A model generated the notes under the pieces. The model did not search any database and was not told the origin of the DNA. It saw only the letters and a program-made list of their open reading frames with translations. A stretch of DNA of 55,665 bases. It comes from Nostoc sp. DedSLP01 (GTDB lineage Bacteria > Cyanobacteriota > Cyanobacteriia > Cyanobacteriales > Nostocaceae). The stretch is taken from the NCBI GenBank assembly GCA_034530875.2, contig JAVRCJ020000043.1, positions 1 through 55,665 on the forward strand, in the 5' to 3' direction. The position numbers and the translations under genes were made by a program. Positions 1 to 55,665 of this stretch are shown in pieces (position 1 is the first letter of the stretch; the number at the start of each line of letters is the position of its first letter).

Positions 1-904
<904 letters not shown>

Positions 905-1073
905 GATGAATCGTTTGTAGCTCTTTAGCTGCTCTTTTTTAACCCCAGCTTGGTTATTTTATTTACTTGACGCTGACCACTTGTTGTATAATGGCTTTCA
1001 AACTATAATATTTTCATGGTTCGGTGTCCTGGCGACCTCGCTCTTTTCGCTCGGCTCTCTCAGGCACTTATTC

Positions 1074-1102
1074 AATATAGCGAACCAAATTAAAAGTGTC
1101 AA
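1074..1102 (-). promoter_or_regulatory. rRNA operon sigma70-type promoter
   Basis: On the minus strand TTGACA (1102-1097), 17-bp spacer, TATATT (1079-1074), about 170 bp upstream of the 16S 5' end. Confidence 0.75.
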
Positions 1103-1211
1103 CCACTTCGACAACTTTTTTTGGCCTTTTTTTTAATTGTTTTATAAGCCTTTAATAGCAAGGGTTTTGGGCTATAGTATTCCTGGGAACCGCTAAGGAA
1201 GGAATAAATTT

Positions 1212-2075
1212 GTGAGACATTTTGGTGTTTTGCCGCCCTGGCTAGTTTTAGAACCGCTGTTGCGTGATTGGTTGTTGGAGGATATTGGACGGGGCGATCG
1301 CACTACAAACTCCCTTCTTATAGAAGATTCCACAGCAGGAACAGCCAAGTGGATAGCAAAGGCTCCAGGAATAATTGCTGGCTTTCCAGTTGCAGCTAGA
1401 GTATTTCAGATTTTGAATGAAAATGTGAGTTTTACGGCTGTAACGACTGAAGGCGCAAAATGCGAGCAGGGACAGTTAGTAGCTGAAATTGATGGTTCGC
1501 TAGATGCGTTGCTGATGGGGGAACGGGTAGCGCTGAATTTAGCTATGCGCTTGAGTGGAATCGCCACGTTGACTAATATATATGTAGAGAAAATTGCTGA
1601 TTTGCCTGCTCGGTTGGTGGATACGCGCAAAACTACACCAGGGCTAAGACTTTTGGAAAAGTATGCAACTGCTTTGGGTGGGGCAATTAATCATCGTATG
1701 GGGTTGGATGATGCGGTGATGATTAAGGATAATCACATTGCAGCGGCTGGGGGAATTGGGGAAGCTATTAGCCGGGTTCGTTCTCAGATTCCTTATCCTT
1801 TGACAATAGAAGTAGAGACGGAAAGTTTAGAACAAGTGAAAGAAGCTTTGCAGAATCAAGCTGACATTATTATGTTGGACAATATGCGTTTGGATATGAT
1901 GCGTGAGGCGGTGCAATTGATTCGTCAGCAGGATAGGCGGGTGAAAATTGAGGCTTCAGGCAATGTGACTTTGGAGACTATTCGCTCTGTTGCTGAGACG
2001 GGTGTGGATTATATTTCTACGAGTGCGCCGATTACTCAATCGAAGTGGTTGGATTTGAGTATGAGGATTTTATAG
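1212..2075 (+). CDS. nadC: Quinolinate phosphoribosyltransferase (nicotinate-nucleotide diphosphorylase)
   Basis: Motifs EDIGRGDRTT, ERVALN, DTRKTTPG, HRMGLDDAVMIKDNH, IEVE, IMLDN, EASG. Confidence 0.96.
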   Translation: MRHFGVLPPWLVLEPLLRDWLLEDIGRGDRTTNSLLIEDSTAGTAKWIAKAPGIIAGFPVAARVFQILNENVSFTAVTTEGAKCEQGQLVAEIDGSLDALLMGERVALNLAMRLSGIATLTNIYVEKIADLPARLVDTRKTTPGLRLLEKYATALGGAINHRMGLDDAVMIKDNHIAAAGGIGEAISRVRSQIPYPLTIEVETESLEQVKEALQNQADIIMLDNMRLDMMREAVQLIRQQDRRVKIEASGNVTLETIRSVAETGVDYISTSAPITQSKWLDLSMRIL

Positions 2076-2187
2076 TAATTACCTTTGATTTTTAAACTAT
2101 TTTGTACTCACAGATAGGATTTTAATTAGACTACGATGTGAAATAACAACAGTATCGAAAAAGCGATCGCTCACCCATCTCTAACAA

Positions 2188-2387
2188 TCACCTGATTGGG
2201 GGTGCGTTTCGAGTTAAGCGAGGAAGAACTACAAATTTATCGTCCTGATGGCGATCGCTTTCTGACTCATTTGGAACTCAACCAACAACTACAACAAGAA
2301 AAAGAACGAGCCGAACAAGCCGAGGCCCAGTTAGAAGCTTTACATGCTCTACTGAAAGAACGCGGAATTAATCCAGAGCAATTGTGA
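2188..2387 (+). pseudogene. C-terminal remnant of a Uma2-family (putative restriction endonuclease-like) protein
   Basis: LGVRFEL...LQIYRPDGDRFLT...EKERAEQAE...LKERGINPEQL is the typical cyanobacterial Uma2 C-terminus. The upstream TCACCTGATTGGGG looks like SPRLG with a 1-nt deletion. No N-terminal nuclease domain. Confidence 0.65.
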
Positions 2388-2522
2388 CGTAATTTTAATT
2401 ACAAGTTTAAATAATAACTAAGGTTACAAATCTATCCTTATATTCCTGATTTTTACCTTAAGTAAGTGGTTTTTTAGAATCAAAGTAGGAGATAATTTTC
2501 CCAAAACACAGGGTGAACTCCA

Positions 2523-4301
2523 TTGGTTCAGCAACCAGAACTCCGAGAAACTTCGTTAATGCAATCAATCCAGCGTGTGCTGGTTAGTTTGAGTACTTAC
2601 CGATGGACTTCGCTGGGAGCATTGGTAAGCTTATTGCTATTGACGATCGCTAACGCGGTTACCCCGCAACTATTTCGCTGGGGAATCGATCGCGGGATTA
2701 GCGAAAAAAACTTAGAAGTTGTACTAGCTAGCGCTGGCTGGATGGTAGTCGCCGCGATCGCTCGTGGTTTATTTAACTTTGGGCAAAGCTATTTAGCAGA
2801 GGCGGCCTCTCAAGGTGTAGCTTACGATCTGCGAAACAAAATTTTTAGCAAAATTCAAAATCTCAGTTTCAGCTATCACGACCAAGCGCAGACTTCCCAA
2901 CTGTTAACTCGCGTCACCAGCGACATCGAGCAAATCCGTGCATTTGTCGGTACTAGCCTGATTCAGGTCGTTGGTGGAGTTGTGACATTGGTGAGTATTG
3001 CAGTGGTTTTGCTGGTGATGAACTGGAAATTGGCACTGATTACTCTGACAGTGGTACCATTAACCGCATGGTTAATGGCGCGATTCGTCACTCGGAATAA
3101 CAAACTTTTTCGGCAAGTACAAGAGCAACTTAGCGACCTCAACGCCGTATTACAAGAGAACTTAACAGGAATACGCGTGGTGAAAGCCTTTGTGAGGGAG
3201 TCCGCTGAAAGGTCGCGTTACACGACCTTGAATGATGGGCTAGTTAAGGCAAACATGAAAACCATTATCGCCATCCGTAATACCTTTCCGTTTATCTTTT
3301 TGTTAAGCAATTTGGTAACGCTAGCGGTTTTTGGCTATGGGGGAGCAGAGGTAGTTGGAAATAGATTCTCTATTGGCGAACTGGTGGCGTTTAACTCCTA
3401 CCTAGCGTTGATTCTGCAACCAATTTTGATAATTGGATTTGCTGCACCTGCGATCGCTCAATCAGCTGCTTCAGCCGAACGGGTTTACGAAGTTGTGGAC
3501 GCAGAGATAGAAATTCGCGATCGCCCTGATGCCATTCCTTTTGATACCTGCGGTGGTAGAATCACCTTTGAAAATGTTTCCTTTCGCTATCCGGGAGCAA
3601 GTACAGAAACTCTCAAAGAAGTTTCCTTTGAAACCAAGCCCAAGGAACTAATCGCAGTTCTGGGGATGACTGGTTCCGGAAAAAGCACAATTATGAACTT
3701 GATTGCCCGCTTTTATGATGTCACAAAGGGAGCAATTCGCATTGATGGGCGGGATGTACGAGATTTTAACCTGAAAAGCCTTAGATCTCGGATTGGTATT
3801 GTCTTCCAGGAAACGACACTATTCTCTGGGACAATTCGTGAAAATATCAGCTATGCAAAACCGAATGCAACCTTAGAAGAAGTGATTCAGGTGGCAAAAA
3901 CTGCACAAATACACGATTTTATTATTAGTCTGCCCGATGGCTACGAGACGATTGTTGGGGAACGTGGTGTAGGGTTGTCTGGCGGGCAAAAACAAAGAAT
4001 TGCGATCGCCCGTACCTTACTCACTGATTACAGTATTTTGATTTTGGACGATAGTACCTCTGCTGTGGATGCCAAAACTGCTGCCCAAATTCAAGCCGAG
4101 TTAGATGGTTTCATGCGCCAAAAAGCTTGTACAACTTTTGTGGTGGCTCAACGCATTAGCACTGTCAAGAATGCCGATCGCATTTTTCTGATGGACAAAG
4201 GACGATTGGTAGCACAAGGGACTCACGAAGAATTGATGCAAAGCAGCCCGCTTTACGGCGCAATTTTGGAATCTCAGGTAAAGCAAAAGGAGAACAAATG
4301 A
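2523..4301 (+). CDS. Heterodimeric ABC exporter subunit A (TMD+NBD); alternative ATG start at 2559
   Basis: TM domain, Walker A GMTGSGKST, signature LSGGQKQR. Degenerate Walker B ILDD and switch AQR, as in TM287/288-type heterodimers. Confidence 0.92.
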   Translation: MVQQPELRETSLMQSIQRVLVSLSTYRWTSLGALVSLLLLTIANAVTPQLFRWGIDRGISEKNLEVVLASAGWMVVAAIARGLFNFGQSYLAEAASQGVAYDLRNKIFSKIQNLSFSYHDQAQTSQLLTRVTSDIEQIRAFVGTSLIQVVGGVVTLVSIAVVLLVMNWKLALITLTVVPLTAWLMARFVTRNNKLFRQVQEQLSDLNAVLQENLTGIRVVKAFVRESAERSRYTTLNDGLVKANMKTIIAIRNTFPFIFLLSNLVTLAVFGYGGAEVVGNRFSIGELVAFNSYLALILQPILIIGFAAPAIAQSAASAERVYEVVDAEIEIRDRPDAIPFDTCGGRITFENVSFRYPGASTETLKEVSFETKPKELIAVLGMTGSGKSTIMNLIARFYDVTKGAIRIDGRDVRDFNLKSLRSRIGIVFQETTLFSGTIRENISYAKPNATLEEVIQVAKTAQIHDFIISLPDGYETIVGERGVGLSGGQKQRIAIARTLLTDYSILILDDSTSAVDAKTAAQIQAELDGFMRQKACTTFVVAQRISTVKNADRIFLMDKGRLVAQGTHEELMQSSPLYGAILESQVKQKENK

Positions 4302-6109
4302 GAACCACAGCTGCGGTTGTTGTATCCCACGAACAAGCTAGCAAGCAAGGCTCCACCCTACAGCGCTTTTTGCAATACTTAAAACCTTATCGTAAAGAGA
4401 TTCCCATTGCGATCGCATTGGTTTTCACAGGTGCCGTCACCCAAGCAATCGGGCCATTTTTGCTCGGATGGTCGATTGATAACCTCATTGCTAAGGGAAA
4501 TTTACAGGGACTATTGCTGTTATTAGGGCTACTAGCTCTAAATTACGCAGTTGGTGGCTTTGCAATCCGGGGTCAAATTATTCGAGTCGGCTCGATTATG
4601 CAGCGATTGCTGGCTCAACTCAGGCAAGATATTTTCACTAAAATCCAAAGTTTACCCCTGAGCTTTTTTGACCGCAGCGAAGCTGGCGATTTAATGAGCC
4701 GCTTGCTGAATGATGTCAACACCGTAAATCAGGCATTTGGACTGACAATCGCTCAAATGCTGGGTAATACTTTCAGTTTAATCGGCATTGTGATTGCAAT
4801 GCTCTCGATTAACCTGCAACTTGGCTTGTTAAGTAACCTAGTAGTGCCGCTGATGATTTTTACTACAAGCTTGTTTGCACGTTGGGCTAGAACCAGATTT
4901 CGTGTGACGCGGCAAACTATTGGAGAACTTTCTGCCAAGTTGGAAGAGGACATTGGTAGCGTGCGAGAAGCGCAGGCATTTAATCGCGTCCAGCTCAATA
5001 TTGCAGAATTCGAGGTTCTTAACGCCGCCAATCGTGATGCTAATGTGCAAGCTGTGGCAATTACTTCGGCCTTTTTGCCGTCCATCGATTTTCTGAATAC
5101 GCTAGCAACGGCAGGTGTGCTGGCTTACGGTGGTTATCTGGCGGTGACGGGAGGTGCAACAGTTGGTGTTGTGACATCGTTTTTACTTTACGTACAGCAA
5201 TTCTTTCGCCCTATCCAAATTCTCAGCCAATTTTACACCCAAGCTCAATCTGCATTCGCTGGATTAGAGCGAATCTTTCTATTGCTGGATGAACCTTTAC
5301 AACTCCAAGATGCGTCTGATGCCAAGGAAATGCCACCGATTCAAGGTGAAGTAAGATTTGAAAATGTCAAGTTTGGCTACAATCCCGGGCAACTAGTTCT
5401 CAAAGGCATTAATTTACATGCTTACCCTGGACAGATGATTGCGTTAGTAGGGGGAACGGGTTCGGGAAAAAGTACAATTATCAACTTGATTTTGCGCTTT
5501 TACGATGTCTCTGATGGCGCTGTTAAAATTGATGATATTGATGTCCGTAGTGTTACTCAAGCAAGTCTACGGCGTCAGATTGGTATTGTTCTACAAGATA
5601 ATATTCTCTTCAGCGGCAGCGTTGCTGAAAACATTGCTTTTGGACATCCTTATGCTAGCCAAGCTGATATCGAAGGAGCTGCACAAGCAGCGAATGTCCA
5701 TGAATTTATTACCTCACTACCACAGGGCTATACAACTCGATTGGGTGAAAAAGGCGCTCCCCTGAGTCAGGGACAACGACAACTCATCAGTATTGCTCGT
5801 GCGGTATTAATTAATCCACGAATTCTCATACTCGATGAAGCGACCAGTAGCATCGATACCCGCACAGAAGCGCTAGTTCAAAGTGCGATCGCTCGGTTGC
5901 TGCAAGGCCGTACTAGTTTCGTAATTGCTCACCGCCTCAGTACAGTTACTCAGGCAGACCAAGTGTTAGTAATTCAACAGGGACAAATTGTAGAGCAAGG
6001 CAATCATGCAGAACTCATGCGTCAACAAGGCTTCTATGCAAATCTATATGCCCTGCAATTAGGTGCAGCAGATGAGGGAGATAAGGAGCGACAAATAGAC
6101 CATTTGTAG
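4298..6109 (+). CDS. Heterodimeric ABC exporter subunit B (TMD+NBD)
   Basis: ATGA overlap with the previous gene. Walker A GGTGSGKST, degenerate signature LSQGQRQ, canonical LILDE and AHR. Confidence 0.92.
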   Translation: MRTTAAVVVSHEQASKQGSTLQRFLQYLKPYRKEIPIAIALVFTGAVTQAIGPFLLGWSIDNLIAKGNLQGLLLLLGLLALNYAVGGFAIRGQIIRVGSIMQRLLAQLRQDIFTKIQSLPLSFFDRSEAGDLMSRLLNDVNTVNQAFGLTIAQMLGNTFSLIGIVIAMLSINLQLGLLSNLVVPLMIFTTSLFARWARTRFRVTRQTIGELSAKLEEDIGSVREAQAFNRVQLNIAEFEVLNAANRDANVQAVAITSAFLPSIDFLNTLATAGVLAYGGYLAVTGGATVGVVTSFLLYVQQFFRPIQILSQFYTQAQSAFAGLERIFLLLDEPLQLQDASDAKEMPPIQGEVRFENVKFGYNPGQLVLKGINLHAYPGQMIALVGGTGSGKSTIINLILRFYDVSDGAVKIDDIDVRSVTQASLRRQIGIVLQDNILFSGSVAENIAFGHPYASQADIEGAAQAANVHEFITSLPQGYTTRLGEKGAPLSQGQRQLISIARAVLINPRILILDEATSSIDTRTEALVQSAIARLLQGRTSFVIAHRLSTVTQADQVLVIQQGQIVEQGNHAELMRQQGFYANLYALQLGAADEGDKERQIDHL

Positions 6110-6130
6110 AGACGCGATTCATCGCGTCTT
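6105..6130. repeat. Small palindromic dispersed repeat (GTAGAGACGCGATTCATCGCGTCT family), copy 1, between convergent genes
   Basis: Stem AGACGCGAT/ATCGCGTCT. Related copies at 17117-17146 and 21280-21309. Confidence 0.8.
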
Positions 6131-6135
6131 GACTT

Positions 6136-8775
6136 TCACCCATCTAAATTTTGCAAACCGATCGCAATCTTACTATGTTTTTCAATTTGGCTCATCACTT
6201 GTTTTGCTCGTTGAATCACTACCGCAGGCAAACCCGCTAATCTTCCGGCTTCAATTCCATAAGACTTATCTGCACCTCCTGGTTGGACTTGGTGCAAAAA
6301 GATAATTTGGTCGGGTAATTCTTTCACCGTCACTTGATAGTTAGCCACATTCGGCAAAATAGTAGCAAGTTCGTTTAACTCATGGTAGTGAGTAGCAAAA
6401 ATCGTTCGCGCCCGAATTTCCATTGCAATATATTCTGCCACCGCCCAAGCTATAGAAAGACCATCAAAGGTTGCCGTTCCCCGGCCAATTTCATCTAATA
6501 ATACTAGCGACCTCGATGTGGCATGATTGAGAATATTTGCGGTTTCATTCATTTCCACCATAAATGTAGATTGACCAGTCGCTAAGTCATCCACTGCACC
6601 GACACGGGTGAAAATGCGATCGCATATTCCTAACCTAGCAAATCTAGCTGGTACAAAACTCCCAATTTGCGCCATTAACTGAATTAATCCTACCTGACGC
6701 AAATAACAACTTTTGCCGCTGGCATTTGGCCCGGTGAGGATAATCAAATCGGGGAATGGGGAGTGGGGAGTGGGGAGTGGGGAAATTTCTTCTTCACTAC
6801 TCCCTACTCCCGATTCCCTACTCCCTAATTCTGTCGAATTCGGCACAAAGAACCCCGCAGGTAAAGACTGTTCTACAACTGGATGACGACCATCAACAAT
6901 GTTGATTTCCCTTCCTGACACCATTTCTGGACGACAGTAACCTTGCTGCACCGCCAATTCTGCTAAACCACACAACACATCCGCCGCCGCTACTGCACGA
7001 GAAAGATTGCGAATTACTTGGGCTTGTTCTGCGACTTCTTCCCGCAACGCCGAAAAAATCTCATATTCCAACTGATTCAAATCATCCCGCGCTGTGAGTA
7101 TTCTGGCTTCGCGTTCTTTTAGGTCTGGGGTAATGTAACGTTCTTCATTGGTGAGGGTTTGCTTGCGGATGTAATTAGCGGGTACTTGGTCGGCTTTAGC
7201 GCGGGAAATGCTGATATAGTAACCAAAGGTTTTGTTAAATCCTACCTTTAATGTGGGAATTCCCGTCTTCGCTCTTTCGTCAACTTCCAAATTAGCAATC
7301 CATTGTTGGTCTGCTTCTACAGTCGCTTTCCTATCATCTAACAGGGAATTCACACCAGGACGAATTAATCCGCCTTCTTTGATATGTATTGGTGGCGATT
7401 CTACAAGATGGGCGTGTAATTTTTCTGCCAATTCTGACAAAATTGGCGGTACTTTTTGCAAAGCTTTCAAAAATGGAGAACGGGCATCTGCAACTAAGCC
7501 GGACAATTCCGGTAAACGTGAAAGGGAATCTGCCAAAGCTGCTAAATCTCTCGCATTAGCACTACCAGAACCCGCCCTTCCCGTCAGCCGTTCCAAGTCG
7601 TAGATTTGCCGCAACAACTGTCGCAAATCTTGACGCAGGGGTGTATTTTCCATCAATTCTTCGATGGTATCTTGTCGCGCCCGAATGCCTTTAATATCAA
7701 TTAATGGTTGCAATAACCACCGCCGCAAAGCACGCCCACCCATTGCTGTACTTGTTCTATCTAATGCCCACAGTAGGGAACCGTGAAATGTGCCATCACG
7801 GACTGTTTGGGTAATTTCTAGGTTGCGCCGGGTTTGATTATCTACGATTAGATAGTCAGTAACGGTGTAAGTACGAAGTCTTTGCAGGGAGACTGGGTTT
7901 TCTTTTTGGGTATCTTCCAAGTATTCTAGAAGACCGCCAGCCGCACGAACGGCGAGGGGAAGATGGTCGCAACCGAGTCCTTCAAGCGATCGCAGTTTGA
8001 ATTTCTGTAATAATCTTGGTCTAGCTTCGCCTTGAGAAAAAGGAAGTTGCGATCGCAAACTATAACAAAATGCTGGCGGCAGACACTCTGGAAGATGCGG
8101 CGAAGTTTCTCCCGGACGCAGCAAACTACCCAAATCAGGCGCATTTGTGGGAACTAGCACCTCCGCAGGCTGCAAGCGCATTAATTCTTGCGTCAGATGT
8201 TCTAAATCGCTGCTTTGAGTAGTGAGGAATTCTCCTGTGGAGATATCTGCATAAGCTAAACCCCAATGATTTGCGGCAATTACCACTGCTACCAGGTAAT
8301 TATTGCGACTTGATTTGAGCATTCCCTCTTCCAGCAAAGTGCCAGGAGTGAGGACGCGCGTTACCTCCCGCCGTACCAATCTGCCGGTAGCTTCTGCTGC
8401 ATCTTCCACTTGGTCGCAAATTACCACAGCATAGCCTTTTTCGACTAGCATCGTTGCGTAGCGTTCCCAAGCGTGATGCGGAACGCCGGACATGGCTACC
8501 CGTCCTTGTTCCCCAGCCTGCTTGCTAGTGAGGACTAATTCTAATTCTTGTGCTAGTTTGACAGCATCTTGAAAATAACATTCAAAAAAATCTCCTACTC
8601 GATACAGCAACATCGCGTGAGGATATTTATCCTTCGTCTCGACATAATGCAGGTACATTTGACTTAGCTTACTGCGGTCTACCTGTCGATGGTCAGAAAT
8701 AAAAGTACTGGCATCGGCTTTGGTAGATGGAGTTTCAGAGTGAGAGGCGGTCATAGATGCTATCGAGTTACGCAC
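6136..8775 (-). CDS. mutS: DNA mismatch repair protein MutS (likely start ATG 8754)
   Basis: GDFFECY mismatch-binding motif, TGPNASGKS Walker [37 protein letters not shown]. Confidence 0.97.
6751..6826. repeat. STRR heptamer inverted array inside mutS (in frame)
   Basis: GGGGAAT-(GGGGAGT)x3 followed by CTACTCC/CGATTCC units. Translates as [25 protein letters not shown]. Confidence 0.8.
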
Positions 8776-8977
8776 GGAAATGCCACAATATCCGATGATA
8801 ACGTGATGTTACAGACAAAGGGCGATCGCTCAAGGTTTTTTTACTCTTTTGTGCGATGGCTTTGACCTATATCTTGGTAGAGTGCGTTATACCAACCCAT
8901 CTGTTACTTAAAGCAAAAGAGCACCTGTGACTTCCAGTCCCAGGCGTGCAAGATATGAGCAACTAAATAAAAGTCTT

Positions 8978-9066
8978 ATACCAATTCTCCAAAATCAGGC
9001 AACAGATGCAAATCACAAAAGGCTTGCAGCATCTAAGTTTCTTGATTGCGAATTGCGAATTGGTAT
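8978..9066. mobile_element. Short MITE-like repeat with terminal inverted repeats
   Basis: ATACCAATTC...GAATTGGTAT ends. A related left portion (ACACCAATTCTCCAAAATGATGCAACAGAT) occurs at ~39035-39064. Confidence 0.55.
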
Positions 9067-9488
9067 TATTCACTATGACTTTAAGATTAAGTATTTAGAT
9101 TGAGTTTTTAACATTAAAAATATAGTTAACTAAGAAGGTGGAAGCTGTAGCGCTTCGCGTAATTCGTCATTCGTCATTCGTAATTACTGTTGCGTAAGGG
9201 TTTTAGGCATTTAAAATGGTATGTTTATTTCCACGCCCGCTGTACTAGTTAGTTTGTAGATAGATACCCACTGTATAAATAGGTTTTTCAACAACTGTAC
9301 AAGCTTGCAACCTAAATCCTGCTAAAGCTGAGTAAATAAGCGATCGGCCATTGGAATAGGCTGAAACTCGCCTGGAAACAAGAAGATTTTCAAGAGATTC
9401 TATGCAACGTCGGCTCAGGTTAAGTTTGTTCGCTTCCCTTTGGGCTGACTCGCTTCACTAGCATTGCTTGTATTAGCTGGAAGAGGTC

Positions 9489-9974
9489 ATGATGTTTCTC
9501 AGAATCTGGCGTTTCATTACAATTATTCTTGTAGCATTGTTTATGGGATTGGAATTTGCCCATACTTTAGAACTGCCTGCCAAAATGCAGTACGATGGGG
9601 CGCTTTATGTGACGATTCAGAATAGCCTGTACCGTTATTTTGGCGCGCCAGGGCCGGGAGCGTTTATTACTGTGGGTGCAGTCCTGTGTGCCCTCGCACT
9701 CACCGTTCTGGTGCGAAAACGCCGACCTGCTTTTTGGTGGACATTAGCAGGTACAGTGTGTCTAGCGATCGCTTTTCCCCTCATCTATTTTCTACGGATT
9801 GAGCATGTCAATATTGCGATTAGACAGGCCAATGCAGGTTCATTACCAACTGATTGGCAACAGCTAAGGAACCAGTGGGAATATGCTCATGCCACAAACT
9901 TTGGTTTGAGTTTAGCTGGTTTGGGTGCAATATTAATGTCTGTTCTGGATGATTCACCTGGGCATCAAAACTAA
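9489..9974 (+). CDS. DUF1772 / anthrone-oxygenase-like membrane protein
   Basis: Four hydrophobic segments, AHTLELPAK and W..LR.QWEY.H motifs, GAGG RBS upstream. Confidence 0.7.
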   Translation: MMFLRIWRFITIILVALFMGLEFAHTLELPAKMQYDGALYVTIQNSLYRYFGAPGPGAFITVGAVLCALALTVLVRKRRPAFWWTLAGTVCLAIAFPLIYFLRIEHVNIAIRQANAGSLPTDWQQLRNQWEYAHATNFGLSLAGLGAILMSVLDDSPGHQN

Positions 9975-10183
9975 ACCTGGGCTTGTGTAACAGATGCTGA
10001 GGCGATCGCCTCAGCATACTACCGATTGAAGTCAGAAGATGAAAAGAATTTTAATCAGTTACCGATCTTTATAATATTGAGATTTTCTCAGACTTTAGAT
10101 AGTAAAGCAATCATCCAGCTAGAAGATAGCAAAAGACATAACTGAATATTAAGATTAGAAAAATACAAAAACAATGTGTTTTC

Positions 10184-10215
10184 CCCGCTAAGCATAGACT
10201 TAGCGGGTTTATTTA
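10184..10215 (+). terminator. Probable intrinsic terminator
   Basis: CCCGCTAAG-6nt-CTTAGCGGG stem followed by TTTATTT. Confidence 0.5.
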
Positions 10216-10402
10216 TCGAACCAATCAGGTCTAAAACCTTGCCTTGTTACAAAAACGGCCTCCTGCCTTCGTTAAGCGATTATCAGCGGATTTAAGCATG
10301 AGGCTACAACTTGAAGCTGGATAATTGGCGAATCTAAATGCCCTTTTCCTGAGGACAGTGGAAAATAAAGATAAATAATAACGATTCTGGGCGCCATCCT
10401 CC

Positions 10403-11542
10403 ATGAGTTATTGCCTTAATCCCCGTTGTCTGAAGCCTGAAAATTCTGGTAATGTCAAGTTTTGCTCGACTTGCGGTTCTAAATTACTTCTCAAAGAGCG
10501 ATACCGTGCTATTAAACCAATAGGCCAAGGCGGTTTTGGCAGAACTTTTTTAGCTGTGGATGAAGATAAACCATCAAAACCGCGCTGTGTAATTAAGCAA
10601 TTTTATCCCCAAGCCCAAGGCACTAATACCGTACAAAAAGCCGTGGAGTTATTTAACCAAGAAGCGGTTCAGTTAGATGAATTAGGCAAGCATCCTCAAA
10701 TCCCAGAATTACTGGCATATTTTACCCAAGACGATCGCCAATATTTGGTACAAGAATTTATTGATGGGCAAAATTTAGCCCAAGAACTAGCACGTAAAGG
10801 TGCTTTTAGTGAAGCACAAATCTGGCAATTACTCCATGACTTATTACCAGTATTGCAATTTTGTCACGCTAGACAAGTAATTCACCGCGATATTAAACCG
10901 GAAAATATTATTTTACGTAACACCGATGGCAAATTAGTTTTAGTAGATTTTGGTGCTTCTAAATCTGCTACTGGCACTGCCTTAAATAGAACTGGTACTA
11001 GTATTGGTAGTCCTGAATATGTCGCGCCAGAACAAATGCGAGGTAGGGCTATTTTTGCCAGTGATATTTATAGTTTGGGCGCTACTTGTATTAATTTATT
11101 AACCAAGCGATCGCCTTTCGATTCTTACGATACAAATAACGATACTTGGATTTGGCAGAAATACTTAAAAATTCCTGTTAGTAATGCATTAAGTCGCATT
11201 TTAAACAAGATGTTACAAAGCATTCCCATGCACCGCTATCAAACAATAGATGCTGTTTTAAAAGACCTAAATCAAAATTTACAACAAACAGCTACACCAG
11301 CAAACGCAGCAACACCTGTTCCTCAACCTCCAGCGAATACTACAGCCCCTTTAGTTACCCAATCTCCTAGCCAAATCGACCTAGAATTAGAGGAAATGAA
11401 AACCCAATTTCTTATTGGCGGTAAACCCCAACAAAACAAAATCCAACAACCAAATTCAACGCCTCAACCTGCTAATAAAACCCAAATAGACCTAGAATTA
11501 GAAGAACTAAAAGCTAAATATCTTGGCAATAACAATCCCTAA
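10403..11542 (+). CDS. Ser/Thr protein kinase with N-terminal 4-Cys zinc-ribbon prefix
   Basis: MSYCLNPRC...CSTCG, GQGGFG, VIKQ, HRDIKPEN, DFG, APE. Confidence 0.95.
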   Translation: MSYCLNPRCLKPENSGNVKFCSTCGSKLLLKERYRAIKPIGQGGFGRTFLAVDEDKPSKPRCVIKQFYPQAQGTNTVQKAVELFNQEAVQLDELGKHPQIPELLAYFTQDDRQYLVQEFIDGQNLAQELARKGAFSEAQIWQLLHDLLPVLQFCHARQVIHRDIKPENIILRNTDGKLVLVDFGASKSATGTALNRTGTSIGSPEYVAPEQMRGRAIFASDIYSLGATCINLLTKRSPFDSYDTNNDTWIWQKYLKIPVSNALSRILNKMLQSIPMHRYQTIDAVLKDLNQNLQQTATPANAATPVPQPPANTTAPLVTQSPSQIDLELEEMKTQFLIGGKPQQNKIQQPNSTPQPANKTQIDLELEELKAKYLGNNNP

Positions 11543-11658
11543 TCACAAAAACTCTGAAAAACTCTCCGCGCCTTTGATGCAAATTTATGAATTTGTGAGA
11601 ATAAAAACTACTAATTCCCTATTATCGAAACAACCGATTCTAAAACCGTACTTCGTCC

Positions 11659-11745
11659 AAAGTTTTTGGAATGGGGTATAAATCCTCGTTACAAAAACGG
11701 CCTCCTGCCTTCTGCCTCCTGCCCCCTGCCTCCTGCCTTCGTTAA
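11659..11745. repeat. Dispersed repeat family (GTTACAAAAACGGCCTCCTGCCTTCGTTA) overlapping the 3' end of the collagen-like gene
   Basis: Near-identical copies at ~10246-10275 and 14820-14878. This copy has an expanded CTGCC(T/C)(C/T) heptamer tract. Confidence 0.75.
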
Positions 11746-13143
11746 AGGCTTGCGAATTACACCTTGCCAGCGAATAGTTTGCTTAGCAGAACGTTCTCCC
11801 AAAGAACGAATTGCTATGATTTCAATTTCAACATTCACCCCAGGACGTAAAGCTTGATTATCAATTTTCAGCTTACCTAAAGCTAGAGTAAAACGGTTGT
11901 AATCACGAGTCACAAATTCATCAGGAATATCGCCTTCGTATTCAGTTTTATAGCCAGAAAAACCGCGCAAGCTATCTTGAGTGCGAAATTTAACGCGAAA
12001 CTGGGTATTAATGGCATCAGATTTTGCTGCTAAATCAACTATTTTTAAATTCAGGTTTTGTCCGGTATCGGCAAATTCTGCAACAGCTAACCGAGTAACA
12101 TCTTTTTTAGTAATGGCATGGTTAACAGTAAAAGTTGTCAAGTTAGCTTCGCTTTTGCTGCTACCATCAATCCATAAATCCTCAGGAAAAGTTACTTCTA
12201 CTTGTTTGCTGTCAGTTAAATTTACTGTTACTACTTCATTGGCAAAATCAGTGATGGGTTGTCTTTCTTGCCAAACTAATTGAAAAGCCTCTTCTAAACG
12301 CTCCTCAAACTCTCGATAATTATCTGCGATCGCCGAACTAGGCGCAAGTAGAGAAATTGCCCCTGAACGGACATTCCACTTATTTTTTGAGAGTTTAAAT
12401 GGCTTGTTTGTCAATTCGGAAATTGCTAACTTCACAGTCGGGTTATCATCAGCTAAAGGTTCCTTGCTATTGACAATACTCAAAGTTCCTAAGCTTCCTT
12501 CCCTACCATCTCTCCCATCGCTACCATCTCCCCCATCACTACCATCACTGCATCGATAAACCTTGTTAGTACACTTGTAATTAGGAGTACCAGGAGTTCC
12601 CTCACAAGTTCGTACTTCCCATTTGTGCCTGCGACATCTACAGCCAGCCGTACCGTTCCCACCTCTACCGCCGCGTCCGCTTTCGCCGCCAGTTGCCCGA
12701 ACAAAAACATTTCGCAAGTCTGCTAAATTTGTGTAATAAACTGTTATCGAACCACCATTACCCCCATCTCCTCCTTTGCCACCATCACCACCGCTACCGC
12801 CATCTGGTGCATTTATATCGTGGCTAACATTATCGGGTTGGTTTCCACAGTCAGGCCGATAACCGCGTTCTCCATCTTCCCCATCTTCACCATCTTTGCC
12901 CGACAAATCAAGATTCACAGGCGAACCATTAACAAAAATATTTTGGCTTTCACCACTAGAACCATCTCTACCGGAACGCCCATCGCTGCCTGCGCGTCCA
13001 TCTGTGCCATAATTTCTCGCTATTTTATAATATTTATCAGAAGCAAAAGCTGGACATAAAAGCGAACCAGAGGCAGGTAAAAAGTTAGTAAATAAGCAAA
13101 ATGTCAGCAGAAGTGGCAGCTTATTTCTAATACCTTTGTCCAT
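11689..13143 (-). CDS. Secreted collagen-like (Gly-X-Y) protein
   Basis: Signal-peptide-like N-terminus, several GxxGxxG tracts (GTDGRAGSDGRSGRDG, GSDGGDGSDGRDGREG) and a Cys-rich insert. Confidence 0.8.
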   Translation of the reverse strand: MDKGIRNKLPLLLTFCLFTNFLPASGSLLCPAFASDKYYKIARNYGTDGRAGSDGRSGRDGSSGESQNIFVNGSPVNLDLSGKDGEDGEDGERGYRPDCGNQPDNVSHDINAPDGGSGGDGGKGGDGGNGGSITVYYTNLADLRNVFVRATGGESGRGGRGGNGTAGCRCRRHKWEVRTCEGTPGTPNYKCTNKVYRCSDGSDGGDGSDGRDGREGSLGTLSIVNSKEPLADDNPTVKLAISELTNKPFKLSKNKWNVRSGAISLLAPSSAIADNYREFEERLEEAFQLVWQERQPITDFANEVVTVNLTDSKQVEVTFPEDLWIDGSSKSEANLTTFTVNHAITKKDVTRLAVAEFADTGQNLNLKIVDLAAKSDAINTQFRVKFRTQDSLRGFSGYKTEYEGDIPDEFVTRDYNRFTLALGKLKIDNQALRPGVNVEIEIIAIRSLGERSAKQTIRWQGVIRKPLTKAGGRGQEAEGRRPFL

Positions 13144-13272
13144 CTGGTTACACCTAAAATTTAATTTTAATTATCTTCAATAGGCTGCTTGCAAAAGCCC
13201 TTGTTTTGCTCTTTTCAGAATCCAATATCAGACTAGCGTAGTGGCGCTAACATAACGCATGGTAATTACTAA

Positions 13273-13776
13273 TTATGAATTAATTTCTTTTTGTGCAGTT
13301 TTATGTACGCAATAAGTGCTTCCTCTAAAGCTCAATTTATAGGTTACTGGTGATGTAGTTACACTATCTTCTTGAGGTTTGGGATTGGCGCAAACAAAAT
13401 AATTACTTCCTCTAAAGCTCAATTTATAGGCGACTTTTGGTGTAGTTAGTTTATCGAATTTACTATTAGAGTCAGTACGATAGGAAGCCCCACGATAGAT
13501 CAAGTTACAATCTGCTTCAGATTTGCAAACTGGCTGTGGTAATGATTCTATTTTTTCGCTAACCGCTTTATTGATGTAGCGATCGTAACTTGTACTAAGA
13601 ATTACAGGAATTAATAGTAAAACTAGCATCTGCCAAGGAGCTAAAATTAAGCCCACAATAAAGCTAATAAATGCAAATACAGCTATTAAATGTGAAATTT
13701 CACTATTAACTTTTTTTAAGACAAAATAGCTAGCTATCAAACAAGCACACGGTAAAATCAAAAAGTACGAAGCCAT
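13273..13776 (-). CDS. Membrane-anchored hypothetical protein with three DUF4278-like motifs
   Basis: N-terminal TM helices, then LIYRGASY, LSFRGSNY and LSFRGSTY repeats. Confidence 0.7.
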   Translation of the reverse strand: MASYFLILPCACLIASYFVLKKVNSEISHLIAVFAFISFIVGLILAPWQMLVLLLIPVILSTSYDRYINKAVSEKIESLPQPVCKSEADCNLIYRGASYRTDSNSKFDKLTTPKVAYKLSFRGSNYFVCANPKPQEDSVTTSPVTYKLSFRGSTYCVHKTAQKEINS

Positions 13777-14043
13777 TTTTCTTAACTTTTACAGCGAAAG
13801 TAAACAGTTTTTAATGCAGATTCAACTTGTTGGGATTGTTGTTTATATTACCTCAAATTATTTTTTGTCGTTACCGTACCTTCTAAGAAAAACTGTTACT
13901 TTGATACTACAGAAGTAATAAGGAATAGACAAGAGAGAATAGGGCTACAAGTCTCTTTGTATATGGCTTTCTTCTAAAAATTTGTACCTTACTTACCTGC
14001 AATCTGTTCTATATGTATTAGCCTTAAATATCATATATGCAAT

Positions 14044-14077
14044 AAAAAAAAGACGAACTAAGTACGATCGCCTTTTT
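14044..14077. terminator. Possible bidirectional terminator
   Basis: A-tract, GACGAAC...GATCGCC imperfect stem, T-tract, downstream of the 14123-14623 gene. Confidence 0.45.
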
Positions 14078-14122
14078 AAATAAGTATCAAATTTTATTCA
14101 CTTTTTACTGAAAACAATCAAC

Positions 14123-14623
14123 TCAGTATTTAATTTTTTGAAAATTCTCAATTTTCAGATATATTTCTTCATCAGCTATTTGAATGTTGTAATCAACATT
14201 AATTTCCGTTGGATAGCCGAGTTTTGCGTTGTAGTCTATATCCAGACTAGCGGCTCGACGATTGATAGCATCCTGAATCACATTAAAAAGCTTAGGAATT
14301 GTGTTGTATCTGTCAAAGTATTCTGGATTCGGAACTTTTTGACCTGTCTCTACAGAAGTTACTGATTTTATTTGACCGTTACGTACTTCAATAACTACCG
14401 GGCCTCTAGCATCTGGTATACAAAAGCAACTGTTACTAAATGTATAACGATAGTTAGAAATATTTTTTTGATTCCATAAACGGCGATTAAAATTTAACCG
14501 TCTTTGAGCCAAATTAATATTCGTTGATGCATTTGCTATTTGTACGGGAGATTGAGACATTACCGGCAGGCTGGGGCCTGCAAATAGCAACAAGCCGACA
14601 CTGATAATGATAGACAACCGCAT
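14123..14623 (-). CDS. Secreted hypothetical protein (DUF6174-like)
   Basis: Signal peptide, W...I.NYRY...SCFC, TIPKLF, Y...LGYP.I...ADEE pattern. Confidence 0.7.
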   Translation of the reverse strand: MRLSIIISVGLLLFAGPSLPVMSQSPVQIANASTNINLAQRRLNFNRRLWNQKNISNYRYTFSNSCFCIPDARGPVVIEVRNGQIKSVTSVETGQKVPNPEYFDRYNTIPKLFNVIQDAINRRAASLDIDYNAKLGYPTEINVDYNIQIADEEIYLKIENFQKIKY

Positions 14624-14875
14624 ATCAATCTATTAAATACTAAAAAACTGCTTTTTATTATACTAGTAAATTTATACTAACTACAAGAATATTTGTAACA
14701 CATCGATCGCTTATAGAGGCGCACAGCTGTGTGTTTCTAATTAGTGTATTTATCGCATTTTTTGACATTAGTATCACTTGTTTAAATAAACTTTATCTTT
14801 TGATTAAAATTTTAATGCAAAAAGTTTTTGGAATCGGGTATAAATCCTCGTTACAAAAACGGCCTTCTGCCTTCG

Positions 14876-16138
14876 TTATTTGTTGAGACGGTAAAGAATT
14901 TCGCCAGCTTTGGGAACAAGCAAAATCCCCTCATGTTCGTGATTTGACCATTCTGTTAGTTGAATGGTAGCCGGATCGCGATAATTCAAGTTATGAGCAG
15001 CACAACGTTCTGGAGAAATACCAGTGGCTAGAGTCACACAAATTCGCGGTTTTTCTCCTTCTATAAAATCAAAAGTACCCATACCTTTCAAGTGCGTACT
15101 ATGTGCTAGCACTCCCGCAGGATATCCTTGGAATTTATCCCATTGTTTCACAAAATAATCGCGCACATGATAACCAATTTCGGCTAATATCTCACCGTGG
15201 GTATAGCTAAATTCAGTAATATGAGGTGCATAAATAATTACTTCTCCGCCATCTGCTACTACTGGCTCTAGTTTGTACATTCCTTTAGCAGCCGTCCAAA
15301 TGTCATCGTACATTTGGGGCATAACTGAAAGTACTTGTTTAAAAGGCTTATTTACATATTTAATATGCACTTTTGCGGATAATTTAGCAGCAGCTTCCCA
15401 GGCCGATTCTGGTCTATCTATATAAAGTCCAGCTAAGCGATTTGTTTTCGGTGCAACTACCATTGCCAAGCAAAGTTTCGGCGTAGGAATCATATTAGCA
15501 GCTCGGTTTATCAAGCGTCGAACTGGCGTGATTCCAAGGGTACCAATAATTTCATAGCAGGTAATTAAAGCTCCTAACCAATGCGATATATTAATTACTT
15601 CCTGACCGCTAATACCTGGGAAAAAATATTTATTTCCCCCAGAAAAGCCGACAACTTCATGGGGAAACACCGGGCCGCAAATAATTATCAAATCGTATTC
15701 TGTTACCAATTTATTTACACGCACATTAACTTCTTGATGTAGCATTCCATTACTAATTTCTGCTATTTCCGCAGCCGAAATTACTCCACAAGAAATAAAA
15801 GTCTCTGGTAAATTCCAAAGATGATTAAAGATGCGAACTCCTTTAAAAATTGTTTCTCTTTCTTCTGCTGTTACCCCGACTAAACGATTGATTTGTTCCT
15901 CATTCATGGGATTATGCGTACCCAGAGCGATTAAAAAATCTAATGCAGCAACCCTGTGATTTAACTCTTGGTGCAGCAGTCGAAACATTTGCGGGATAGG
16001 TGCGGTGCGCGTTCCATCGGGAATTAATACTAGGATGCGCTGTCCGTTAAACTTAGCATCAGCCAAGGCTTGACGAACAAGTTGGGCAACTTCCTCATCT
16101 GCAAGTGTGCCATTATTAGTTACGGCTAATGAATACAT
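14876..16138 (-). CDS. LarA-family (lactate racemase superfamily, nickel-pincer) enzyme; predicted D-mannonate/D-gluconate 2-epimerase
   Basis: LarA motifs PDGTR, ALGTH, PHEVVGFSGGNK, ISH, WTAAK. The substrate is inferred from the adjacent uxuB/uxaC and gntK. Confidence 0.85.
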   Translation of the reverse strand: MYSLAVTNNGTLADEEVAQLVRQALADAKFNGQRILVLIPDGTRTAPIPQMFRLLHQELNHRVAALDFLIALGTHNPMNEEQINRLVGVTAEERETIFKGVRIFNHLWNLPETFISCGVISAAEIAEISNGMLHQEVNVRVNKLVTEYDLIIICGPVFPHEVVGFSGGNKYFFPGISGQEVINISHWLGALITCYEIIGTLGITPVRRLINRAANMIPTPKLCLAMVVAPKTNRLAGLYIDRPESAWEAAAKLSAKVHIKYVNKPFKQVLSVMPQMYDDIWTAAKGMYKLEPVVADGGEVIIYAPHITEFSYTHGEILAEIGYHVRDYFVKQWDKFQGYPAGVLAHSTHLKGMGTFDFIEGEKPRICVTLATGISPERCAAHNLNYRDPATIQLTEWSNHEHEGILLVPKAGEILYRLNK

Positions 16139-16140
16139 TT

Positions 16141-16995
16141 TTAAACTCCGCTGTAGATACTAAACCCGCCGTCTACCGGCACGACTACGCCGTTGACGAA
16201 ACTAGAACCAGAACTGCATAACCAAATCAAAGTACTGAGTAATTCCTGCGGTTCTCCAAAACGTCCGGCTGGGGTATGGTTGATGATTTTTTGCCCGCGA
16301 TCGCTTAAACTTCCATCTGGATTTAGCAGTAAATCTCGATTCTGTTCGCCAATAAAAAAACCTGGGGCGATCGCATTGACTCGCAACCCAGCACCGTATT
16401 TTTGAGCGAGTTCTACAGCAAGCCAACGAGTAAAGTTATCTATTGCTGCTTTCGCCGCCGAGTAACCAACCACTCGACTAATCGCACGGATAGCAGACAT
16501 AGAAGAAATATTCACAATACAACCTTGGGGTTGATTTCTTTCCACCATCGCTTGTCCAAAAACTTGGCTTGGTAGTAAAGTCCCCATCAAGTTGAGACTC
16601 ACAACTTCCTCAAATGCTGTGTGTGGCATATTAAAAAAACTCGCATCAGGAGTAATTGTGGCAGCCGGAATATTACCACCAGCAGCGTTTACCAAGATGT
16701 CTATCTGACCCCAATGCTTCAAAATGGCGTGTTTGGCTATTTCTAGTTGGGAGCGATCGCCAACATCTGCCAGCACGGCCATACTTTCCCCACCATTAGC
16801 AGTAATATCAGCTACCACTGCATCCGCCCGTACTTCATTGCGGCCGAGAACGACTACCCGCGCTCCCGCCAGCGCCAAACCCCGCGCCATCGCCCCACCA
16901 AGCACGCCATAACCGCCGGTAACTACTGCTACCTGGTCTTTGAGGCTAAAAAGTTTATCCAAAATTAAATCTGGTTTATTTAATAAATCTGGCAT
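16141..16995 (-). CDS. uxuB: SDR-family D-mannonate oxidoreductase (fructuronate reductase, Bacillus UxuB type)
   Basis: TGGYGVLG, NAAGGN, NISSM, YSAAK, VNAIAPGFF and C-terminal VDGGFSIYSGV typical of SDR-type UxuB. Adjacent to uxaC. Confidence 0.85.
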   Translation of the reverse strand: MPDLLNKPDLILDKLFSLKDQVAVVTGGYGVLGGAMARGLALAGARVVVLGRNEVRADAVVADITANGGESMAVLADVGDRSQLEIAKHAILKHWGQIDILVNAAGGNIPAATITPDASFFNMPHTAFEEVVSLNLMGTLLPSQVFGQAMVERNQPQGCIVNISSMSAIRAISRVVGYSAAKAAIDNFTRWLAVELAQKYGAGLRVNAIAPGFFIGEQNRDLLLNPDGSLSDRGQKIINHTPAGRFGEPQELLSTLIWLCSSGSSFVNGVVVPVDGGFSIYSGV

Positions 16996-17116
16996 TGATA
17001 ATTCCTCTATTTGAAAAAAGGGTGTTGCTGATTGAAAACCTCACGCAGAGTCGCAGAGAGCAAGAGTTGAGAAGAGTTGATTTTTGGGTTTCATATTCAA
17101 ATTCAGCAAACACAAC

Positions 17117-17146
17117 TTGTAGAGACGCGATGAATCGCGTCTTCTT
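17117..17146. repeat. Small palindromic dispersed repeat, copy 2
   Basis: TTGTAGAGACGCGATGAATCGCGTCTTCTT, the exact reverse complement of 21280-21309. Confidence 0.8.
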
Positions 17147-17153
17147 ACCTGTA

Positions 17154-18575
17154 TTAGTTCAATTTGTAAGCGTCTTTGGCAAGGTCGTAAGCTAAAGCAT
17201 GAGCCATTTGATAGCCCTCTTCTTCCTCAATTAACCCGCGTATTACTAACCCCGCTAACCAGTTACAAGCTACGCGGCGCCAAACTGTGTGGCGGGCAGG
17301 AATGGAAACAAAAGCCCGCGTATCATCGTTAAAGCCAGCAGTATTATAAAGTCCGGCTGTTTCCATTACTTGATTGAAGTATCGTTCCATTCCATTCATG
17401 CTGTCGTGAAACCACCAAGGCGGCCCCAGCAGTACTGCGGGATAATGACCGGCTAGGGGCGCTAGTTCGCGGCTATAAGTGCTTTCATCCAATCCAAACA
17501 AAATTAAGTGAAAGTCTTTATGATTGCCGTAGGCTGACAATAACGGTTGCAAATTTTCCGTCCACTCTAGTTTCAAGGGAATATCAGCACCTTTATCAGA
17601 TCCAAATCGCTCAAAGACGGCCGGGTTATGGTTACGCATAATACCGCAATGCATTTGCATCACTAGACCATCTTCTACACTCATGCGAGCCATTTCCATG
17701 AACGTATGACCGATAAAACGCTCTGCATCGCCTGGATTTAGCTTGTTGGTTAATGCTCTAGCAAAGATGGCTTCTGCTTCTTGGTCGCTCAGACGGTTAG
17801 TATAAGGTGTCGCTGCGCTATGGTCGGTAGCTGTCGCACCCATTTTTTTAAAGAAAGCTCGACGTTCTTCTAGAGCCTGGACGAAAGCAGCGTAAGTGCT
17901 AATTTCTCGCCCAATAGTACTTTCCAGCTTGGCTAAATTTTCCCGCCAGCCAGGAGTATCTAGATTGACTACTGCATCTGGTCGAAAAGTAGGTCTTATC
18001 TGAGTGAAACCTTCTTGATGTAGGGATTGATGGTACTCAAGGGTGTCACTGGCCGCATCGGTAGTACAAAGAACTTCAATATTAAACTTTTTAAATAAAG
18101 CACGAGGCGAGAATTCAGGTAAAAATAACAGCTTTTGCAAGTAATCGTAGATATATCCAGCATTACGAGAATTTAAAGGCTCGTCCACACCAAAAACGTT
18201 AGTGAGTTCGTCTTTCAGCCACAACCCAGAGGGAGTACCTTGAAATAAGTAAAAATGGTCGGCGAAAAGCTGCCAAATTTTGCGGTGGTCGGTTTCTATC
18301 GGCGAACCATCGCGGCTAGGTATGCCCAAAGCTGATAAAGGTACGCCCCGACTATAGAGCATACGGAAAATGTAATGGTCGGGAATAATCAATAATTCCG
18401 TTGGCGAACCAAAACGCGCTGCGGGATTAGCTAATAAAGCTGGGTCTACGTGTCCGTGGGGACAGACTAGCGGTAGATTAGATATTTTGTCAAAAAATTG
18501 ACGCGCTAGCTGTCTTTGTTCTGGTTCTGGAGCAAAACAGCGATCGCTAGATAAACTCCATTTTTTAGTTAACAT
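17154..18575 (-). CDS. uxaC: Uronate (glucuronate) isomerase
   Basis: PHGH metal motif, PDHYIFRML, LCTTD, PTFRPD, MQMHCG, WWFHDS, GFNDDTRAF, ARH. Confidence 0.95.
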   Translation of the reverse strand: MLTKKWSLSSDRCFAPEPEQRQLARQFFDKISNLPLVCPHGHVDPALLANPAARFGSPTELLIIPDHYIFRMLYSRGVPLSALGIPSRDGSPIETDHRKIWQLFADHFYLFQGTPSGLWLKDELTNVFGVDEPLNSRNAGYIYDYLQKLLFLPEFSPRALFKKFNIEVLCTTDAASDTLEYHQSLHQEGFTQIRPTFRPDAVVNLDTPGWRENLAKLESTIGREISTYAAFVQALEERRAFFKKMGATATDHSAATPYTNRLSDQEAEAIFARALTNKLNPGDAERFIGHTFMEMARMSVEDGLVMQMHCGIMRNHNPAVFERFGSDKGADIPLKLEWTENLQPLLSAYGNHKDFHLILFGLDESTYSRELAPLAGHYPAVLLGPPWWFHDSMNGMERYFNQVMETAGLYNTAGFNDDTRAFVSIPARHTVWRRVACNWLAGLVIRGLIEEEEGYQMAHALAYDLAKDAYKLN

Positions 18576-18600
18576 ACTTTACTATCCAAAGTCTAAAAAT

Positions 18601-19731
18601 TTACGTACCTGAAAATGGGCATTGGGCATCGGGCATTGGGCATTGACCTTGGGGTACGGGACATTGGTTATTCTTCACCTGCTCCCTGCCTCCCCCACCA
18701 CTCCCTTGCTCGAATGCAGCAGTACTACTGCGCTGTACTAGAAAAGGAGATAAAACGATGTTTTCTACACTTTTGTCTTGTAATAAGTCGAGTAACATTT
18801 GCATAGCCGAGCGACCAATTTCTAACATTGGTTGACAAACTGTTGTCAGCGAAGGGGTTATGTAACGGCAAAGAGCAATATCGTCAAATCCAACTAAACT
18901 TAAATCTTGGGGTACTGAAATATTTAGTTCTCGGCAGGCTAAGAGAGCGCCAACTGCTACCATATCGTTGTAACAAAAGATGCCTGTGACGCCAGCGTTA
19001 AATAGTTGAGGTAGCATTTTTTTGCCAGTATCAACATCGCTGATTCTGATAATTTCTTCATCGCTAATTGCCACCCAATCGCTGTTTTGTGGCAATCCAG
19101 CCTCCCTTAAAGCCGTGCGATATCCTTCTAAACGCAAGTAGTTCGACTGACTGCGATCGCCTACACCCAAGTAACCAATAGCCCTATGTCCCAAACTTAT
19201 CAGATGCTCTACCGCCAATCGACCGCCTAACAAGTCATCTACTGTCACTGTGTGAAATGTTTCAGGTTGATTTTCTGTCTGGCTATTAATCAAAACTATC
19301 GGTACAGCAATTTCTCCTACTTCATTTGTATTATTTTTATTAATTCGCGAATCAGTGACTAATATGCCGTCCACTCTGCGACGATGAAAATTATCAATAG
19401 CTGCTATTTCCTGCTCGAAATCCCGATGTGAAGCAGTTAAGAAAACACTCAAACCTGCCGTTCTCGCTACCTGTTCGATTCCCTCTACCACCTCAGCGTA
19501 AAAGGGATCTGCAATTGAAGTCACAACTACCCCAACAGTATTAGTGCGCTGATTTTGCAAACTTTGAGCGATCGCGTTTGGTACATAGTTCATCTCCCGC
19601 GCTATTTTCTTAATTTCCTCTCTCACCTTCGGGCTAATTAAAGAGTTATCTCGCAAAGCACGTGAAACTGTAGAATGAGAAACGCCTGCCCGACGAGCAA
19701 TATCTTCGATGGAAACTTTTCGTTTCTTCAT
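18601..19731 (-). CDS. LacI-family transcriptional regulator (C-terminal tail derived from STRR repeats)
   Basis: SIEDIARRAGVSHSTVSRAL HTH, YVPNAIAQSL hinge, FCYNDMVAVG, GFDD, LTTV. Confidence 0.95.
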   Translation of the reverse strand: MKKRKVSIEDIARRAGVSHSTVSRALRDNSLISPKVREEIKKIAREMNYVPNAIAQSLQNQRTNTVGVVVTSIADPFYAEVVEGIEQVARTAGLSVFLTASHRDFEQEIAAIDNFHRRRVDGILVTDSRINKNNTNEVGEIAVPIVLINSQTENQPETFHTVTVDDLLGGRLAVEHLISLGHRAIGYLGVGDRSQSNYLRLEGYRTALREAGLPQNSDWVAISDEEIIRISDVDTGKKMLPQLFNAGVTGIFCYNDMVAVGALLACRELNISVPQDLSLVGFDDIALCRYITPSLTTVCQPMLEIGRSAMQMLLDLLQDKSVENIVLSPFLVQRSSTAAFEQGSGGGGREQVKNNQCPVPQGQCPMPDAQCPFSGT

Positions 19732-19745
19732 AATCTTACCATATT

Positions 19746-19765
19746 TAATGCAAACGTGTGCATTA
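19746..19765. promoter_or_regulatory. LacI-type operator upstream of the lacI-uxaC-uxuB-larA operon
   Basis: TAATGCAAACGTGTGCATTA near-palindrome with central CG, 15 bp upstream of the ATG. Matches the sites upstream of miox. Confidence 0.75.
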
Positions 19766-20132
19766 TAATTTTAATTATTAGCAAAGTTGAGCCATCTGTC
19801 AATCTATTTCCCCAGTGACTAAAGACAAATCTGGAGTCAGGATAAAAATGTAACAAAAAGTTAACTAAAAGTTTGTTGTATCAAAAAGAAATATTTCAGT
19901 TGACTTACTTTATTGTTACTCAAGCAAGTTCGCATGATGGCGATCGCAGTAAATATATCGCGTTTGGTAAAAGGCTTATGAATTAGACAAATGCAGAAAA
20001 ATTTTAATTAATAATAGAGCAGATTTCCACGAAATTGTAGTACCCCATCTAAATCTGATATTAAGCTAACACAGCATCCTAACTCTAATTCTGACTCCTG
20101 AATTCTCACTTCTTAACTTTTTTTGCAAAACT

Positions 20133-20633
20133 ATGAACGACAAATCAATGGTTATCCTCGTTATGGGTGTTTCTGGAGCTGGTAAAACCACCATTGGAAA
20201 ACTGCTAGCAGAATCTTTAGGCTGGGAATTTAGCGATGCTGATACTTTTCATTCGCCAGAGAATGTAGAGAAAATGCGGTGCGGTATTCCCCTGACTGAA
20301 GCAGACAGAATACCTTGGTTACAAGATTTGCAAACAGCTATTAAAAACTGGCTGCAAGAAAATAAAAATATGGTTTTGGCGTGTTCGGCTCTCAAAGAAA
20401 GCTATCGGCAATTTCTGGTAGTGGATAGCCAACGCATGAAACTAGTTTACCTTAAAGGCTCTTATCAATTAATTCAAAAGCGCTTGCAAGAGCGTCACAA
20501 TCACTACATGAGCGAGAAACTGTTAGACAGCCAGTTTAATACTCTAGAAGAACCATTAGACACTATATATATAGATGTTATTGAGACACCCAAGGTAATT
20601 GTCCAAAACATTATAACAGCTTTAGGAATTTAG
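20133..20633 (+). CDS. gntK: Gluconokinase (GntK/IdnK type)
   Basis: MGVSGAGKTT, DADTFH...NVEKM..GIPL.EADRIPWL, ACSALK.SYR, LLDSQF.TLEEP. Confidence 0.93.
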   Translation: MNDKSMVILVMGVSGAGKTTIGKLLAESLGWEFSDADTFHSPENVEKMRCGIPLTEADRIPWLQDLQTAIKNWLQENKNMVLACSALKESYRQFLVVDSQRMKLVYLKGSYQLIQKRLQERHNHYMSEKLLDSQFNTLEEPLDTIYIDVIETPKVIVQNIITALGI

Positions 20634-20789
20634 CATCTATCTTTGGGTGTGTGTCTATTTAGGTATGGAAAGAAACACTATGTTAGTGTAGAAAATAGGG
20701 AATGTAGCGACTATAAGAAGTTTTTTCAAGCAATCAAATAGGAGTTATATATCAAGCGATCGCATTATTTTGGTGAGAGGAGGAAAGTA

Positions 20790-21122
20790 GTGTTTCGTAG
20801 ATTAGCTCAACAACATCAGGAAGTAGTCCAAGACTTAGTAATGAACCTGGAAGCTTTATCAATAGCACTTGAGAAACGCGGTTATACTACGTCTTGTTAC
20901 ACGTGCGGCAACCAAATCAAGAGTGCTTCATTTATGGTTAGCCTGGGAGAAAAGCACCTGATTCGATTTATAGTTTCTGATTACGGCATTACTTGGATGG
21001 AAATTTTTGATGACCGCGAATTAATGAAGCTAGAGGGTGCAGAAGCAATCAATCAGTTGCAGGAGTTGTCCGATATTATCAAGTATCCACAGCAACAAAT
21101 TAATATTGTTAGCCATCCATAG
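20790..21122 (+). CDS. DUF1815-like cyanobacterial hypothetical protein
   Basis: MF.RLAQQH...VQDLVMNL.AL...LE.RGY..SCYTCG pattern, GAGGAGG RBS, GTG start. Confidence 0.7.
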   Translation: MFRRLAQQHQEVVQDLVMNLEALSIALEKRGYTTSCYTCGNQIKSASFMVSLGEKHLIRFIVSDYGITWMEIFDDRELMKLEGAEAINQLQELSDIIKYPQQQINIVSHP

Positions 21123-21279
21123 CAAAAAATTCATTTAGTTAAGTCAATAGTATTTTTTGAAGGCAAAATACACACTTGCTTCAATAGATAAAAAACTTAA
21201 CAATTACGTTGTGCGGCAACTACCAACTGCCAAACGCGAACATCCTACAACGGCAACAACAGCAACACATCATTGGGTG

Positions 21280-21309
21280 AAGAAGACGCGATTCATCGCG
21301 TCTCTACAA
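21280..21309. repeat. Small palindromic dispersed repeat, copy 3
   Basis: AAGAAGACGCGATTCATCGCGTCTCTACAA. Confidence 0.8.
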
Positions 21310-21458
21310 TTTGTTTTCAAATTGGTATCACCGTAGATCTTAAACTCCTTACTCTGTCTGCGCGACGCCACTTGCCTCAAGTCGGGGAACCCGCCCAACG
21401 CAGTGGCTCTTCTGCGTGAGTAATTGATGCACAGGTTATGCAAAAAAACTTAACACAC

Positions 21459-21513
21459 AGTTTTGCACACGTGTGCAAAACTAAATATATACAGTCTATG
21501 CACACCTGTGCAT
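21459..21513. promoter_or_regulatory. Tandem LacI-type operators upstream of miox
   Basis: Perfect 24-bp palindrome AGTTTTGCACACGTGTGCAAAACT (21459-21482) and ATGCACACCTGTGCAT (21498-21513). Confidence 0.8.
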
Positions 21514-21569
21514 TAATGAATTCCAAAGGTTTTATCCAAATGACAACTTAGTTGCAAAAGTAGGAAAAT

Positions 21570-22466
21570 ATGTCTCCAACTCTAAATCGTTCCCTCCCAG
21601 AAGCTGAAAACAATCCATTAAATTCACTAGAAGAATGGGAAGAAGATTTACTTAATCGCTATCCCGATCCCAACAGCATAGTTAAAGAAGGTAAAACTGT
21701 TGAAGGCTACAGGAATTACGAAACGCCTACCAGAGATACAGTCAAAGAATTCTACCGATTAAATCATATTAATCAAACTTATGATTTTGTTCTACAGAAA
21801 AAAGCAGAGTATTTAAAATTTGATAAAAAAGAAATGACCGTTTGGGATGCGGTGGAATTTTTGAATCAATTAGTTGACGATTCAGATCCCGATACAGACC
21901 TAGACCAATTACAGCATTTATTGCAGACATCAGAAGCAATTCGCGCTGATGGTCATCCCGATTGGATGGTGCTGACAGGTTTCTTTCATGATATGGGGAA
22001 AGTACTTTGTTTATTTGGTGAGCCACAATGGGCTACTGTTGGCGATACTTATCCTGTAGGTTGTGCATTTTCAGACAAAATTGTTTACTCAAAATTTTTC
22101 AAAGATAATCCCGATCGCAACAACCCGAAATATAACACTAAATATGGTGTATACGAGCCGAATTGTGGATTGAGCAACGTACATATCTCATGGGGACATG
22201 ATGAGTATTTCTATAGCATGATGAAACCATATTTACCCGAAGCAGCATTGTACATTCTTCGCTATCACTCTTTTTATCCCCAACATCGCGAAAATGCCTA
22301 CATTCATTTAATGGATAAACACGATGAAGAAATGTTTAAATGGGTGAAATTATTCAATCCCTACGATTTGTATTCTAAAAATCCTAATCCTCCTGATTGG
22401 CAAAAACTCAAGCCTTACTACGAGGATTTAGTAGCTAAATATTTACCGCCGACATTAAAGTTCTAA
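21570..22466 (+). CDS. miox: myo-Inositol oxygenase (di-iron HD-domain enzyme)
   Basis: MIOX motifs DDSDPD, HLLQTSEAIR, HDMGK, QWATVGDTYPVGC, SWGHDEY, RYHSFYPQH, FNPYDLYSK. Confidence 0.95.
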   Translation: MSPTLNRSLPEAENNPLNSLEEWEEDLLNRYPDPNSIVKEGKTVEGYRNYETPTRDTVKEFYRLNHINQTYDFVLQKKAEYLKFDKKEMTVWDAVEFLNQLVDDSDPDTDLDQLQHLLQTSEAIRADGHPDWMVLTGFFHDMGKVLCLFGEPQWATVGDTYPVGCAFSDKIVYSKFFKDNPDRNNPKYNTKYGVYEPNCGLSNVHISWGHDEYFYSMMKPYLPEAALYILRYHSFYPQHRENAYIHLMDKHDEEMFKWVKLFNPYDLYSKNPNPPDWQKLKPYYEDLVAKYLPPTLKF

Positions 22467-23143
22467 ATGTCTAGCGTTGCAATACCAAATATTTTGGTTC
22501 CTGATTTAAGTTATTGAGATTGCAAAGGTTTGTGCTTGTTATTATCTGCAAAAAATCTTTGCAAAACCTCAGCCAAGAGGAAGAGTTTTGTGACTCCAGT
22601 AGTATAAATTAAAAATTTTTCTGTTTCCTCTCAAGCGACCATCGCCCCTAGCTTTGGCAAGCCATCGCTGTTTTTGGCGATCGCACTTGTATTCGCATCT
22701 GACATGATATTACATGGAATCAAAATGAAAAACACTTCTTAAGTTTGTAAACTTCGATAAACAAAATTAATTTTGGGAAAAAATCCAAGATAGAATGGAA
22801 AACCAAATAAGATAAAAGTTTGAATTTTGATAACCTAAAATTATTGTAATTTTAGCAAACCAATTTTTTCAAACTAGCAATTTTCAAACTTAATTTTCCC
22901 AAAAGCCAGACTTTAGAATTATTGCAATTTTCGGTATTTTGCTGATTAACGCAAAAGCTTAATTTGTTGTCACTAATAACACAAAACTCAAATCGCATCA
23001 ATTGCCAGAGGTTTGAGCGAGTTTAACTTGCCAAAGCTATCAGTAAAACTCAATGCTGAAGTTGTCAAAATTCTAAAATATTGCGGATTTATATTCTGCT
23101 AATTTTAACCAGATACAAAAGCATTGTTGGATTCTAGATAAAT

Positions 23144-24133
23144 ATGAAAAAAGTTAGTTTATTAGCTAGCATATTAAGTCTTGTTGGGACTGCGGTTGTG
23201 GGTTGTAATAGCGCTCCAAATGATACCGCTGCCAATAATAGCCCTAATACTGCTGTGAACGCGAGTTTAGAGAATAAAGGTTTGCAGACAATTGGTATTA
23301 GCTTGGGCGATTTAGGTAATCCCTTTTATCTAGCAGTGCAGAGGGGAGCCGAACAACAAGCAAAAAAACTTAGTAATGATATCAGAGTCAATACAGTTTC
23401 TAGTGCTTTCGACCTCAACCAACAAACTAACCAAATCGAAAATTTCACAGCGGCGAATACTGATTTAATTATTCTGAGTGCGGTTGACAAAAAAGGAGTG
23501 AAACCAGCAATCGACCAAGCAAGAAGCGCAGGTAGGGTGGTGATTGCGGTAGATTCAGCCGTTGATGCAGATGTGGATGCGATGATTAGCTCCAACAATA
23601 CCCAGGCTGGAGAGATTGCTTGCAAGTATATTGGCGATCGCCTCAACGGTAAAGGCAATGTAGTTATTCTCAACGGTACGCCAATGGACTCCATCAATCA
23701 GCGAGTCAGCGGTTGTAAGACTTCCTTAGCCAAATATCCAGATATCAAAATCGTCTCAGACCAGAACGCCGAAGGGACAAGAGATGGCGGACTGAGAGTC
23801 ATGACTGACGTGCTAACAACCTTCCCCAAAATCGACGCCGTATTTGCCACCAACGACCAAAGCGGTATCGGTGCAGACTTAGCAGCCAGACAAGCAAGAC
23901 GTAAAGAATTTTTTATTGTTGGGGTTGATGGTTCCCCAGATGCAACCAAAGCAATGGAAGACAAAGACGGCTTATTTGTTGCAACTGCCGCCCAAGACCC
24001 CGCAGGCATGGCTCAAAAAGCTGTTGAAGTCGGCAACGAAGTCATCCAAGGCAAAAAACTGAGTAACCCAGAGATTCTGGTTCCAGTCAAATTGGTTACC
24101 CGCGAGAGCCTTGCTAGTTACAAAGGGTGGTAG
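23144..24133 (+). CDS. Sugar ABC transporter substrate-binding lipoprotein 1 (RbsB-like)
   Basis: Lipobox VVGC, NPFY, VIAVD, NNTQAG, VFATND, VGVDG, AAQDP. Confidence 0.9.
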   Translation: MKKVSLLASILSLVGTAVVGCNSAPNDTAANNSPNTAVNASLENKGLQTIGISLGDLGNPFYLAVQRGAEQQAKKLSNDIRVNTVSSAFDLNQQTNQIENFTAANTDLIILSAVDKKGVKPAIDQARSAGRVVIAVDSAVDADVDAMISSNNTQAGEIACKYIGDRLNGKGNVVILNGTPMDSINQRVSGCKTSLAKYPDIKIVSDQNAEGTRDGGLRVMTDVLTTFPKIDAVFATNDQSGIGADLAARQARRKEFFIVGVDGSPDATKAMEDKDGLFVATAAQDPAGMAQKAVEVGNEVIQGKKLSNPEILVPVKLVTRESLASYKGW

Positions 24134-24135
24134 TG

Positions 24136-24265
24136 GGGGCAGGGGACAGGGGGAGATGGGGAAGTGTGGAAAGAGAGGGGGGAAAGATTTCTTCACCATC
24201 CTCCCACAGTTCCCATACCTCCCACACCTCCCACACCTCCCACACTTCCTGCTTGCCCAATGCCC
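24136..24265. repeat. G-rich/C-rich STRR-like intergenic hairpin element
   Basis: GGGGAGATGGGGAAGTGTGG...(CTCCCACAC)n, homologous to 25345-25565. Confidence 0.7.
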
Positions 24266-24302
24266 TGTTTGGCCAATTCAGATTTTTTTAAAGAGGAGAG
24301 AT

Positions 24303-25340
24303 ATGAATTTAAGAAAAATTGCGATCGCAGCTAGTTTAATCAGTCTGGTTGGTGGTGGCGTAATTGGTTGCTCGAATGGTGCGGAAAATGGCAATACTGC
24401 TACTAATCCCGATGCCAACGCACCTGGTAACACTGCTACTAATACTAGCGCCCAGAGTAGCGCAGGTACTGGGAATGGAAAATTGCGATCGGTAGGTTTT
24501 ACCGCCGGCGATTTAAGTAACCCCTTCTTCGTACTGATGGGACAGGAAATTGAAGCCACAGCCAAAAAAATCGGCGGCAATAATGTCAAAACAACTGTAG
24601 TTTCCAGCGCTTACGACCTCAACCAACAAGCCAACCAACTGGAAAACTTTACGGCGGCGAATACTGACGTCATTATTCTTAATGCTGCCGATAAAAGTGG
24701 GATTAAGCCAGCAGTAGAAAAAGCCAAACAAGCCGGCAGAATTGTGATCGCAGTAGATACGGGTGCTGAGGGCGGTGTAGATGCAACGGTTACGACCAAT
24801 AACGTGCAAGCTGGAGAAGTTGCTTGTAAATATATTGCCGATCGCCTCCAAGGTAAAGGTAATGTAGTAATCGTCAACGGGCCTCAAGTAGACTCGGTGA
24901 TTCAGCGAGTTAGTGGTTGCCAAAATGTATTGGCCAAATATCCCGATATCAAAATTCTCTCCAAAGACCAGAATGCAGAAGGTAGCAGAGATGGCGGACT
25001 GAGAGTCATGACAGATTTGCTAACAACCTTCCCTAAGATAGATGCTGTTTTTGCAATTAATGACCCCAGTGGAGTGGGAGCAGAACTAGCAGCTATCCAA
25101 GCACAACGCAAAGATTTCTTTATTGTTGGCGTTGATGGTGCGCCAGAAGCGATTAAGGCGATCGCTAACAAAGATAGTATATATGCAGCAACAGCGACTC
25201 AAAATCCCCGCGGCATGGCAGCCAAAGCAGTCGAAGTTGGCAACGACATTTTGAACGGTAAAAAACCCGCTAACCCCACAATTTTGATTCCAGTCAAGCT
25301 GATTACCAAAGATAACGTCAGCACAGAAAAAGGTTGGTAA
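24303..25340 (+). CDS. Sugar ABC transporter substrate-binding lipoprotein 2 (paralogue of 1)
   Basis: True start ATG 24303 after a GAGGAG RBS (the ORF-track extension to 24111 is repeat translation). Lipobox VIGC. Highly similar to binding protein 1. Confidence 0.9.
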   Translation: MNLRKIAIAASLISLVGGGVIGCSNGAENGNTATNPDANAPGNTATNTSAQSSAGTGNGKLRSVGFTAGDLSNPFFVLMGQEIEATAKKIGGNNVKTTVVSSAYDLNQQANQLENFTAANTDVIILNAADKSGIKPAVEKAKQAGRIVIAVDTGAEGGVDATVTTNNVQAGEVACKYIADRLQGKGNVVIVNGPQVDSVIQRVSGCQNVLAKYPDIKILSKDQNAEGSRDGGLRVMTDLLTTFPKIDAVFAINDPSGVGAELAAIQAQRKDFFIVGVDGAPEAIKAIANKDSIYAATATQNPRGMAAKAVEVGNDILNGKKPANPTILIPVKLITKDNVSTEKGW

Positions 25341-25344
25341 ATGG

Positions 25345-25565
25345 TGACTGGCGATCGGGGACTGGGGATTGGGGGAGATGAAGAGTGTGGGGAGAGTGGG
25401 GAGATGAGGAGATGGGGAAGTGTGTGGAGTCTGGGGAGAGAAGGGGAAAGATTTCTTCCCGATCCTCCCACACCTCCCACACTTCTCAATGCCCCATAGC
25501 CAATCCCCAGTCCTCAGTCCCCAGTCCCCAGTCCCCAATCCCCAGTCCCCAGTCCCCAGTCCCCA
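25345..25565. repeat. STRR-rich intergenic element including (CCCCAGT/CCCCAAT)n
   Basis: Heptamer tandem arrays in inverted arrangement. Confidence 0.8.
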
Positions 25566-25584
25566 TTATTTTTAGGAGTTACTC

Positions 25585-27138
25585 GTGACCACAAGTATTG
25601 AAACCTCCTTTCCTGAAGCGCCAACTGCCGCCCCTGTACTGGAAATGCAAGGGATTGGCAAACGATTTCATGGCGTACCTGCTTTGCAAAATGTGAACCT
25701 GACCATTTATCCGGGAGAAGTTCACGCACTCATGGGGGAAAACGGAGCAGGTAAAAGCACATTGATGAAAATCCTCGCCGGGGCTTACATTGCCGATGAA
25801 GGCGAGATTCGCATCAATGGTACTCCCGTGAAAATTAGCGATCCGGCTTCAGCACGCCAAGCAGGGATTAATCTGATTTATCAAGAACTGAACGTTGCAC
25901 CCAACTTAACCGTTACCGAAAATATTTTCATGGGTAGCGAGTTACAGCGGGGTCAGTTATTAGACCGCAAAGCTATGGAGGACGAGGCACAGCTAGTACT
26001 TCAAAGCTTGGGAGCAAGTTTTACACCCAATACCATAGTTGGTACTTTATCCATTGCCGAACAGCAACAGGTAGAAATTGCCAGGGCCCTGAAAGACAAC
26101 AGTCGGGTTTTGGTGATGGATGAGCCGACAGCAGCCTTATCTGACCGCGAGACTGAGCGTTTGTTTCAAGTTATTCGCAGACTGCGAGATGATGGCATTG
26201 CCATTATCTACATCAGTCACCGCATGGAAGAAATATATGCATTGGCTGACCGGATTAGCGTGCTACGCGACGGTCAATATATCGGCAGTCTTACAAGGGA
26301 GGAGATTTCTGCCCAGCGATTAGTGCAGATGATGGTCGGTCGTTCGATGCAAGACTTTTACGAACATCAACGCCAAACCAATCCCGGCCCGGTGGTGTTG
26401 GAAGTTAGAAATATCAGCGACGGACGCAAGATTGAACCGGCTAGTTTTCAAATTCGGGCTGGTGAGGTACTCGGTTTAGCAGGACTGGTGGGTGCTGGAC
26501 GCACAGAAGTATGTCGGCTGATTTTTGGTGCCGATCGCAAAGCCAGTGGCGAAGTATTCTTGAATGGCGTGAAACTCAATATTAATAGCCCCAGCGATGC
26601 CATTGCTGCTGGTATCGGCTATGTCCCAGAAGACCGCAAAGACCAAGGTTTATTTTTGGAAATGAGTTCCCGCAAGAATATTGCCCTGAACACGCTCAAA
26701 CAGGATGCTAAGGCAGGGGTTGTCAACTGGGGTTCAGTCAATCAGTTGGCGACGGAAGCGGTGCAAAACTTCAATATCCGACTGGCTAATTTGGAAATTA
26801 GAGCCGTGGATCTTTCTGGTGGGAACCAGCAAAAACTACTATTGGCGCGTTGGCTAGCAATTAAACCCAGAGTCTTAATGCTGGATGAGCCGACACGCGG
26901 CGTAGATATCGGCGCTAAGAGCGAGATTTACCGGATTATTAGCGAATTAGCAGCCCAAGGCGTCGCTATTTTAATGGTTTCCAGCGAATTACCGGAAGTG
27001 GTCGGAATGAGCGATCGCGTTTTGGTAATGCGAGAAGGACGGCTAGTGGGCGAACTTGACGACAGTCCCGGTAAAGAAATTACCCAAGAAAAGATTATGC
27101 ATTATGGAACAGGAGCATCGGGAGTAGCAGAATCATGA
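25585..27138 (+). CDS. Sugar ABC transporter ATP-binding protein (RbsA-like, two NBDs)
   Basis: [51 protein letters not shown]. Confidence 0.95.
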
Positions 27139-28136
27139 GTCAAACAGTCAGACCTACCAATAGAAATAAAGTTACCAACAATCCAAACGCGCGATCGCCC
27201 AGATCCCTCGCCAGCTTTCTGGAAGTTGCAGGTATTTTACCAATCCTCGTACTTATCTGTATCTTATTTACCTTCCTTTCATCCAACTTCCTCACACCTG
27301 GTAACCTCGTCAATATCTTACGGCAGGCATCTATTAACATTGTCCTAGCCACAGGCATGACCTTCGTGATTCTCACCGGAGGTATTGATTTGTCTGTAGG
27401 GTCAATATTGGCTGTTTCTGCTGTAGTTGCCTTGATAGTATCGCTGCTTCCGGCTATAGGTTGGGCGGCTTTGCCTGCCGGCTTATTAGCAGGATTGCTT
27501 TTAGGCTTAGTCAACGGCGCTTTGATTACCTTTTTGGATGTGCCGCCTTTTATTGTCACATTGGGTTCGCTGACTGCTTTGCGCGGTACTGCTTATTTGA
27601 TTGCCAAGGGAACAACAGTTATTAACCGCGACATCAATTTTGCTTGGATTGGTAATAGCTATATCGGTCCTTTTCCCTGGTTGGTAATTATTGCCTTACT
27701 GGCTGTAGCGGTTAGCTGGTTTGTACTGCGGCAGACTGTTTTAGGAGTGCAAATCTACGCTGTAGGAGGTAACGAACGGGCAGCAAGATTAACTGGAATT
27801 AAAGTTAATCGCGTGCTGCTATTTGTTTATGGCGTGAGTGGATTGCTAGCAGGGTTGGCAGGAGTTATGAGTGCCAGCCGTCTTTATAGTGCTAGCGGTT
27901 TATTGGGTCAAGGTTACGAACTAGATGCGATCGCTGCTGTAATTTTAGGTGGCACTAGTTTTACAGGTGGGATTGGCACAATTGGCGGTACTCTTCTCGG
28001 TGCGTTAATCATTGCTGTTCTCAACAATGGTCTAACTCTGTTAAACATGTCCTTCTTCTGGCAACTAGTTGTGAAGGGACTAGTAATTATCTTTGCCGTA
28101 ATGATTGACCGTCTCCGCAGACGTTCCAGACGCTAA
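27135..28136 (+). CDS. Sugar ABC transporter permease (RbsC-like)
   Basis: [55 protein letters not shown]. Confidence 0.95.
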
Positions 28137-28359
28137 AAAGATAAAAGTTAAAAGTAAGAATTCACGAGTCAGAATAGTAATTTAGATATCTAAACATTAT
28201 TAATTATCAATTTTTGATTCTGAATTCTTACCTAATTAATTAAAATTTACTTAATTAATCGCTAATAAAATACTATAAACCTCTGCGTACCTCTGCGCTT
28301 GACTCTGCGCACCTTTGCGTTTAAAGATTATTTTCACTTTCAAAACTCAAAAAATTAAT

Positions 28360-29403
28360 ATGAAAATTATCAACACTGCTCTTTGCGGTTATGGATCCTC
28401 AGGAAAGATATTTCACGCACCATTTATAAATCTGCATTCTGGATTTAAATTAATAGGTGCTTGGGAAAGAAGTAAAAAGGTGATACAGGAAGATTATCCC
28501 GATACCAAAAGCTATCCTTCATTAGAAGCTTTGCTAGCAGATGAGCAAGTTGAATTAGTAGTAGTAAATACGCCAACTTATACTCATTACGAATATGCAA
28601 AACAGGCTTTACTTGCAAATAAACATCTAATAGTAGAAAAAGCATTTACTACAACAGTAGAAGAAGCCAAAGAACTTAAAGAATTAGCCGAAACCAAGCA
28701 AAAAAAATTATCTGTATATCAAAATCGTAGGTGGGACAGCGATTTTCAAACAGTAAAAAAAATTGTTCAATTAGACTTATTAGGAAATATTATTGAAGCA
28801 GAATTTCATTTTGAACGATACAAACCAACGCTCAGCCTTAAACAACATGTAGAAGTTCCCGGCCCTGGTGCAGGACTGATTAAAGATTTAGGGCCGCACT
28901 TAATAGACCAAGCTTTGCATTTATTTGGGATGCCTAATGCTGTTTTTGCAGACATGCGAATCACGAGAGCAGCGTCACAGATAGATGATTATTTTGAGTT
29001 GATACTTTACTACGAAAAATTGCGTGTCAAGTTGAAAGCTAGTTTTCTAGTGCGCGAACCTGCGCCGTCGTACATCATACATGGAACAAAAGGTTCTTTT
29101 CTCAAAAGCAGGGCTGATGGACAAGAAGACAAATTAAAAGCTGGTATGAAGCCTAACACTGATGACTGGTACACAGAACCGGAAAGTGAATATGGCTTGT
29201 TACACACAGAAAAAGACGGGAAAGTAATTCGAGAAAAAGTCAAAAGCTCGCAGGGTAGTTATTTAGGCTACTACGATGCAATCTATAAAGCAATTGCCGA
29301 CCGCCAGCCAATTCCCGTAACTGCCGAAGACGGAATTAATGTAATGCAAATTATAGAGGCAGCTATTAAAAGCAGCAACGAGCAAAGAGTAATAGCAGTT
29401 TGA
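28360..29403 (+). CDS. Gfo/Idh/MocA oxidoreductase, YdgJ/IolW (scyllo-inositol dehydrogenase)-like
   Basis: GYGSSG.IFHAP, VNTP..TH, VEKAF, YQNRRWDSDF, G.I.DLGPHLIDQ. ATG 28360 preferred over TTG 28315. Confidence 0.85.
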   Translation: MKIINTALCGYGSSGKIFHAPFINLHSGFKLIGAWERSKKVIQEDYPDTKSYPSLEALLADEQVELVVVNTPTYTHYEYAKQALLANKHLIVEKAFTTTVEEAKELKELAETKQKKLSVYQNRRWDSDFQTVKKIVQLDLLGNIIEAEFHFERYKPTLSLKQHVEVPGPGAGLIKDLGPHLIDQALHLFGMPNAVFADMRITRAASQIDDYFELILYYEKLRVKLKASFLVREPAPSYIIHGTKGSFLKSRADGQEDKLKAGMKPNTDDWYTEPESEYGLLHTEKDGKVIREKVKSSQGSYLGYYDAIYKAIADRQPIPVTAEDGINVMQIIEAAIKSSNEQRVIAV

Positions 29404-29416
29404 AGAAAAATTCACC

Positions 29417-29464
29417 AATTCAGAATGGGCTACGCCCCGCTACGCTAACAGGAGTCAGAATTCA
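29417..29464. repeat. SDR-type small dispersed repeat (GGGCTACGCCCCGCTACGCTAAC core)
   Basis: 48 bp identical (inverted) to 46144-46191. Variant core at 39107-39129. Confidence 0.8.
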
Positions 29465-29555
29465 CAAATTTATCTGTACGTTAATTGATGGTTTTGGCTT
29501 TTAACTCCTGAATTATGGCTCCTGGCCACAGATTTTCTATACCATATTACAGCCA

Positions 29556-31172
29556 ATGCTGAAAAATATTTTGTACAGTTTTCCACTGCTTTTATTGTTA
29601 TCCCCAGCAGTTTGGGCAACTCCTTTAGATGATAATTCAAATACCCCAGATGCTAACTTCGGTACTTTACAGGGACAAGTTACCTCAGTCTCTCAGTTTT
29701 CCGATGTCCAGCCGAGTGATTGGGCTTTTCAAGCACTGCAATCGCTGGTAGAACGCTACGGTTGCATTGCAGGTTATCCCAATTCCACCTTTCGCGGTAA
29801 CCGTGCTTTAACCCGTTACGAATTTGCCGCAGGTTTAAATGCTTGTTTGGATCGGGTTAATGAGTTAATTGCCACAGCTACCGGCGATTTAATTAATAAG
29901 GAAGATTTGGCAGTGCTGCAAAAGTTGCAAGAAGAATTTGCAGCAGAACTGGCAACTCTGCGGGGACGGGTGGATAGCTTAGAGGCGCGTAACGCCACAT
30001 TAGAGGCGCAGCAGTTTTCCACAACTACCAGGTTGAACGCTCAAATTATTACTGCTGTTACCGACACCTTTGGCGACAGAGTGGGAGGGGAACGCGATGA
30101 ATCCAACGCCATATTTGCGACTCGCGGCCGTCTGAACTTAGAGAGTAGTTTCACAGGCAAAGATATGTTGCGAGTGCGTCTGGAGTTTGGTAACTTTGCC
30201 AATCCCGATGGCTCAAGCCGAATTGCAGTAGCCAGCGGTACGGGAATGACGCGGCTCAACTTTGATTACGACAGCAACAATACACTCACCATTCCCCACA
30301 TTCGTTACTACTTCCCGGTGAGTGATTCCCTTTCCTTCGTTGTCGGCCCTACAGGTATTGGCTACAACGACATCACAGACAACGTAACCCCTGCTACTAT
30401 TGGCGATGATGGCAACGGCATTCCTTCGCTATTTGGTAAGAACAGTTTTCTCTTCGAGCGCGGTGGTGGTGGTGCAGCCGTCAACTGGAGTATCAGCAAA
30501 GACTTGGTTCTAACTCTGGGCTATTTAGCAAATACTCCCAACGAAACAACACAAAGCAGTGGGTTATTTAATGGCGGCTACAATGCTCTTGCCCATCTGG
30601 TGTATTACGGCAAACAAGGAGCAATTGGTGTCGCTTACTCTCATAGCTACAATCCTCCTGGAACTGTTAACGTTACAGGCTCAAGAGGTAGCGTCTTGTC
30701 GATTGCTCCCTTTGGCAACAACATTGCTACTTCCAACAGTATTATTGGCGTCCAAGGATACTATCGGTTTTCCCCAAACTTCCAAATCCACGGTTGGGGT
30801 GGATATATAACGGCAACTGCTGAGAGTTCTGGTTTGAGTGATATTTCTAATGGTAGGGGTGGAACAGATTCTCTGTTTGTGAACAATGGCGATAATGCTA
30901 ATGCCTGGTTTGGGGCGGTTGGCTTGTCCTTTCCAGATGTGGGAGGTAAAGGCAATCTGCCAGGAATTCTCGTTGGTTTGCCACCGCGTATATATAACAG
31001 TGATGTCCGTGAAGAAGCGGACAACGCTTACCACATCGAAGCATTCTATCGCTTACGAATGAATGACCACATCTCTGTAACTCCTGGTTTTTGGGTGATT
31101 GTCAACCCCGAAAACAATAGCGAAAATGATACTCAATATGTAGGAGTACTTCGCACAACATTCGATTTTTAA
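29556..31172 (+). CDS. Cyanobacterial SLH-domain outer-membrane porin (OprB/carbohydrate-selective type)
   Basis: VTSVSQFSDVQPSDWAFQALQSLVERYGC, RYEFAAGL, coiled coil, FSTTTRL, C-terminal LRTTFDF. Confidence 0.93.
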   Translation: MLKNILYSFPLLLLLSPAVWATPLDDNSNTPDANFGTLQGQVTSVSQFSDVQPSDWAFQALQSLVERYGCIAGYPNSTFRGNRALTRYEFAAGLNACLDRVNELIATATGDLINKEDLAVLQKLQEEFAAELATLRGRVDSLEARNATLEAQQFSTTTRLNAQIITAVTDTFGDRVGGERDESNAIFATRGRLNLESSFTGKDMLRVRLEFGNFANPDGSSRIAVASGTGMTRLNFDYDSNNTLTIPHIRYYFPVSDSLSFVVGPTGIGYNDITDNVTPATIGDDGNGIPSLFGKNSFLFERGGGGAAVNWSISKDLVLTLGYLANTPNETTQSSGLFNGGYNALAHLVYYGKQGAIGVAYSHSYNPPGTVNVTGSRGSVLSIAPFGNNIATSNSIIGVQGYYRFSPNFQIHGWGGYITATAESSGLSDISNGRGGTDSLFVNNGDNANAWFGAVGLSFPDVGGKGNLPGILVGLPPRIYNSDVREEADNAYHIEAFYRLRMNDHISVTPGFWVIVNPENNSENDTQYVGVLRTTFDF

Positions 31173-31254
31173 ATTTGACCAAGCGACTTTAGCTGCTGTT
31201 GTCCTGACGTGAATTCGATGAAGCTCTCCTTGCCTTGAACTAATGTTCGAGTTT

Positions 31255-31279
31255 GTCCCTCTCCGAATCGGAGAGGGAC
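31255..31279. terminator. GC-rich hairpin downstream of the porin gene
   Basis: GTCCCTCTCCGA-A-TCGGAGAGGGAC followed by GGTTTT. Confidence 0.45.
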
Positions 31280-31567
31280 GGTTTTATGCAGTGATACCAG
31301 AGAGGATTTTTTGAAAGTACGATCGGGCGTAAGTCATTGCATTACCACTCTCTATATCTGTTTCAGAATCTTAATGAAAACAGCGATTCGTGATATTCTC
31401 ATACTTAATATAGTAAAAATCAGTATGCATCTAATGCATTCTAGGTTTCCTAGAGGCGAATCAATTTATATGAAAAACTCTGCACTGCTAAACTTCTAAA
31501 AACAGGCAGTTATTAGCTGTGAAATAATCAAGAATGCTTCCAAACAAACCTCAGTCAATCAAATGGA

Positions 31568-33013
31568 ATGATATCAACACTTTTGAGCGATCGCTATCGC
31601 ATTATTAGCGTACTTGGAACTGGTGGATTTTGCGAAACATTCTTAGCCGAAGATACTCAAATGCCTTCGGGACGGCGCTGTGTAATCAAGCAACTCAAAC
31701 CATTTACTGATAATTCTGAAGTTTATCAGTTAGTGCAAAGACGATTTCAAAGAGAAGCTGCAATTTTAGAAGAACTGGGGGGAGCTAGCGATCGTATTCC
31801 TACTTTATACGCTTACTTTCAAGTAGGTGCGCAATTCTATCTAGTACAAGAATGGATTTCTGGGCAAACCCTCCACCAGCAAGTAAAACAAAATGGTTGT
31901 TTGAGCGAACCAGAAGTAATTTCTATTTTAATTAGTTTGTTGGAACTGCTGGACTTTGTACATAGCAAAGGTATCATCCACCGGGATATTAAACCAGATA
32001 ATATTATTCTGCGTTCATCTGACGGTCAACCAGTTTTGATTGACTTTGGTGCAGTGCGAGAAACGATGGCAACAGTGATGCGTTCGGAAGGTACTGTTAC
32101 TAATTCCATGATTATTGGTACGCCAGGTTTTATGCCCAGCGAACAAGCAGCAGGACGCCCAGTTTTTGCTAGCGATTTATATAGTTTGGCGCTCACAGCT
32201 ATTTTTTTGCTAACAGGAAAATTGCCCCAAGAGCTGATGACAGATTCCTACACTGGAGAGCATGTTTGGAATAAAAATGCCATCAGTCTGAATTTTATGG
32301 AAGTGTTAAAAAAAGCAACTCAGTTTAATGTTAGGGAACGCTATTCTACTGCTAAAGAAATGCTAAATGCTTTGCAGTCTATTGCCAATTCTACTGCACC
32401 AAAAGTCCGAAATTACAGTCAAATTTCTGCTTTTGTTAATTCTATAATTCGCGTGCCACGCGGTTATAGCACTAAACAAAACGCTATTTTTCTTGGTGGT
32501 ACTTTCATCGGGAGTGGATTAGTCGGTACGTCAGTAATTATTGGGATTTTGTTGGCAAACTCTCCTCGCGTAACATATCGAGAAGCTACATCGTCACTAG
32601 TGCCAAAACCAGAACTTGAACAACGTTCTTCCTTATCTCTTCCACCCGGAACGGCAAATTATCAAATAGGCTCAAACCGGGGATTTCAAATTGCAAACAG
32701 TGCTAATCTACCTAATTCGTTTTATTTTGTAGCCAACTCTAGTTTGCCAACTCTGCAAGCTGCTATTAAGCAAGTGAAAATTTTACAATCTCAAGGAATT
32801 AGTCAATCAGGAGTATTCTGGATACCAGATTACCCAAATTTATTAGATAGAAAAAATTCATTTATAGTTTATGTAGCCACTTTTAAAGAACATCCTAGTT
32901 GTATTAACTTTCTTAAAGCTTACGGACAAATCAATCCAGAAGCCTATTGTGCCTTTGCTAGTAAAGATTTAAATGCACCAATGGCTCGAATCTCTTTTAA
33001 GGAAATAAAGTAA
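31568..33013 (+). CDS. Transmembrane Ser/Thr protein kinase
   Basis: GTGGF, VIKQL, HRDIKPDN, DFG, GTPGFMPSEQ. Hydrophobic segment and C-terminal domain. Confidence 0.93.
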   Translation: MISTLLSDRYRIISVLGTGGFCETFLAEDTQMPSGRRCVIKQLKPFTDNSEVYQLVQRRFQREAAILEELGGASDRIPTLYAYFQVGAQFYLVQEWISGQTLHQQVKQNGCLSEPEVISILISLLELLDFVHSKGIIHRDIKPDNIILRSSDGQPVLIDFGAVRETMATVMRSEGTVTNSMIIGTPGFMPSEQAAGRPVFASDLYSLALTAIFLLTGKLPQELMTDSYTGEHVWNKNAISLNFMEVLKKATQFNVRERYSTAKEMLNALQSIANSTAPKVRNYSQISAFVNSIIRVPRGYSTKQNAIFLGGTFIGSGLVGTSVIIGILLANSPRVTYREATSSLVPKPELEQRSSLSLPPGTANYQIGSNRGFQIANSANLPNSFYFVANSSLPTLQAAIKQVKILQSQGISQSGVFWIPDYPNLLDRKNSFIVYVATFKEHPSCINFLKAYGQINPEAYCAFASKDLNAPMARISFKEIK

Positions 33014-33788
33014 AACAATCTTGGGTTTGAGATTTGCGATTTTAATTAAAAGGGAACGGAGGAACTGTAAACACGTGAAGCAGTGCGCCCTTGCAGTCTC
33101 CCGGCTTGTACTCCTTCCCTACGACACACTCCGCGAACGCGAACGGAGAACCCGCAGGGAGTAGTAACTGCTGAACCCAAAGGGCAACATTTTGATACGC
33201 GCTAATTACAATTGGGAGCCAGTGCTACCCCAGTACCCGGCCTTGGAAAGCAAATCGTGTGTATTGTGGCTTCCAGCATATAATTTCAAATATTTTGATT
33301 TTTTTTATAGCAATTATTTGAGCCTTTTTACCGAGGTAGTAACGTTGGTAAAGTACGAGGTACTAGATTAGGCTTGACAATTATCGATAAATGTGTGTAT
33401 TTACATAAAGGATTAATTACCTTTGCTAGCCAAGTTGGAGCCAGCACAACATTTAGGGTAGAACTGGCGCTAATTGTAACCAACGTGTTTAGTTAAGAAA
33501 ACTTAATGTCTTATGAAAAAATAATTTTTGTTTTGGGAAGAATAAACTAAGAATTGAGGAGCCGAAATGTAAAAATCAGCATAATTTAGAAATGATTAAT
33601 GCACCGATCGCACCTAAACTTTTTATAAAGTAAATTGCAAGCTGATAAAAAATTTACAAATATTACTAATACTATAAAATAATAAAACTTTGCAAAAACT
33701 AATTGATTTAAGCATTATTTACTTAGAGATAAATATCATATAAATAATTTATAAAATTTATTGAGTTAAGGTTTAAATAATATCATAA

Positions 33789-34895
33789 ATGAACACTATT
33801 TTAATCATAGAAGATGAAGAACAAATCCGAGAAAATCTTGAAGAAATTTTGCAAATCTATAAGTTTAAAACTTTGATAGCTTCCAACGGTAAAATCGGAT
33901 TAGAAATTGCCAAAACAAAATTACCCGATCTGATTATCTGTGACATTATGATGCCGGAATTAGACGGGTATAATGTACTTTCGGATCTCCGTCAAAATGA
34001 AGCAACGGCGAATATTCCTTTGATATTCCTCACTGCTAAATCTGAGCGTTCTGATTTTCGTATGGGTATGGAAATTGGAGCCGATGATTATTTGACAAAA
34101 CCATTTACAACTCAAGAATTACTTAAGGCGATCGCTACTCGGCTTCAGAGAAAATCTGTATTTCAGCGTCAATATGAAGCTAAGCTAGACGAACTACGAA
34201 TGAATATTGCTCATTCATTGCCTCACGAACTGAATACCCCTTTAAATGGTATTATTGGCATGTCACAGTTGTTAGTTGACAATTGCCATATAATGTCCAA
34301 GTCTGAAGAGATTGAAATTGCAGAATTAATTTACACCTCTGGAAATAGATTAAATAAATTAACTCAAAGATTTTTACTATATTCTAATTTAGAACTAATA
34401 ATCCAAGATCCTGAAAAAAGTAGAGAAATTCAAGAAGCTTCAGAAAGGTGCTTGACTAAAGTACTTATTACCAATATTTGCCTGAAAAAAGCCAGAGAAT
34501 TCTCTAGAATTAAAGATATATCTCTGGAATTAACAGAATCAATCTTGGAAATGCCAGAAGATAAATTGACTATTCTGGTTGAAGAATTAATAGATAATGC
34601 TTTTAAATTTTCATTATCCGGCAGCCAAGTTAGAGTTATTAGCAATGTCGAGGGTAATAAATTTCATTTACATATAGTTGACAACGGCAAAGGCATGAAA
34701 ATTCAAGAAATAGAAAGAATAGGAGCTTTTGTTCAATTTAATCGTAAGTTCAACGAACAGCAAGGCTCTGGGCTAGGTCTGAGTATTGTTCAACGGATAG
34801 TAAAATTATATAGTGGAGAATTGATAATTCATAGTATTCCCCAGCAACAAACTATTGTCAGTATTGTTTTTCCTTGCCGAACTATGCAAAAGTAA
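33789..34895 (+). CDS. Response-regulator receiver / histidine kinase hybrid (REC-HisKA-HATPase)
   Basis: IIEDE, CDIMMPELDG, FLTAK, DDYLTKP, PHELNTPL, DNAFKF, DNGKG, GSGLGLSIV. Confidence 0.92.
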   Translation: MNTILIIEDEEQIRENLEEILQIYKFKTLIASNGKIGLEIAKTKLPDLIICDIMMPELDGYNVLSDLRQNEATANIPLIFLTAKSERSDFRMGMEIGADDYLTKPFTTQELLKAIATRLQRKSVFQRQYEAKLDELRMNIAHSLPHELNTPLNGIIGMSQLLVDNCHIMSKSEEIEIAELIYTSGNRLNKLTQRFLLYSNLELIIQDPEKSREIQEASERCLTKVLITNICLKKAREFSRIKDISLELTESILEMPEDKLTILVEELIDNAFKFSLSGSQVRVISNVEGNKFHLHIVDNGKGMKIQEIERIGAFVQFNRKFNEQQGSGLGLSIVQRIVKLYSGELIIHSIPQQQTIVSIVFPCRTMQK

Positions 34896-34904
34896 AAATA
34901 TAGA

Positions 34905-35957
34905 ATGAATAATTGGAACCTAAATATAAAAATGGTGAAAATATATCGTCTTCTGGCTACAGCTGTTATTTGCTGGTGTTTTAGCAATGCTAATATTGCT
35001 TTTGGTAAAGATGTCAAACTGAGTTTAACAAAAATCGAAAACTTTGCTCAAGCCGCAGTCCCAGAGAATAAAAAAGCGGTTACTAACTTTGAGCAAGGAA
35101 CCAACCTCTACAAACAAGGAGATTTAAAAGGAGCAGAGGCGGCTTTTCGCAAAGCAATTCAATTGGAACCGAAATTTATCCAAGCTTATATTGCTTTAGG
35201 AAATACTCTCGACGACCAAGGGAAATTACAAGAAGCGATCGCACAATATCAAAAAGCCATCAGCCTCGATCCTAAATCCGCCAAAGCTCACTTTCATTTA
35301 GGAAATTCTTTTTACGTTCAAGGCAAATTTCCAGAAGCTATTACCAAGTACGAACAAGCTATTAGCTTCGATCCCCAATATGCAGAAGCTCACTATTACT
35401 TAGGTAACGCCTTCTACGCTCAAGGAAACGCAGCAAAAGCAGTGGCAGAGTATACAACAGCCATCCGCCTCGAACCTAAAAATGCTGCAAGTTACAATGC
35501 TTTGGGAAATGTTTTCTTCGCCCAAGGGAAAGTAGAAGAAGCAATCCCCCACTATCAACAAGCCATTAGCATCAATCCCCAAAATGCAGAAGCCCACTAT
35601 AACTTAGCCAGTGCTTTCTACGCCCAAGGCAAACTAACCGAAGCAGTCGCCGACTATACCCAAGCAATTCGCCTCAATCCCAAACACGCCCAAGCTTACA
35701 CCGGTTTAGCAAACGCTATGGACGATCGAGGCAAGCCTCAAGAAGCGATCGCTAATTATAAAAAAGCTATTAGCCTTTTACCTGATTATGCCTACGCTTA
35801 CTATAATCTGGGGATAACTTTGGGGAGAGAACAACAACGAGAAGAAGCGATCGCTAATTTCAAAAAAGCTAGAGAATTATTCCAAGCTGAAGAAAACACC
35901 GATATGGTTGAGCAAATCGATCGGCTAATTGAAAAAATAAAGGGTAATGGCGAGTAG
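34905..35957 (+). CDS. Tetratricopeptide-repeat protein (possibly exported)
   Basis: About eight 34-aa TPR units (A.Y.LG...QGK..EAI..Y..AI.L.P). Start may be 34932. Confidence 0.9.
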   Translation: MNNWNLNIKMVKIYRLLATAVICWCFSNANIAFGKDVKLSLTKIENFAQAAVPENKKAVTNFEQGTNLYKQGDLKGAEAAFRKAIQLEPKFIQAYIALGNTLDDQGKLQEAIAQYQKAISLDPKSAKAHFHLGNSFYVQGKFPEAITKYEQAISFDPQYAEAHYYLGNAFYAQGNAAKAVAEYTTAIRLEPKNAASYNALGNVFFAQGKVEEAIPHYQQAISINPQNAEAHYNLASAFYAQGKLTEAVADYTQAIRLNPKHAQAYTGLANAMDDRGKPQEAIANYKKAISLLPDYAYAYYNLGITLGREQQREEAIANFKKARELFQAEENTDMVEQIDRLIEKIKGNGE

Positions 35958-36039
35958 GGAGTGGGGAATGGGGAGATAGGGAGGCAGAGGGGGCAGAGGA
36001 GGCAGGGGAGAATGATTAATGACTAATGACCAATGACCA

Positions 36040-37638
36040 ATGACTAATAACAAAGGCAAAGTCTACCTTGTGGGTGCTGGGCCTGGAGATGTGGAGTATC
36101 TGACGGTAAAGGCTTACAATCTCTTAGCTGCTGCTGAGGTGTTAGTTTATGATGCTTTGGTAGATGCTCAATTATTGCAGTGCGTACCACCTGATTGCTT
36201 GAAATTAGATGTTGGCAAACGCGGTGGTAAACCTAGTACAACTCAAGCACAAATTAACAAGTTACTTGTAAACTACTGCCAAGAAGGGAAACAAGTTATA
36301 CGTCTCAAATCAGGCGATCCGTTGATTTTTGGGCGTTGCACTTCTGAAATTGAAGCATTAATTGCATCTGGTTGTGATTTTGAACTAGTGCCAGGAATTT
36401 CTTCAGCCCTTGCAGCACCGTTGTTGGCAGGAATTCCCCTCACAGATCCGGTTTTAAGCCGTTGTTTTGCAGTATTCACAGCCCACGAACCAGAAGCTTT
36501 AGACTGGGAGGCACTATCGCGGTTAGAAACACTAGTAATTTTGATGGGGGGGCAACATGTACCGGAAATTGTACGCCAGCTGTTGCGCTACGGGCGATCG
36601 CATTTAACGCCCATAGCAATCATCCGTTGGGCAGGAACTCCAGAACAACAAATTTGGACAGCGCAACTGGGCAATATTTGCGAACAAATCACCGGATTGT
36701 CTCTTTCCCCAGCCGTAATTACGATTGGGGAAGTTGTTGGCCTACGCAAGTACTTGCAACCTGAGAATATATATAGAGAAAGGCACGCCAGTATTCCCAC
36801 AGCTCAACCTATGTCAACTAACTTCTCCTACTCTCCCTCATCTCCCCTTCCCCTTGCTGGCAAAACAATTCTAGTGACACGTTCAGTCGGACAGTCGAAT
36901 CAATTTAGCCATCGTCTCATGGCTTTAGGTGCAACAGTCATCGAAATGCCCACCTTAGAAATTGGCCCGCCTTCGAGTTGGGAAGATTTAGATAATGCGA
37001 TCGCTAATTTATCTAATTTCAACTGGTTAATTCTCACTTCTACGAATGGCGTAGATTACTTTTTTGCAAGGCTAATTGCCCAAGGTAAAGATACCCGTGC
37101 TTTAGCTGGCGTGAAAATTGCCGTTGTTGGCGAAAAAACAGCCCAATGTCTCAAACAATATTCTCTGCAACCAGATTTTATTCCCCCCAACTTCGTCGCC
37201 GATTCTTTAGTGGAAAATTTCCCAGAACAATTGTATGGTAAAAAAATCTTATTTCCTAGAGTTGAAAGCGGCGGTAGAGAAGTTTTAGTTAAAGAATTAA
37301 GTGCCAAAGGAGCAGAGGTAATAGAAGTTGCCGCATATCAATCTTGTTGCCCCAGTAGTATCCCACCTGCCGCAGAATTAGCTCTGCAAAACCGTAAAAT
37401 AAATGTAGTTACCTTTGCTAGTTCTAAAACTGTACAATTTTTCTGCCAACTTACTAACAATATATTTTCTAATAATTTTTATACTAGTCAACTTTTAGAT
37501 GGTGTTTCTATTGCTTCTATTGGCCCTCAAACATCCAAAACTTGTCTCTCTTTATTCGGTCGTGTAGATGTCGAAGCCCAAGAATACACTTTAGATGGTT
37601 TAACGGAAGCATTGATAATATGGGCGAGAACTTCTTAA
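36040..37638 (+). CDS. cobA: Uroporphyrinogen-III C-methyltransferase / uroporphyrinogen-III synthase fusion (CobA-HemD)
   Basis: VYLVGAGPGD, VYDAL, RLKSGDP.IFGR, PGISS, then HemD: ILVTR, LTSTNGV, AVVGEKT, TFASS, SIGPQT. Confidence 0.95.
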   Translation: MTNNKGKVYLVGAGPGDVEYLTVKAYNLLAAAEVLVYDALVDAQLLQCVPPDCLKLDVGKRGGKPSTTQAQINKLLVNYCQEGKQVIRLKSGDPLIFGRCTSEIEALIASGCDFELVPGISSALAAPLLAGIPLTDPVLSRCFAVFTAHEPEALDWEALSRLETLVILMGGQHVPEIVRQLLRYGRSHLTPIAIIRWAGTPEQQIWTAQLGNICEQITGLSLSPAVITIGEVVGLRKYLQPENIYRERHASIPTAQPMSTNFSYSPSSPLPLAGKTILVTRSVGQSNQFSHRLMALGATVIEMPTLEIGPPSSWEDLDNAIANLSNFNWLILTSTNGVDYFFARLIAQGKDTRALAGVKIAVVGEKTAQCLKQYSLQPDFIPPNFVADSLVENFPEQLYGKKILFPRVESGGREVLVKELSAKGAEVIEVAAYQSCCPSSIPPAAELALQNRKINVVTFASSKTVQFFCQLTNNIFSNNFYTSQLLDGVSIASIGPQTSKTCLSLFGRVDVEAQEYTLDGLTEALIIWARTS

Positions 37639-37707
37639 ATGGCGCACTAGCAAATAGAAGAGCAGAGGGAGCAGAGGGAGCAGAGGGGGCAGAGGGAGAA
37701 ATGACTA

Positions 37708-38304
37708 ATGACTAAACGCATTATCGGCTTAACTGGAGGTATTGCTACAGGCAAAACCACTGTGACAAATTATTTAGCTAACACTTATAATTTGCCAATT
37801 TTCGATGCAGATATTTATGCTAGAGAGGCAGTATCTTTAGGTTCGCCGATTCTTCGTGCGATCGCCCAACGTTACAGCGAAAAAATTTTACTAGCTGATG
37901 GCAATCTCAATCGTCAAAAGCTGGGCGAAATTATCTTTAACGATGAAAATGAACGCAACTGGTTAGAGAGTTTGATTCATCCTTATGTACGCGATCGCTT
38001 TGTGGAAGCAATTACTAAATCTGCTTCAGAAATAGCGATCTTAGTTGTGCCTCTATTATTTGAAGCTGGAATGACTGATTTAGTTACAGAAATTTGGGTA
38101 GTACATTGTTCCGAAGAACAACAACTAAAAAGATTGATACAACGAAACCATTTAGATCGAGAACAAGCACAAGCTCGTATAGATAGCCAATTAGCGATCG
38201 CAGAAAAAATGGCTCGTGCAAATGTTGTTTTAGATAACTCTTCTACCCTAGAAATACTACATAAACAAGTAGATACAGCCTTAAAGAGTATAACTGTCAA
38301 GTAA
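37708..38304 (+). CDS. coaE: Dephospho-CoA kinase
   Basis: IIGLTGGIATGKT, DAD, LIHPYV, VPLLFE, RIDSQ. Confidence 0.96.
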   Translation: MTKRIIGLTGGIATGKTTVTNYLANTYNLPIFDADIYAREAVSLGSPILRAIAQRYSEKILLADGNLNRQKLGEIIFNDENERNWLESLIHPYVRDRFVEAITKSASEIAILVVPLLFEAGMTDLVTEIWVVHCSEEQQLKRLIQRNHLDREQAQARIDSQLAIAEKMARANVVLDNSSTLEILHKQVDTALKSITVK

Positions 38305-38713
38305 AGTATATTTATCTTCAAAAAATATATACAAGATACTCCCAATACACAAAAAGTTAATGAATTAATTATCGCAAATTCAGTAAAAAATCTTGCTAAC
38401 TGAGCCCATATTGTCAAATAATTCGGTGATTTTACAGTTGAGGCTGCGGTGAATAGTACTGTAAATTTAAATAGCTAGTAAACAGTTAGCTGTGATTATG
38501 TATAGTAATTTACTAATGCTTAAGATGGGAAAAAATAAAGTAATCTATATTACTATTTTCAGAGAAAATTAAGATTGTATAAGTATTTGAACAAAATTAA
38601 TTACACAAAAGTCAAGTGTAACTTGAAGTAATCATTGACTACAACTAATTTTTAATCCAAATTAATCCGAATTATTAAAAATATTTAAAACTATATTTTT
38701 ATCAATCACAATT

Positions 38714-39013
38714 ATGAATTTAAGTTTTAGTTTATTCAATAAGTTCGCTTTAGTTAACTCTTCAGCAAAAGAATTAAAACAGAAGAATAAAACACACGAT
38801 TATAGTCATCAAGTTTGGGGAAGCGACTACATATTTGAGCGACTAAATGAAGGAACTATAGGCTACATGACCGGAGTCGGCAACGGTGTTAAAGTCAGCG
38901 ATCGCATTATTTTGCGCCAAGGCAGCGAATCTTATCAATATCAGATTGAGGAGATTGATTATTACTCCTATCCTTCTGATATGTGGATAGCTTTACTCAA
39001 GCAAGTAGTTTAA
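38714..39013 (+). CDS. Conserved-looking hypothetical protein
   Basis: 99-aa ORF in AT-rich context with ATG start and plausible globular composition. Confidence 0.65.
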   Translation: MNLSFSLFNKFALVNSSAKELKQKNKTHDYSHQVWGSDYIFERLNEGTIGYMTGVGNGVKVSDRIILRQGSESYQYQIEEIDYYSYPSDMWIALLKQVV

Positions 39014-39276
39014 TCAATATAGCCTTAGGGAATTACACCAATTCTCCAAAATGATGCAACAGATATAAGTTAGGCAAATTTTGCTGCTTCTGAGTTTATT
39101 AATTACGTTAGCGTAGCGGGGCACAGCCCATTACGAATTACGAATTACGAATTAGAAATTAAAGGTGCGTTAGCCTACGGCATAACACACCCTACAGATT
39201 TGATAGTTTGGAAATTCTTAAACGCTAAGGATGCGGTTTTTCAAGAAAGCTTGTGTGTGGCTTAAGAATAGTTATT

Positions 39277-39554
39277 AGGACTTACGCACTGAAGCCTGAC
39301 GCCTAGATCCCCCCTAACCCCCCTTAAAAAGCTACCGTGTATATACAAGTCGACTCACCCCCCTTAATCCCCCTTGTCAAGGGGGGAAACTGGAAAATCT
39401 AGTTCCCTCCCCTTTACAAGGGGAGGGTTAGGGTGGGGTAATTCGAGGACTGGTAGTGATTCTATAACTTGTGTATACACCGTAGCCTTAAAAAGGGGGG
39501 AACTTATGAAGCCCCCTTTTTAAGGGGGTTGGGGGATCTGAGTGCGTAAGTCCT
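39277..39554. mobile_element. Composite MITE-like element with 14-bp TIRs (AGGACTTACGCACT)
   Basis: AGGACTTACGCACT at 39277-39290 and AGTGCGTAAGTCCT at 39541-39554. Encloses further nested repeats. Confidence 0.8.
39332..39485. mobile_element. Inner 154-bp MITE with 19-bp TIRs and 10-bp target-site duplication
   Basis: TIRs CTACCGTGTATATACAAGT / ACTTGTGTATACACCGTAG (17/19 match), flanked by CCTTAAAAAG at 39322-39331 and 39486-39495. Confidence 0.85.
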
Positions 39555-39556
39555 GG

Positions 39557-40951
39557 TTATATTTCTCCACCAACGACTACATCCCGAATTCGTAGACTCG
39601 GGCCGCCACAACCCACTGATAAGCCGTTTTGGCCTCCTTTACCACAACCGCCAGATTCGTCCCAATAAAAGTCATCGCCAATTGCTTCAATATCGGCTAA
39701 AGTCTGAAATACATTTCCTGAGAGTGTCACATCCCGCACAGGTTCGGCGATTTTGCCGTTTCTAATCATCCAGGCTTCCCCAGCGCTGAAGGTGAACATT
39801 TCGCCGTTGGTCATTCCACCCAACCAATTGCGGGCATAGACTCCTTCTTTAATATCAGTGAATAAGTCTTGGACTGGTGTTTTACCCCGTTCGATCCAGG
39901 TATTTGTCATCCGTACAATGGGGGTGAAGTGATAGTTAAGACAGCGGGCATTACCTGTAGGCGTTTCGTCTAATTTGCCTGCGGTTTCACGAGAATGCAA
40001 GCGTCCAACTAAAACTCCATCTTTAATTAATTGAGTAGTTGTGGCGGGGGTACCTTCGTCGTCGTAAAAATAGCTACCGCGATGTCCTTGGGGGGCAGCA
40101 CCATCAAAAATTTGCAGTTCTTTCGGGCCGAACCGCCGCCCAATGGTCATGACTTCTAGTAAATCGGGGTTTTCATAAGCCATATCGGCTTCTGAAAGGT
40201 GACCGAAGGCTTCGTGGACAAATAAACCAGTGAGAACTGGGTCAATGACTACGGTGTAGGTATTGCCTTTAACTGGTGGCAAAGATAAAGCTGCGATCGC
40301 TCTTTTGGCTGCATTTTGTACTTGTTCGTCCAAATTAATTAAATCTTCGTAGGCTTTGCGAGAACCGGTGGTTTCTCTACCAGTTTGTACCGTTTCGCCA
40401 TTTTTGGCGGTAGCGGCAAAGCGCATTTCCATATCCACCCAAGATTGATCGATGAAAGTCCCTTCAGAAGTTGCAACGATCGCTCTTTGGGCGCTGTCTC
40501 CATAACGCACCGAGGTAGTGGTAATGCGGGGGTCAACGCTTTTGAGCAATTCTGTGTAGCGATCGCATAATTCTTTTTTCTCCGACAGGGAGATTTTTCG
40601 CGGATCGGTGCCCGCCAGAGGCAATTTGCATACTACTTGCACTGGGTCAATAGGTGCAAGTATAGTTTCTTCATCGCCAACCATCCGCGCCGCCGCGATC
40701 GCTTCTTCGATACGATCCTTAATGGTGGAAAGTTGGTTAAAGCAACTCAACCCCCATCCACCTTTATAACAAGCGCGAATATGTCCGCCAATTGAGATGC
40801 CTTCACTGAGGGTTTCTACCTTGTCGCCACGCAACAAGATATCAGTCCCTTCTGCTTCTTCAAGGCGAATCATCAGATAATCAACACGTTCTGAGTAACG
40901 GGCAATGAGGTCAGAAAGTAAATTTTGTGCGTCAGCAAGTGTAGTCGGCAT
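39557..40951 (-). CDS. tldD: TldD/PmbA family metalloprotease, catalytic TldD type
   Basis: HEAFGH.SE metal motif, YFYDDEG, GNAR, RMTNT, CGKGGQ, GGP. Confidence 0.9.
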   Translation of the reverse strand: MPTTLADAQNLLSDLIARYSERVDYLMIRLEEAEGTDILLRGDKVETLSEGISIGGHIRACYKGGWGLSCFNQLSTIKDRIEEAIAAARMVGDEETILAPIDPVQVVCKLPLAGTDPRKISLSEKKELCDRYTELLKSVDPRITTTSVRYGDSAQRAIVATSEGTFIDQSWVDMEMRFAATAKNGETVQTGRETTGSRKAYEDLINLDEQVQNAAKRAIAALSLPPVKGNTYTVVIDPVLTGLFVHEAFGHLSEADMAYENPDLLEVMTIGRRFGPKELQIFDGAAPQGHRGSYFYDDEGTPATTTQLIKDGVLVGRLHSRETAGKLDETPTGNARCLNYHFTPIVRMTNTWIERGKTPVQDLFTDIKEGVYARNWLGGMTNGEMFTFSAGEAWMIRNGKIAEPVRDVTLSGNVFQTLADIEAIGDDFYWDESGGCGKGGQNGLSVGCGGPSLRIRDVVVGGEI

Positions 40952-41008
40952 TTCCAGGTAATAATAATGACGAACTGCATTTATTTTGCAATTATTTGGG
41001 GACTTCTG

Positions 41009-41476
41009 CTACTGGGCTTCATCCTCTGCAACTTCACAATCGGCAAGCAATTCATCCATACTCTCTGGAAATGTTCCTCGTTCAATCATCTTAGTAAACA
41101 CCTGATAGCAGTCATTTTTTCCACCCTCTTTACGTGGAAACCCTAACCATAAAATTACAATTGCTTTCAATTGTTCTGTATCAAACGCCCGAAAAAATAG
41201 CCGATACCGTTCTGGTAAACCCATCTTTTTTACCCGTCCATAACGTTTTAATGCCCCTGTCAAAGCAAAATGACTCGCAAACGGATCGGACGGAATCTTT
41301 GTTTCAATTGCGACAGTAATTGCTGCAAATAATTTTACTGTTGCATGGGTTTTATACACAGCCTCTGGTAACTGTTCTTGTAAACGACAAACACGCTCAA
41401 ATAATTCTTGATACTGTCTGCCAAATAATTGCGGGTGAAAGTAAACTTCCCAACCATTACTGTTAAACTTCGCCAT
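41009..41476 (-). CDS. yhaV: Type II toxin, YhaV family (RelE-like RNase)
   Basis: NGW.VYFHP.F, HATVKLFAAI, IPSDP, RYRLFFR, IVILW, YQVF.KM...G.FP pattern. Confidence 0.8.
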   Translation of the reverse strand: MAKFNSNGWEVYFHPQLFGRQYQELFERVCRLQEQLPEAVYKTHATVKLFAAITVAIETKIPSDPFASHFALTGALKRYGRVKKMGLPERYRLFFRAFDTEQLKAIVILWLGFPRKEGGKNDCYQVFTKMIERGTFPESMDELLADCEVAEDEAQ

Positions 41477-41804
41477 CTTCTAATGACTCATCGTTTAATT
41501 CTATACCTGCAATCAATTTGCGAGCCGCCTCAGACATTTCATTTGTATAAGGTTGGAGTGTATTATTTTTTAGGGCTTGTGTCATCGCAAAATCGAGAAA
41601 TAGAGTCATTAGTACCGAATCTTCTGTATCTTCTGCATCGCCGCATTGAGGCACAATCCGCAAAATTGCAGTATCCGGTGATAATACTTCTATCCAACCA
41701 TCTGCATTGGCAAACTGAGGATGTTCTCGATAAAACTCAGCTGGTAGTCTAAAGCCTGCACTGTTACCAATTTTGGTACTACGAATGTTGTAAGAGTTGC
41801 TCAT
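41463..41804 (-). CDS. Antitoxin, AbrB/MazE/PrlF-like
   Basis: KIGNSAGFRLP swapped-hairpin motif, acidic C-terminus, FLDF. Overlaps the toxin start. Confidence 0.75.
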   Translation of the reverse strand: MSNSYNIRSTKIGNSAGFRLPAEFYREHPQFANADGWIEVLSPDTAILRIVPQCGDAEDTEDSVLMTLFLDFAMTQALKNNTLQPYTNEMSEAARKLIAGIELNDESLEDGEV

Positions 41805-41809
41805 CTTTC

Positions 41810-41834
41810 ATGTATGTACGTGCCGTACTTACAT
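41810..41834. promoter_or_regulatory. Candidate TA autoregulatory operator
   Basis: ATGTATGTACG-TGC-CGTACTTACAT inverted repeat (10/11) immediately upstream of the antitoxin ATG. Confidence 0.6.
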
Positions 41835-42383
41835 ATTAGCAATGCTTTTGCTAACGCATTGAATCGCCATTTTTTCAGCTTTTAATTTTTGTAGTTTCTC
41901 TACAACTTGGTTGGGGTTTCGGCGTTGTTCTTCTCTGATGCGTTCACGAAGTGACTCTGAAAGAGTATCGCCCACTCTAGCCAATCCGTCATGTAAGCAT
42001 CTATCGCTTGTTTATTATGCAATCATTGTTGGTTCGAGTGACTAAAGACAAAGAATGCTCAAGGGCGGATCGCACCTGAATTCAAATAGCATAGAACAAG
42101 ACAACCACAAAGCCACACTATGACTTCACAATTTGAAGCTGCGATCGCATTCTTCTTCTGTAGCGATAACTTTAGGTTGAAACTCTACCAAAAGTTGATT
42201 ATTAAATGCATTAGCCATAATCCTTTCGTTCGTTCAGTGGTCTAGCGCCATTGGAGGATTTGCGGTCGTTATCATAGACAACTTGTATAATAGCTTACTT
42301 ACTAATTGTCAAGTTGATTTTTTGGTCTTCATCTCATCTTCTATAATTGATAAAATCTGCTCAATTAATTTAGGCATGAGACT

Positions 42384-45260
42384 GTGACCGAATCAGGAAA
42401 CTACAAAGATACTGTAAACCTACCCAAGACTAACTTTGAGATGCGGGCAAACGCTATCAAGCGGGAGCCGGAAATCCAAAAATTTTGGGAAGATAATAAA
42501 ATTTACGATCGCCTCTCTCAAGAAAACCCAGGCGAATTATTTATACTGCACGATGGGCCGCCCTACGCTAACGGCTCGCTTCATGTTGGTCATGCCTTAA
42601 ATAAAATTCTTAAAGATATTATTAATCGCTATCAACTGTTAAAAGGGCGTAAAGTTCGCTACGTCCCTGGTTGGGATTGTCACGGATTGCCCATTGAGTT
42701 AAAAGTTCTGCAAAACATGAAGTCAGCGGAACGGCAAAATTTAACGTCTTTGCAATTGAGACAAAAAGCTAAAGAATATGCTCTAAATACGGTAAACGAA
42801 CAGCGCCAAGGTTTTAAAAGCTACGGTATTTGGGGTGATTGGGAACATCCTTATCTAACGCTGAAGCCGGAATATGAAGCGGCGCAAATTGGCGTGTTTG
42901 GTCAGATGTTTTTAAAAGGGTATATCTATCGCGGTTTGAAGCCCGTTCATTGGAGTCCTAGTTCTAAAACTGCTTTGGCGGAGGCTGAGTTGGAATATCC
43001 GGAAGGTCATACTTCGCGGAGTATTTATGCGGCTTTCCCTGTTATCAGTCTTGGGGAAGGGGCGAAATCGCTGCTGGGTGAATATTTGCCGGATTTGGGT
43101 GTGGCTGTATGGACGACTACGCCTTGGACGATTCCGGGGAATTTGGCGGTGGCGGTGAATGGGGAGTTGGATTATGCGGTGGTGTCACGCCCAGACGCGG
43201 AGGCGCAGAGAGGTTTTAAATACTTGATTGTGGCGGCGGAGTTGGTGGAGAGGTTGGCTGCGACGTTGGGTGTTGAGTTGACGGTGAAGGCGACGGTTAA
43301 GGGGAGGGATTTGGAACATAGTAGTTATCGTCATCCTTTGTTTGACCGGGAAAGTCCGGTGGTTGTGGGTGGGGATTATATTACTACTGAGTCGGGTACT
43401 GGGTTGGTACATACTGCTCCCGGTCACGGTCAAGAAGATTACATTGTTGGTCAGCGTTATGGTTTGCCGATTCTTGCACCTGTGGATGATAACGGGAATT
43501 TTACCCAGGAAGCGGGAGAGTTTGCTGGGTTGAATGTGCTGGGTGATGGAAATCAGGCGGTGATTGATGCTTTGGCGGCTGCTGGTTCTTTGTTGAAGGA
43601 AGAACCTTATCAACATAAGTATCCTTATGATTGGCGGACGAAAAAGCCAACGATTTTCCGCGCTACCGAACAATGGTTCGCTTCGGTGGAGGGATTTAGA
43701 GAAGAAGCATTAAAGGCGATCGCCACTGTAAAATGGATTCCAGCCCAAGGCGAAAATCGCATCACGCCGATGGTAGCGGAACGTTCTGATTGGTGTATCT
43801 CCCGTCAGCGTGCTTGGGGCGTACCGATTCCTGTTTTCTACGATGAAGCTACGGGAGAACCGTTGCTGAACGAAGAAACTATCAACCACGTGCAAGCAAT
43901 TATCGCTGAGAAAGGTTCTGATGCTTGGTGGGAACTTCCAGTTGAAGAGTTATTGCCTGAATCATATCGCCAAGATAGCAAGTCTTACCGCAGAGGTACA
44001 GACACAATGGATGTCTGGTTTGATTCCGGTTCATCTTGGGCATCTGTGGCGAAACAGCGTTCAGAGTTACGCTACCCCGCAGATATCTACTTGGAAGGTT
44101 CCGACCAACATCGCGGCTGGTTCCAGTCAAGTTTGCTTACTAGCGTAGCGGTGAATGACTGTGCGCCTTACAAAACTGTGTTGACTCACGGCTTTACTTT
44201 GGACGAACAAGGCCGGAAAATGAGTAAGTCTGAAGGCAATGTGGTTGACCCCAATACAATCATTCAAGGCGGGAAAAATCAAAAAGTAGAACCGCCTTAC
44301 GGTGCAGATGTTTTGAGATTGTGGGTATCGTCGGTAGACTACTCTAGCGATGTGCGCATTGGGAAAAACATCATCAAACAACTCAATGATGTTAGAGGTA
44401 AGATTCGGAATACAGCCCGGTTTTTGTTGGGTAGCCTCGATGATTTCGACCCAGAAAAAGATGCTGTACCTTTCGAGGAATTACCAGAACTCGACCGCTA
44501 TATGCTGCACCGCATCTTAGAAGTGTTTGAAGAAGTGACAGCAGCTTTTGATAGCTTCCAATTCTTCCGCTTCTTCCAAACAGTGCAGAATTTCTGCGTG
44601 GTGGATTTATCCAACTTTTATTTAGACGTTGCCAAAGATAGACTGTACATCAGTGCTACTAATTCTTTCCGGCGTCGCAGTTGTCAAACAGTGCTAAAGA
44701 TTGCTTTAGAGAATTTAGCACGAGCGATCGCTCCAGTACTATGTCATACTGCCGAGGATATCTGGCAATTTCTCCCTTACAAAACACCTTACAAATCAGT
44801 GTTTGAAGCCGGTTGGCTGCAAGTGGATGAAAAATGGCGCAATGCAGAATTAGCCAAAAATTGGGAAGTACTGCGAAAACTCCGCACAGATGTCAACAAG
44901 GTATTAGAACAAGCCAGAATCGAAAAACTGATTGGTTCTTCCTTAGAGGCGAAAGCTTTAATTCATATCCCTGACAAACAGTTAGCGGATGCAATCAAAG
45001 CCTTTAACCCAGCTAAAGGTAACGGTGTTGACGAACTGCGGTATTTATTGCTGACTTCCCAAGTGGAATTATTAGATTCAGCTGAACCACTGCAAGGATT
45101 AAAATACACAGCGCAAACCGAAGACTGGGTAATTGGTGTAGCCAATGCTGACGGTGAAAAATGCGATCGCTGTTGGAACTACTCCATCCACGTGGGAGAA
45201 TCAAAAGAACATCCGCTAATTTGCGAACGCTGTGTTGCAGCCCTAGCTGGAGAGTTCTAA
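42384..45260 (+). CDS. ileS: Isoleucyl-tRNA synthetase (type 1)
   Basis: HDGPPYANG.LHVGH, GWDCHGLP, WTTTPWT, GTGLVH, WCISRQR.WG, EGSDQHRGWF, KMSKS, C-terminal CDRC...CERC zinc finger. Confidence 0.98.
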   Translation: MTESGNYKDTVNLPKTNFEMRANAIKREPEIQKFWEDNKIYDRLSQENPGELFILHDGPPYANGSLHVGHALNKILKDIINRYQLLKGRKVRYVPGWDCHGLPIELKVLQNMKSAERQNLTSLQLRQKAKEYALNTVNEQRQGFKSYGIWGDWEHPYLTLKPEYEAAQIGVFGQMFLKGYIYRGLKPVHWSPSSKTALAEAELEYPEGHTSRSIYAAFPVISLGEGAKSLLGEYLPDLGVAVWTTTPWTIPGNLAVAVNGELDYAVVSRPDAEAQRGFKYLIVAAELVERLAATLGVELTVKATVKGRDLEHSSYRHPLFDRESPVVVGGDYITTESGTGLVHTAPGHGQEDYIVGQRYGLPILAPVDDNGNFTQEAGEFAGLNVLGDGNQAVIDALAAAGSLLKEEPYQHKYPYDWRTKKPTIFRATEQWFASVEGFREEALKAIATVKWIPAQGENRITPMVAERSDWCISRQRAWGVPIPVFYDEATGEPLLNEETINHVQAIIAEKGSDAWWELPVEELLPESYRQDSKSYRRGTDTMDVWFDSGSSWASVAKQRSELRYPADIYLEGSDQHRGWFQSSLLTSVAVNDCAPYKTVLTHGFTLDEQGRKMSKSEGNVVDPNTIIQGGKNQKVEPPYGADVLRLWVSSVDYSSDVRIGKNIIKQLNDVRGKIRNTARFLLGSLDDFDPEKDAVPFEELPELDRYMLHRILEVFEEVTAAFDSFQFFRFFQTVQNFCVVDLSNFYLDVAKDRLYISATNSFRRRSCQTVLKIALENLARAIAPVLCHTAEDIWQFLPYKTPYKSVFEAGWLQVDEKWRNAELAKNWEVLRKLRTDVNKVLEQARIEKLIGSSLEAKALIHIPDKQLADAIKAFNPAKGNGVDELRYLLLTSQVELLDSAEPLQGLKYTAQTEDWVIGVANADGEKCDRCWNYSIHVGESKEHPLICERCVAALAGEF

Positions 45261-45307
45261 CACAATAAATTCGTAATTCGTAATCGGCTTCTCTACGAGA
45301 CGTTCTT

Positions 45308-45391
45308 ACCCCCCTTAATCCCCCCTTGTAAAGGGGGGAAATAAGAATCTAGTTCCCTCCCCTTTACAAGGGGAGGGTTAGGGAGGGGTAA
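45308..45391. repeat. REP-like double-hairpin repeat between convergent genes
   Basis: ACCCCCCTTAATCCCCCCTTGTAAAGGGGGGAAA...CCCTCCCCTTTACAAGGGGAGGGTTAGGG, nearly identical to 39357-39441 inside the MITE. Confidence 0.8.
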
Positions 45392-45394
45392 AAA

Positions 45395-45781
45395 TTACGA
45401 ATTAATTTGGTTGGGTTTTTGCTCTGAATTTTTCAAACGCGTTGCTTTGCTTTTGCGGATGCGATCGCTTTTACGAACAGCACCCGCCATTTCATATTCA
45501 AGGCTGTCTTTGCCGTATTTGAAAGCGACACCAATCAGCATTTTCTCAATCAGATCGTTTAAAACTTTCTCAAATTGATCCATCTTACCCGCAGAAGAGT
45601 CAATCGTGGTGAGAGCAGTATTGTAAGTATCTATCTCATCACGATACTGCTGAATTATTTCTGTAATATTTTGCAAGCTGCGATTTTCACCAAAATCCAT
45701 ACTGGGATCGATCGCTTTGAGTCCTGATACTCTCAATTCAGCTCTTTCCAGAACCCGGTATGTACGTTTTTGACGAGCCAT
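45395..45781 (-). CDS. Hypothetical protein (basic termini, central coiled coil)
   Basis: 128-aa ORF with AGGAA RBS. The MARQKR...LE.AELR..GLKAID...DFG...KYGKDS.EYEMAG.VRKS pattern resembles a recurrent cyanobacterial hypothetical family. Confidence 0.75.
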   Translation of the reverse strand: MARQKRTYRVLERAELRVSGLKAIDPSMDFGENRSLQNITEIIQQYRDEIDTYNTALTTIDSSAGKMDQFEKVLNDLIEKMLIGVAFKYGKDSLEYEMAGAVRKSDRIRKSKATRLKNSEQKPNQINS

Positions 45782-45882
45782 AAATGTATTCCTTTCATCT
45801 GCTTTAGAGCTAGTTTGGCTTACTAAAGCTGAATCTTAGTTCAGTAAAGTTATCAAAAATTTGTATGAAATACAACTAAAAC

Positions 45883-46048
45883 ATCTGTAATTAACGCAAA
45901 AATTATGTGTTTGTCAATGAAATTCGTGAGTTTGTCAATAAAAAGATCTGTAATTAACGCAAAAATTATGTGTTTGTCAATGAAACTCGCGAGTTTGTTA
46001 ATGAAACTCATGAGTTTGTCAATGAAACTCGCGGTTTTGTTAATGAAA
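45883..46048. repeat. 21-bp-period tandem repeat array with internal palindromes
   Basis: A 40-bp direct repeat 63 bp apart (45883, 45946), then units AATGAAACTCGCGAGTTTGTT, AATGAAACTCATGAGTTTGTC, AATGAAACTCGCGGTTTTGTT. Confidence 0.85.
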
Positions 46049-46143
46049 AGTGTGGTTCAAATAGGTGAAAAACGCTGTAAGCCTGCTTTGCTTATGTTAG
46101 CGCAATGAAGCATAGCTCATTCTAACACGTGAATTCTAACTCC

Positions 46144-46191
46144 TGAATTCTGACTCCTGTTAGCGTAGCGGGGCGTAGCCCATTCTGAATT
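46144..46191. repeat. SDR-type small dispersed repeat
   Basis: Reverse complement identical to 29417-29464. Confidence 0.8.
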
Positions 46192-46630
46192 CTGCTCTAT
46201 ATCACAACCTGTTAGCTTAGATAACGTGATTTAAGAGCTTGTTAGCCTTGTTCTCATCTTACGATCGCTACCGAAGATATATAGCCTCAATCAAAAGTAT
46301 AAAAATATATTTCAAAGAATAGTCTGATTAGTAGATGTTACCTTTAAACGCTAATTGTAAATTAAAGATATATTATTTAATACTTCCCAAAGGAGTTTTT
46401 TATGTTGTTGTTTGCCACTTTAATTACTACTTACGCTGTTCTATCGACATTCTTTATTGCTCATATTGAATAACCGTTTAGTCTTGGACTATGGTGTAAT
46501 ACAGTTCACTTAAGGTTTTTTTCGTCCCCAGCCTTCCACATCTGCGTTAACAGATAAATTCTTTAACTGAACTGTATTGAACTATGGCAAGAAAGGAGAA
46601 ACTTTTACTTGGGATAAATTAGCTCTGAAA

Positions 46631-49600
46631 CTATCTTACTTTTTTCACTAATTCTAGAATAGTTGTTATTAGTTCTTGTGGTTCCACAGGCTTGGAAATA
46701 TGCCACTGGAATCCTGCTTTAATTGCCTGCTTTTGATTCATTTCGCCGGCATAAGCAGTGAGAGCGATCGCTATTATATTCCCTCCCTGTTCTGGTGGCA
46801 GATTTCTCACCTGCTCGATTAACATATAGCCATCAATTTGGGGCATTCCAATATCACTTAATAATATATCTGGATGAAAATTTTCTAAAACTTTGAGCGC
46901 TTCAGTTGCAGAATCTGCCATTACCACGTCTGCGCCTTCTTGTTCTAATACGAATGCTACAAATTCGCGGCTATCAGCATCATCATCTACTAGTAAAACC
47001 TTAATGCCATTTAAGTCTAATACTTCCTCCATTTGTCTACCATCCCGATTAATTTGCTCTTGAATTAGCATTAGTGGTAGCCTCACCGTAAAGGTGGCTC
47101 CTAGTCCTTCTCCTAAGCTCTGTGCCGAAACAGTGCCACCATGTAACTCTACTAAATGGCGTACAATTGCCAATCCCAAACCTAAACCACCAAACTTTCT
47201 AGTTGTGGTACTATCTGCTTGCCGGAAGTAATCAAATACGAATGGGAGAAACTCGGGAGAAATACCTTTACCATTATCAGTAACTGTAATTTGAGTTAAC
47301 CCTTTACTGCGTTCTAATCTAATTTCTATCTTCCCTCCTGACGGTGTAAATTTGATCGCGTTCGACAGCAAATTCCAAACAACTTGTTGTAAACGACTGG
47401 GGTCGCCTGCTACTTGCCCCACATTCGCTGGCAAAATCGTCTGTATTGTAATTAACTTAGCCTGAGCTGCCAGTCGTACCGTTTCTATGGCACCGTTAAT
47501 TACCGATGTCAAATCCACAGGAGTAACATTGAGATTCAGCTTACCTTGGAGAATCCGCGATACATCTAATAAATCTTCAATCAGTTGAGCTTGTAACTTG
47601 GCATTACGCTCGATGGTTTTTAAAGCTTCGGTCGTCTTTACTGCGTCTAGCTTTTGGGATTGCAGTAAGCGCGACCATCCCAAAATTGGGTTGAGGGGTG
47701 TACGCAACTCGTGGGACAACACTGCTAAAAATTCGTCTTTAATGCGGTTTGCAGTTTCGGCTTGTTCCCGTGCGGCTTGTTCTTGTTGCAGCAAGTGAAT
47801 ACGCTGTTGTTCGAGTTGTTTTTGGTCTTCGATATCCGTTGCCGTACCAAACCATTTGATTACCTGACCCTGTTCGTTTTTTAACGGCACGGCTTGATGT
47901 AAATGCCAGCGATACACGCCATCTGCTCGGCGCATTCTTCCTTGTGCTTGATAGTAACTACCATTGTGTTGAGCCTTTGCCCAATTTTCACCCATTTGAG
48001 GCGCATCATCAGGATGCACAATTGCCTGCCAGCCTTGAGTTTGCGCTTGTGTCAGCGTTAACCCAGTGAAATTACACCAGCGTTGATTGACATCAATTAG
48101 CACTCCCTGGGTATCGGCTGTCCAAACTAATTGGGGAATTGATTCTGCTAAATACCGATAGCGTTCTTCGCTCTCAAGGATGGCTGCTTCTGAAAGTTTG
48201 CGATCGGTAATATCTAGCAATGTGCCAAAAAAGTCAATTGTTTGCCTAGACTCACCCTCTCCTTGAAATACAGCTTGTCCTTTGGCTAAAACCCACCTTT
48301 CGCTGCCATCGTCCCAGATAATTCGGTACTCAATTTCGTACATTCCTGATGAGTGTGGAGCGATCGCTTCATTCACAGCATTTGTCACCCTCCCTCGGTC
48401 ATCTGGGTGCATCCGTTCTATTACCCTTGGTAAAGGAATCATTACCCCATCATCCGGTTCCCCCCAAATTTCCCGCATTCGCTCGTCCATTTCCACAAGA
48501 TTGCTATCTACGTGCAGCCGCCACGCTCCTAACTTAGCTACCTGAATCGCTAAACGCGCCCATTCCTCACTTTGGCGCAATGCTTGTTCTGCTTGCTGCT
48601 GCTGCGTGATGTCTTGAAAAATCAGCAAAATTGACTGGAAATGATTGTGTTCGTCGTAGAGTGGCGCTGCCGAAATACTGACCATAACCGTTGAACCATC
48701 GCGCTTGCAACGGTAGGTTTCTACACCAGCAAACATTTCTGCTTTGGCGATCGCTTCTCGGACTTGGCGACATTCGTCGCGTTTCTCTTCAGGAACTATG
48801 GGAATTGGTTGACCTAAAACTTCGGCTGCACTCCAGCCAAACAATTTCTCTGCTGCCGAATTCCAAAGTTGCACTGTCATGTTTGGTTCGATGACCACAA
48901 TTGGCAACGGCGAAGCTTGGACAACCGTAATCAAAGCTTGTAGAGTCTGTTGTAGTTCTCGTTGGGCGCGTTTGCGTAAGCGCAGCTCGTCGTAGACATG
49001 GCTGATATCCGCCATTGCTCCTACCACGCGCACGGGATTACCTGCCGAGTCTCGAATGATATAGGCGCGATCTATAACATCAGCATAGCAATTATCGGCT
49101 CGGCAAAAGCGATATTCTTCTGTCCACACAGTTACGTCACTATTGAGGCTGGTTTGGTAACTCGTGTGGACTCGTGCAATATCTTCTGGATGCACGCGCT
49201 CAAACCAACCCGACCTATTGTAGTGTAATTGTTCTGGTTGATACCCAAACACAATTTGCAATCGCTCGCTCCACCACATCTGGTTTGTGGGGAGATGGCA
49301 ATCCCAGATGACATCATTAGTGGCTTTGGCAATCAGTTGAAATCGTTCTTCGCTTTTTTGCAGATCGGCTTCAGCTCGCTTGCGATTGGTAATATCTAAG
49401 GCAATCCCTGTCATGCGTATGGGCTGATTATTGTCATCATAAAACGTTTGCCCAATAGCCGTTAGCCATCGTTCTCCTTGGGTGGGGTGGCAGATGCGGA
49501 ATTCAACATTGATATCGATTTGATGCTCTAGTGCTTGACGCACTGTTCGGTCGGTGCGATCGCGGTCTTCCTCGATAATTGAAAACAGCCAATTTTGATA

Positions 49601-51292
49601 TGAAGCTTGAGTAATTGCGGCATCGAGACCGTAAAGACGATAATATTCTTTCGACCAAATGACTCGATTGCTTGTAATATCCCAGTCCCACACACCAGCG
49701 TTAGCAGCTTGTTGAGCAATTCTCAGTCGTTCTTCACTCTGTCGTAGCATCTCCTCGGCTTGCTTGCGATGAGTGATATCATTCACTAATGCTACAAAAC
49801 CTGTAACATTTCCCTGGCGATCGAATTGAGGAACGTAGTTGACAATAGCATCGCGCGTGTCACCTGCTTTATAAAGAATTCTGGCCTCGAAGGTGACTTC
49901 CTGCCCCGCGAGTACTTGCTCGACGTAAGGACGAATTTTTTGATATGCTGCTTCACCCAAAACTTCCCACAGATACTTGCCATTAATTTCGGCAGTCGGT
50001 TTTCCAAACCACTCTTCATACTTTTGGTTGGTGAAGCGGTAACGCTGTTGAGTATCGATAAAGGAAATTAAAACCGGCACAGCATTAGCGATTAAACGCA
50101 GTTCTTGTTCTCGCTGCTGTAACTCTTCTTCAGCTCGGACGCGATCGCTAATATCTAACGCCACCCCAGCCAAAAGTTGTTCTCCAGCCGCATTGCGAAA
50201 GGGAAACTTAAAGGACATATAACTGTGTTTGCCATCTTCATAATCAATGGTTTCCAGTATTTGCATTGGCTGTCCGCTACTCAATACAGCCAAGTCATTG
50301 GTACGAAACTGCTCGGCTATGGCAGGTGGCAACAACTCAAAATCTGTTTTCCCAATAAAATCAATTTGCTGATGTCGGCTGGCTCGCTCTACCCAGGCAT
50401 TGACATATACATATCGCCCAGATTCATCCTTAATGAATGCTGCAAGCGGGCTATGGTTCATAAAGCTTTGGAACAGTTCCTGAGTTTCTCGCAGAGATGT
50501 TTCCGTCCGCTTGCGCTCGATAAACTGACCAATCTGGCTGCCAACAGCCGCCATCATTTGTAGTAAGTCTGTGTCTGCTTCTTGGATGCGATCGCTAAAG
50601 CACTCAATGACACCTAAGATTTCCTCACCTAGTAAAATAGGAAACCCAAATCCTGACTTTAATCCCACCCCAGAGGCGATCGCAGTTCTAGTGAGGTTAT
50701 TATCTTTACTTAATTCAGATATCCAATGCGGTTGACAAGTTGCCCAAACTCTCCACGGAAGGCCGACGCCACGGGCAAAAGTAATTTGCTGGGTTGCCTC
50801 AAAAAATTCCTGCATATCCACATTTGCAGCTTGCCAGTAGTTGATGCAATGCAAGACAGCAGAATATGAGTCAATCTGCCACAGTACCCCGACTTGCCAG
50901 CCCAAATTTTCACACACAGCCTGTAAAATCGCGGGGGTAGCTTCAGCAAGCGTTTTGGCTTCAGCTAATATCCGCGCCACGGCATATTGAATATCGCGGC
51001 GTTGCTCTGCTAGTTGGCGATCGGCTGCTTGTAAAGTCCCTTGTTCGCCAGTTCTTTCTCTGATAGCCGCTATGCTGGGATTGTTCTCATGTGTTTGAGA
51101 TGCAGTTTGTTCTTCCTGCTGATTCAAACTGCGGGCAAACTGTTCTATAACTTCAGATCGGGAAGTGCCTCGCCTTTTCGCCTCTTCATCCAATAGTCGC
51201 CATGCAGTAGCAGTCAGCGTCATACTAAATCGCTGTTTGCTTTCACCATCGCAATTGCTCACAAATTTACCCGTGCTATCCCGCTTCATCAT
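46631..51292 (-). CDS. Multi-sensor hybrid histidine kinase: RHH-like N-terminus, GAF, ~7 PAS/PAC, HisKA, HATPase, REC
   Basis: GAF (GVGLP.RVW, FGFPI), repeated DIT.RK PAC ends, SHELRTPL, NLLSNAIKF, DNGKGI, GGLGLGLAIV, receiver VDDD..SDIGMP..KP. Confidence 0.95.
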   Translation of the reverse strand: MMKRDSTGKFVSNCDGESKQRFSMTLTATAWRLLDEEAKRRGTSRSEVIEQFARSLNQQEEQTASQTHENNPSIAAIRERTGEQGTLQAADRQLAEQRRDIQYAVARILAEAKTLAEATPAILQAVCENLGWQVGVLWQIDSYSAVLHCINYWQAANVDMQEFFEATQQITFARGVGLPWRVWATCQPHWISELSKDNNLTRTAIASGVGLKSGFGFPILLGEEILGVIECFSDRIQEADTDLLQMMAAVGSQIGQFIERKRTETSLRETQELFQSFMNHSPLAAFIKDESGRYVYVNAWVERASRHQQIDFIGKTDFELLPPAIAEQFRTNDLAVLSSGQPMQILETIDYEDGKHSYMSFKFPFRNAAGEQLLAGVALDISDRVRAEEELQQREQELRLIANAVPVLISFIDTQQRYRFTNQKYEEWFGKPTAEINGKYLWEVLGEAAYQKIRPYVEQVLAGQEVTFEARILYKAGDTRDAIVNYVPQFDRQGNVTGFVALVNDITHRKQAEEMLRQSEERLRIAQQAANAGVWDWDITSNRVIWSKEYYRLYGLDAAITQASYQNWLFSIIEEDRDRTDRTVRQALEHQIDINVEFRICHPTQGERWLTAIGQTFYDDNNQPIRMTGIALDITNRKRAEADLQKSEERFQLIAKATNDVIWDCHLPTNQMWWSERLQIVFGYQPEQLHYNRSGWFERVHPEDIARVHTSYQTSLNSDVTVWTEEYRFCRADNCYADVIDRAYIIRDSAGNPVRVVGAMADISHVYDELRLRKRAQRELQQTLQALITVVQASPLPIVVIEPNMTVQLWNSAAEKLFGWSAAEVLGQPIPIVPEEKRDECRQVREAIAKAEMFAGVETYRCKRDGSTVMVSISAAPLYDEHNHFQSILLIFQDITQQQQAEQALRQSEEWARLAIQVAKLGAWRLHVDSNLVEMDERMREIWGEPDDGVMIPLPRVIERMHPDDRGRVTNAVNEAIAPHSSGMYEIEYRIIWDDGSERWVLAKGQAVFQGEGESRQTIDFFGTLLDITDRKLSEAAILESEERYRYLAESIPQLVWTADTQGVLIDVNQRWCNFTGLTLTQAQTQGWQAIVHPDDAPQMGENWAKAQHNGSYYQAQGRMRRADGVYRWHLHQAVPLKNEQGQVIKWFGTATDIEDQKQLEQQRIHLLQQEQAAREQAETANRIKDEFLAVLSHELRTPLNPILGWSRLLQSQKLDAVKTTEALKTIERNAKLQAQLIEDLLDVSRILQGKLNLNVTPVDLTSVINGAIETVRLAAQAKLITIQTILPANVGQVAGDPSRLQQVVWNLLSNAIKFTPSGGKIEIRLERSKGLTQITVTDNGKGISPEFLPFVFDYFRQADSTTTRKFGGLGLGLAIVRHLVELHGGTVSAQSLGEGLGATFTVRLPLMLIQEQINRDGRQMEEVLDLNGIKVLLVDDDADSREFVAFVLEQEGADVVMADSATEALKVLENFHPDILLSDIGMPQIDGYMLIEQVRNLPPEQGGNIIAIALTAYAGEMNQKQAIKAGFQWHISKPVEPQELITTILELVKKVR
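48977..48997. mobile_element. 21-nt SDR5-like insertion in a HIP1 site within the kinase ORF
   Basis: Minus strand GCCAT|GTCTACGACGAGCTGCGCTTA|CGC. Adds VYDELRL into the DIS(D)RK PAC motif. Confidence 0.75.
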
Positions 51293-51892
51293 AATTACTA
51301 ATACGTAATTCGTAATTCGTAATTAACAAGGGTTAAAAACCTCGTCCTTTCAGGTCGTCTAGTTTAGGCGGAGTTTAAACCGCTGTCTAAAGGTCGATCG
51401 CGAATTATCAATTACGAATTATGAATTTTTAAGAGGCTTTATCCGTATATATATACGGTTTCTCTTAATTCAACCTTACTTTATCTTGATAACAATCTCT
51501 CTTAAGAAAGATGATTTTCCACTTTACACTTTTAAAGCCTGCGGCGGGGGAAAGGCTAATAGAAGAGAAAACCAAACTTCCTTTTATCCCCTTTCCCAAA
51601 AACTATTGCCTTATACCATTTCACTAAAATCCTGATACAAATTCTTTCCCCTCTACTCCCCTAAATGTATCAACCTTAAAGTGAAACGGCATTACACTCA
51701 CCCCAAAGAAGTCGCTCAAGTTTGACAACTTGTCTTTTGACACAAGGCACAACTTCGCTTAAAGTGCCCCACTAGAGGAGTGCTGAGTACTGAGTACTGA
51801 GCAATAAAGAAGAGAAAACAATTTCTTCTAAATTCTTCAGAATCTTTAGTCTGACAGCCAAAAATTATGACTCAGAACTCAGGACTTTTTTT

Positions 51893-53164
51893 ATGGTAGA
51901 TTTATTGCCGATCGCAATCCTGGGGTTCCTGGGCAGTTTTGGGCATTGCTTTGGGATGTGCGGCCCCTTAACAGTGGCGTTTTCCCTGTCTCATCAGCCA
52001 AAAATTCCCCACACAAGTTTCTCTAAACGGACATCAACTTTAGAAAAGCCGCACACTTGGCAACAGCAATTAAAGTTTCATATATTGCTAAATCTGGGGC
52101 GGATGTTGAGCTATGCTCTAGTCGGTGCTGGTATTGGGGCGCTGGGTTCGGTATTGCTGCAAGCCGGACAATTGGCGGGTGTTGGCAGCGACTTCCGGCG
52201 TTGGATGGCAATTATCGCTGGTATCATGCTCATCTGGTTTGGCTTAGGACAAATCAAACCCGATTTGCTGCCGCGCATTCCCCTACTGCATCCTTTATTA
52301 AAAATCAGTTTACACGATCGCCTCAGCAGTAGCATGGTTAAACTTTCCTTAAAAACCAAATGGTGGACGCCATTGCTGTTGGGAATGACTTGGGGTTTAA
52401 TGCCTTGCGGTTTTTTATATGCAGCCCAAATTAAAGCCGCTGGAACTGGCAATTTATGGATGGGTACGGCAACGATGCTGGCTTTTGGCTTGGGAACCCT
52501 ACCCATCATGTTAGGTGTAGGCGTCTCCACCTCTTTGGTGAGCAAAGACAGGCGCAGTCAATTGTTTCGATTAGGCGGCTGGGTTACCCTTGCCATTGGC
52601 ATCATCACCTTGCTGCGGACTGGCGACACAATGGTGGATTACACCGGACACGCCGCTTTATTCTGCTTAATGTTGGCCTTAATTGCTCGTCCCATTAGTG
52701 GCTTGTGGGCATCGCCGCTGCGTTACCGCCGTGCTTTGGGTGTGGGAGCTTTTGTACTTTCTGTGGCTCACACCGTCCACATGCTCGAACATTCATTGGC
52801 ATGGAATTTTGCTGCCTTTTCTTTTTTACCACCACAATTTCAGTCGGGGATGGCTGCGGGTGCTGTAGCATTAATATTAATGTCCCCCGCCGCTTTAACG
52901 AGTTGGGAATCATTGCAAAAATCTTGGGGCAAGCTTTGGCGACAGATTCATCTATTGGGTGTGCCAGCTTTGCTCTTAAGCGCTGTTCATGCTGTGTCGA
53001 TCGGTTCCCATTATTTGGGTTCCATAGAATCAACTTGGGGAAATAAATTAGCGGCAGTACTGATGGGAATTATTACCGTCGGTGTTTTGTTAGTGCGCTC
53101 GCGCTTTTTTTGGTCAAAGTTAGCCGTAGAAAAATTTTATGTTCCCCCAACCAAATTGCGGTAA
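51893..53164 (+). CDS. DsbD_2/UreH-like (TauE/SafE-annotated) membrane protein fused to a ferric-reductase-like TM domain
   Basis: GSFGHCFGMCGP, GRMLSY, GLMPCGFLY, FGLGTLP, then TG..AL, RRALG, H..H, W..IH...H as in MsrQ/ferric reductase TM domains. Confidence 0.8.
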   Translation: MVDLLPIAILGFLGSFGHCFGMCGPLTVAFSLSHQPKIPHTSFSKRTSTLEKPHTWQQQLKFHILLNLGRMLSYALVGAGIGALGSVLLQAGQLAGVGSDFRRWMAIIAGIMLIWFGLGQIKPDLLPRIPLLHPLLKISLHDRLSSSMVKLSLKTKWWTPLLLGMTWGLMPCGFLYAAQIKAAGTGNLWMGTATMLAFGLGTLPIMLGVGVSTSLVSKDRRSQLFRLGGWVTLAIGIITLLRTGDTMVDYTGHAALFCLMLALIARPISGLWASPLRYRRALGVGAFVLSVAHTVHMLEHSLAWNFAAFSFLPPQFQSGMAAGAVALILMSPAALTSWESLQKSWGKLWRQIHLLGVPALLLSAVHAVSIGSHYLGSIESTWGNKLAAVLMGIITVGVLLVRSRFFWSKLAVEKFYVPPTKLR

Positions 53165-53186
53165 ATCAACTTTATTTTCTGGCTCC

Positions 53187-53816
53187 ATGCCAACGACTGC
53201 AAAACAGAAGCATTATCCCAACAAAGGAGCGATCGAGTATTTCTTATTCCTGAGTTGCTTGGCGATATCAATAACTAATATTGACTCTGCTGCTGCTCAT
53301 AAGGTGGAAGTAGCTAGAGATGTCGGTGGTACTCTCCACATTGAACCAAACGATAATCCCCGCGCAGGAGAAACCACCCAAGCCTGGTTTGCTCTCACTA
53401 AGAGAGGCGGCAAGGTGATTCCTTTATCCCAATGTAATTGTCGGTTGTCTGTTTATGCCGAACCTTATGCAACCGGAGAACCAGCACTCTTAGAACCAAC
53501 TCTCAAACCTGTGGAAGTTGAACGCTATCGAGGTATCCCCGGCGCAGAACTTGTGTTTCCCAAGCCAGGAATTTATCAACTGCAACTGAATGGTAAACCA
53601 ACCTCAGGCGCAAAATTCAAACCTTTTGAATTCAAATTTGAAGTTACTGTGGCAGGTGGCTCTACAAATACACGAAACGTCCAAGATTTGAATGGCAAGA
53701 TAGTTGATGGTCAGACTCAAAGTTTACCAGCTTGGGCGATCGCTCTGCCAATCCTCGGATTTGTCGCCATCTTATTTGTTGTACTACGAGGATTGACAGG
53801 AGGAAGTGGACAATAG
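53187..53816 (+). CDS. Exported/membrane-anchored hypothetical protein (Ig-like fold, His at predicted mature N-terminus)
   Basis: AAA-HKVE signal cleavage, LHIEPND.P.AG, CNC, FPKPGIYQL, C-terminal TM helix. Start uncertain (53139/53187). Confidence 0.7.
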   Translation: MPTTAKQKHYPNKGAIEYFLFLSCLAISITNIDSAAAHKVEVARDVGGTLHIEPNDNPRAGETTQAWFALTKRGGKVIPLSQCNCRLSVYAEPYATGEPALLEPTLKPVEVERYRGIPGAELVFPKPGIYQLQLNGKPTSGAKFKPFEFKFEVTVAGGSTNTRNVQDLNGKIVDGQTQSLPAWAIALPILGFVAILFVVLRGLTGGSGQ

Positions 53817-53833
53817 GTAAAATACCGCTTAAT

Positions 53834-53894
53834 TAGGGACTTCCAACTAAAAAAATATTCCATCCCATTAAGGGCATATTTTTTGGAAGTCCCT
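53834..53894. repeat. Short inverted-repeat element between convergent genes
   Basis: AGGGACTTCCAA...TTGGAAGTCCCT terminal inverted repeats. Confidence 0.65.
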
Positions 53895-53931
53895 TCAACA
53901 AATTGTGATATACGAAAAGAATTTTTATGCT

Positions 53932-54615
53932 TTAGATACCTTTGGCTTGGAGGCTAAATCGAAGCATCCTACTAGAAATATTCTCAGTTAACAATAAACT
54001 TATAGCCATTAAAAATTCAGATGTGCTACCAGCGAGTGTACCTACTAGAGAGGAGGGTATAGCGTTACCAACAAGAGCAATTAACGTTCCTACAAACAAC
54101 CACCACCATTTTTGCCTAATCCAAATACCGATACCAATTAGTAAAACAAACAAATTAACTACAATCGTGATAATTGGAAGGCCACTCACATTGCCAAGAT
54201 GATAGCGTAAGATACCCATAAACTGGACTGGAACTAGTTCCAATCCTATATAGTTACTGGAAACATCTATTGCAGCAAGTCCTAATGCAATTACCCAAGA
54301 TAAAATCCGCACTAAATTATTTGCCCAACCAGCACCAGCGCGGTGAGCGAGTTCAACACCAATTACAATAAATAATGGTACAACTAAGTAATGTAAGAGA
54401 AAGCGTAGTAGACTGAGAGTTTTTAAAACCTCTCCTTCACCAATTAGACTTCCTATTGAAAGAATAAAATTGTCATAGCTAATGCTTACTAGCACTATAG
54501 GCCAAATAATCATTGCTAGGCTGGTTGATTGTCGCCACAGGTAAATTGCCCAGCCTATTAACATCCATTCGCTCAATGCAAGACTTAAATGTGTCAACGG
54601 ATAAATTATTGGCAT
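53932..54615 (-). CDS. Polytopic membrane hypothetical protein
   Basis: About seven hydrophobic helices with YDN and R..LH motifs. Confidence 0.75.
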   Translation of the reverse strand: MPIIYPLTHLSLALSEWMLIGWAIYLWRQSTSLAMIIWPIVLVSISYDNFILSIGSLIGEGEVLKTLSLLRFLLHYLVVPLFIVIGVELAHRAGAGWANNLVRILSWVIALGLAAIDVSSNYIGLELVPVQFMGILRYHLGNVSGLPIITIVVNLFVLLIGIGIWIRQKWWWLFVGTLIALVGNAIPSSLVGTLAGSTSEFLMAISLLLTENISSRMLRFSLQAKGI

Positions 54616-54757
54616 AAGTCATGTATGAAAATAGCAAAATATATTCCAGGCACAAATATTAGGCGCTGAAGCTGATTCAGATAATTTGTGCTTGGAATTA
54701 AACTTAGAGCAACTTATTCACTACTTTTGAAGCTGTAATTCAGCTTGAAAGTCTTGC

Positions 54758-55207
54758 CTAAAAATTATCTGATAAAACAACTTGTATCTCCGTGTTAAGT
54801 TCCGGCGCAAAACCACTTCCTTGAGCTACATAAGTAATCGGGCCGCCTGCTTCTAAAACCGCAGGGCCGCCACAAGCTTTAATTAAATCAACCCCGTCCT
54901 TCACCTTAATATCTTGGCAACCAAATTCGACTCCATTTGGTCCAGTAATTTTAATCTTATTAATTGTGCCTGTTTCACCAGCAGCTAAGAAAAGTTTAGC
55001 AGAGCGAACAACTGTTTTAGCTGGCAAAGGTTGAGTCGTTGTGTCGATACTGAACTTTCCATCTATAATTTGAGCTTTTTCTGTAATAATTAAGGTAGGC
55101 AAGGTGTTTGGAACCGCCATAGCCGTTGTAGTGAAACACAATATTACAAATGACAAAGCAAATGCCAAAATCTTTGCTGGGTTTACGAACATCTTCAATA
55201 AATTCAT
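54758..55207 (-). CDS. Secreted hypothetical protein
   Basis: AGGAG RBS, signal peptide ending AMA, two Cys. Confidence 0.7.
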   Translation of the reverse strand: MNLLKMFVNPAKILAFALSFVILCFTTTAMAVPNTLPTLIITEKAQIIDGKFSIDTTTQPLPAKTVVRSAKLFLAAGETGTINKIKITGPNGVEFGCQDIKVKDGVDLIKACGGPAVLEAGGPITYVAQGSGFAPELNTEIQVVLSDNF

Positions 55208-55665
55208 GATGATTCTCCTTGTTAAACTTTTACAAATTTAGATACCAACTCAATATTTGAATGGCAAGTTTAATGAGCGTAAACTCATTGATGAAGCTAG
55301 ATAAACGGCTGTAATTGCGTAGGGGTTAAACGCTCATTAAAAATTAAAAGTAATACTGAAAAATCAGCTACTTACTCTACGCTATAACAGCCATATAACT
55401 GCTTAGGTTTTACCTTTTATTAGTGAGCTTATATTGTCTTATCTGTCGATTTTTAGCTGTTTATGCAGATTGACAAAAAATATTAGCATTTTTTGGTTGA
55501 AAGTTTTGCAAATGTCCCTCTCAAGACAATTAAAACAGGAATCCCAGAAATAATTAAGTATGGGATTAGATCTGAATGGTATTAAGAAAAGCTATAAGCT
55601 ATGCGGAACAAGCTCCACAGCTTTTAAAGCTATTAAACAATGGAAGGATTTCCTGAATACTGTTT

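Follow-up and report, generated by a model that had tools for sequence, protein, structure and literature searches.

HrmA of Nostoc as a likely nickel-pincer-dependent D-mannonate/D-gluconate 2-epimerase encoded in the hrm locus

The hrmA gene of Nostoc sp. DedSLP01 encodes a group 19 LarA protein which likely binds the nickel-pincer nucleotide (NPN) and likely converts D-mannonate to D-gluconate by inversion at C2, thereby closing a route from inositol to 6-phosphogluconate; we rate this reading at roughly 0.7. It builds on the residues, signature, gene neighbours, absences and larB, larC and larE genes observed in the window (the whole stretch of 55,665 nucleotides that was analysed) and in the host genome, and it predicts the cofactor loading, the substrate and the flux. 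The gene cluster is the hrm locus, with hrmE, hrmK, hrmR, hrmI, hrmU and hrmA in the published order together with sugar transport genes (Table 1). The enzyme call is well supported, but the function has already been predicted in print for an orthologue 86% identical over 418 amino acids (ACC83654.1, HrmA of N. punctiforme ATCC 29133 / PCC 73102); the resemblance of HrmA to LarA and the locus itself have also been published. Since neither the enzyme type nor the gluconate exit route nor the locus is new, what is gained is a connection between known elements rather than a system of a new type.

That connection joins two records. The gene has been linked to plant symbiosis since 1997 and was still labelled unknown in a figure legend of a 2018 genome comparison, the supplement of which describes HrmA (ACC83654) as resembling nickel-dependent lactate racemase (COG3875, DUF2088) (PMC5987646). 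The enzymology literature places Npun_F5335 in LarAH group 19 as a putative gluconate 2-epimerase (G2E/G2E2), without the name hrmA in the relevant rows (Desguin 2020, PMC7583248), and by visual comparison ACC83654.1 has the same sequence as the stretch of Npun_F5335 given in Dataset S2 of that study. A limited literature search, to which subscription papers and supplements may add the link, found no paper in which hrmA is identified as a gluconate 2-epimerase or in which hormogonium repression is said to require nickel. Joining the symbiosis and enzymology records gives the gene a defined reaction and a defined cofactor, both predicted, and a testable link between a symbiosis gene and nickel chemistry.

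Table 1. Features of the hrm locus in the window, in order of position
Feature	Position	Strand	Assignment and evidence
hrmA	14876..16138	-	LarA superfamily, group 19 (GntE1-type), likely NPN-dependent D-mannonate/D-gluconate 2-epimerase; ATG start, uninterrupted, 420 aa
hrmU	16141..16995	-	SDR-type D-mannonate oxidoreductase (fructuronate reductase), 284 aa; NF006132 389 bits (cut-off 281)
hrmI	17154..18575	-	Uronate isomerase UxaC, 473 aa; PF02614; NF002794 498 bits (cut-off 387)
hrmR	18601..19731	-	LacI/GalR-family repressor; PF00356 and PF13377; named by gene order in PMC5987646
Operator candidate before hrmR	19749..19762		Palindromic, LacI-type; same site in 8 of 8 Nostocaceae loci covering the region
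Promoter candidate	19774..19802	-	Sigma-70-like match (11/12) just upstream of the operator, facing hrmR-hrmI-hrmU-hrmA
hrmK	20133..20633	+	GntK/IdnK-type gluconokinase, 166 aa; TIGR01313 159.6 bits (cut-off 113.75)
DUF1815 protein	20790..21122	+	unk2 of the hrm locus; Pfam; named in the supplement of PMC5987646
Two operator candidates before hrmE	21464-21477, 21499-21512		Pair present in 7 of 7 Nostocaceae loci including hrmE
hrmE	21570..22466	+	myo-Inositol oxygenase homologue, 298 aa; PF05153 368.6 bits
Sugar ABC transporter	23144..28136	+	Two binding proteins, ATPase and permease; by position the frtA1A2BC fructose transporter (PMC5987646)
mviM and porin	28315..31172	+	Gfo/Idh/MocA oxidoreductase (mviM) and porin (oprB by position); naming from PMC5987646

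HrmA and its place among LarA proteins

Judged from its sequence, the hrmA product belongs to the LarA superfamily by its Lar_N domain (PF09861, 85.3 bits; cut-off 23.3), its fold and its catalytic and cofactor residues. The first-pass annotation had described the LarA motifs as intact, which they are: DGTR at 41-44, GTH at 73-75, PHE at 159-161, SGGNK at 166-170, HW at 186-187 and AKGMYK at 284-289. All seven key residues are present, at positions verified against the 4NAR alignment and the residue table of PMC7583248; D41, H75, H160 and K285 are equivalent to the catalytic D72, H108, H174 and K298 of LarA, and R44, K170 and H186 to its cofactor-binding R75, K184 and H200. By family chemistry, NPN would be tethered at K170 with its nickel held by H186, while H75 and H160 would serve as acid and base and the cofactor would take and then return the C2 hydride.

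The best PDB match by sequence was 4NAR (E 2.5e-63), against E values of 6.6e-11 to 4e-4 for lactate and malate racemases. The predicted model likewise returned 4NAR first in Foldseek (E 7e-31), with 9EIA, 7S91 and 6C1W as the other top matches; this AlphaFold model has a mean pLDDT of 67, its residues 280-356 and C-terminal domain are poorly predicted, and its distal substrate pocket is too weak to judge. 4NAR is GntE2 of T. maritima (LarAH20, TM0442), assayed as an NPN-dependent D-gluconate 2-epimerase (PMC7583248), which has the same catalytic residues as HrmA but is 31% identical to it. The lactate racemase LarA (5HUQ, 2YJG) shares the fold and the NPN-binding and catalytic residues, but is 15-19% identical and has another substrate pocket, and the window gene has no linked lar operon.

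Assignment to group 19 rests on the 86% identity to a listed member and on signature residues. Counted by eye against the table of PMC7583248, the 20-position signature agrees with that of Npun_F5335 at all 20 positions, N. punctiforme HrmA being itself just a predicted epimerase, with GntE1 (LarAH19) of Corynebacterium glutamicum at 18, with GntE2 at 11 and with LarA at 8. The group 19 features (EV loop, W in helix 11 and the A-H-S-T-H region) are present, and the group 20 signature of GntE2 (ES, W-T-G-K, N-A-A-V-I-N) is matched at only those 11 positions. The residues usual in GntE proteins, E, V, A and H (PMC11770544), appear as E161, V162, A345 and H346. GntE1 and GntE2 both epimerise mannonate with NPN (PMC7583248), and GntE1 falls in the same LarAH group as Npun_F5335. 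The PDB and fold matches and the signature thus support the earlier call of a GntE-type sugar-acid 2-epimerase, not a lactate racemase, as the predicted class. Against our reading, the protein passed none of the NCBIfam LarA models, the best being NF052594 (LarAH group 18) with 191.7 bits against a cut-off of 500.

Comparison with 20 Nostocaceae orthologues gave dN/dS values of 0.059-0.105 with no stops, which indicates that hrmA is under purifying selection. One member of the genus carries a frameshift-split hrmA (G005:C3:1993814-1995066) beside intact MIOX and uxaC matches, an observation which counts against our reading. A single soil metatranscriptome (n=1) matched 5% of words on scattered contigs and has no bearing on hrmA expression.

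The proposed route and its alternatives

As the first-pass annotation had stated, hrmA starts 2 bp past the stop of a uxuB-type gene: hrmU ends at 16141, and the SDR that it encodes passes NF006132 (Table 1). From the identities of the neighbours, HrmE would convert myo-inositol and O2 to D-glucuronate, HrmI would convert this to D-fructuronate, HrmU would reduce the latter to D-mannonate, and HrmK would phosphorylate D-gluconate to 6-phosphogluconate, which Gnd and the oxidative pentose phosphate pathway would then use. HrmA would supply the missing D-mannonate to D-gluconate step by NPN-bound, proton-coupled hydride transfer at C2, and the whole route would be repressed by HrmR. A gnd gene is present on another contig of the host genome, and hrmK is the sole strong gluconokinase copy.

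The host genome is 99.8% complete, and no uxuA, uxaE or altronate dehydratase gene was found in it. A hidden mannonate dehydratase of the enolase family was considered and rejected, as the two strong matches were a dipeptide epimerase-like protein, which adjoins another gene pair, and MenC; a third enolase-superfamily match was weak (E 2.4e-4) and below cut-off. With these three enzymes not found and the strong enolase-superfamily matches so accounted for, mannonate is left without another evident exit. The first-pass annotation had gone further and described the epimerase as replacing uxuA. Such a historical replacement is not supported: none of the 60 relatives yielded a uxuA gene, and the SDR-epimerase pair also occurs in other phyla.

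For Thermotoga, a route that takes mannonate by way of gluconate to 6-phosphogluconate was put forward in 2012 (cited in PMC6978723), and the uxaE-reductase-gntE-gntK set there has the same proposed mannonate exit (PMC7583248, PMC6978723). Thermotoga differs in that UxaE and UxuA are also present, as seen when its genome served as a search control, and in its starting material, pectin uronates, where Nostoc combines the block with a MIOX homologue. The closest known system is the hormogonium-regulating (hrm) locus of N. punctiforme, reported as hrmE (inositol oxygenase), hrmK, hrmR, hrmI, hrmU and hrmA (PMC5987646). The window shares with it the order hrmE-DUF1815-hrmK and hrmR-hrmI-hrmU-hrmA, the linked sugar transporter, mviM and the porin, but has neither a glcP permease ORF in the stretch that separates mviM from the ABC permease (28136-29556) nor a SnoaL-like unk1 ORF of at least 90 aa between DUF1815 and hrmE. 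Besides, mviM appears intact in the window, whereas in N. punctiforme it is reported as a pseudogene.

HrmR has been reported to bind the hrmR and hrmE promoters (PMC5987646, PMC8461463), and the candidate palindromes sit at these same two promoters. The palindrome, with core TGCACACGTGTGCA, has exactly three pattern matches in the 8.57 Mb genome, one before hrmR and two before hrmE; any chance estimate is circular because the pattern was taken from the window, and only the conservation in other loci (Table 1) counts. Promoter and terminator scans gave no excess over shuffled sequence. The sigma-70-like candidate facing hrmR is the best of 15 matches, where shuffles average 21, and its position and score are suggestive only.

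The locus has been proposed as signal-making and not catabolic (PMC5987646), which counts against our reading as a carbon route. It is possible, though we would not favour it, that the reaction runs as proposed while the main role of the locus is to produce or clear a signal sugar acid that controls HrmR and hormogonium repression, and that it carries little carbon flux. Such a role agrees with the published model of an HRF-induced metabolite inhibitor, with the failure of a transposon mutant with reduced hrmUA expression to repress hormogonia in host extract, a phenotype known for N. punctiforme, and with the restriction of the locus to one Nostoc clade and its sister (PMC5987646). Set against it are the SDR-epimerase-gnd arrangement in heterotrophic phyla without hormogonia and the end of the route in a central metabolite. 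A signalling role would leave the enzyme call untouched and is a rival of the catabolic side of our reading only. Also against our reading, the linked transporter has been described as a fructose transporter (PMC5987646), so that inositol uptake is a presumption.

GntE1 has a high KM for mannonate (120 mM), and its authors suspect a different native substrate (PMC7583248), which counts against our reading of mannonate as the likely substrate of HrmA. Together with the epimerisation of 6-phosphomannonate in L. suebicus extracts, where a kinase-first route was described with the epimerase gene unidentified (PMC6978723), this raises the less probable alternative that HrmA keeps the same cofactor and chemistry but acts in another order or on another substrate: on 6-phosphomannonate after HrmK, or on a different hexonate, uronate or aldarate such as one arising from galacturonate. 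The distal pocket, S-T-H in group 19 against V-I-N in GntE2, points the same way, as do two reported findings, substitutions in the lid of HrmK that are specific to symbiotic strains and the binding of galacturonate by HrmR in vitro (PMC5987646). However, free mannonate is a substrate of GntE1, GntE2 and LarAH15 (PMC7583248, PMC11770544), HrmK passes the gluconokinase model and gntK predates the pathway (see below), and a galacturonate branch would have no evident continuation in a host genome where UxaE and altronate dehydratase were not found.

If HrmA is the mannonate/gluconate epimerase that we propose, a broader but still doubtful interpretation is that the hrm locus encodes a nickel-pincer-dependent route which begins with an oxygenase and leads from plant myo-inositol to 6-phosphogluconate. 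It would have been put together from MIOX, a resident gluconokinase and a uronate-epimerase block taken from elsewhere, and host repression of hormogonia in symbiotic Nostoc would thereby depend on nickel and larBCE. Were this true, the hrmUA phenotype would be reproduced by larC or larE mutants or by nickel starvation, and a single cofactor pool would serve HrmA and ArgZ/AgrE. Our main reading, for its part, would account for the way in which symbiotic Nostoc might channel host inositol or glucuronate to the pathway supplying reductant in the dark.

Cofactor supply and other candidate users of larBCE

The search suggested in the first-pass annotation for larB, larC and larE recovered all three over cut-off, with no stops, on three other contigs of the host genome, and HrmA would draw on an NPN supply already present in cyanobacteria. 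Among the 60 relatives, larC was found in 58, namely in 28 of the 29 without the epimerase and in all but one of the 31 with hrmA. The loss of larC in that sole hrmA-bearing exception (G006) is only apparent, as the gene breaks at an assembly N.

Outside the phylum, larC was matched in 36 of the first 50 of 71 genomes carrying a close homologue. It was not matched in the other 14, whose homologues keep all seven key residues, which counts against our reading and is a result against strict coupling to larBCE. Most of the 14 are bins of unknown completeness, and one (L049, G320) is a single 6.8-Mb chromosome record; scavenging or incomplete bins may account for them. These genomes, and the lack of linkage between larBCE and hrmA in the host genome, would fit a protein working without NPN or with another cofactor, an alternative that we consider very improbable: every assayed LarA homologue required NPN (PMC7583248), all 71 homologues from non-cyanobacterial loci retain the seven key residues, larC accompanies hrmA in the relatives as described, and three betaproteobacterial loci carry larB/E/C beside the epimerase gene. 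Least credible of all, and rejected, is a lactate racemase, as suggested by the name 'lactate racemase domain-containing protein' given to relatives in databases, since the protein scores 77.9 bits with NF033504 (cut-off 460), and has E-V and W-T in place of the F-F and Y-Q of the LarA pocket, and since the assayed group 19 and 20 enzymes showed no lactate racemase activity (PMC7583248).

The first-pass annotation had also offered HrmA as a concrete client for the cyanobacterial larBCE genes. HrmA is rejected as the main client, as larC is present in nearly all of the epimerase-free relatives, and ArgZ/AgrE passes the TIGR00300 cut-off in 57 of the 60 relatives, a distribution near to that of larC. 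ArgZ/AgrE, a protein unrelated to HrmA, is the far more widespread candidate user of larBCE products and the better candidate for the main client, with HrmA as an added client in one lineage. The host copy, of 703 aa (L107:652-2763; contig C36 of genome G000), passes NF052231 and TIGR00300 and has Alr4995 as its top PDB match, and the model for its C-terminal part bears the NCBI name 'ornithine cyclodeaminase, nickel-pincer nucleotide-dependent'; an ornithine cyclodeaminase has been reported to use the nickel-pincer dinucleotide form NPAD (cited in PMC13524815). In three relatives (G022, G037 and G051) and the control S. elongatus, larC is present with no TIGR00300 and no HrmA match, which may leave room for further nickel-pincer clients.

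Distribution and origin of the pathway

The hrmA, MIOX and uxaC genes share one distribution: each is present in an identical set of 31 among the 36 genomes of the genus, and each was found in none of the 24 genomes from other genera. The 60 relatives are kin and not independent samples, so these counts are descriptive and do not amount to a statistical test. One of the uxaC copies in genomes with the pathway is broken (G024). A genome without hrmA and MIOX retains a 5' uxaC remnant near gntK (G022:C40:14858-15178), a trace of pathway loss. The gntK gene is over cut-off in 46 of the 60 relatives, comprising all 36 of the genus, the five without hrmA included, and 10 of the 24 from other genera; its presence in genus members and other genera lacking hrmA indicates that gntK predates the pathway.

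LarA homologues have been counted in 5 of 75 cyanobacteria (PMC11770544). In a sample of 250 further genomes of the phylum, Lar_N matched nine, and of the eight loci compared only those in G023 and G215 were HrmA-like. Apart from these, weak and apparently fragmentary distant LarA matches were seen in small cyanobacterial genomes (L113, L114 and L115 in G037, G158 and G182), and a GC-rich distant homologue of 547 aa, not HrmA-like, is flanked by a HAD-like gene and by one encoding an SDR-like domain (L109:568-2211, G081).

Of the named close homologues outside Nostocaceae, which are 54-70% identical, most come from Chloroflexota and Acidobacteriota. Among the 71 non-cyanobacterial loci, a uxuB-type SDR lies within 7 kb of the epimerase gene in 47 and directly upstream in 27 of the 68 with enough flank. 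The neighbour cluster represented by 6-phosphogluconate dehydrogenase occurs in 31 and that represented by UxaE in 22, larB/E/C share the locus in three, and MIOX is found in none. No UxuA was found among the 18 of 45 listed neighbour clusters scanned with Pfam. UxuA-family matches occur in 16 of the first 50 of these genomes, so the epimerase does not strictly exclude UxuA.

In a quick tree of 81 rows, the Nostocaceae proteins form a single clade with support of 100; their placement next to Chloroflexia and Thermomicrobiales is weak (83). The uronate-epimerase block was likely acquired from another phylum and would have been set beside the resident gntK; the grouping with Chloroflexia is only 83% supported, and no donor is claimed.

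Two further arrangements were seen outside the cyanobacteria. In the betaproteobacterial loci L074, L088 and L099, larB, larE and larC are divergent from the group 19 epimerase gene, and in an Anaerolineales bin a gluconokinase-like domain is fused to 6-phosphogluconate dehydrogenase directly after the epimerase (L083:11272-13218).

Follow-up and report, generated by a model that had tools for sequence, protein, structure and literature searches.

The hrm-frt locus of Nostoc sp. DedSLP01 as a candidate route from myo-inositol to 6-phosphogluconate

Introduction

The hrm (hormogonium-regulating) locus of Nostoc is long known, and serves plant-partnering strains in halting movement inside the host (PMC5987646). 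The hrm-frt locus has been under study since 1997, the year from which the mutant phenotype dates. In N. punctiforme, as related by citing papers, plant extract induces the locus and the mutant fails to repress hormogonia. MIOX, UxaC, UxuB-like, GntK and LarA-like labels for the hrm genes are already in print in the sections of PMC5987646 used here, where the published models have the locus make a signal rather than catabolic carbon, with HrmA of unknown function or merely LarA-like. A 2021 review gives hrmA without a homologue and hrmE without a function.

Outside the cyanobacteria, three described pathways are among the closest known systems. The Thermotoga maritima shunt uxaE-uxaD-gntE-gntK-gnd leads fructuronate into the pentose phosphate pathway, is fed by pectin or galacturonate via UxaE, and has a GntR-family regulator, with uxuA also in the genome (PMC3750489, PMC6978723, PMC7583248). 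The Francisella glucuronate operon combines the genes for MIOX, for UxaC and for a mannonate oxidoreductase, and inositol has been proposed to yield glucuronate there; however, its exit is UxuA-KdgK-KdgA (Entner-Doudoroff), and the operon as listed has no LarA-family gene (PMC3479022). In Lactobacillus suebicus, a kinase acting on mannonate and an epimerase of 6-phosphomannonate take mannonate to 6-phosphogluconate without dehydration, a galacturonate-fed route known from extracts without genes, in which phosphorylation precedes epimerisation (PMC6978723).

Like the T. maritima shunt, DedSLP01 has genes for an SDR reductase, a nickel-pincer (NPN) epimerase, a gluconate kinase and Gnd; the proposed hrm route would likewise end in the pentose phosphate pathway, and, as in L. 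suebicus, without dehydration of mannonate. It differs from the T. maritima shunt in being fed by MIOX, under the LacI-family HrmR, in a genome with no uxuA.

Results

The window, a stretch of 55,665 nucleotides from an 8.57 Mb genome that is 99.78% complete, holds a cluster that, by its sequences and gene order, is the Nostoc hrm locus (hrmA-U-I-R, hrmK, hrmE) with frtA1A2BC, mviM and oprB. The genes hrmR-I-U-A are divergent from hrmK, followed by hrmE, frtA1A2BC, mviM and oprB, which matches the published hrm-frt order; genes and order are identical in N. punctiforme (Fig. 6 legend and supplement of PMC5987646; PMC8461463), with three exceptions. The N. punctiforme layout is frtA1A2BC-glcP-mviM-oprB, whereas in DedSLP01 glcP is on another contig (C8); mviM, a pseudogene in N. 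punctiforme according to that supplement, is intact; and no frame of at least 100 aa was found for the SnoaL gene 'unk1'. All genes listed in an earlier, sequence-only reading of this DNA were located as intact open frames, but that reading overlooked an accessory DUF1815 gene (20790-21122, plus strand; PF08844), named 'unk2' in the same supplement and missing in two loci that have both hrmK and hrmE (L020, L023).

The predicted entry enzyme is encoded by hrmE (21570-22466, plus strand, 298 aa), which is most likely a myo-inositol oxygenase on the evidence of its profile (PF05153, E 2e-110) and its matches to the mouse and human MIOX structures (E 1.7e-80 and 8.9e-77). Aligned to mouse MIOX, His116, His140, Asp141, His210, His233 and Asp266 are kept in 27/27 intact copies; these four His and two Asp we take to be the ligands of the di-iron centre in the HD domain. 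The nearest named non-cyanobacterial relatives are from Bacteroidota, at about 77-80%, and the MIOX of one member of that phylum, F. johnsoniae, shows activity in yeast.

The next two steps are assigned to hrmI (17154-18575, minus strand, 473 aa), a uronate isomerase UxaC by profile (PF02614; PRK02925 498, cut-off 387), and hrmU (16141-16995, minus strand, 284 aa), an SDR-type fructuronate reductase/D-mannonate oxidoreductase (PRK08277 389 bits, cut-off 281). HrmU has the YxxxK motif, but its glycine-rich motif carries Tyr29 where 39/39 relatives covering the site have Ser29, a private change of DedSLP01 in the cofactor motif that counts against the proposed route. The GntK/IdnK-type gluconokinase hrmK (20133-20633, plus strand; TIGR01313 160, cut-off 114) is the only gluconokinase copy in the genome (a single tblastn match), and gnd is present as well. 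Since a gluconokinase gene is general in the family (189/221 genomes), as is larC (47/47 chosen genomes), the presence of gntK and larC says little, and that of larBCE is not diagnostic.

HrmA (14876-16138, minus strand, 420 aa; Lar_N, PF09861) is most likely an NPN enzyme of LarA-superfamily group 19, predicted from its sequence to be a D-mannonate/D-gluconate 2-epimerase. Its signature residues match those of Npun_F5335, the N. punctiforme protein entered in group 19 with putative G2E function (PMC7583248 Dataset S2), at 20/20 positions, those of the tested Corynebacterium GntE1 of group 19 at 18/20, and those of group 20, to which the T. maritima epimerase belongs, at 11/20. The EV loop, the W in helix 11 and the G-L-A-S-T-H region of the group are all found, and the signature is invariant in 25/25 cyanobacterial copies. 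D41, R44, H75, H160, K170, H186 and K285 correspond to LarA D72, R75, H108, H174, K184, H200 and K298, and the catalytic and NPN-binding positions are invariant in 81/81 aligned sequences. The top PDB sequence match is 4NAR (E 2.5e-63), on which the predicted model (pLDDT 84.6) superposes with Z 41.4 and rmsd 2.4 over 400; the next fold match has Z 29.8 and lactate racemases stay below 30, so that the modelled fold is closest to GntE. The best NCBIfam model is that of group 18, at 192 bits, below its cut-off of 500. The genes larB, larC and larE, all above cut-off, are on other contigs. Among non-cyanobacterial HrmA relatives (56 loci), the same reductase adjoins in 35, with uxaE in 18, gnd in 14, a sugar kinase in 6 and uxaC in 5. 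Of the 50 other carriers of a group 19 protein, 13 have a UxuA-family gene, which counts against the proposed route.

GntE1 epimerises mannonate to gluconate in vitro, where its KM for mannonate is 120 mM, and the authors of that study suspect that the enzyme has another substrate; their text never mentions Nostoc, cyanobacteria or hrmA, and the group 19 enzymes assayed are not cyanobacterial (PMC7583248). That high KM would suit another order or substrate, in which HrmK phosphorylates mannonate and HrmA epimerises 6-phosphomannonate, or HrmA acts on some other hexonate or aldarate. A kinase-first order is indeed found in the L. suebicus extracts (PMC6978723), and HrmK has His-Tyr-Met in 48/48 copies from hrm/frt loci, against His-Phe-Met in 16/20 copies elsewhere, a change already remarked in the supplement of PMC5987646. 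However, genomes lacking the hrm enzymes (G168, G192) keep the tyrosine too, so that it may be lineage history; one genome (G044) that has hrmE, I, U and A lacks a kinase in the locus, its GntK being encoded elsewhere and of the ordinary His-Phe-Met type; and the tested GntEs use the free acid (PMC7583248). We consider this alternative quite improbable, and retain epimerisation of mannonate to gluconate before phosphorylation.

Other exits from the uronates were searched for. UxuA was found neither in the DedSLP01 genome nor in the 221 family genomes. The genome search gave no mannonate dehydratase ManD (the sole MR_MLE protein is of dipeptide-epimerase type), the sole IlvD/Edd protein is IlvD, and the mannonate dehydratase of the Ashwell (canonical hexuronate isomerase) pathway is thus lacking. 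UxaE had no match in the genome by PF16257, for which the T. maritima control was positive, or by tblastn, and no altronate dehydratase was found there, so that galacturonate could be processed no further than tagaturonate, and the substrate left for use would be glucuronate, which MIOX produces. Searches of the genome also gave no inositol-phosphate synthase and no match to IolB/KduI (PF04962) of the Iol pathway, and IolC, IolD and IolE were absent among the window proteins scanned.

The grouping of the genes is not due to chance. Across 24 cyanobacterial loci, hrmU adjoins hrmA in 24/24, hrmI-R-K are present in 22/24 (the other two loci end before that point), and hrmE lies within 10 kb in 20/24. 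Full-length hrmA, hrmU and hrmI occur in the same 21/221 family genomes, which are kin from 6 genera and not independent, and all 21 have hrmE and two FrtA proteins; in 5/21, hrmE is at least 29 kb from hrmA on one contig, with both intact.

These distributions also bear on a reading in which two modules are loosely linked: hrmIUA-K would serve to recover glucuronate, either out of plant cell walls or out of the cell's own sheath, while hrmE rides before frt, its glucuronate going to, for example, exopolysaccharide or nowhere. When the locus is split, hrmE remains with frtA; six of the 27 genomes with intact hrmE lack intact hrmIUA; and hrmR with its operator occurs in frt loci without intact hrmE (operator in 16/24). 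Moreover, hrmE is directly 5' of frtA in 13/13 hrmE-region loci and its operators persist when it decays, so that a promoter in common may account for part of the linkage. Yet 0/221 genomes have full hrmIUA without hrmE, median dN/dS of hrmE rises to 0.149 where hrmIUA is lost, against 0.076 otherwise (the orphans still being under purifying selection), three further genomes hold hrmE remnants only (G099, G165, G138), and the 20 neighbours inspected at orphan or split loci included no other uronate enzyme. A single route joining hrmE to hrmIUA-K is the reading we keep, and loose linkage of two modules seems to us the least probable of those weighed here.

HrmR (also FrtR; 18601-19731, minus strand, 376 aa; PF00356, PF13377) is a LacI-family protein whose repressor role is taken from PMC8461463 and the sections of PMC5987646 used here. 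HrmR sites have been reported before hrmR and hrmE in N. punctiforme, and predicted sites lie at both places in DedSLP01: a conserved palindrome at 19749-19762, upstream of hrmR and shortly downstream of a promoter resembling the sigma70 type (minus strand, 19802-19774; 11/12 matches), and, upstream of hrmE, a perfect 14-bp palindrome at 21464-21477 and a second site with 1 mismatch at 21499-21512, no strand being assigned to these operators. The same palindrome thus precedes both genes, with just three sites at no more than 1 mismatch genome-wide. Predicted operators precede hrmR in 22/22 cyanobacterial loci having hrmR, and hrmE in 20/20 having hrmE.

The cluster had been credited with its own transport and regulator, which is overstated: FrtABC is characterised as a fructose importer (PMC8461463), and FrtABC, OprB and HrmR/FrtR form a fructose system of broader spread (72/221 genomes, against 27/221 with intact MIOX). 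The sugar ABC importer is present, with two binding proteins, a number that the sequence-only reading had overlooked, FrtA1 (23144-24133, plus strand) and FrtA2 (24303-25340, plus strand; likely ATG at 24303, with a ribosome-binding site upstream), next to the CUT2 ATPase gene frtB (25585-27138, plus strand) and the permease gene frtC (27135-28136, plus strand), both assigned by profile matches. FrtA1 forms a separate clade (31 rows, SH-aLRT 100), has 15 fixed differences from FrtA2 and accompanies 26/27 intact hrmE. This extra sugar-binding protein, tracking hrmE, is a candidate inositol- or cyclitol-binding protein of the transporter. All single-copy frtA loci fall in the FrtA2 clade, by which placement FrtA2 is the orthologue of the single fructose-binding FrtA, the orthology also given for N. 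variabilis frtA (PMC8461463). Sequence and fold searches with the FrtA proteins yield only generic CUT2 binding proteins, the best being 4RWE, whose title names no ligand.

The mviM gene (28360-29403, plus strand), fragmentary in 4 loci, encodes a YvaA-like Gfo/Idh/MocA oxidoreductase (PRK11579 307.5, below the cut-off of 330; PDB YvaA, E 1e-80), some homologues of which carry the automatic name scyllo-inositol 2-dehydrogenase; it is accessory and may feed in other inositol isomers. The carbohydrate-selective porin gene oprB (29556-31172, plus strand; PF04966, PF00395, with an SLH domain) belongs to a type with a role in sugar uptake, as cited in PMC10095879. A terminator-like hairpin of 13 pairs follows at 31253-31281 (plus strand), a consensus match only, as site counts are not above those of shuffles.

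Discussion

We put the probability at roughly 60% that the hrm locus encodes a route from inositol through glucuronate, fructuronate, mannonate and gluconate to 6-phosphogluconate. This is its best reading because of the group 19 match of HrmA, the lack of uxuA in 221 genomes, the co-occurrence of hrmAUI with hrmE, and the one operator before hrmR and hrmE. What we obtained are gene identities, conserved active-site residues, co-occurrence, a common operator and the lack of the alternative exits searched for; from these we infer every substrate, flux, inducer and transport step.

Under the repressor HrmR, the hrm-frt locus would thus encode a catabolic route. Inositol would come from outside, most likely via OprB and the Frt transporter with FrtA1. 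HrmE would open it with O2 to D-glucuronate, HrmI isomerise this to D-fructuronate, and HrmU reduce it to D-mannonate, probably with NADPH. HrmA, with an NPN cofactor made by the genome's LarB, LarC and LarE, would invert C2 to give D-gluconate, HrmK would phosphorylate it, and Gnd would pass 6-phosphogluconate into the pentose phosphate pathway. The likely HrmR inducer would be a uronate intermediate.

This five-step chemistry had been proposed in the sequence-only reading, and it holds up on the genomic side: uxuA is absent from the genome, larBCE are present, and the cluster is conserved. Its points on novelty, transport and NADPH fare less well. The hrm locus and each single reaction are already known, as are both halves of the supposedly new pathway, reductase-GntE-GntK-Gnd from T. 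maritima and MIOX-UxaC-UxuB from Francisella. We found no published description of the joined inositol-to-6-phosphogluconate route; the N. punctiforme accounts, in PMC8461463 and the sections of PMC5987646 used here, give neither a joined pathway nor an HrmA substrate, and among the other MIOX and GntE neighbourhoods inspected, none showed an oxygenase entry into a GntE shunt. The NADPH-source argument is weaker than had been stated, as the first pass to ribulose-5-phosphate would be redox-neutral if HrmU uses NADPH.

According to the published model, which PMC5987646 gives with reference to Campbell 2003, hormogonia are repressed by a galacturonate-like metabolite that the locus produces or alters and that also acts back on HrmR; the locus would have no real catabolic role, and fructose and glucose would be imported separately by Frt and OprB. 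The same source reports that galacturonate abolishes HrmR binding in vitro, that hornwort extract no longer represses in an hrmUA mutant, and that the locus is confined to symbiosis-prone clades. However, the genes form a complete chain into a central metabolite without a branch enzyme, the reductase-epimerase pair adjoins gnd and uxaE in heterotrophs, and no galacturonate route was found in the genome. With a uronate as the repressing signal, one would expect its level to go up when the later steps HrmU and HrmA are lost, rather than repression to disappear. We therefore regard the galacturonate model as distinctly unlikely. The signal may instead be mannonate or gluconate, and a signal role and catabolism can coexist. 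Reported induction of hrmA by flavonoids and negative regulation of hrmE by fructose are not explained by inositol.

A more far-reaching extension of the inositol route is tentative and, taken whole, unlikely: the hormogonium-repressing factor of host plants would be myo-inositol or a cyclitol, with FrtA1 as its receptor; the uronate made by MIOX would lift HrmR repression, with the fructose importer opened as well; and for motility to be repressed, there would have to be flux through the nickel-pincer epimerase to 6-phosphogluconate. If so, a plant-cyanobacterium developmental switch would depend on nickel and LarBCE, through a route put together from three sources: a MIOX resembling those of Bacteroidota, uronate genes resembling those of Chloroflexota, and a gluconokinase already resident.

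Among symbiosis loci hrm is a classic, but there is no consensus on its biochemistry. Once the hrm and LarA/GntE literatures, which are not connected in the texts consulted, are brought together, the reaction, cofactor and substrate of HrmA can all be predicted. If the proposed route is true, the GntE shunt would have an oxygenase entry, and the NPN machinery broadly carried by the sampled Nostocaceae would have a named target.

Locus identity and gene set

Contig C43 makes up the whole window and belongs to a genome of 8.57 Mb that is 99.78% complete. The twelve genes named in the sequence-only reading are open frames of the families assigned to them and lie within 14876–31172; that interval also contains a gene for a DUF1815 protein and one for a second binding protein. 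That reading proposed a candidate new pathway. With the same genes in the same order, the cluster is the already described hrm locus of N. punctiforme with its sugar-uptake neighbours. The nearest relatives of hrmA, the LarA-family gene, are from Nostoc (85–94%), and GC content gave no signal of recent transfer. Here glcP is missing between frtC and mviM (28137–28359) and is placed on contig C8 (240677–242074), and in two related genomes, G075 and G014 (loci L130 and L131), the hrmRIUA block is inverted, with hrmA abutting hrmK. A DUF6174 gene (14123–14623, minus strand) follows hrmA only in the closest relatives (4/24 loci). A 484-aa protein encoded at 11689–13143 (minus strand) has a signal-like N terminus, collagen-like repeats rich in Gly and Asp, and no Pfam match.

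Proposed route and closed exits

We consider it most likely, at a probability of roughly 0.6, that the locus supports a route from inositol through glucuronate, fructuronate, mannonate, gluconate and 6-phosphogluconate to ribulose-5-phosphate. Inositol would be taken up, and HrmE (MIOX) would yield glucuronate, HrmI (UxaC) fructuronate and HrmU, the SDR-type reductase, mannonate; HrmA would yield gluconate, the gluconokinase HrmK 6-phosphogluconate, and Gnd, whose gene is present in the genome, ribulose-5-phosphate. A single RNA run, a soil metatranscriptome, turned up as a match, at 5% of words. The lower half of the route is that of the T. maritima shunt gnd-uxaE-uxaD-gntE-gntK (PMC3750489, PMC6978723), and the upper half has been proposed for Francisella, there with a UxuA exit (PMC3479022).

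The window had been read as free of uxuA, and UxuA is likewise absent from the whole genome and from all 221 Nostocaceae genomes. ManD-type or other sugar-acid dehydratases were not found in the genome, which has a single MR_MLE and a single IlvD/Edd match; epimerisation is therefore the only known fate found for mannonate made by HrmU. UxaE, altronate dehydratase and KduI/IolB were not found in the genome either, and the absence of the first two leaves galacturonate, an in vitro effector, without a route beyond tagaturonate. Inositol-phosphate synthase was also not found there (PF01658 absent), which rules out an endogenous loop from glucose-6-phosphate via inositol to 6-phosphogluconate. Genomes with epimerases of group 19, the LarA-superfamily group with the tested GntE1, are not strictly free of UxuA: a UxuA-family match occurs in 13 of 50 genomes, mostly MAGs of unstated completeness (50 of 56 loci used).

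Redox balance and HrmU

The route had been read as leading into the oxidative pentose phosphate pathway, the main catabolic source of NADPH in cyanobacteria. In SDR enzymes, Gly/Ala-Arg-Asn after strand 2 points to NADPH, and this motif is found in 24/24 HrmU relatives. HrmU thus likely uses NADPH, which would make the first pass redox-neutral, so NADPH could be gained only by cycling pentose. Codon 29 of hrmU (16909–16911) encodes Tyr in the glycine-rich cofactor motif, versus Ser in 39/39 relatives, and the Tyr29 protein sequence is recorded on three contigs; the substitution may impair or alter HrmU in DedSLP01.

HrmA as a predicted group 19 epimerase

The best solved relative of HrmA by sequence is T. 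maritima 4NAR (E 2.5e-63), and its predicted model matches that fold with Z 41.4, versus below 30 for lactate racemases. Mannonate–gluconate epimerisation has been demonstrated for groups 19 and 20 (the latter with GntE2), and Npun_F5335 is entered under group 19 in Dataset S2 of the same study, where the assayed GntE1 had a KM of 120 mM and a related substrate was suspected by the authors (PMC7583248). From by-eye sequence likeness, from its place as the sole N. punctiforme row in that dataset and from the supplement of PMC5987646, we infer that Npun_F5335 is hrmA. At the 20 signature residues HrmA agrees with the Npun_F5335 row in 20, with GntE1 in 18 and with GntE2 in 11, and all 20 are invariant in 25/25 cyanobacterial HrmA copies. 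The genes larB, larC and larE, left by the sequence-only reading to be sought beyond the window, are all in the genome (contigs C8, C20 and C24). Neither they nor gntK were kept as a mark of a specific pathway, since these genes are near-universal, with larC in 47/47 chosen genomes, 21 of these selected as lacking both hrmA and hrmE. Since larC is present in Nostocaceae without hrmA, the nickel-pincer machinery probably supports a different enzyme in them.

Co-occurrence and decay

The genes are conserved together, a check that the sequence-only reading had set: full-length hrmA (21, plus one fragment), hrmI (21, plus three) and hrmU (21, plus one) occur in the same 21 of 221 family genomes, and all 21 have hrmE, within 10 kb in 13, on the same contig at least 29 kb away in five and on other contigs in three. 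Across the family, hrmE is intact in 27 genomes (broken in two more), frtA is found in 72 and gntK in 189. In six genomes hrmE persists although hrmIUA is not intact, and G127 and G074 among these still show remnants of the lost genes; in G200 and G068 an intact hrmA stands alone, adjoining a transposase. Stepwise decay is visible in related loci (L096, 9522–10666; L097; L098; L092), with hrmI, hrmU and hrmA remnants stacked in G127, stubs of hrmI in both G206 and G050, and an hrmU stub in G074.

Measured pairwise, with pairs that are not independent, median dN/dS of hrmE is 0.076 in complete loci (210 pairs) versus 0.149 in orphans (15 pairs); the complete and orphan medians are 0.083 and 0.118 for frtB and 0.079 and 0.091 for frtC. 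The G220–G164 pair differs in hrmE by 13 silent and 16 replacement changes, and in frtB by 19 and 5. These values suggest mild relaxation of orphan hrmE, with purifying selection still acting.

Origin and neighbourhoods elsewhere

Cyanobacterial HrmA forms one clade, and its nearest rows in a quick tree of the best 80 of 586 relatives are three Chloroflexota/Thermomicrobiota sequences; outside the cyanobacteria, the closest named relatives of HrmE and MviM come mostly from Bacteroidota, a phylum with one MIOX shown to be active (PMC12076931). Judged from these affinities, donors on the Chloroflexota/Thermomicrobiota side for HrmA and on the Bacteroidota side for HrmE and MviM are suggested. 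Cyanobacterial MIOX exceeds the cut-off in 6/301 genomes of the phylum, all Nostocaceae.

Among the 56 non-cyanobacterial hrmA loci, the same reductase is found in 35, uxaE in 18, gnd in 14, uxaC in 5 and an FGGY/GntK kinase in 6. The MIOX loci of the outside relatives of HrmE carry LacI, sodium symporters and SusC/D, with a close hrmU homologue in three. A pairing of MIOX with LarA outside Nostoc was rejected, with MIOX in 0/56 of those hrmA loci and LarA in none of 78 non-Nostoc MIOX loci. Among 80 metagenomic MIOX loci, 43 of which reach 5 kb, just two have hrmA, both Nostoc-like.

Other neighbours of group 19 epimerases include a 306-aa HAD-like protein, also beside gnd (L050, 535–1452, and 11 other loci; 12/56), and a PPi-dependent phosphofructokinase-like gene (6/56). 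In four Chloroflexota loci (L053, L061, L072, L087), IolO, a 5-keto-L-gluconate epimerase, occurs with uxaE, the reductase and the group 19 epimerase, apparently a Thermotoga-style inositol route with this epimerase as its last step.

Regulation

A 14-bp palindrome found by scanning the window has three genome sites at up to one mismatch (0, 1 and 0 in shuffles), one upstream of hrmR and two upstream of hrmE; at two mismatches there are nine, versus 20–25 in shuffles. Window matches follow by construction, so the relatives alone are independent, and there it is kept upstream of hrmR in 22/22 and of hrmE in 20/20 loci. Its positions agree with reported HrmR targets, and this predicted operator would join MIOX to the uronate genes in a single regulon. 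It also occurs in 16/24 frt loci without intact hrmE, mostly with hrmR, so HrmR belongs to the fructose module too. To call it the pathway's own regulator, as first proposed, thus goes too far. Many relatives carry one or two extra copies near the DUF1815 gene, with none there in the window (19749–21512). The generic LacI operator pattern, also used as a query, matched the window in coding DNA only. Promoter and terminator scans gave no excess over shuffles (25 versus 37 and 18 versus 17), and single sites were therefore weighed by position only.

Transport

The importer had been read as the pathway's own, but frtABC is the known fructose transporter, under FrtR/HrmR repression (PMC8461463). 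A quick tree of 85 FrtA sequences, drawn from 54 loci, separates FrtA1 (31 rows, in first position throughout) from FrtA2 (54 rows, every single-copy locus included) at SH-aLRT 100, and the two show 15 fixed differences. Because FrtA1 tracks intact hrmE (26/27), it is a candidate inositol receptor, a pattern that shared ancestry could also yield; five genomes have FrtA1 without intact hrmE, including two with truncated copies and one with an hrmE remnant. PDB sequence and fold searches name no ligand for FrtA1. In the 54 loci mviM is full-length in five, cut by the locus end in one and fragmentary in four, with many loci ending before its position, and this patchiness marks it as accessory.

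Novelty and hormogonium repression

The pathway had been called a candidate new one. The locus and the single reactions are known, but the joined route is probably unreported: a search of main texts found neither a joining of MIOX to a LarA epimerase nor HrmA named as a gluconate epimerase, supplements lying outside that search. Both are also absent from the covered passages of PMC11770544 (including its supplement), PMC6702271, PMC9620832 and PMC8074062. The two closest prior statements are in supplements, and citing texts served as the source for Cohen and Meeks 1997 and for Campbell 2003. The supplement of a rice-symbiosis proteomics study held none of the sought tags.

Induction of hrmA by flavonoids and an effect of fructose on hrmE have been reported (PMC10095879, PMC8074062), and the route leaves both unexplained. 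The hrmUA phenotype would fit if hormogonia are repressed only when flux continues past HrmA, which would agree with the repression of hormogonia by sugars (PMC10095879).
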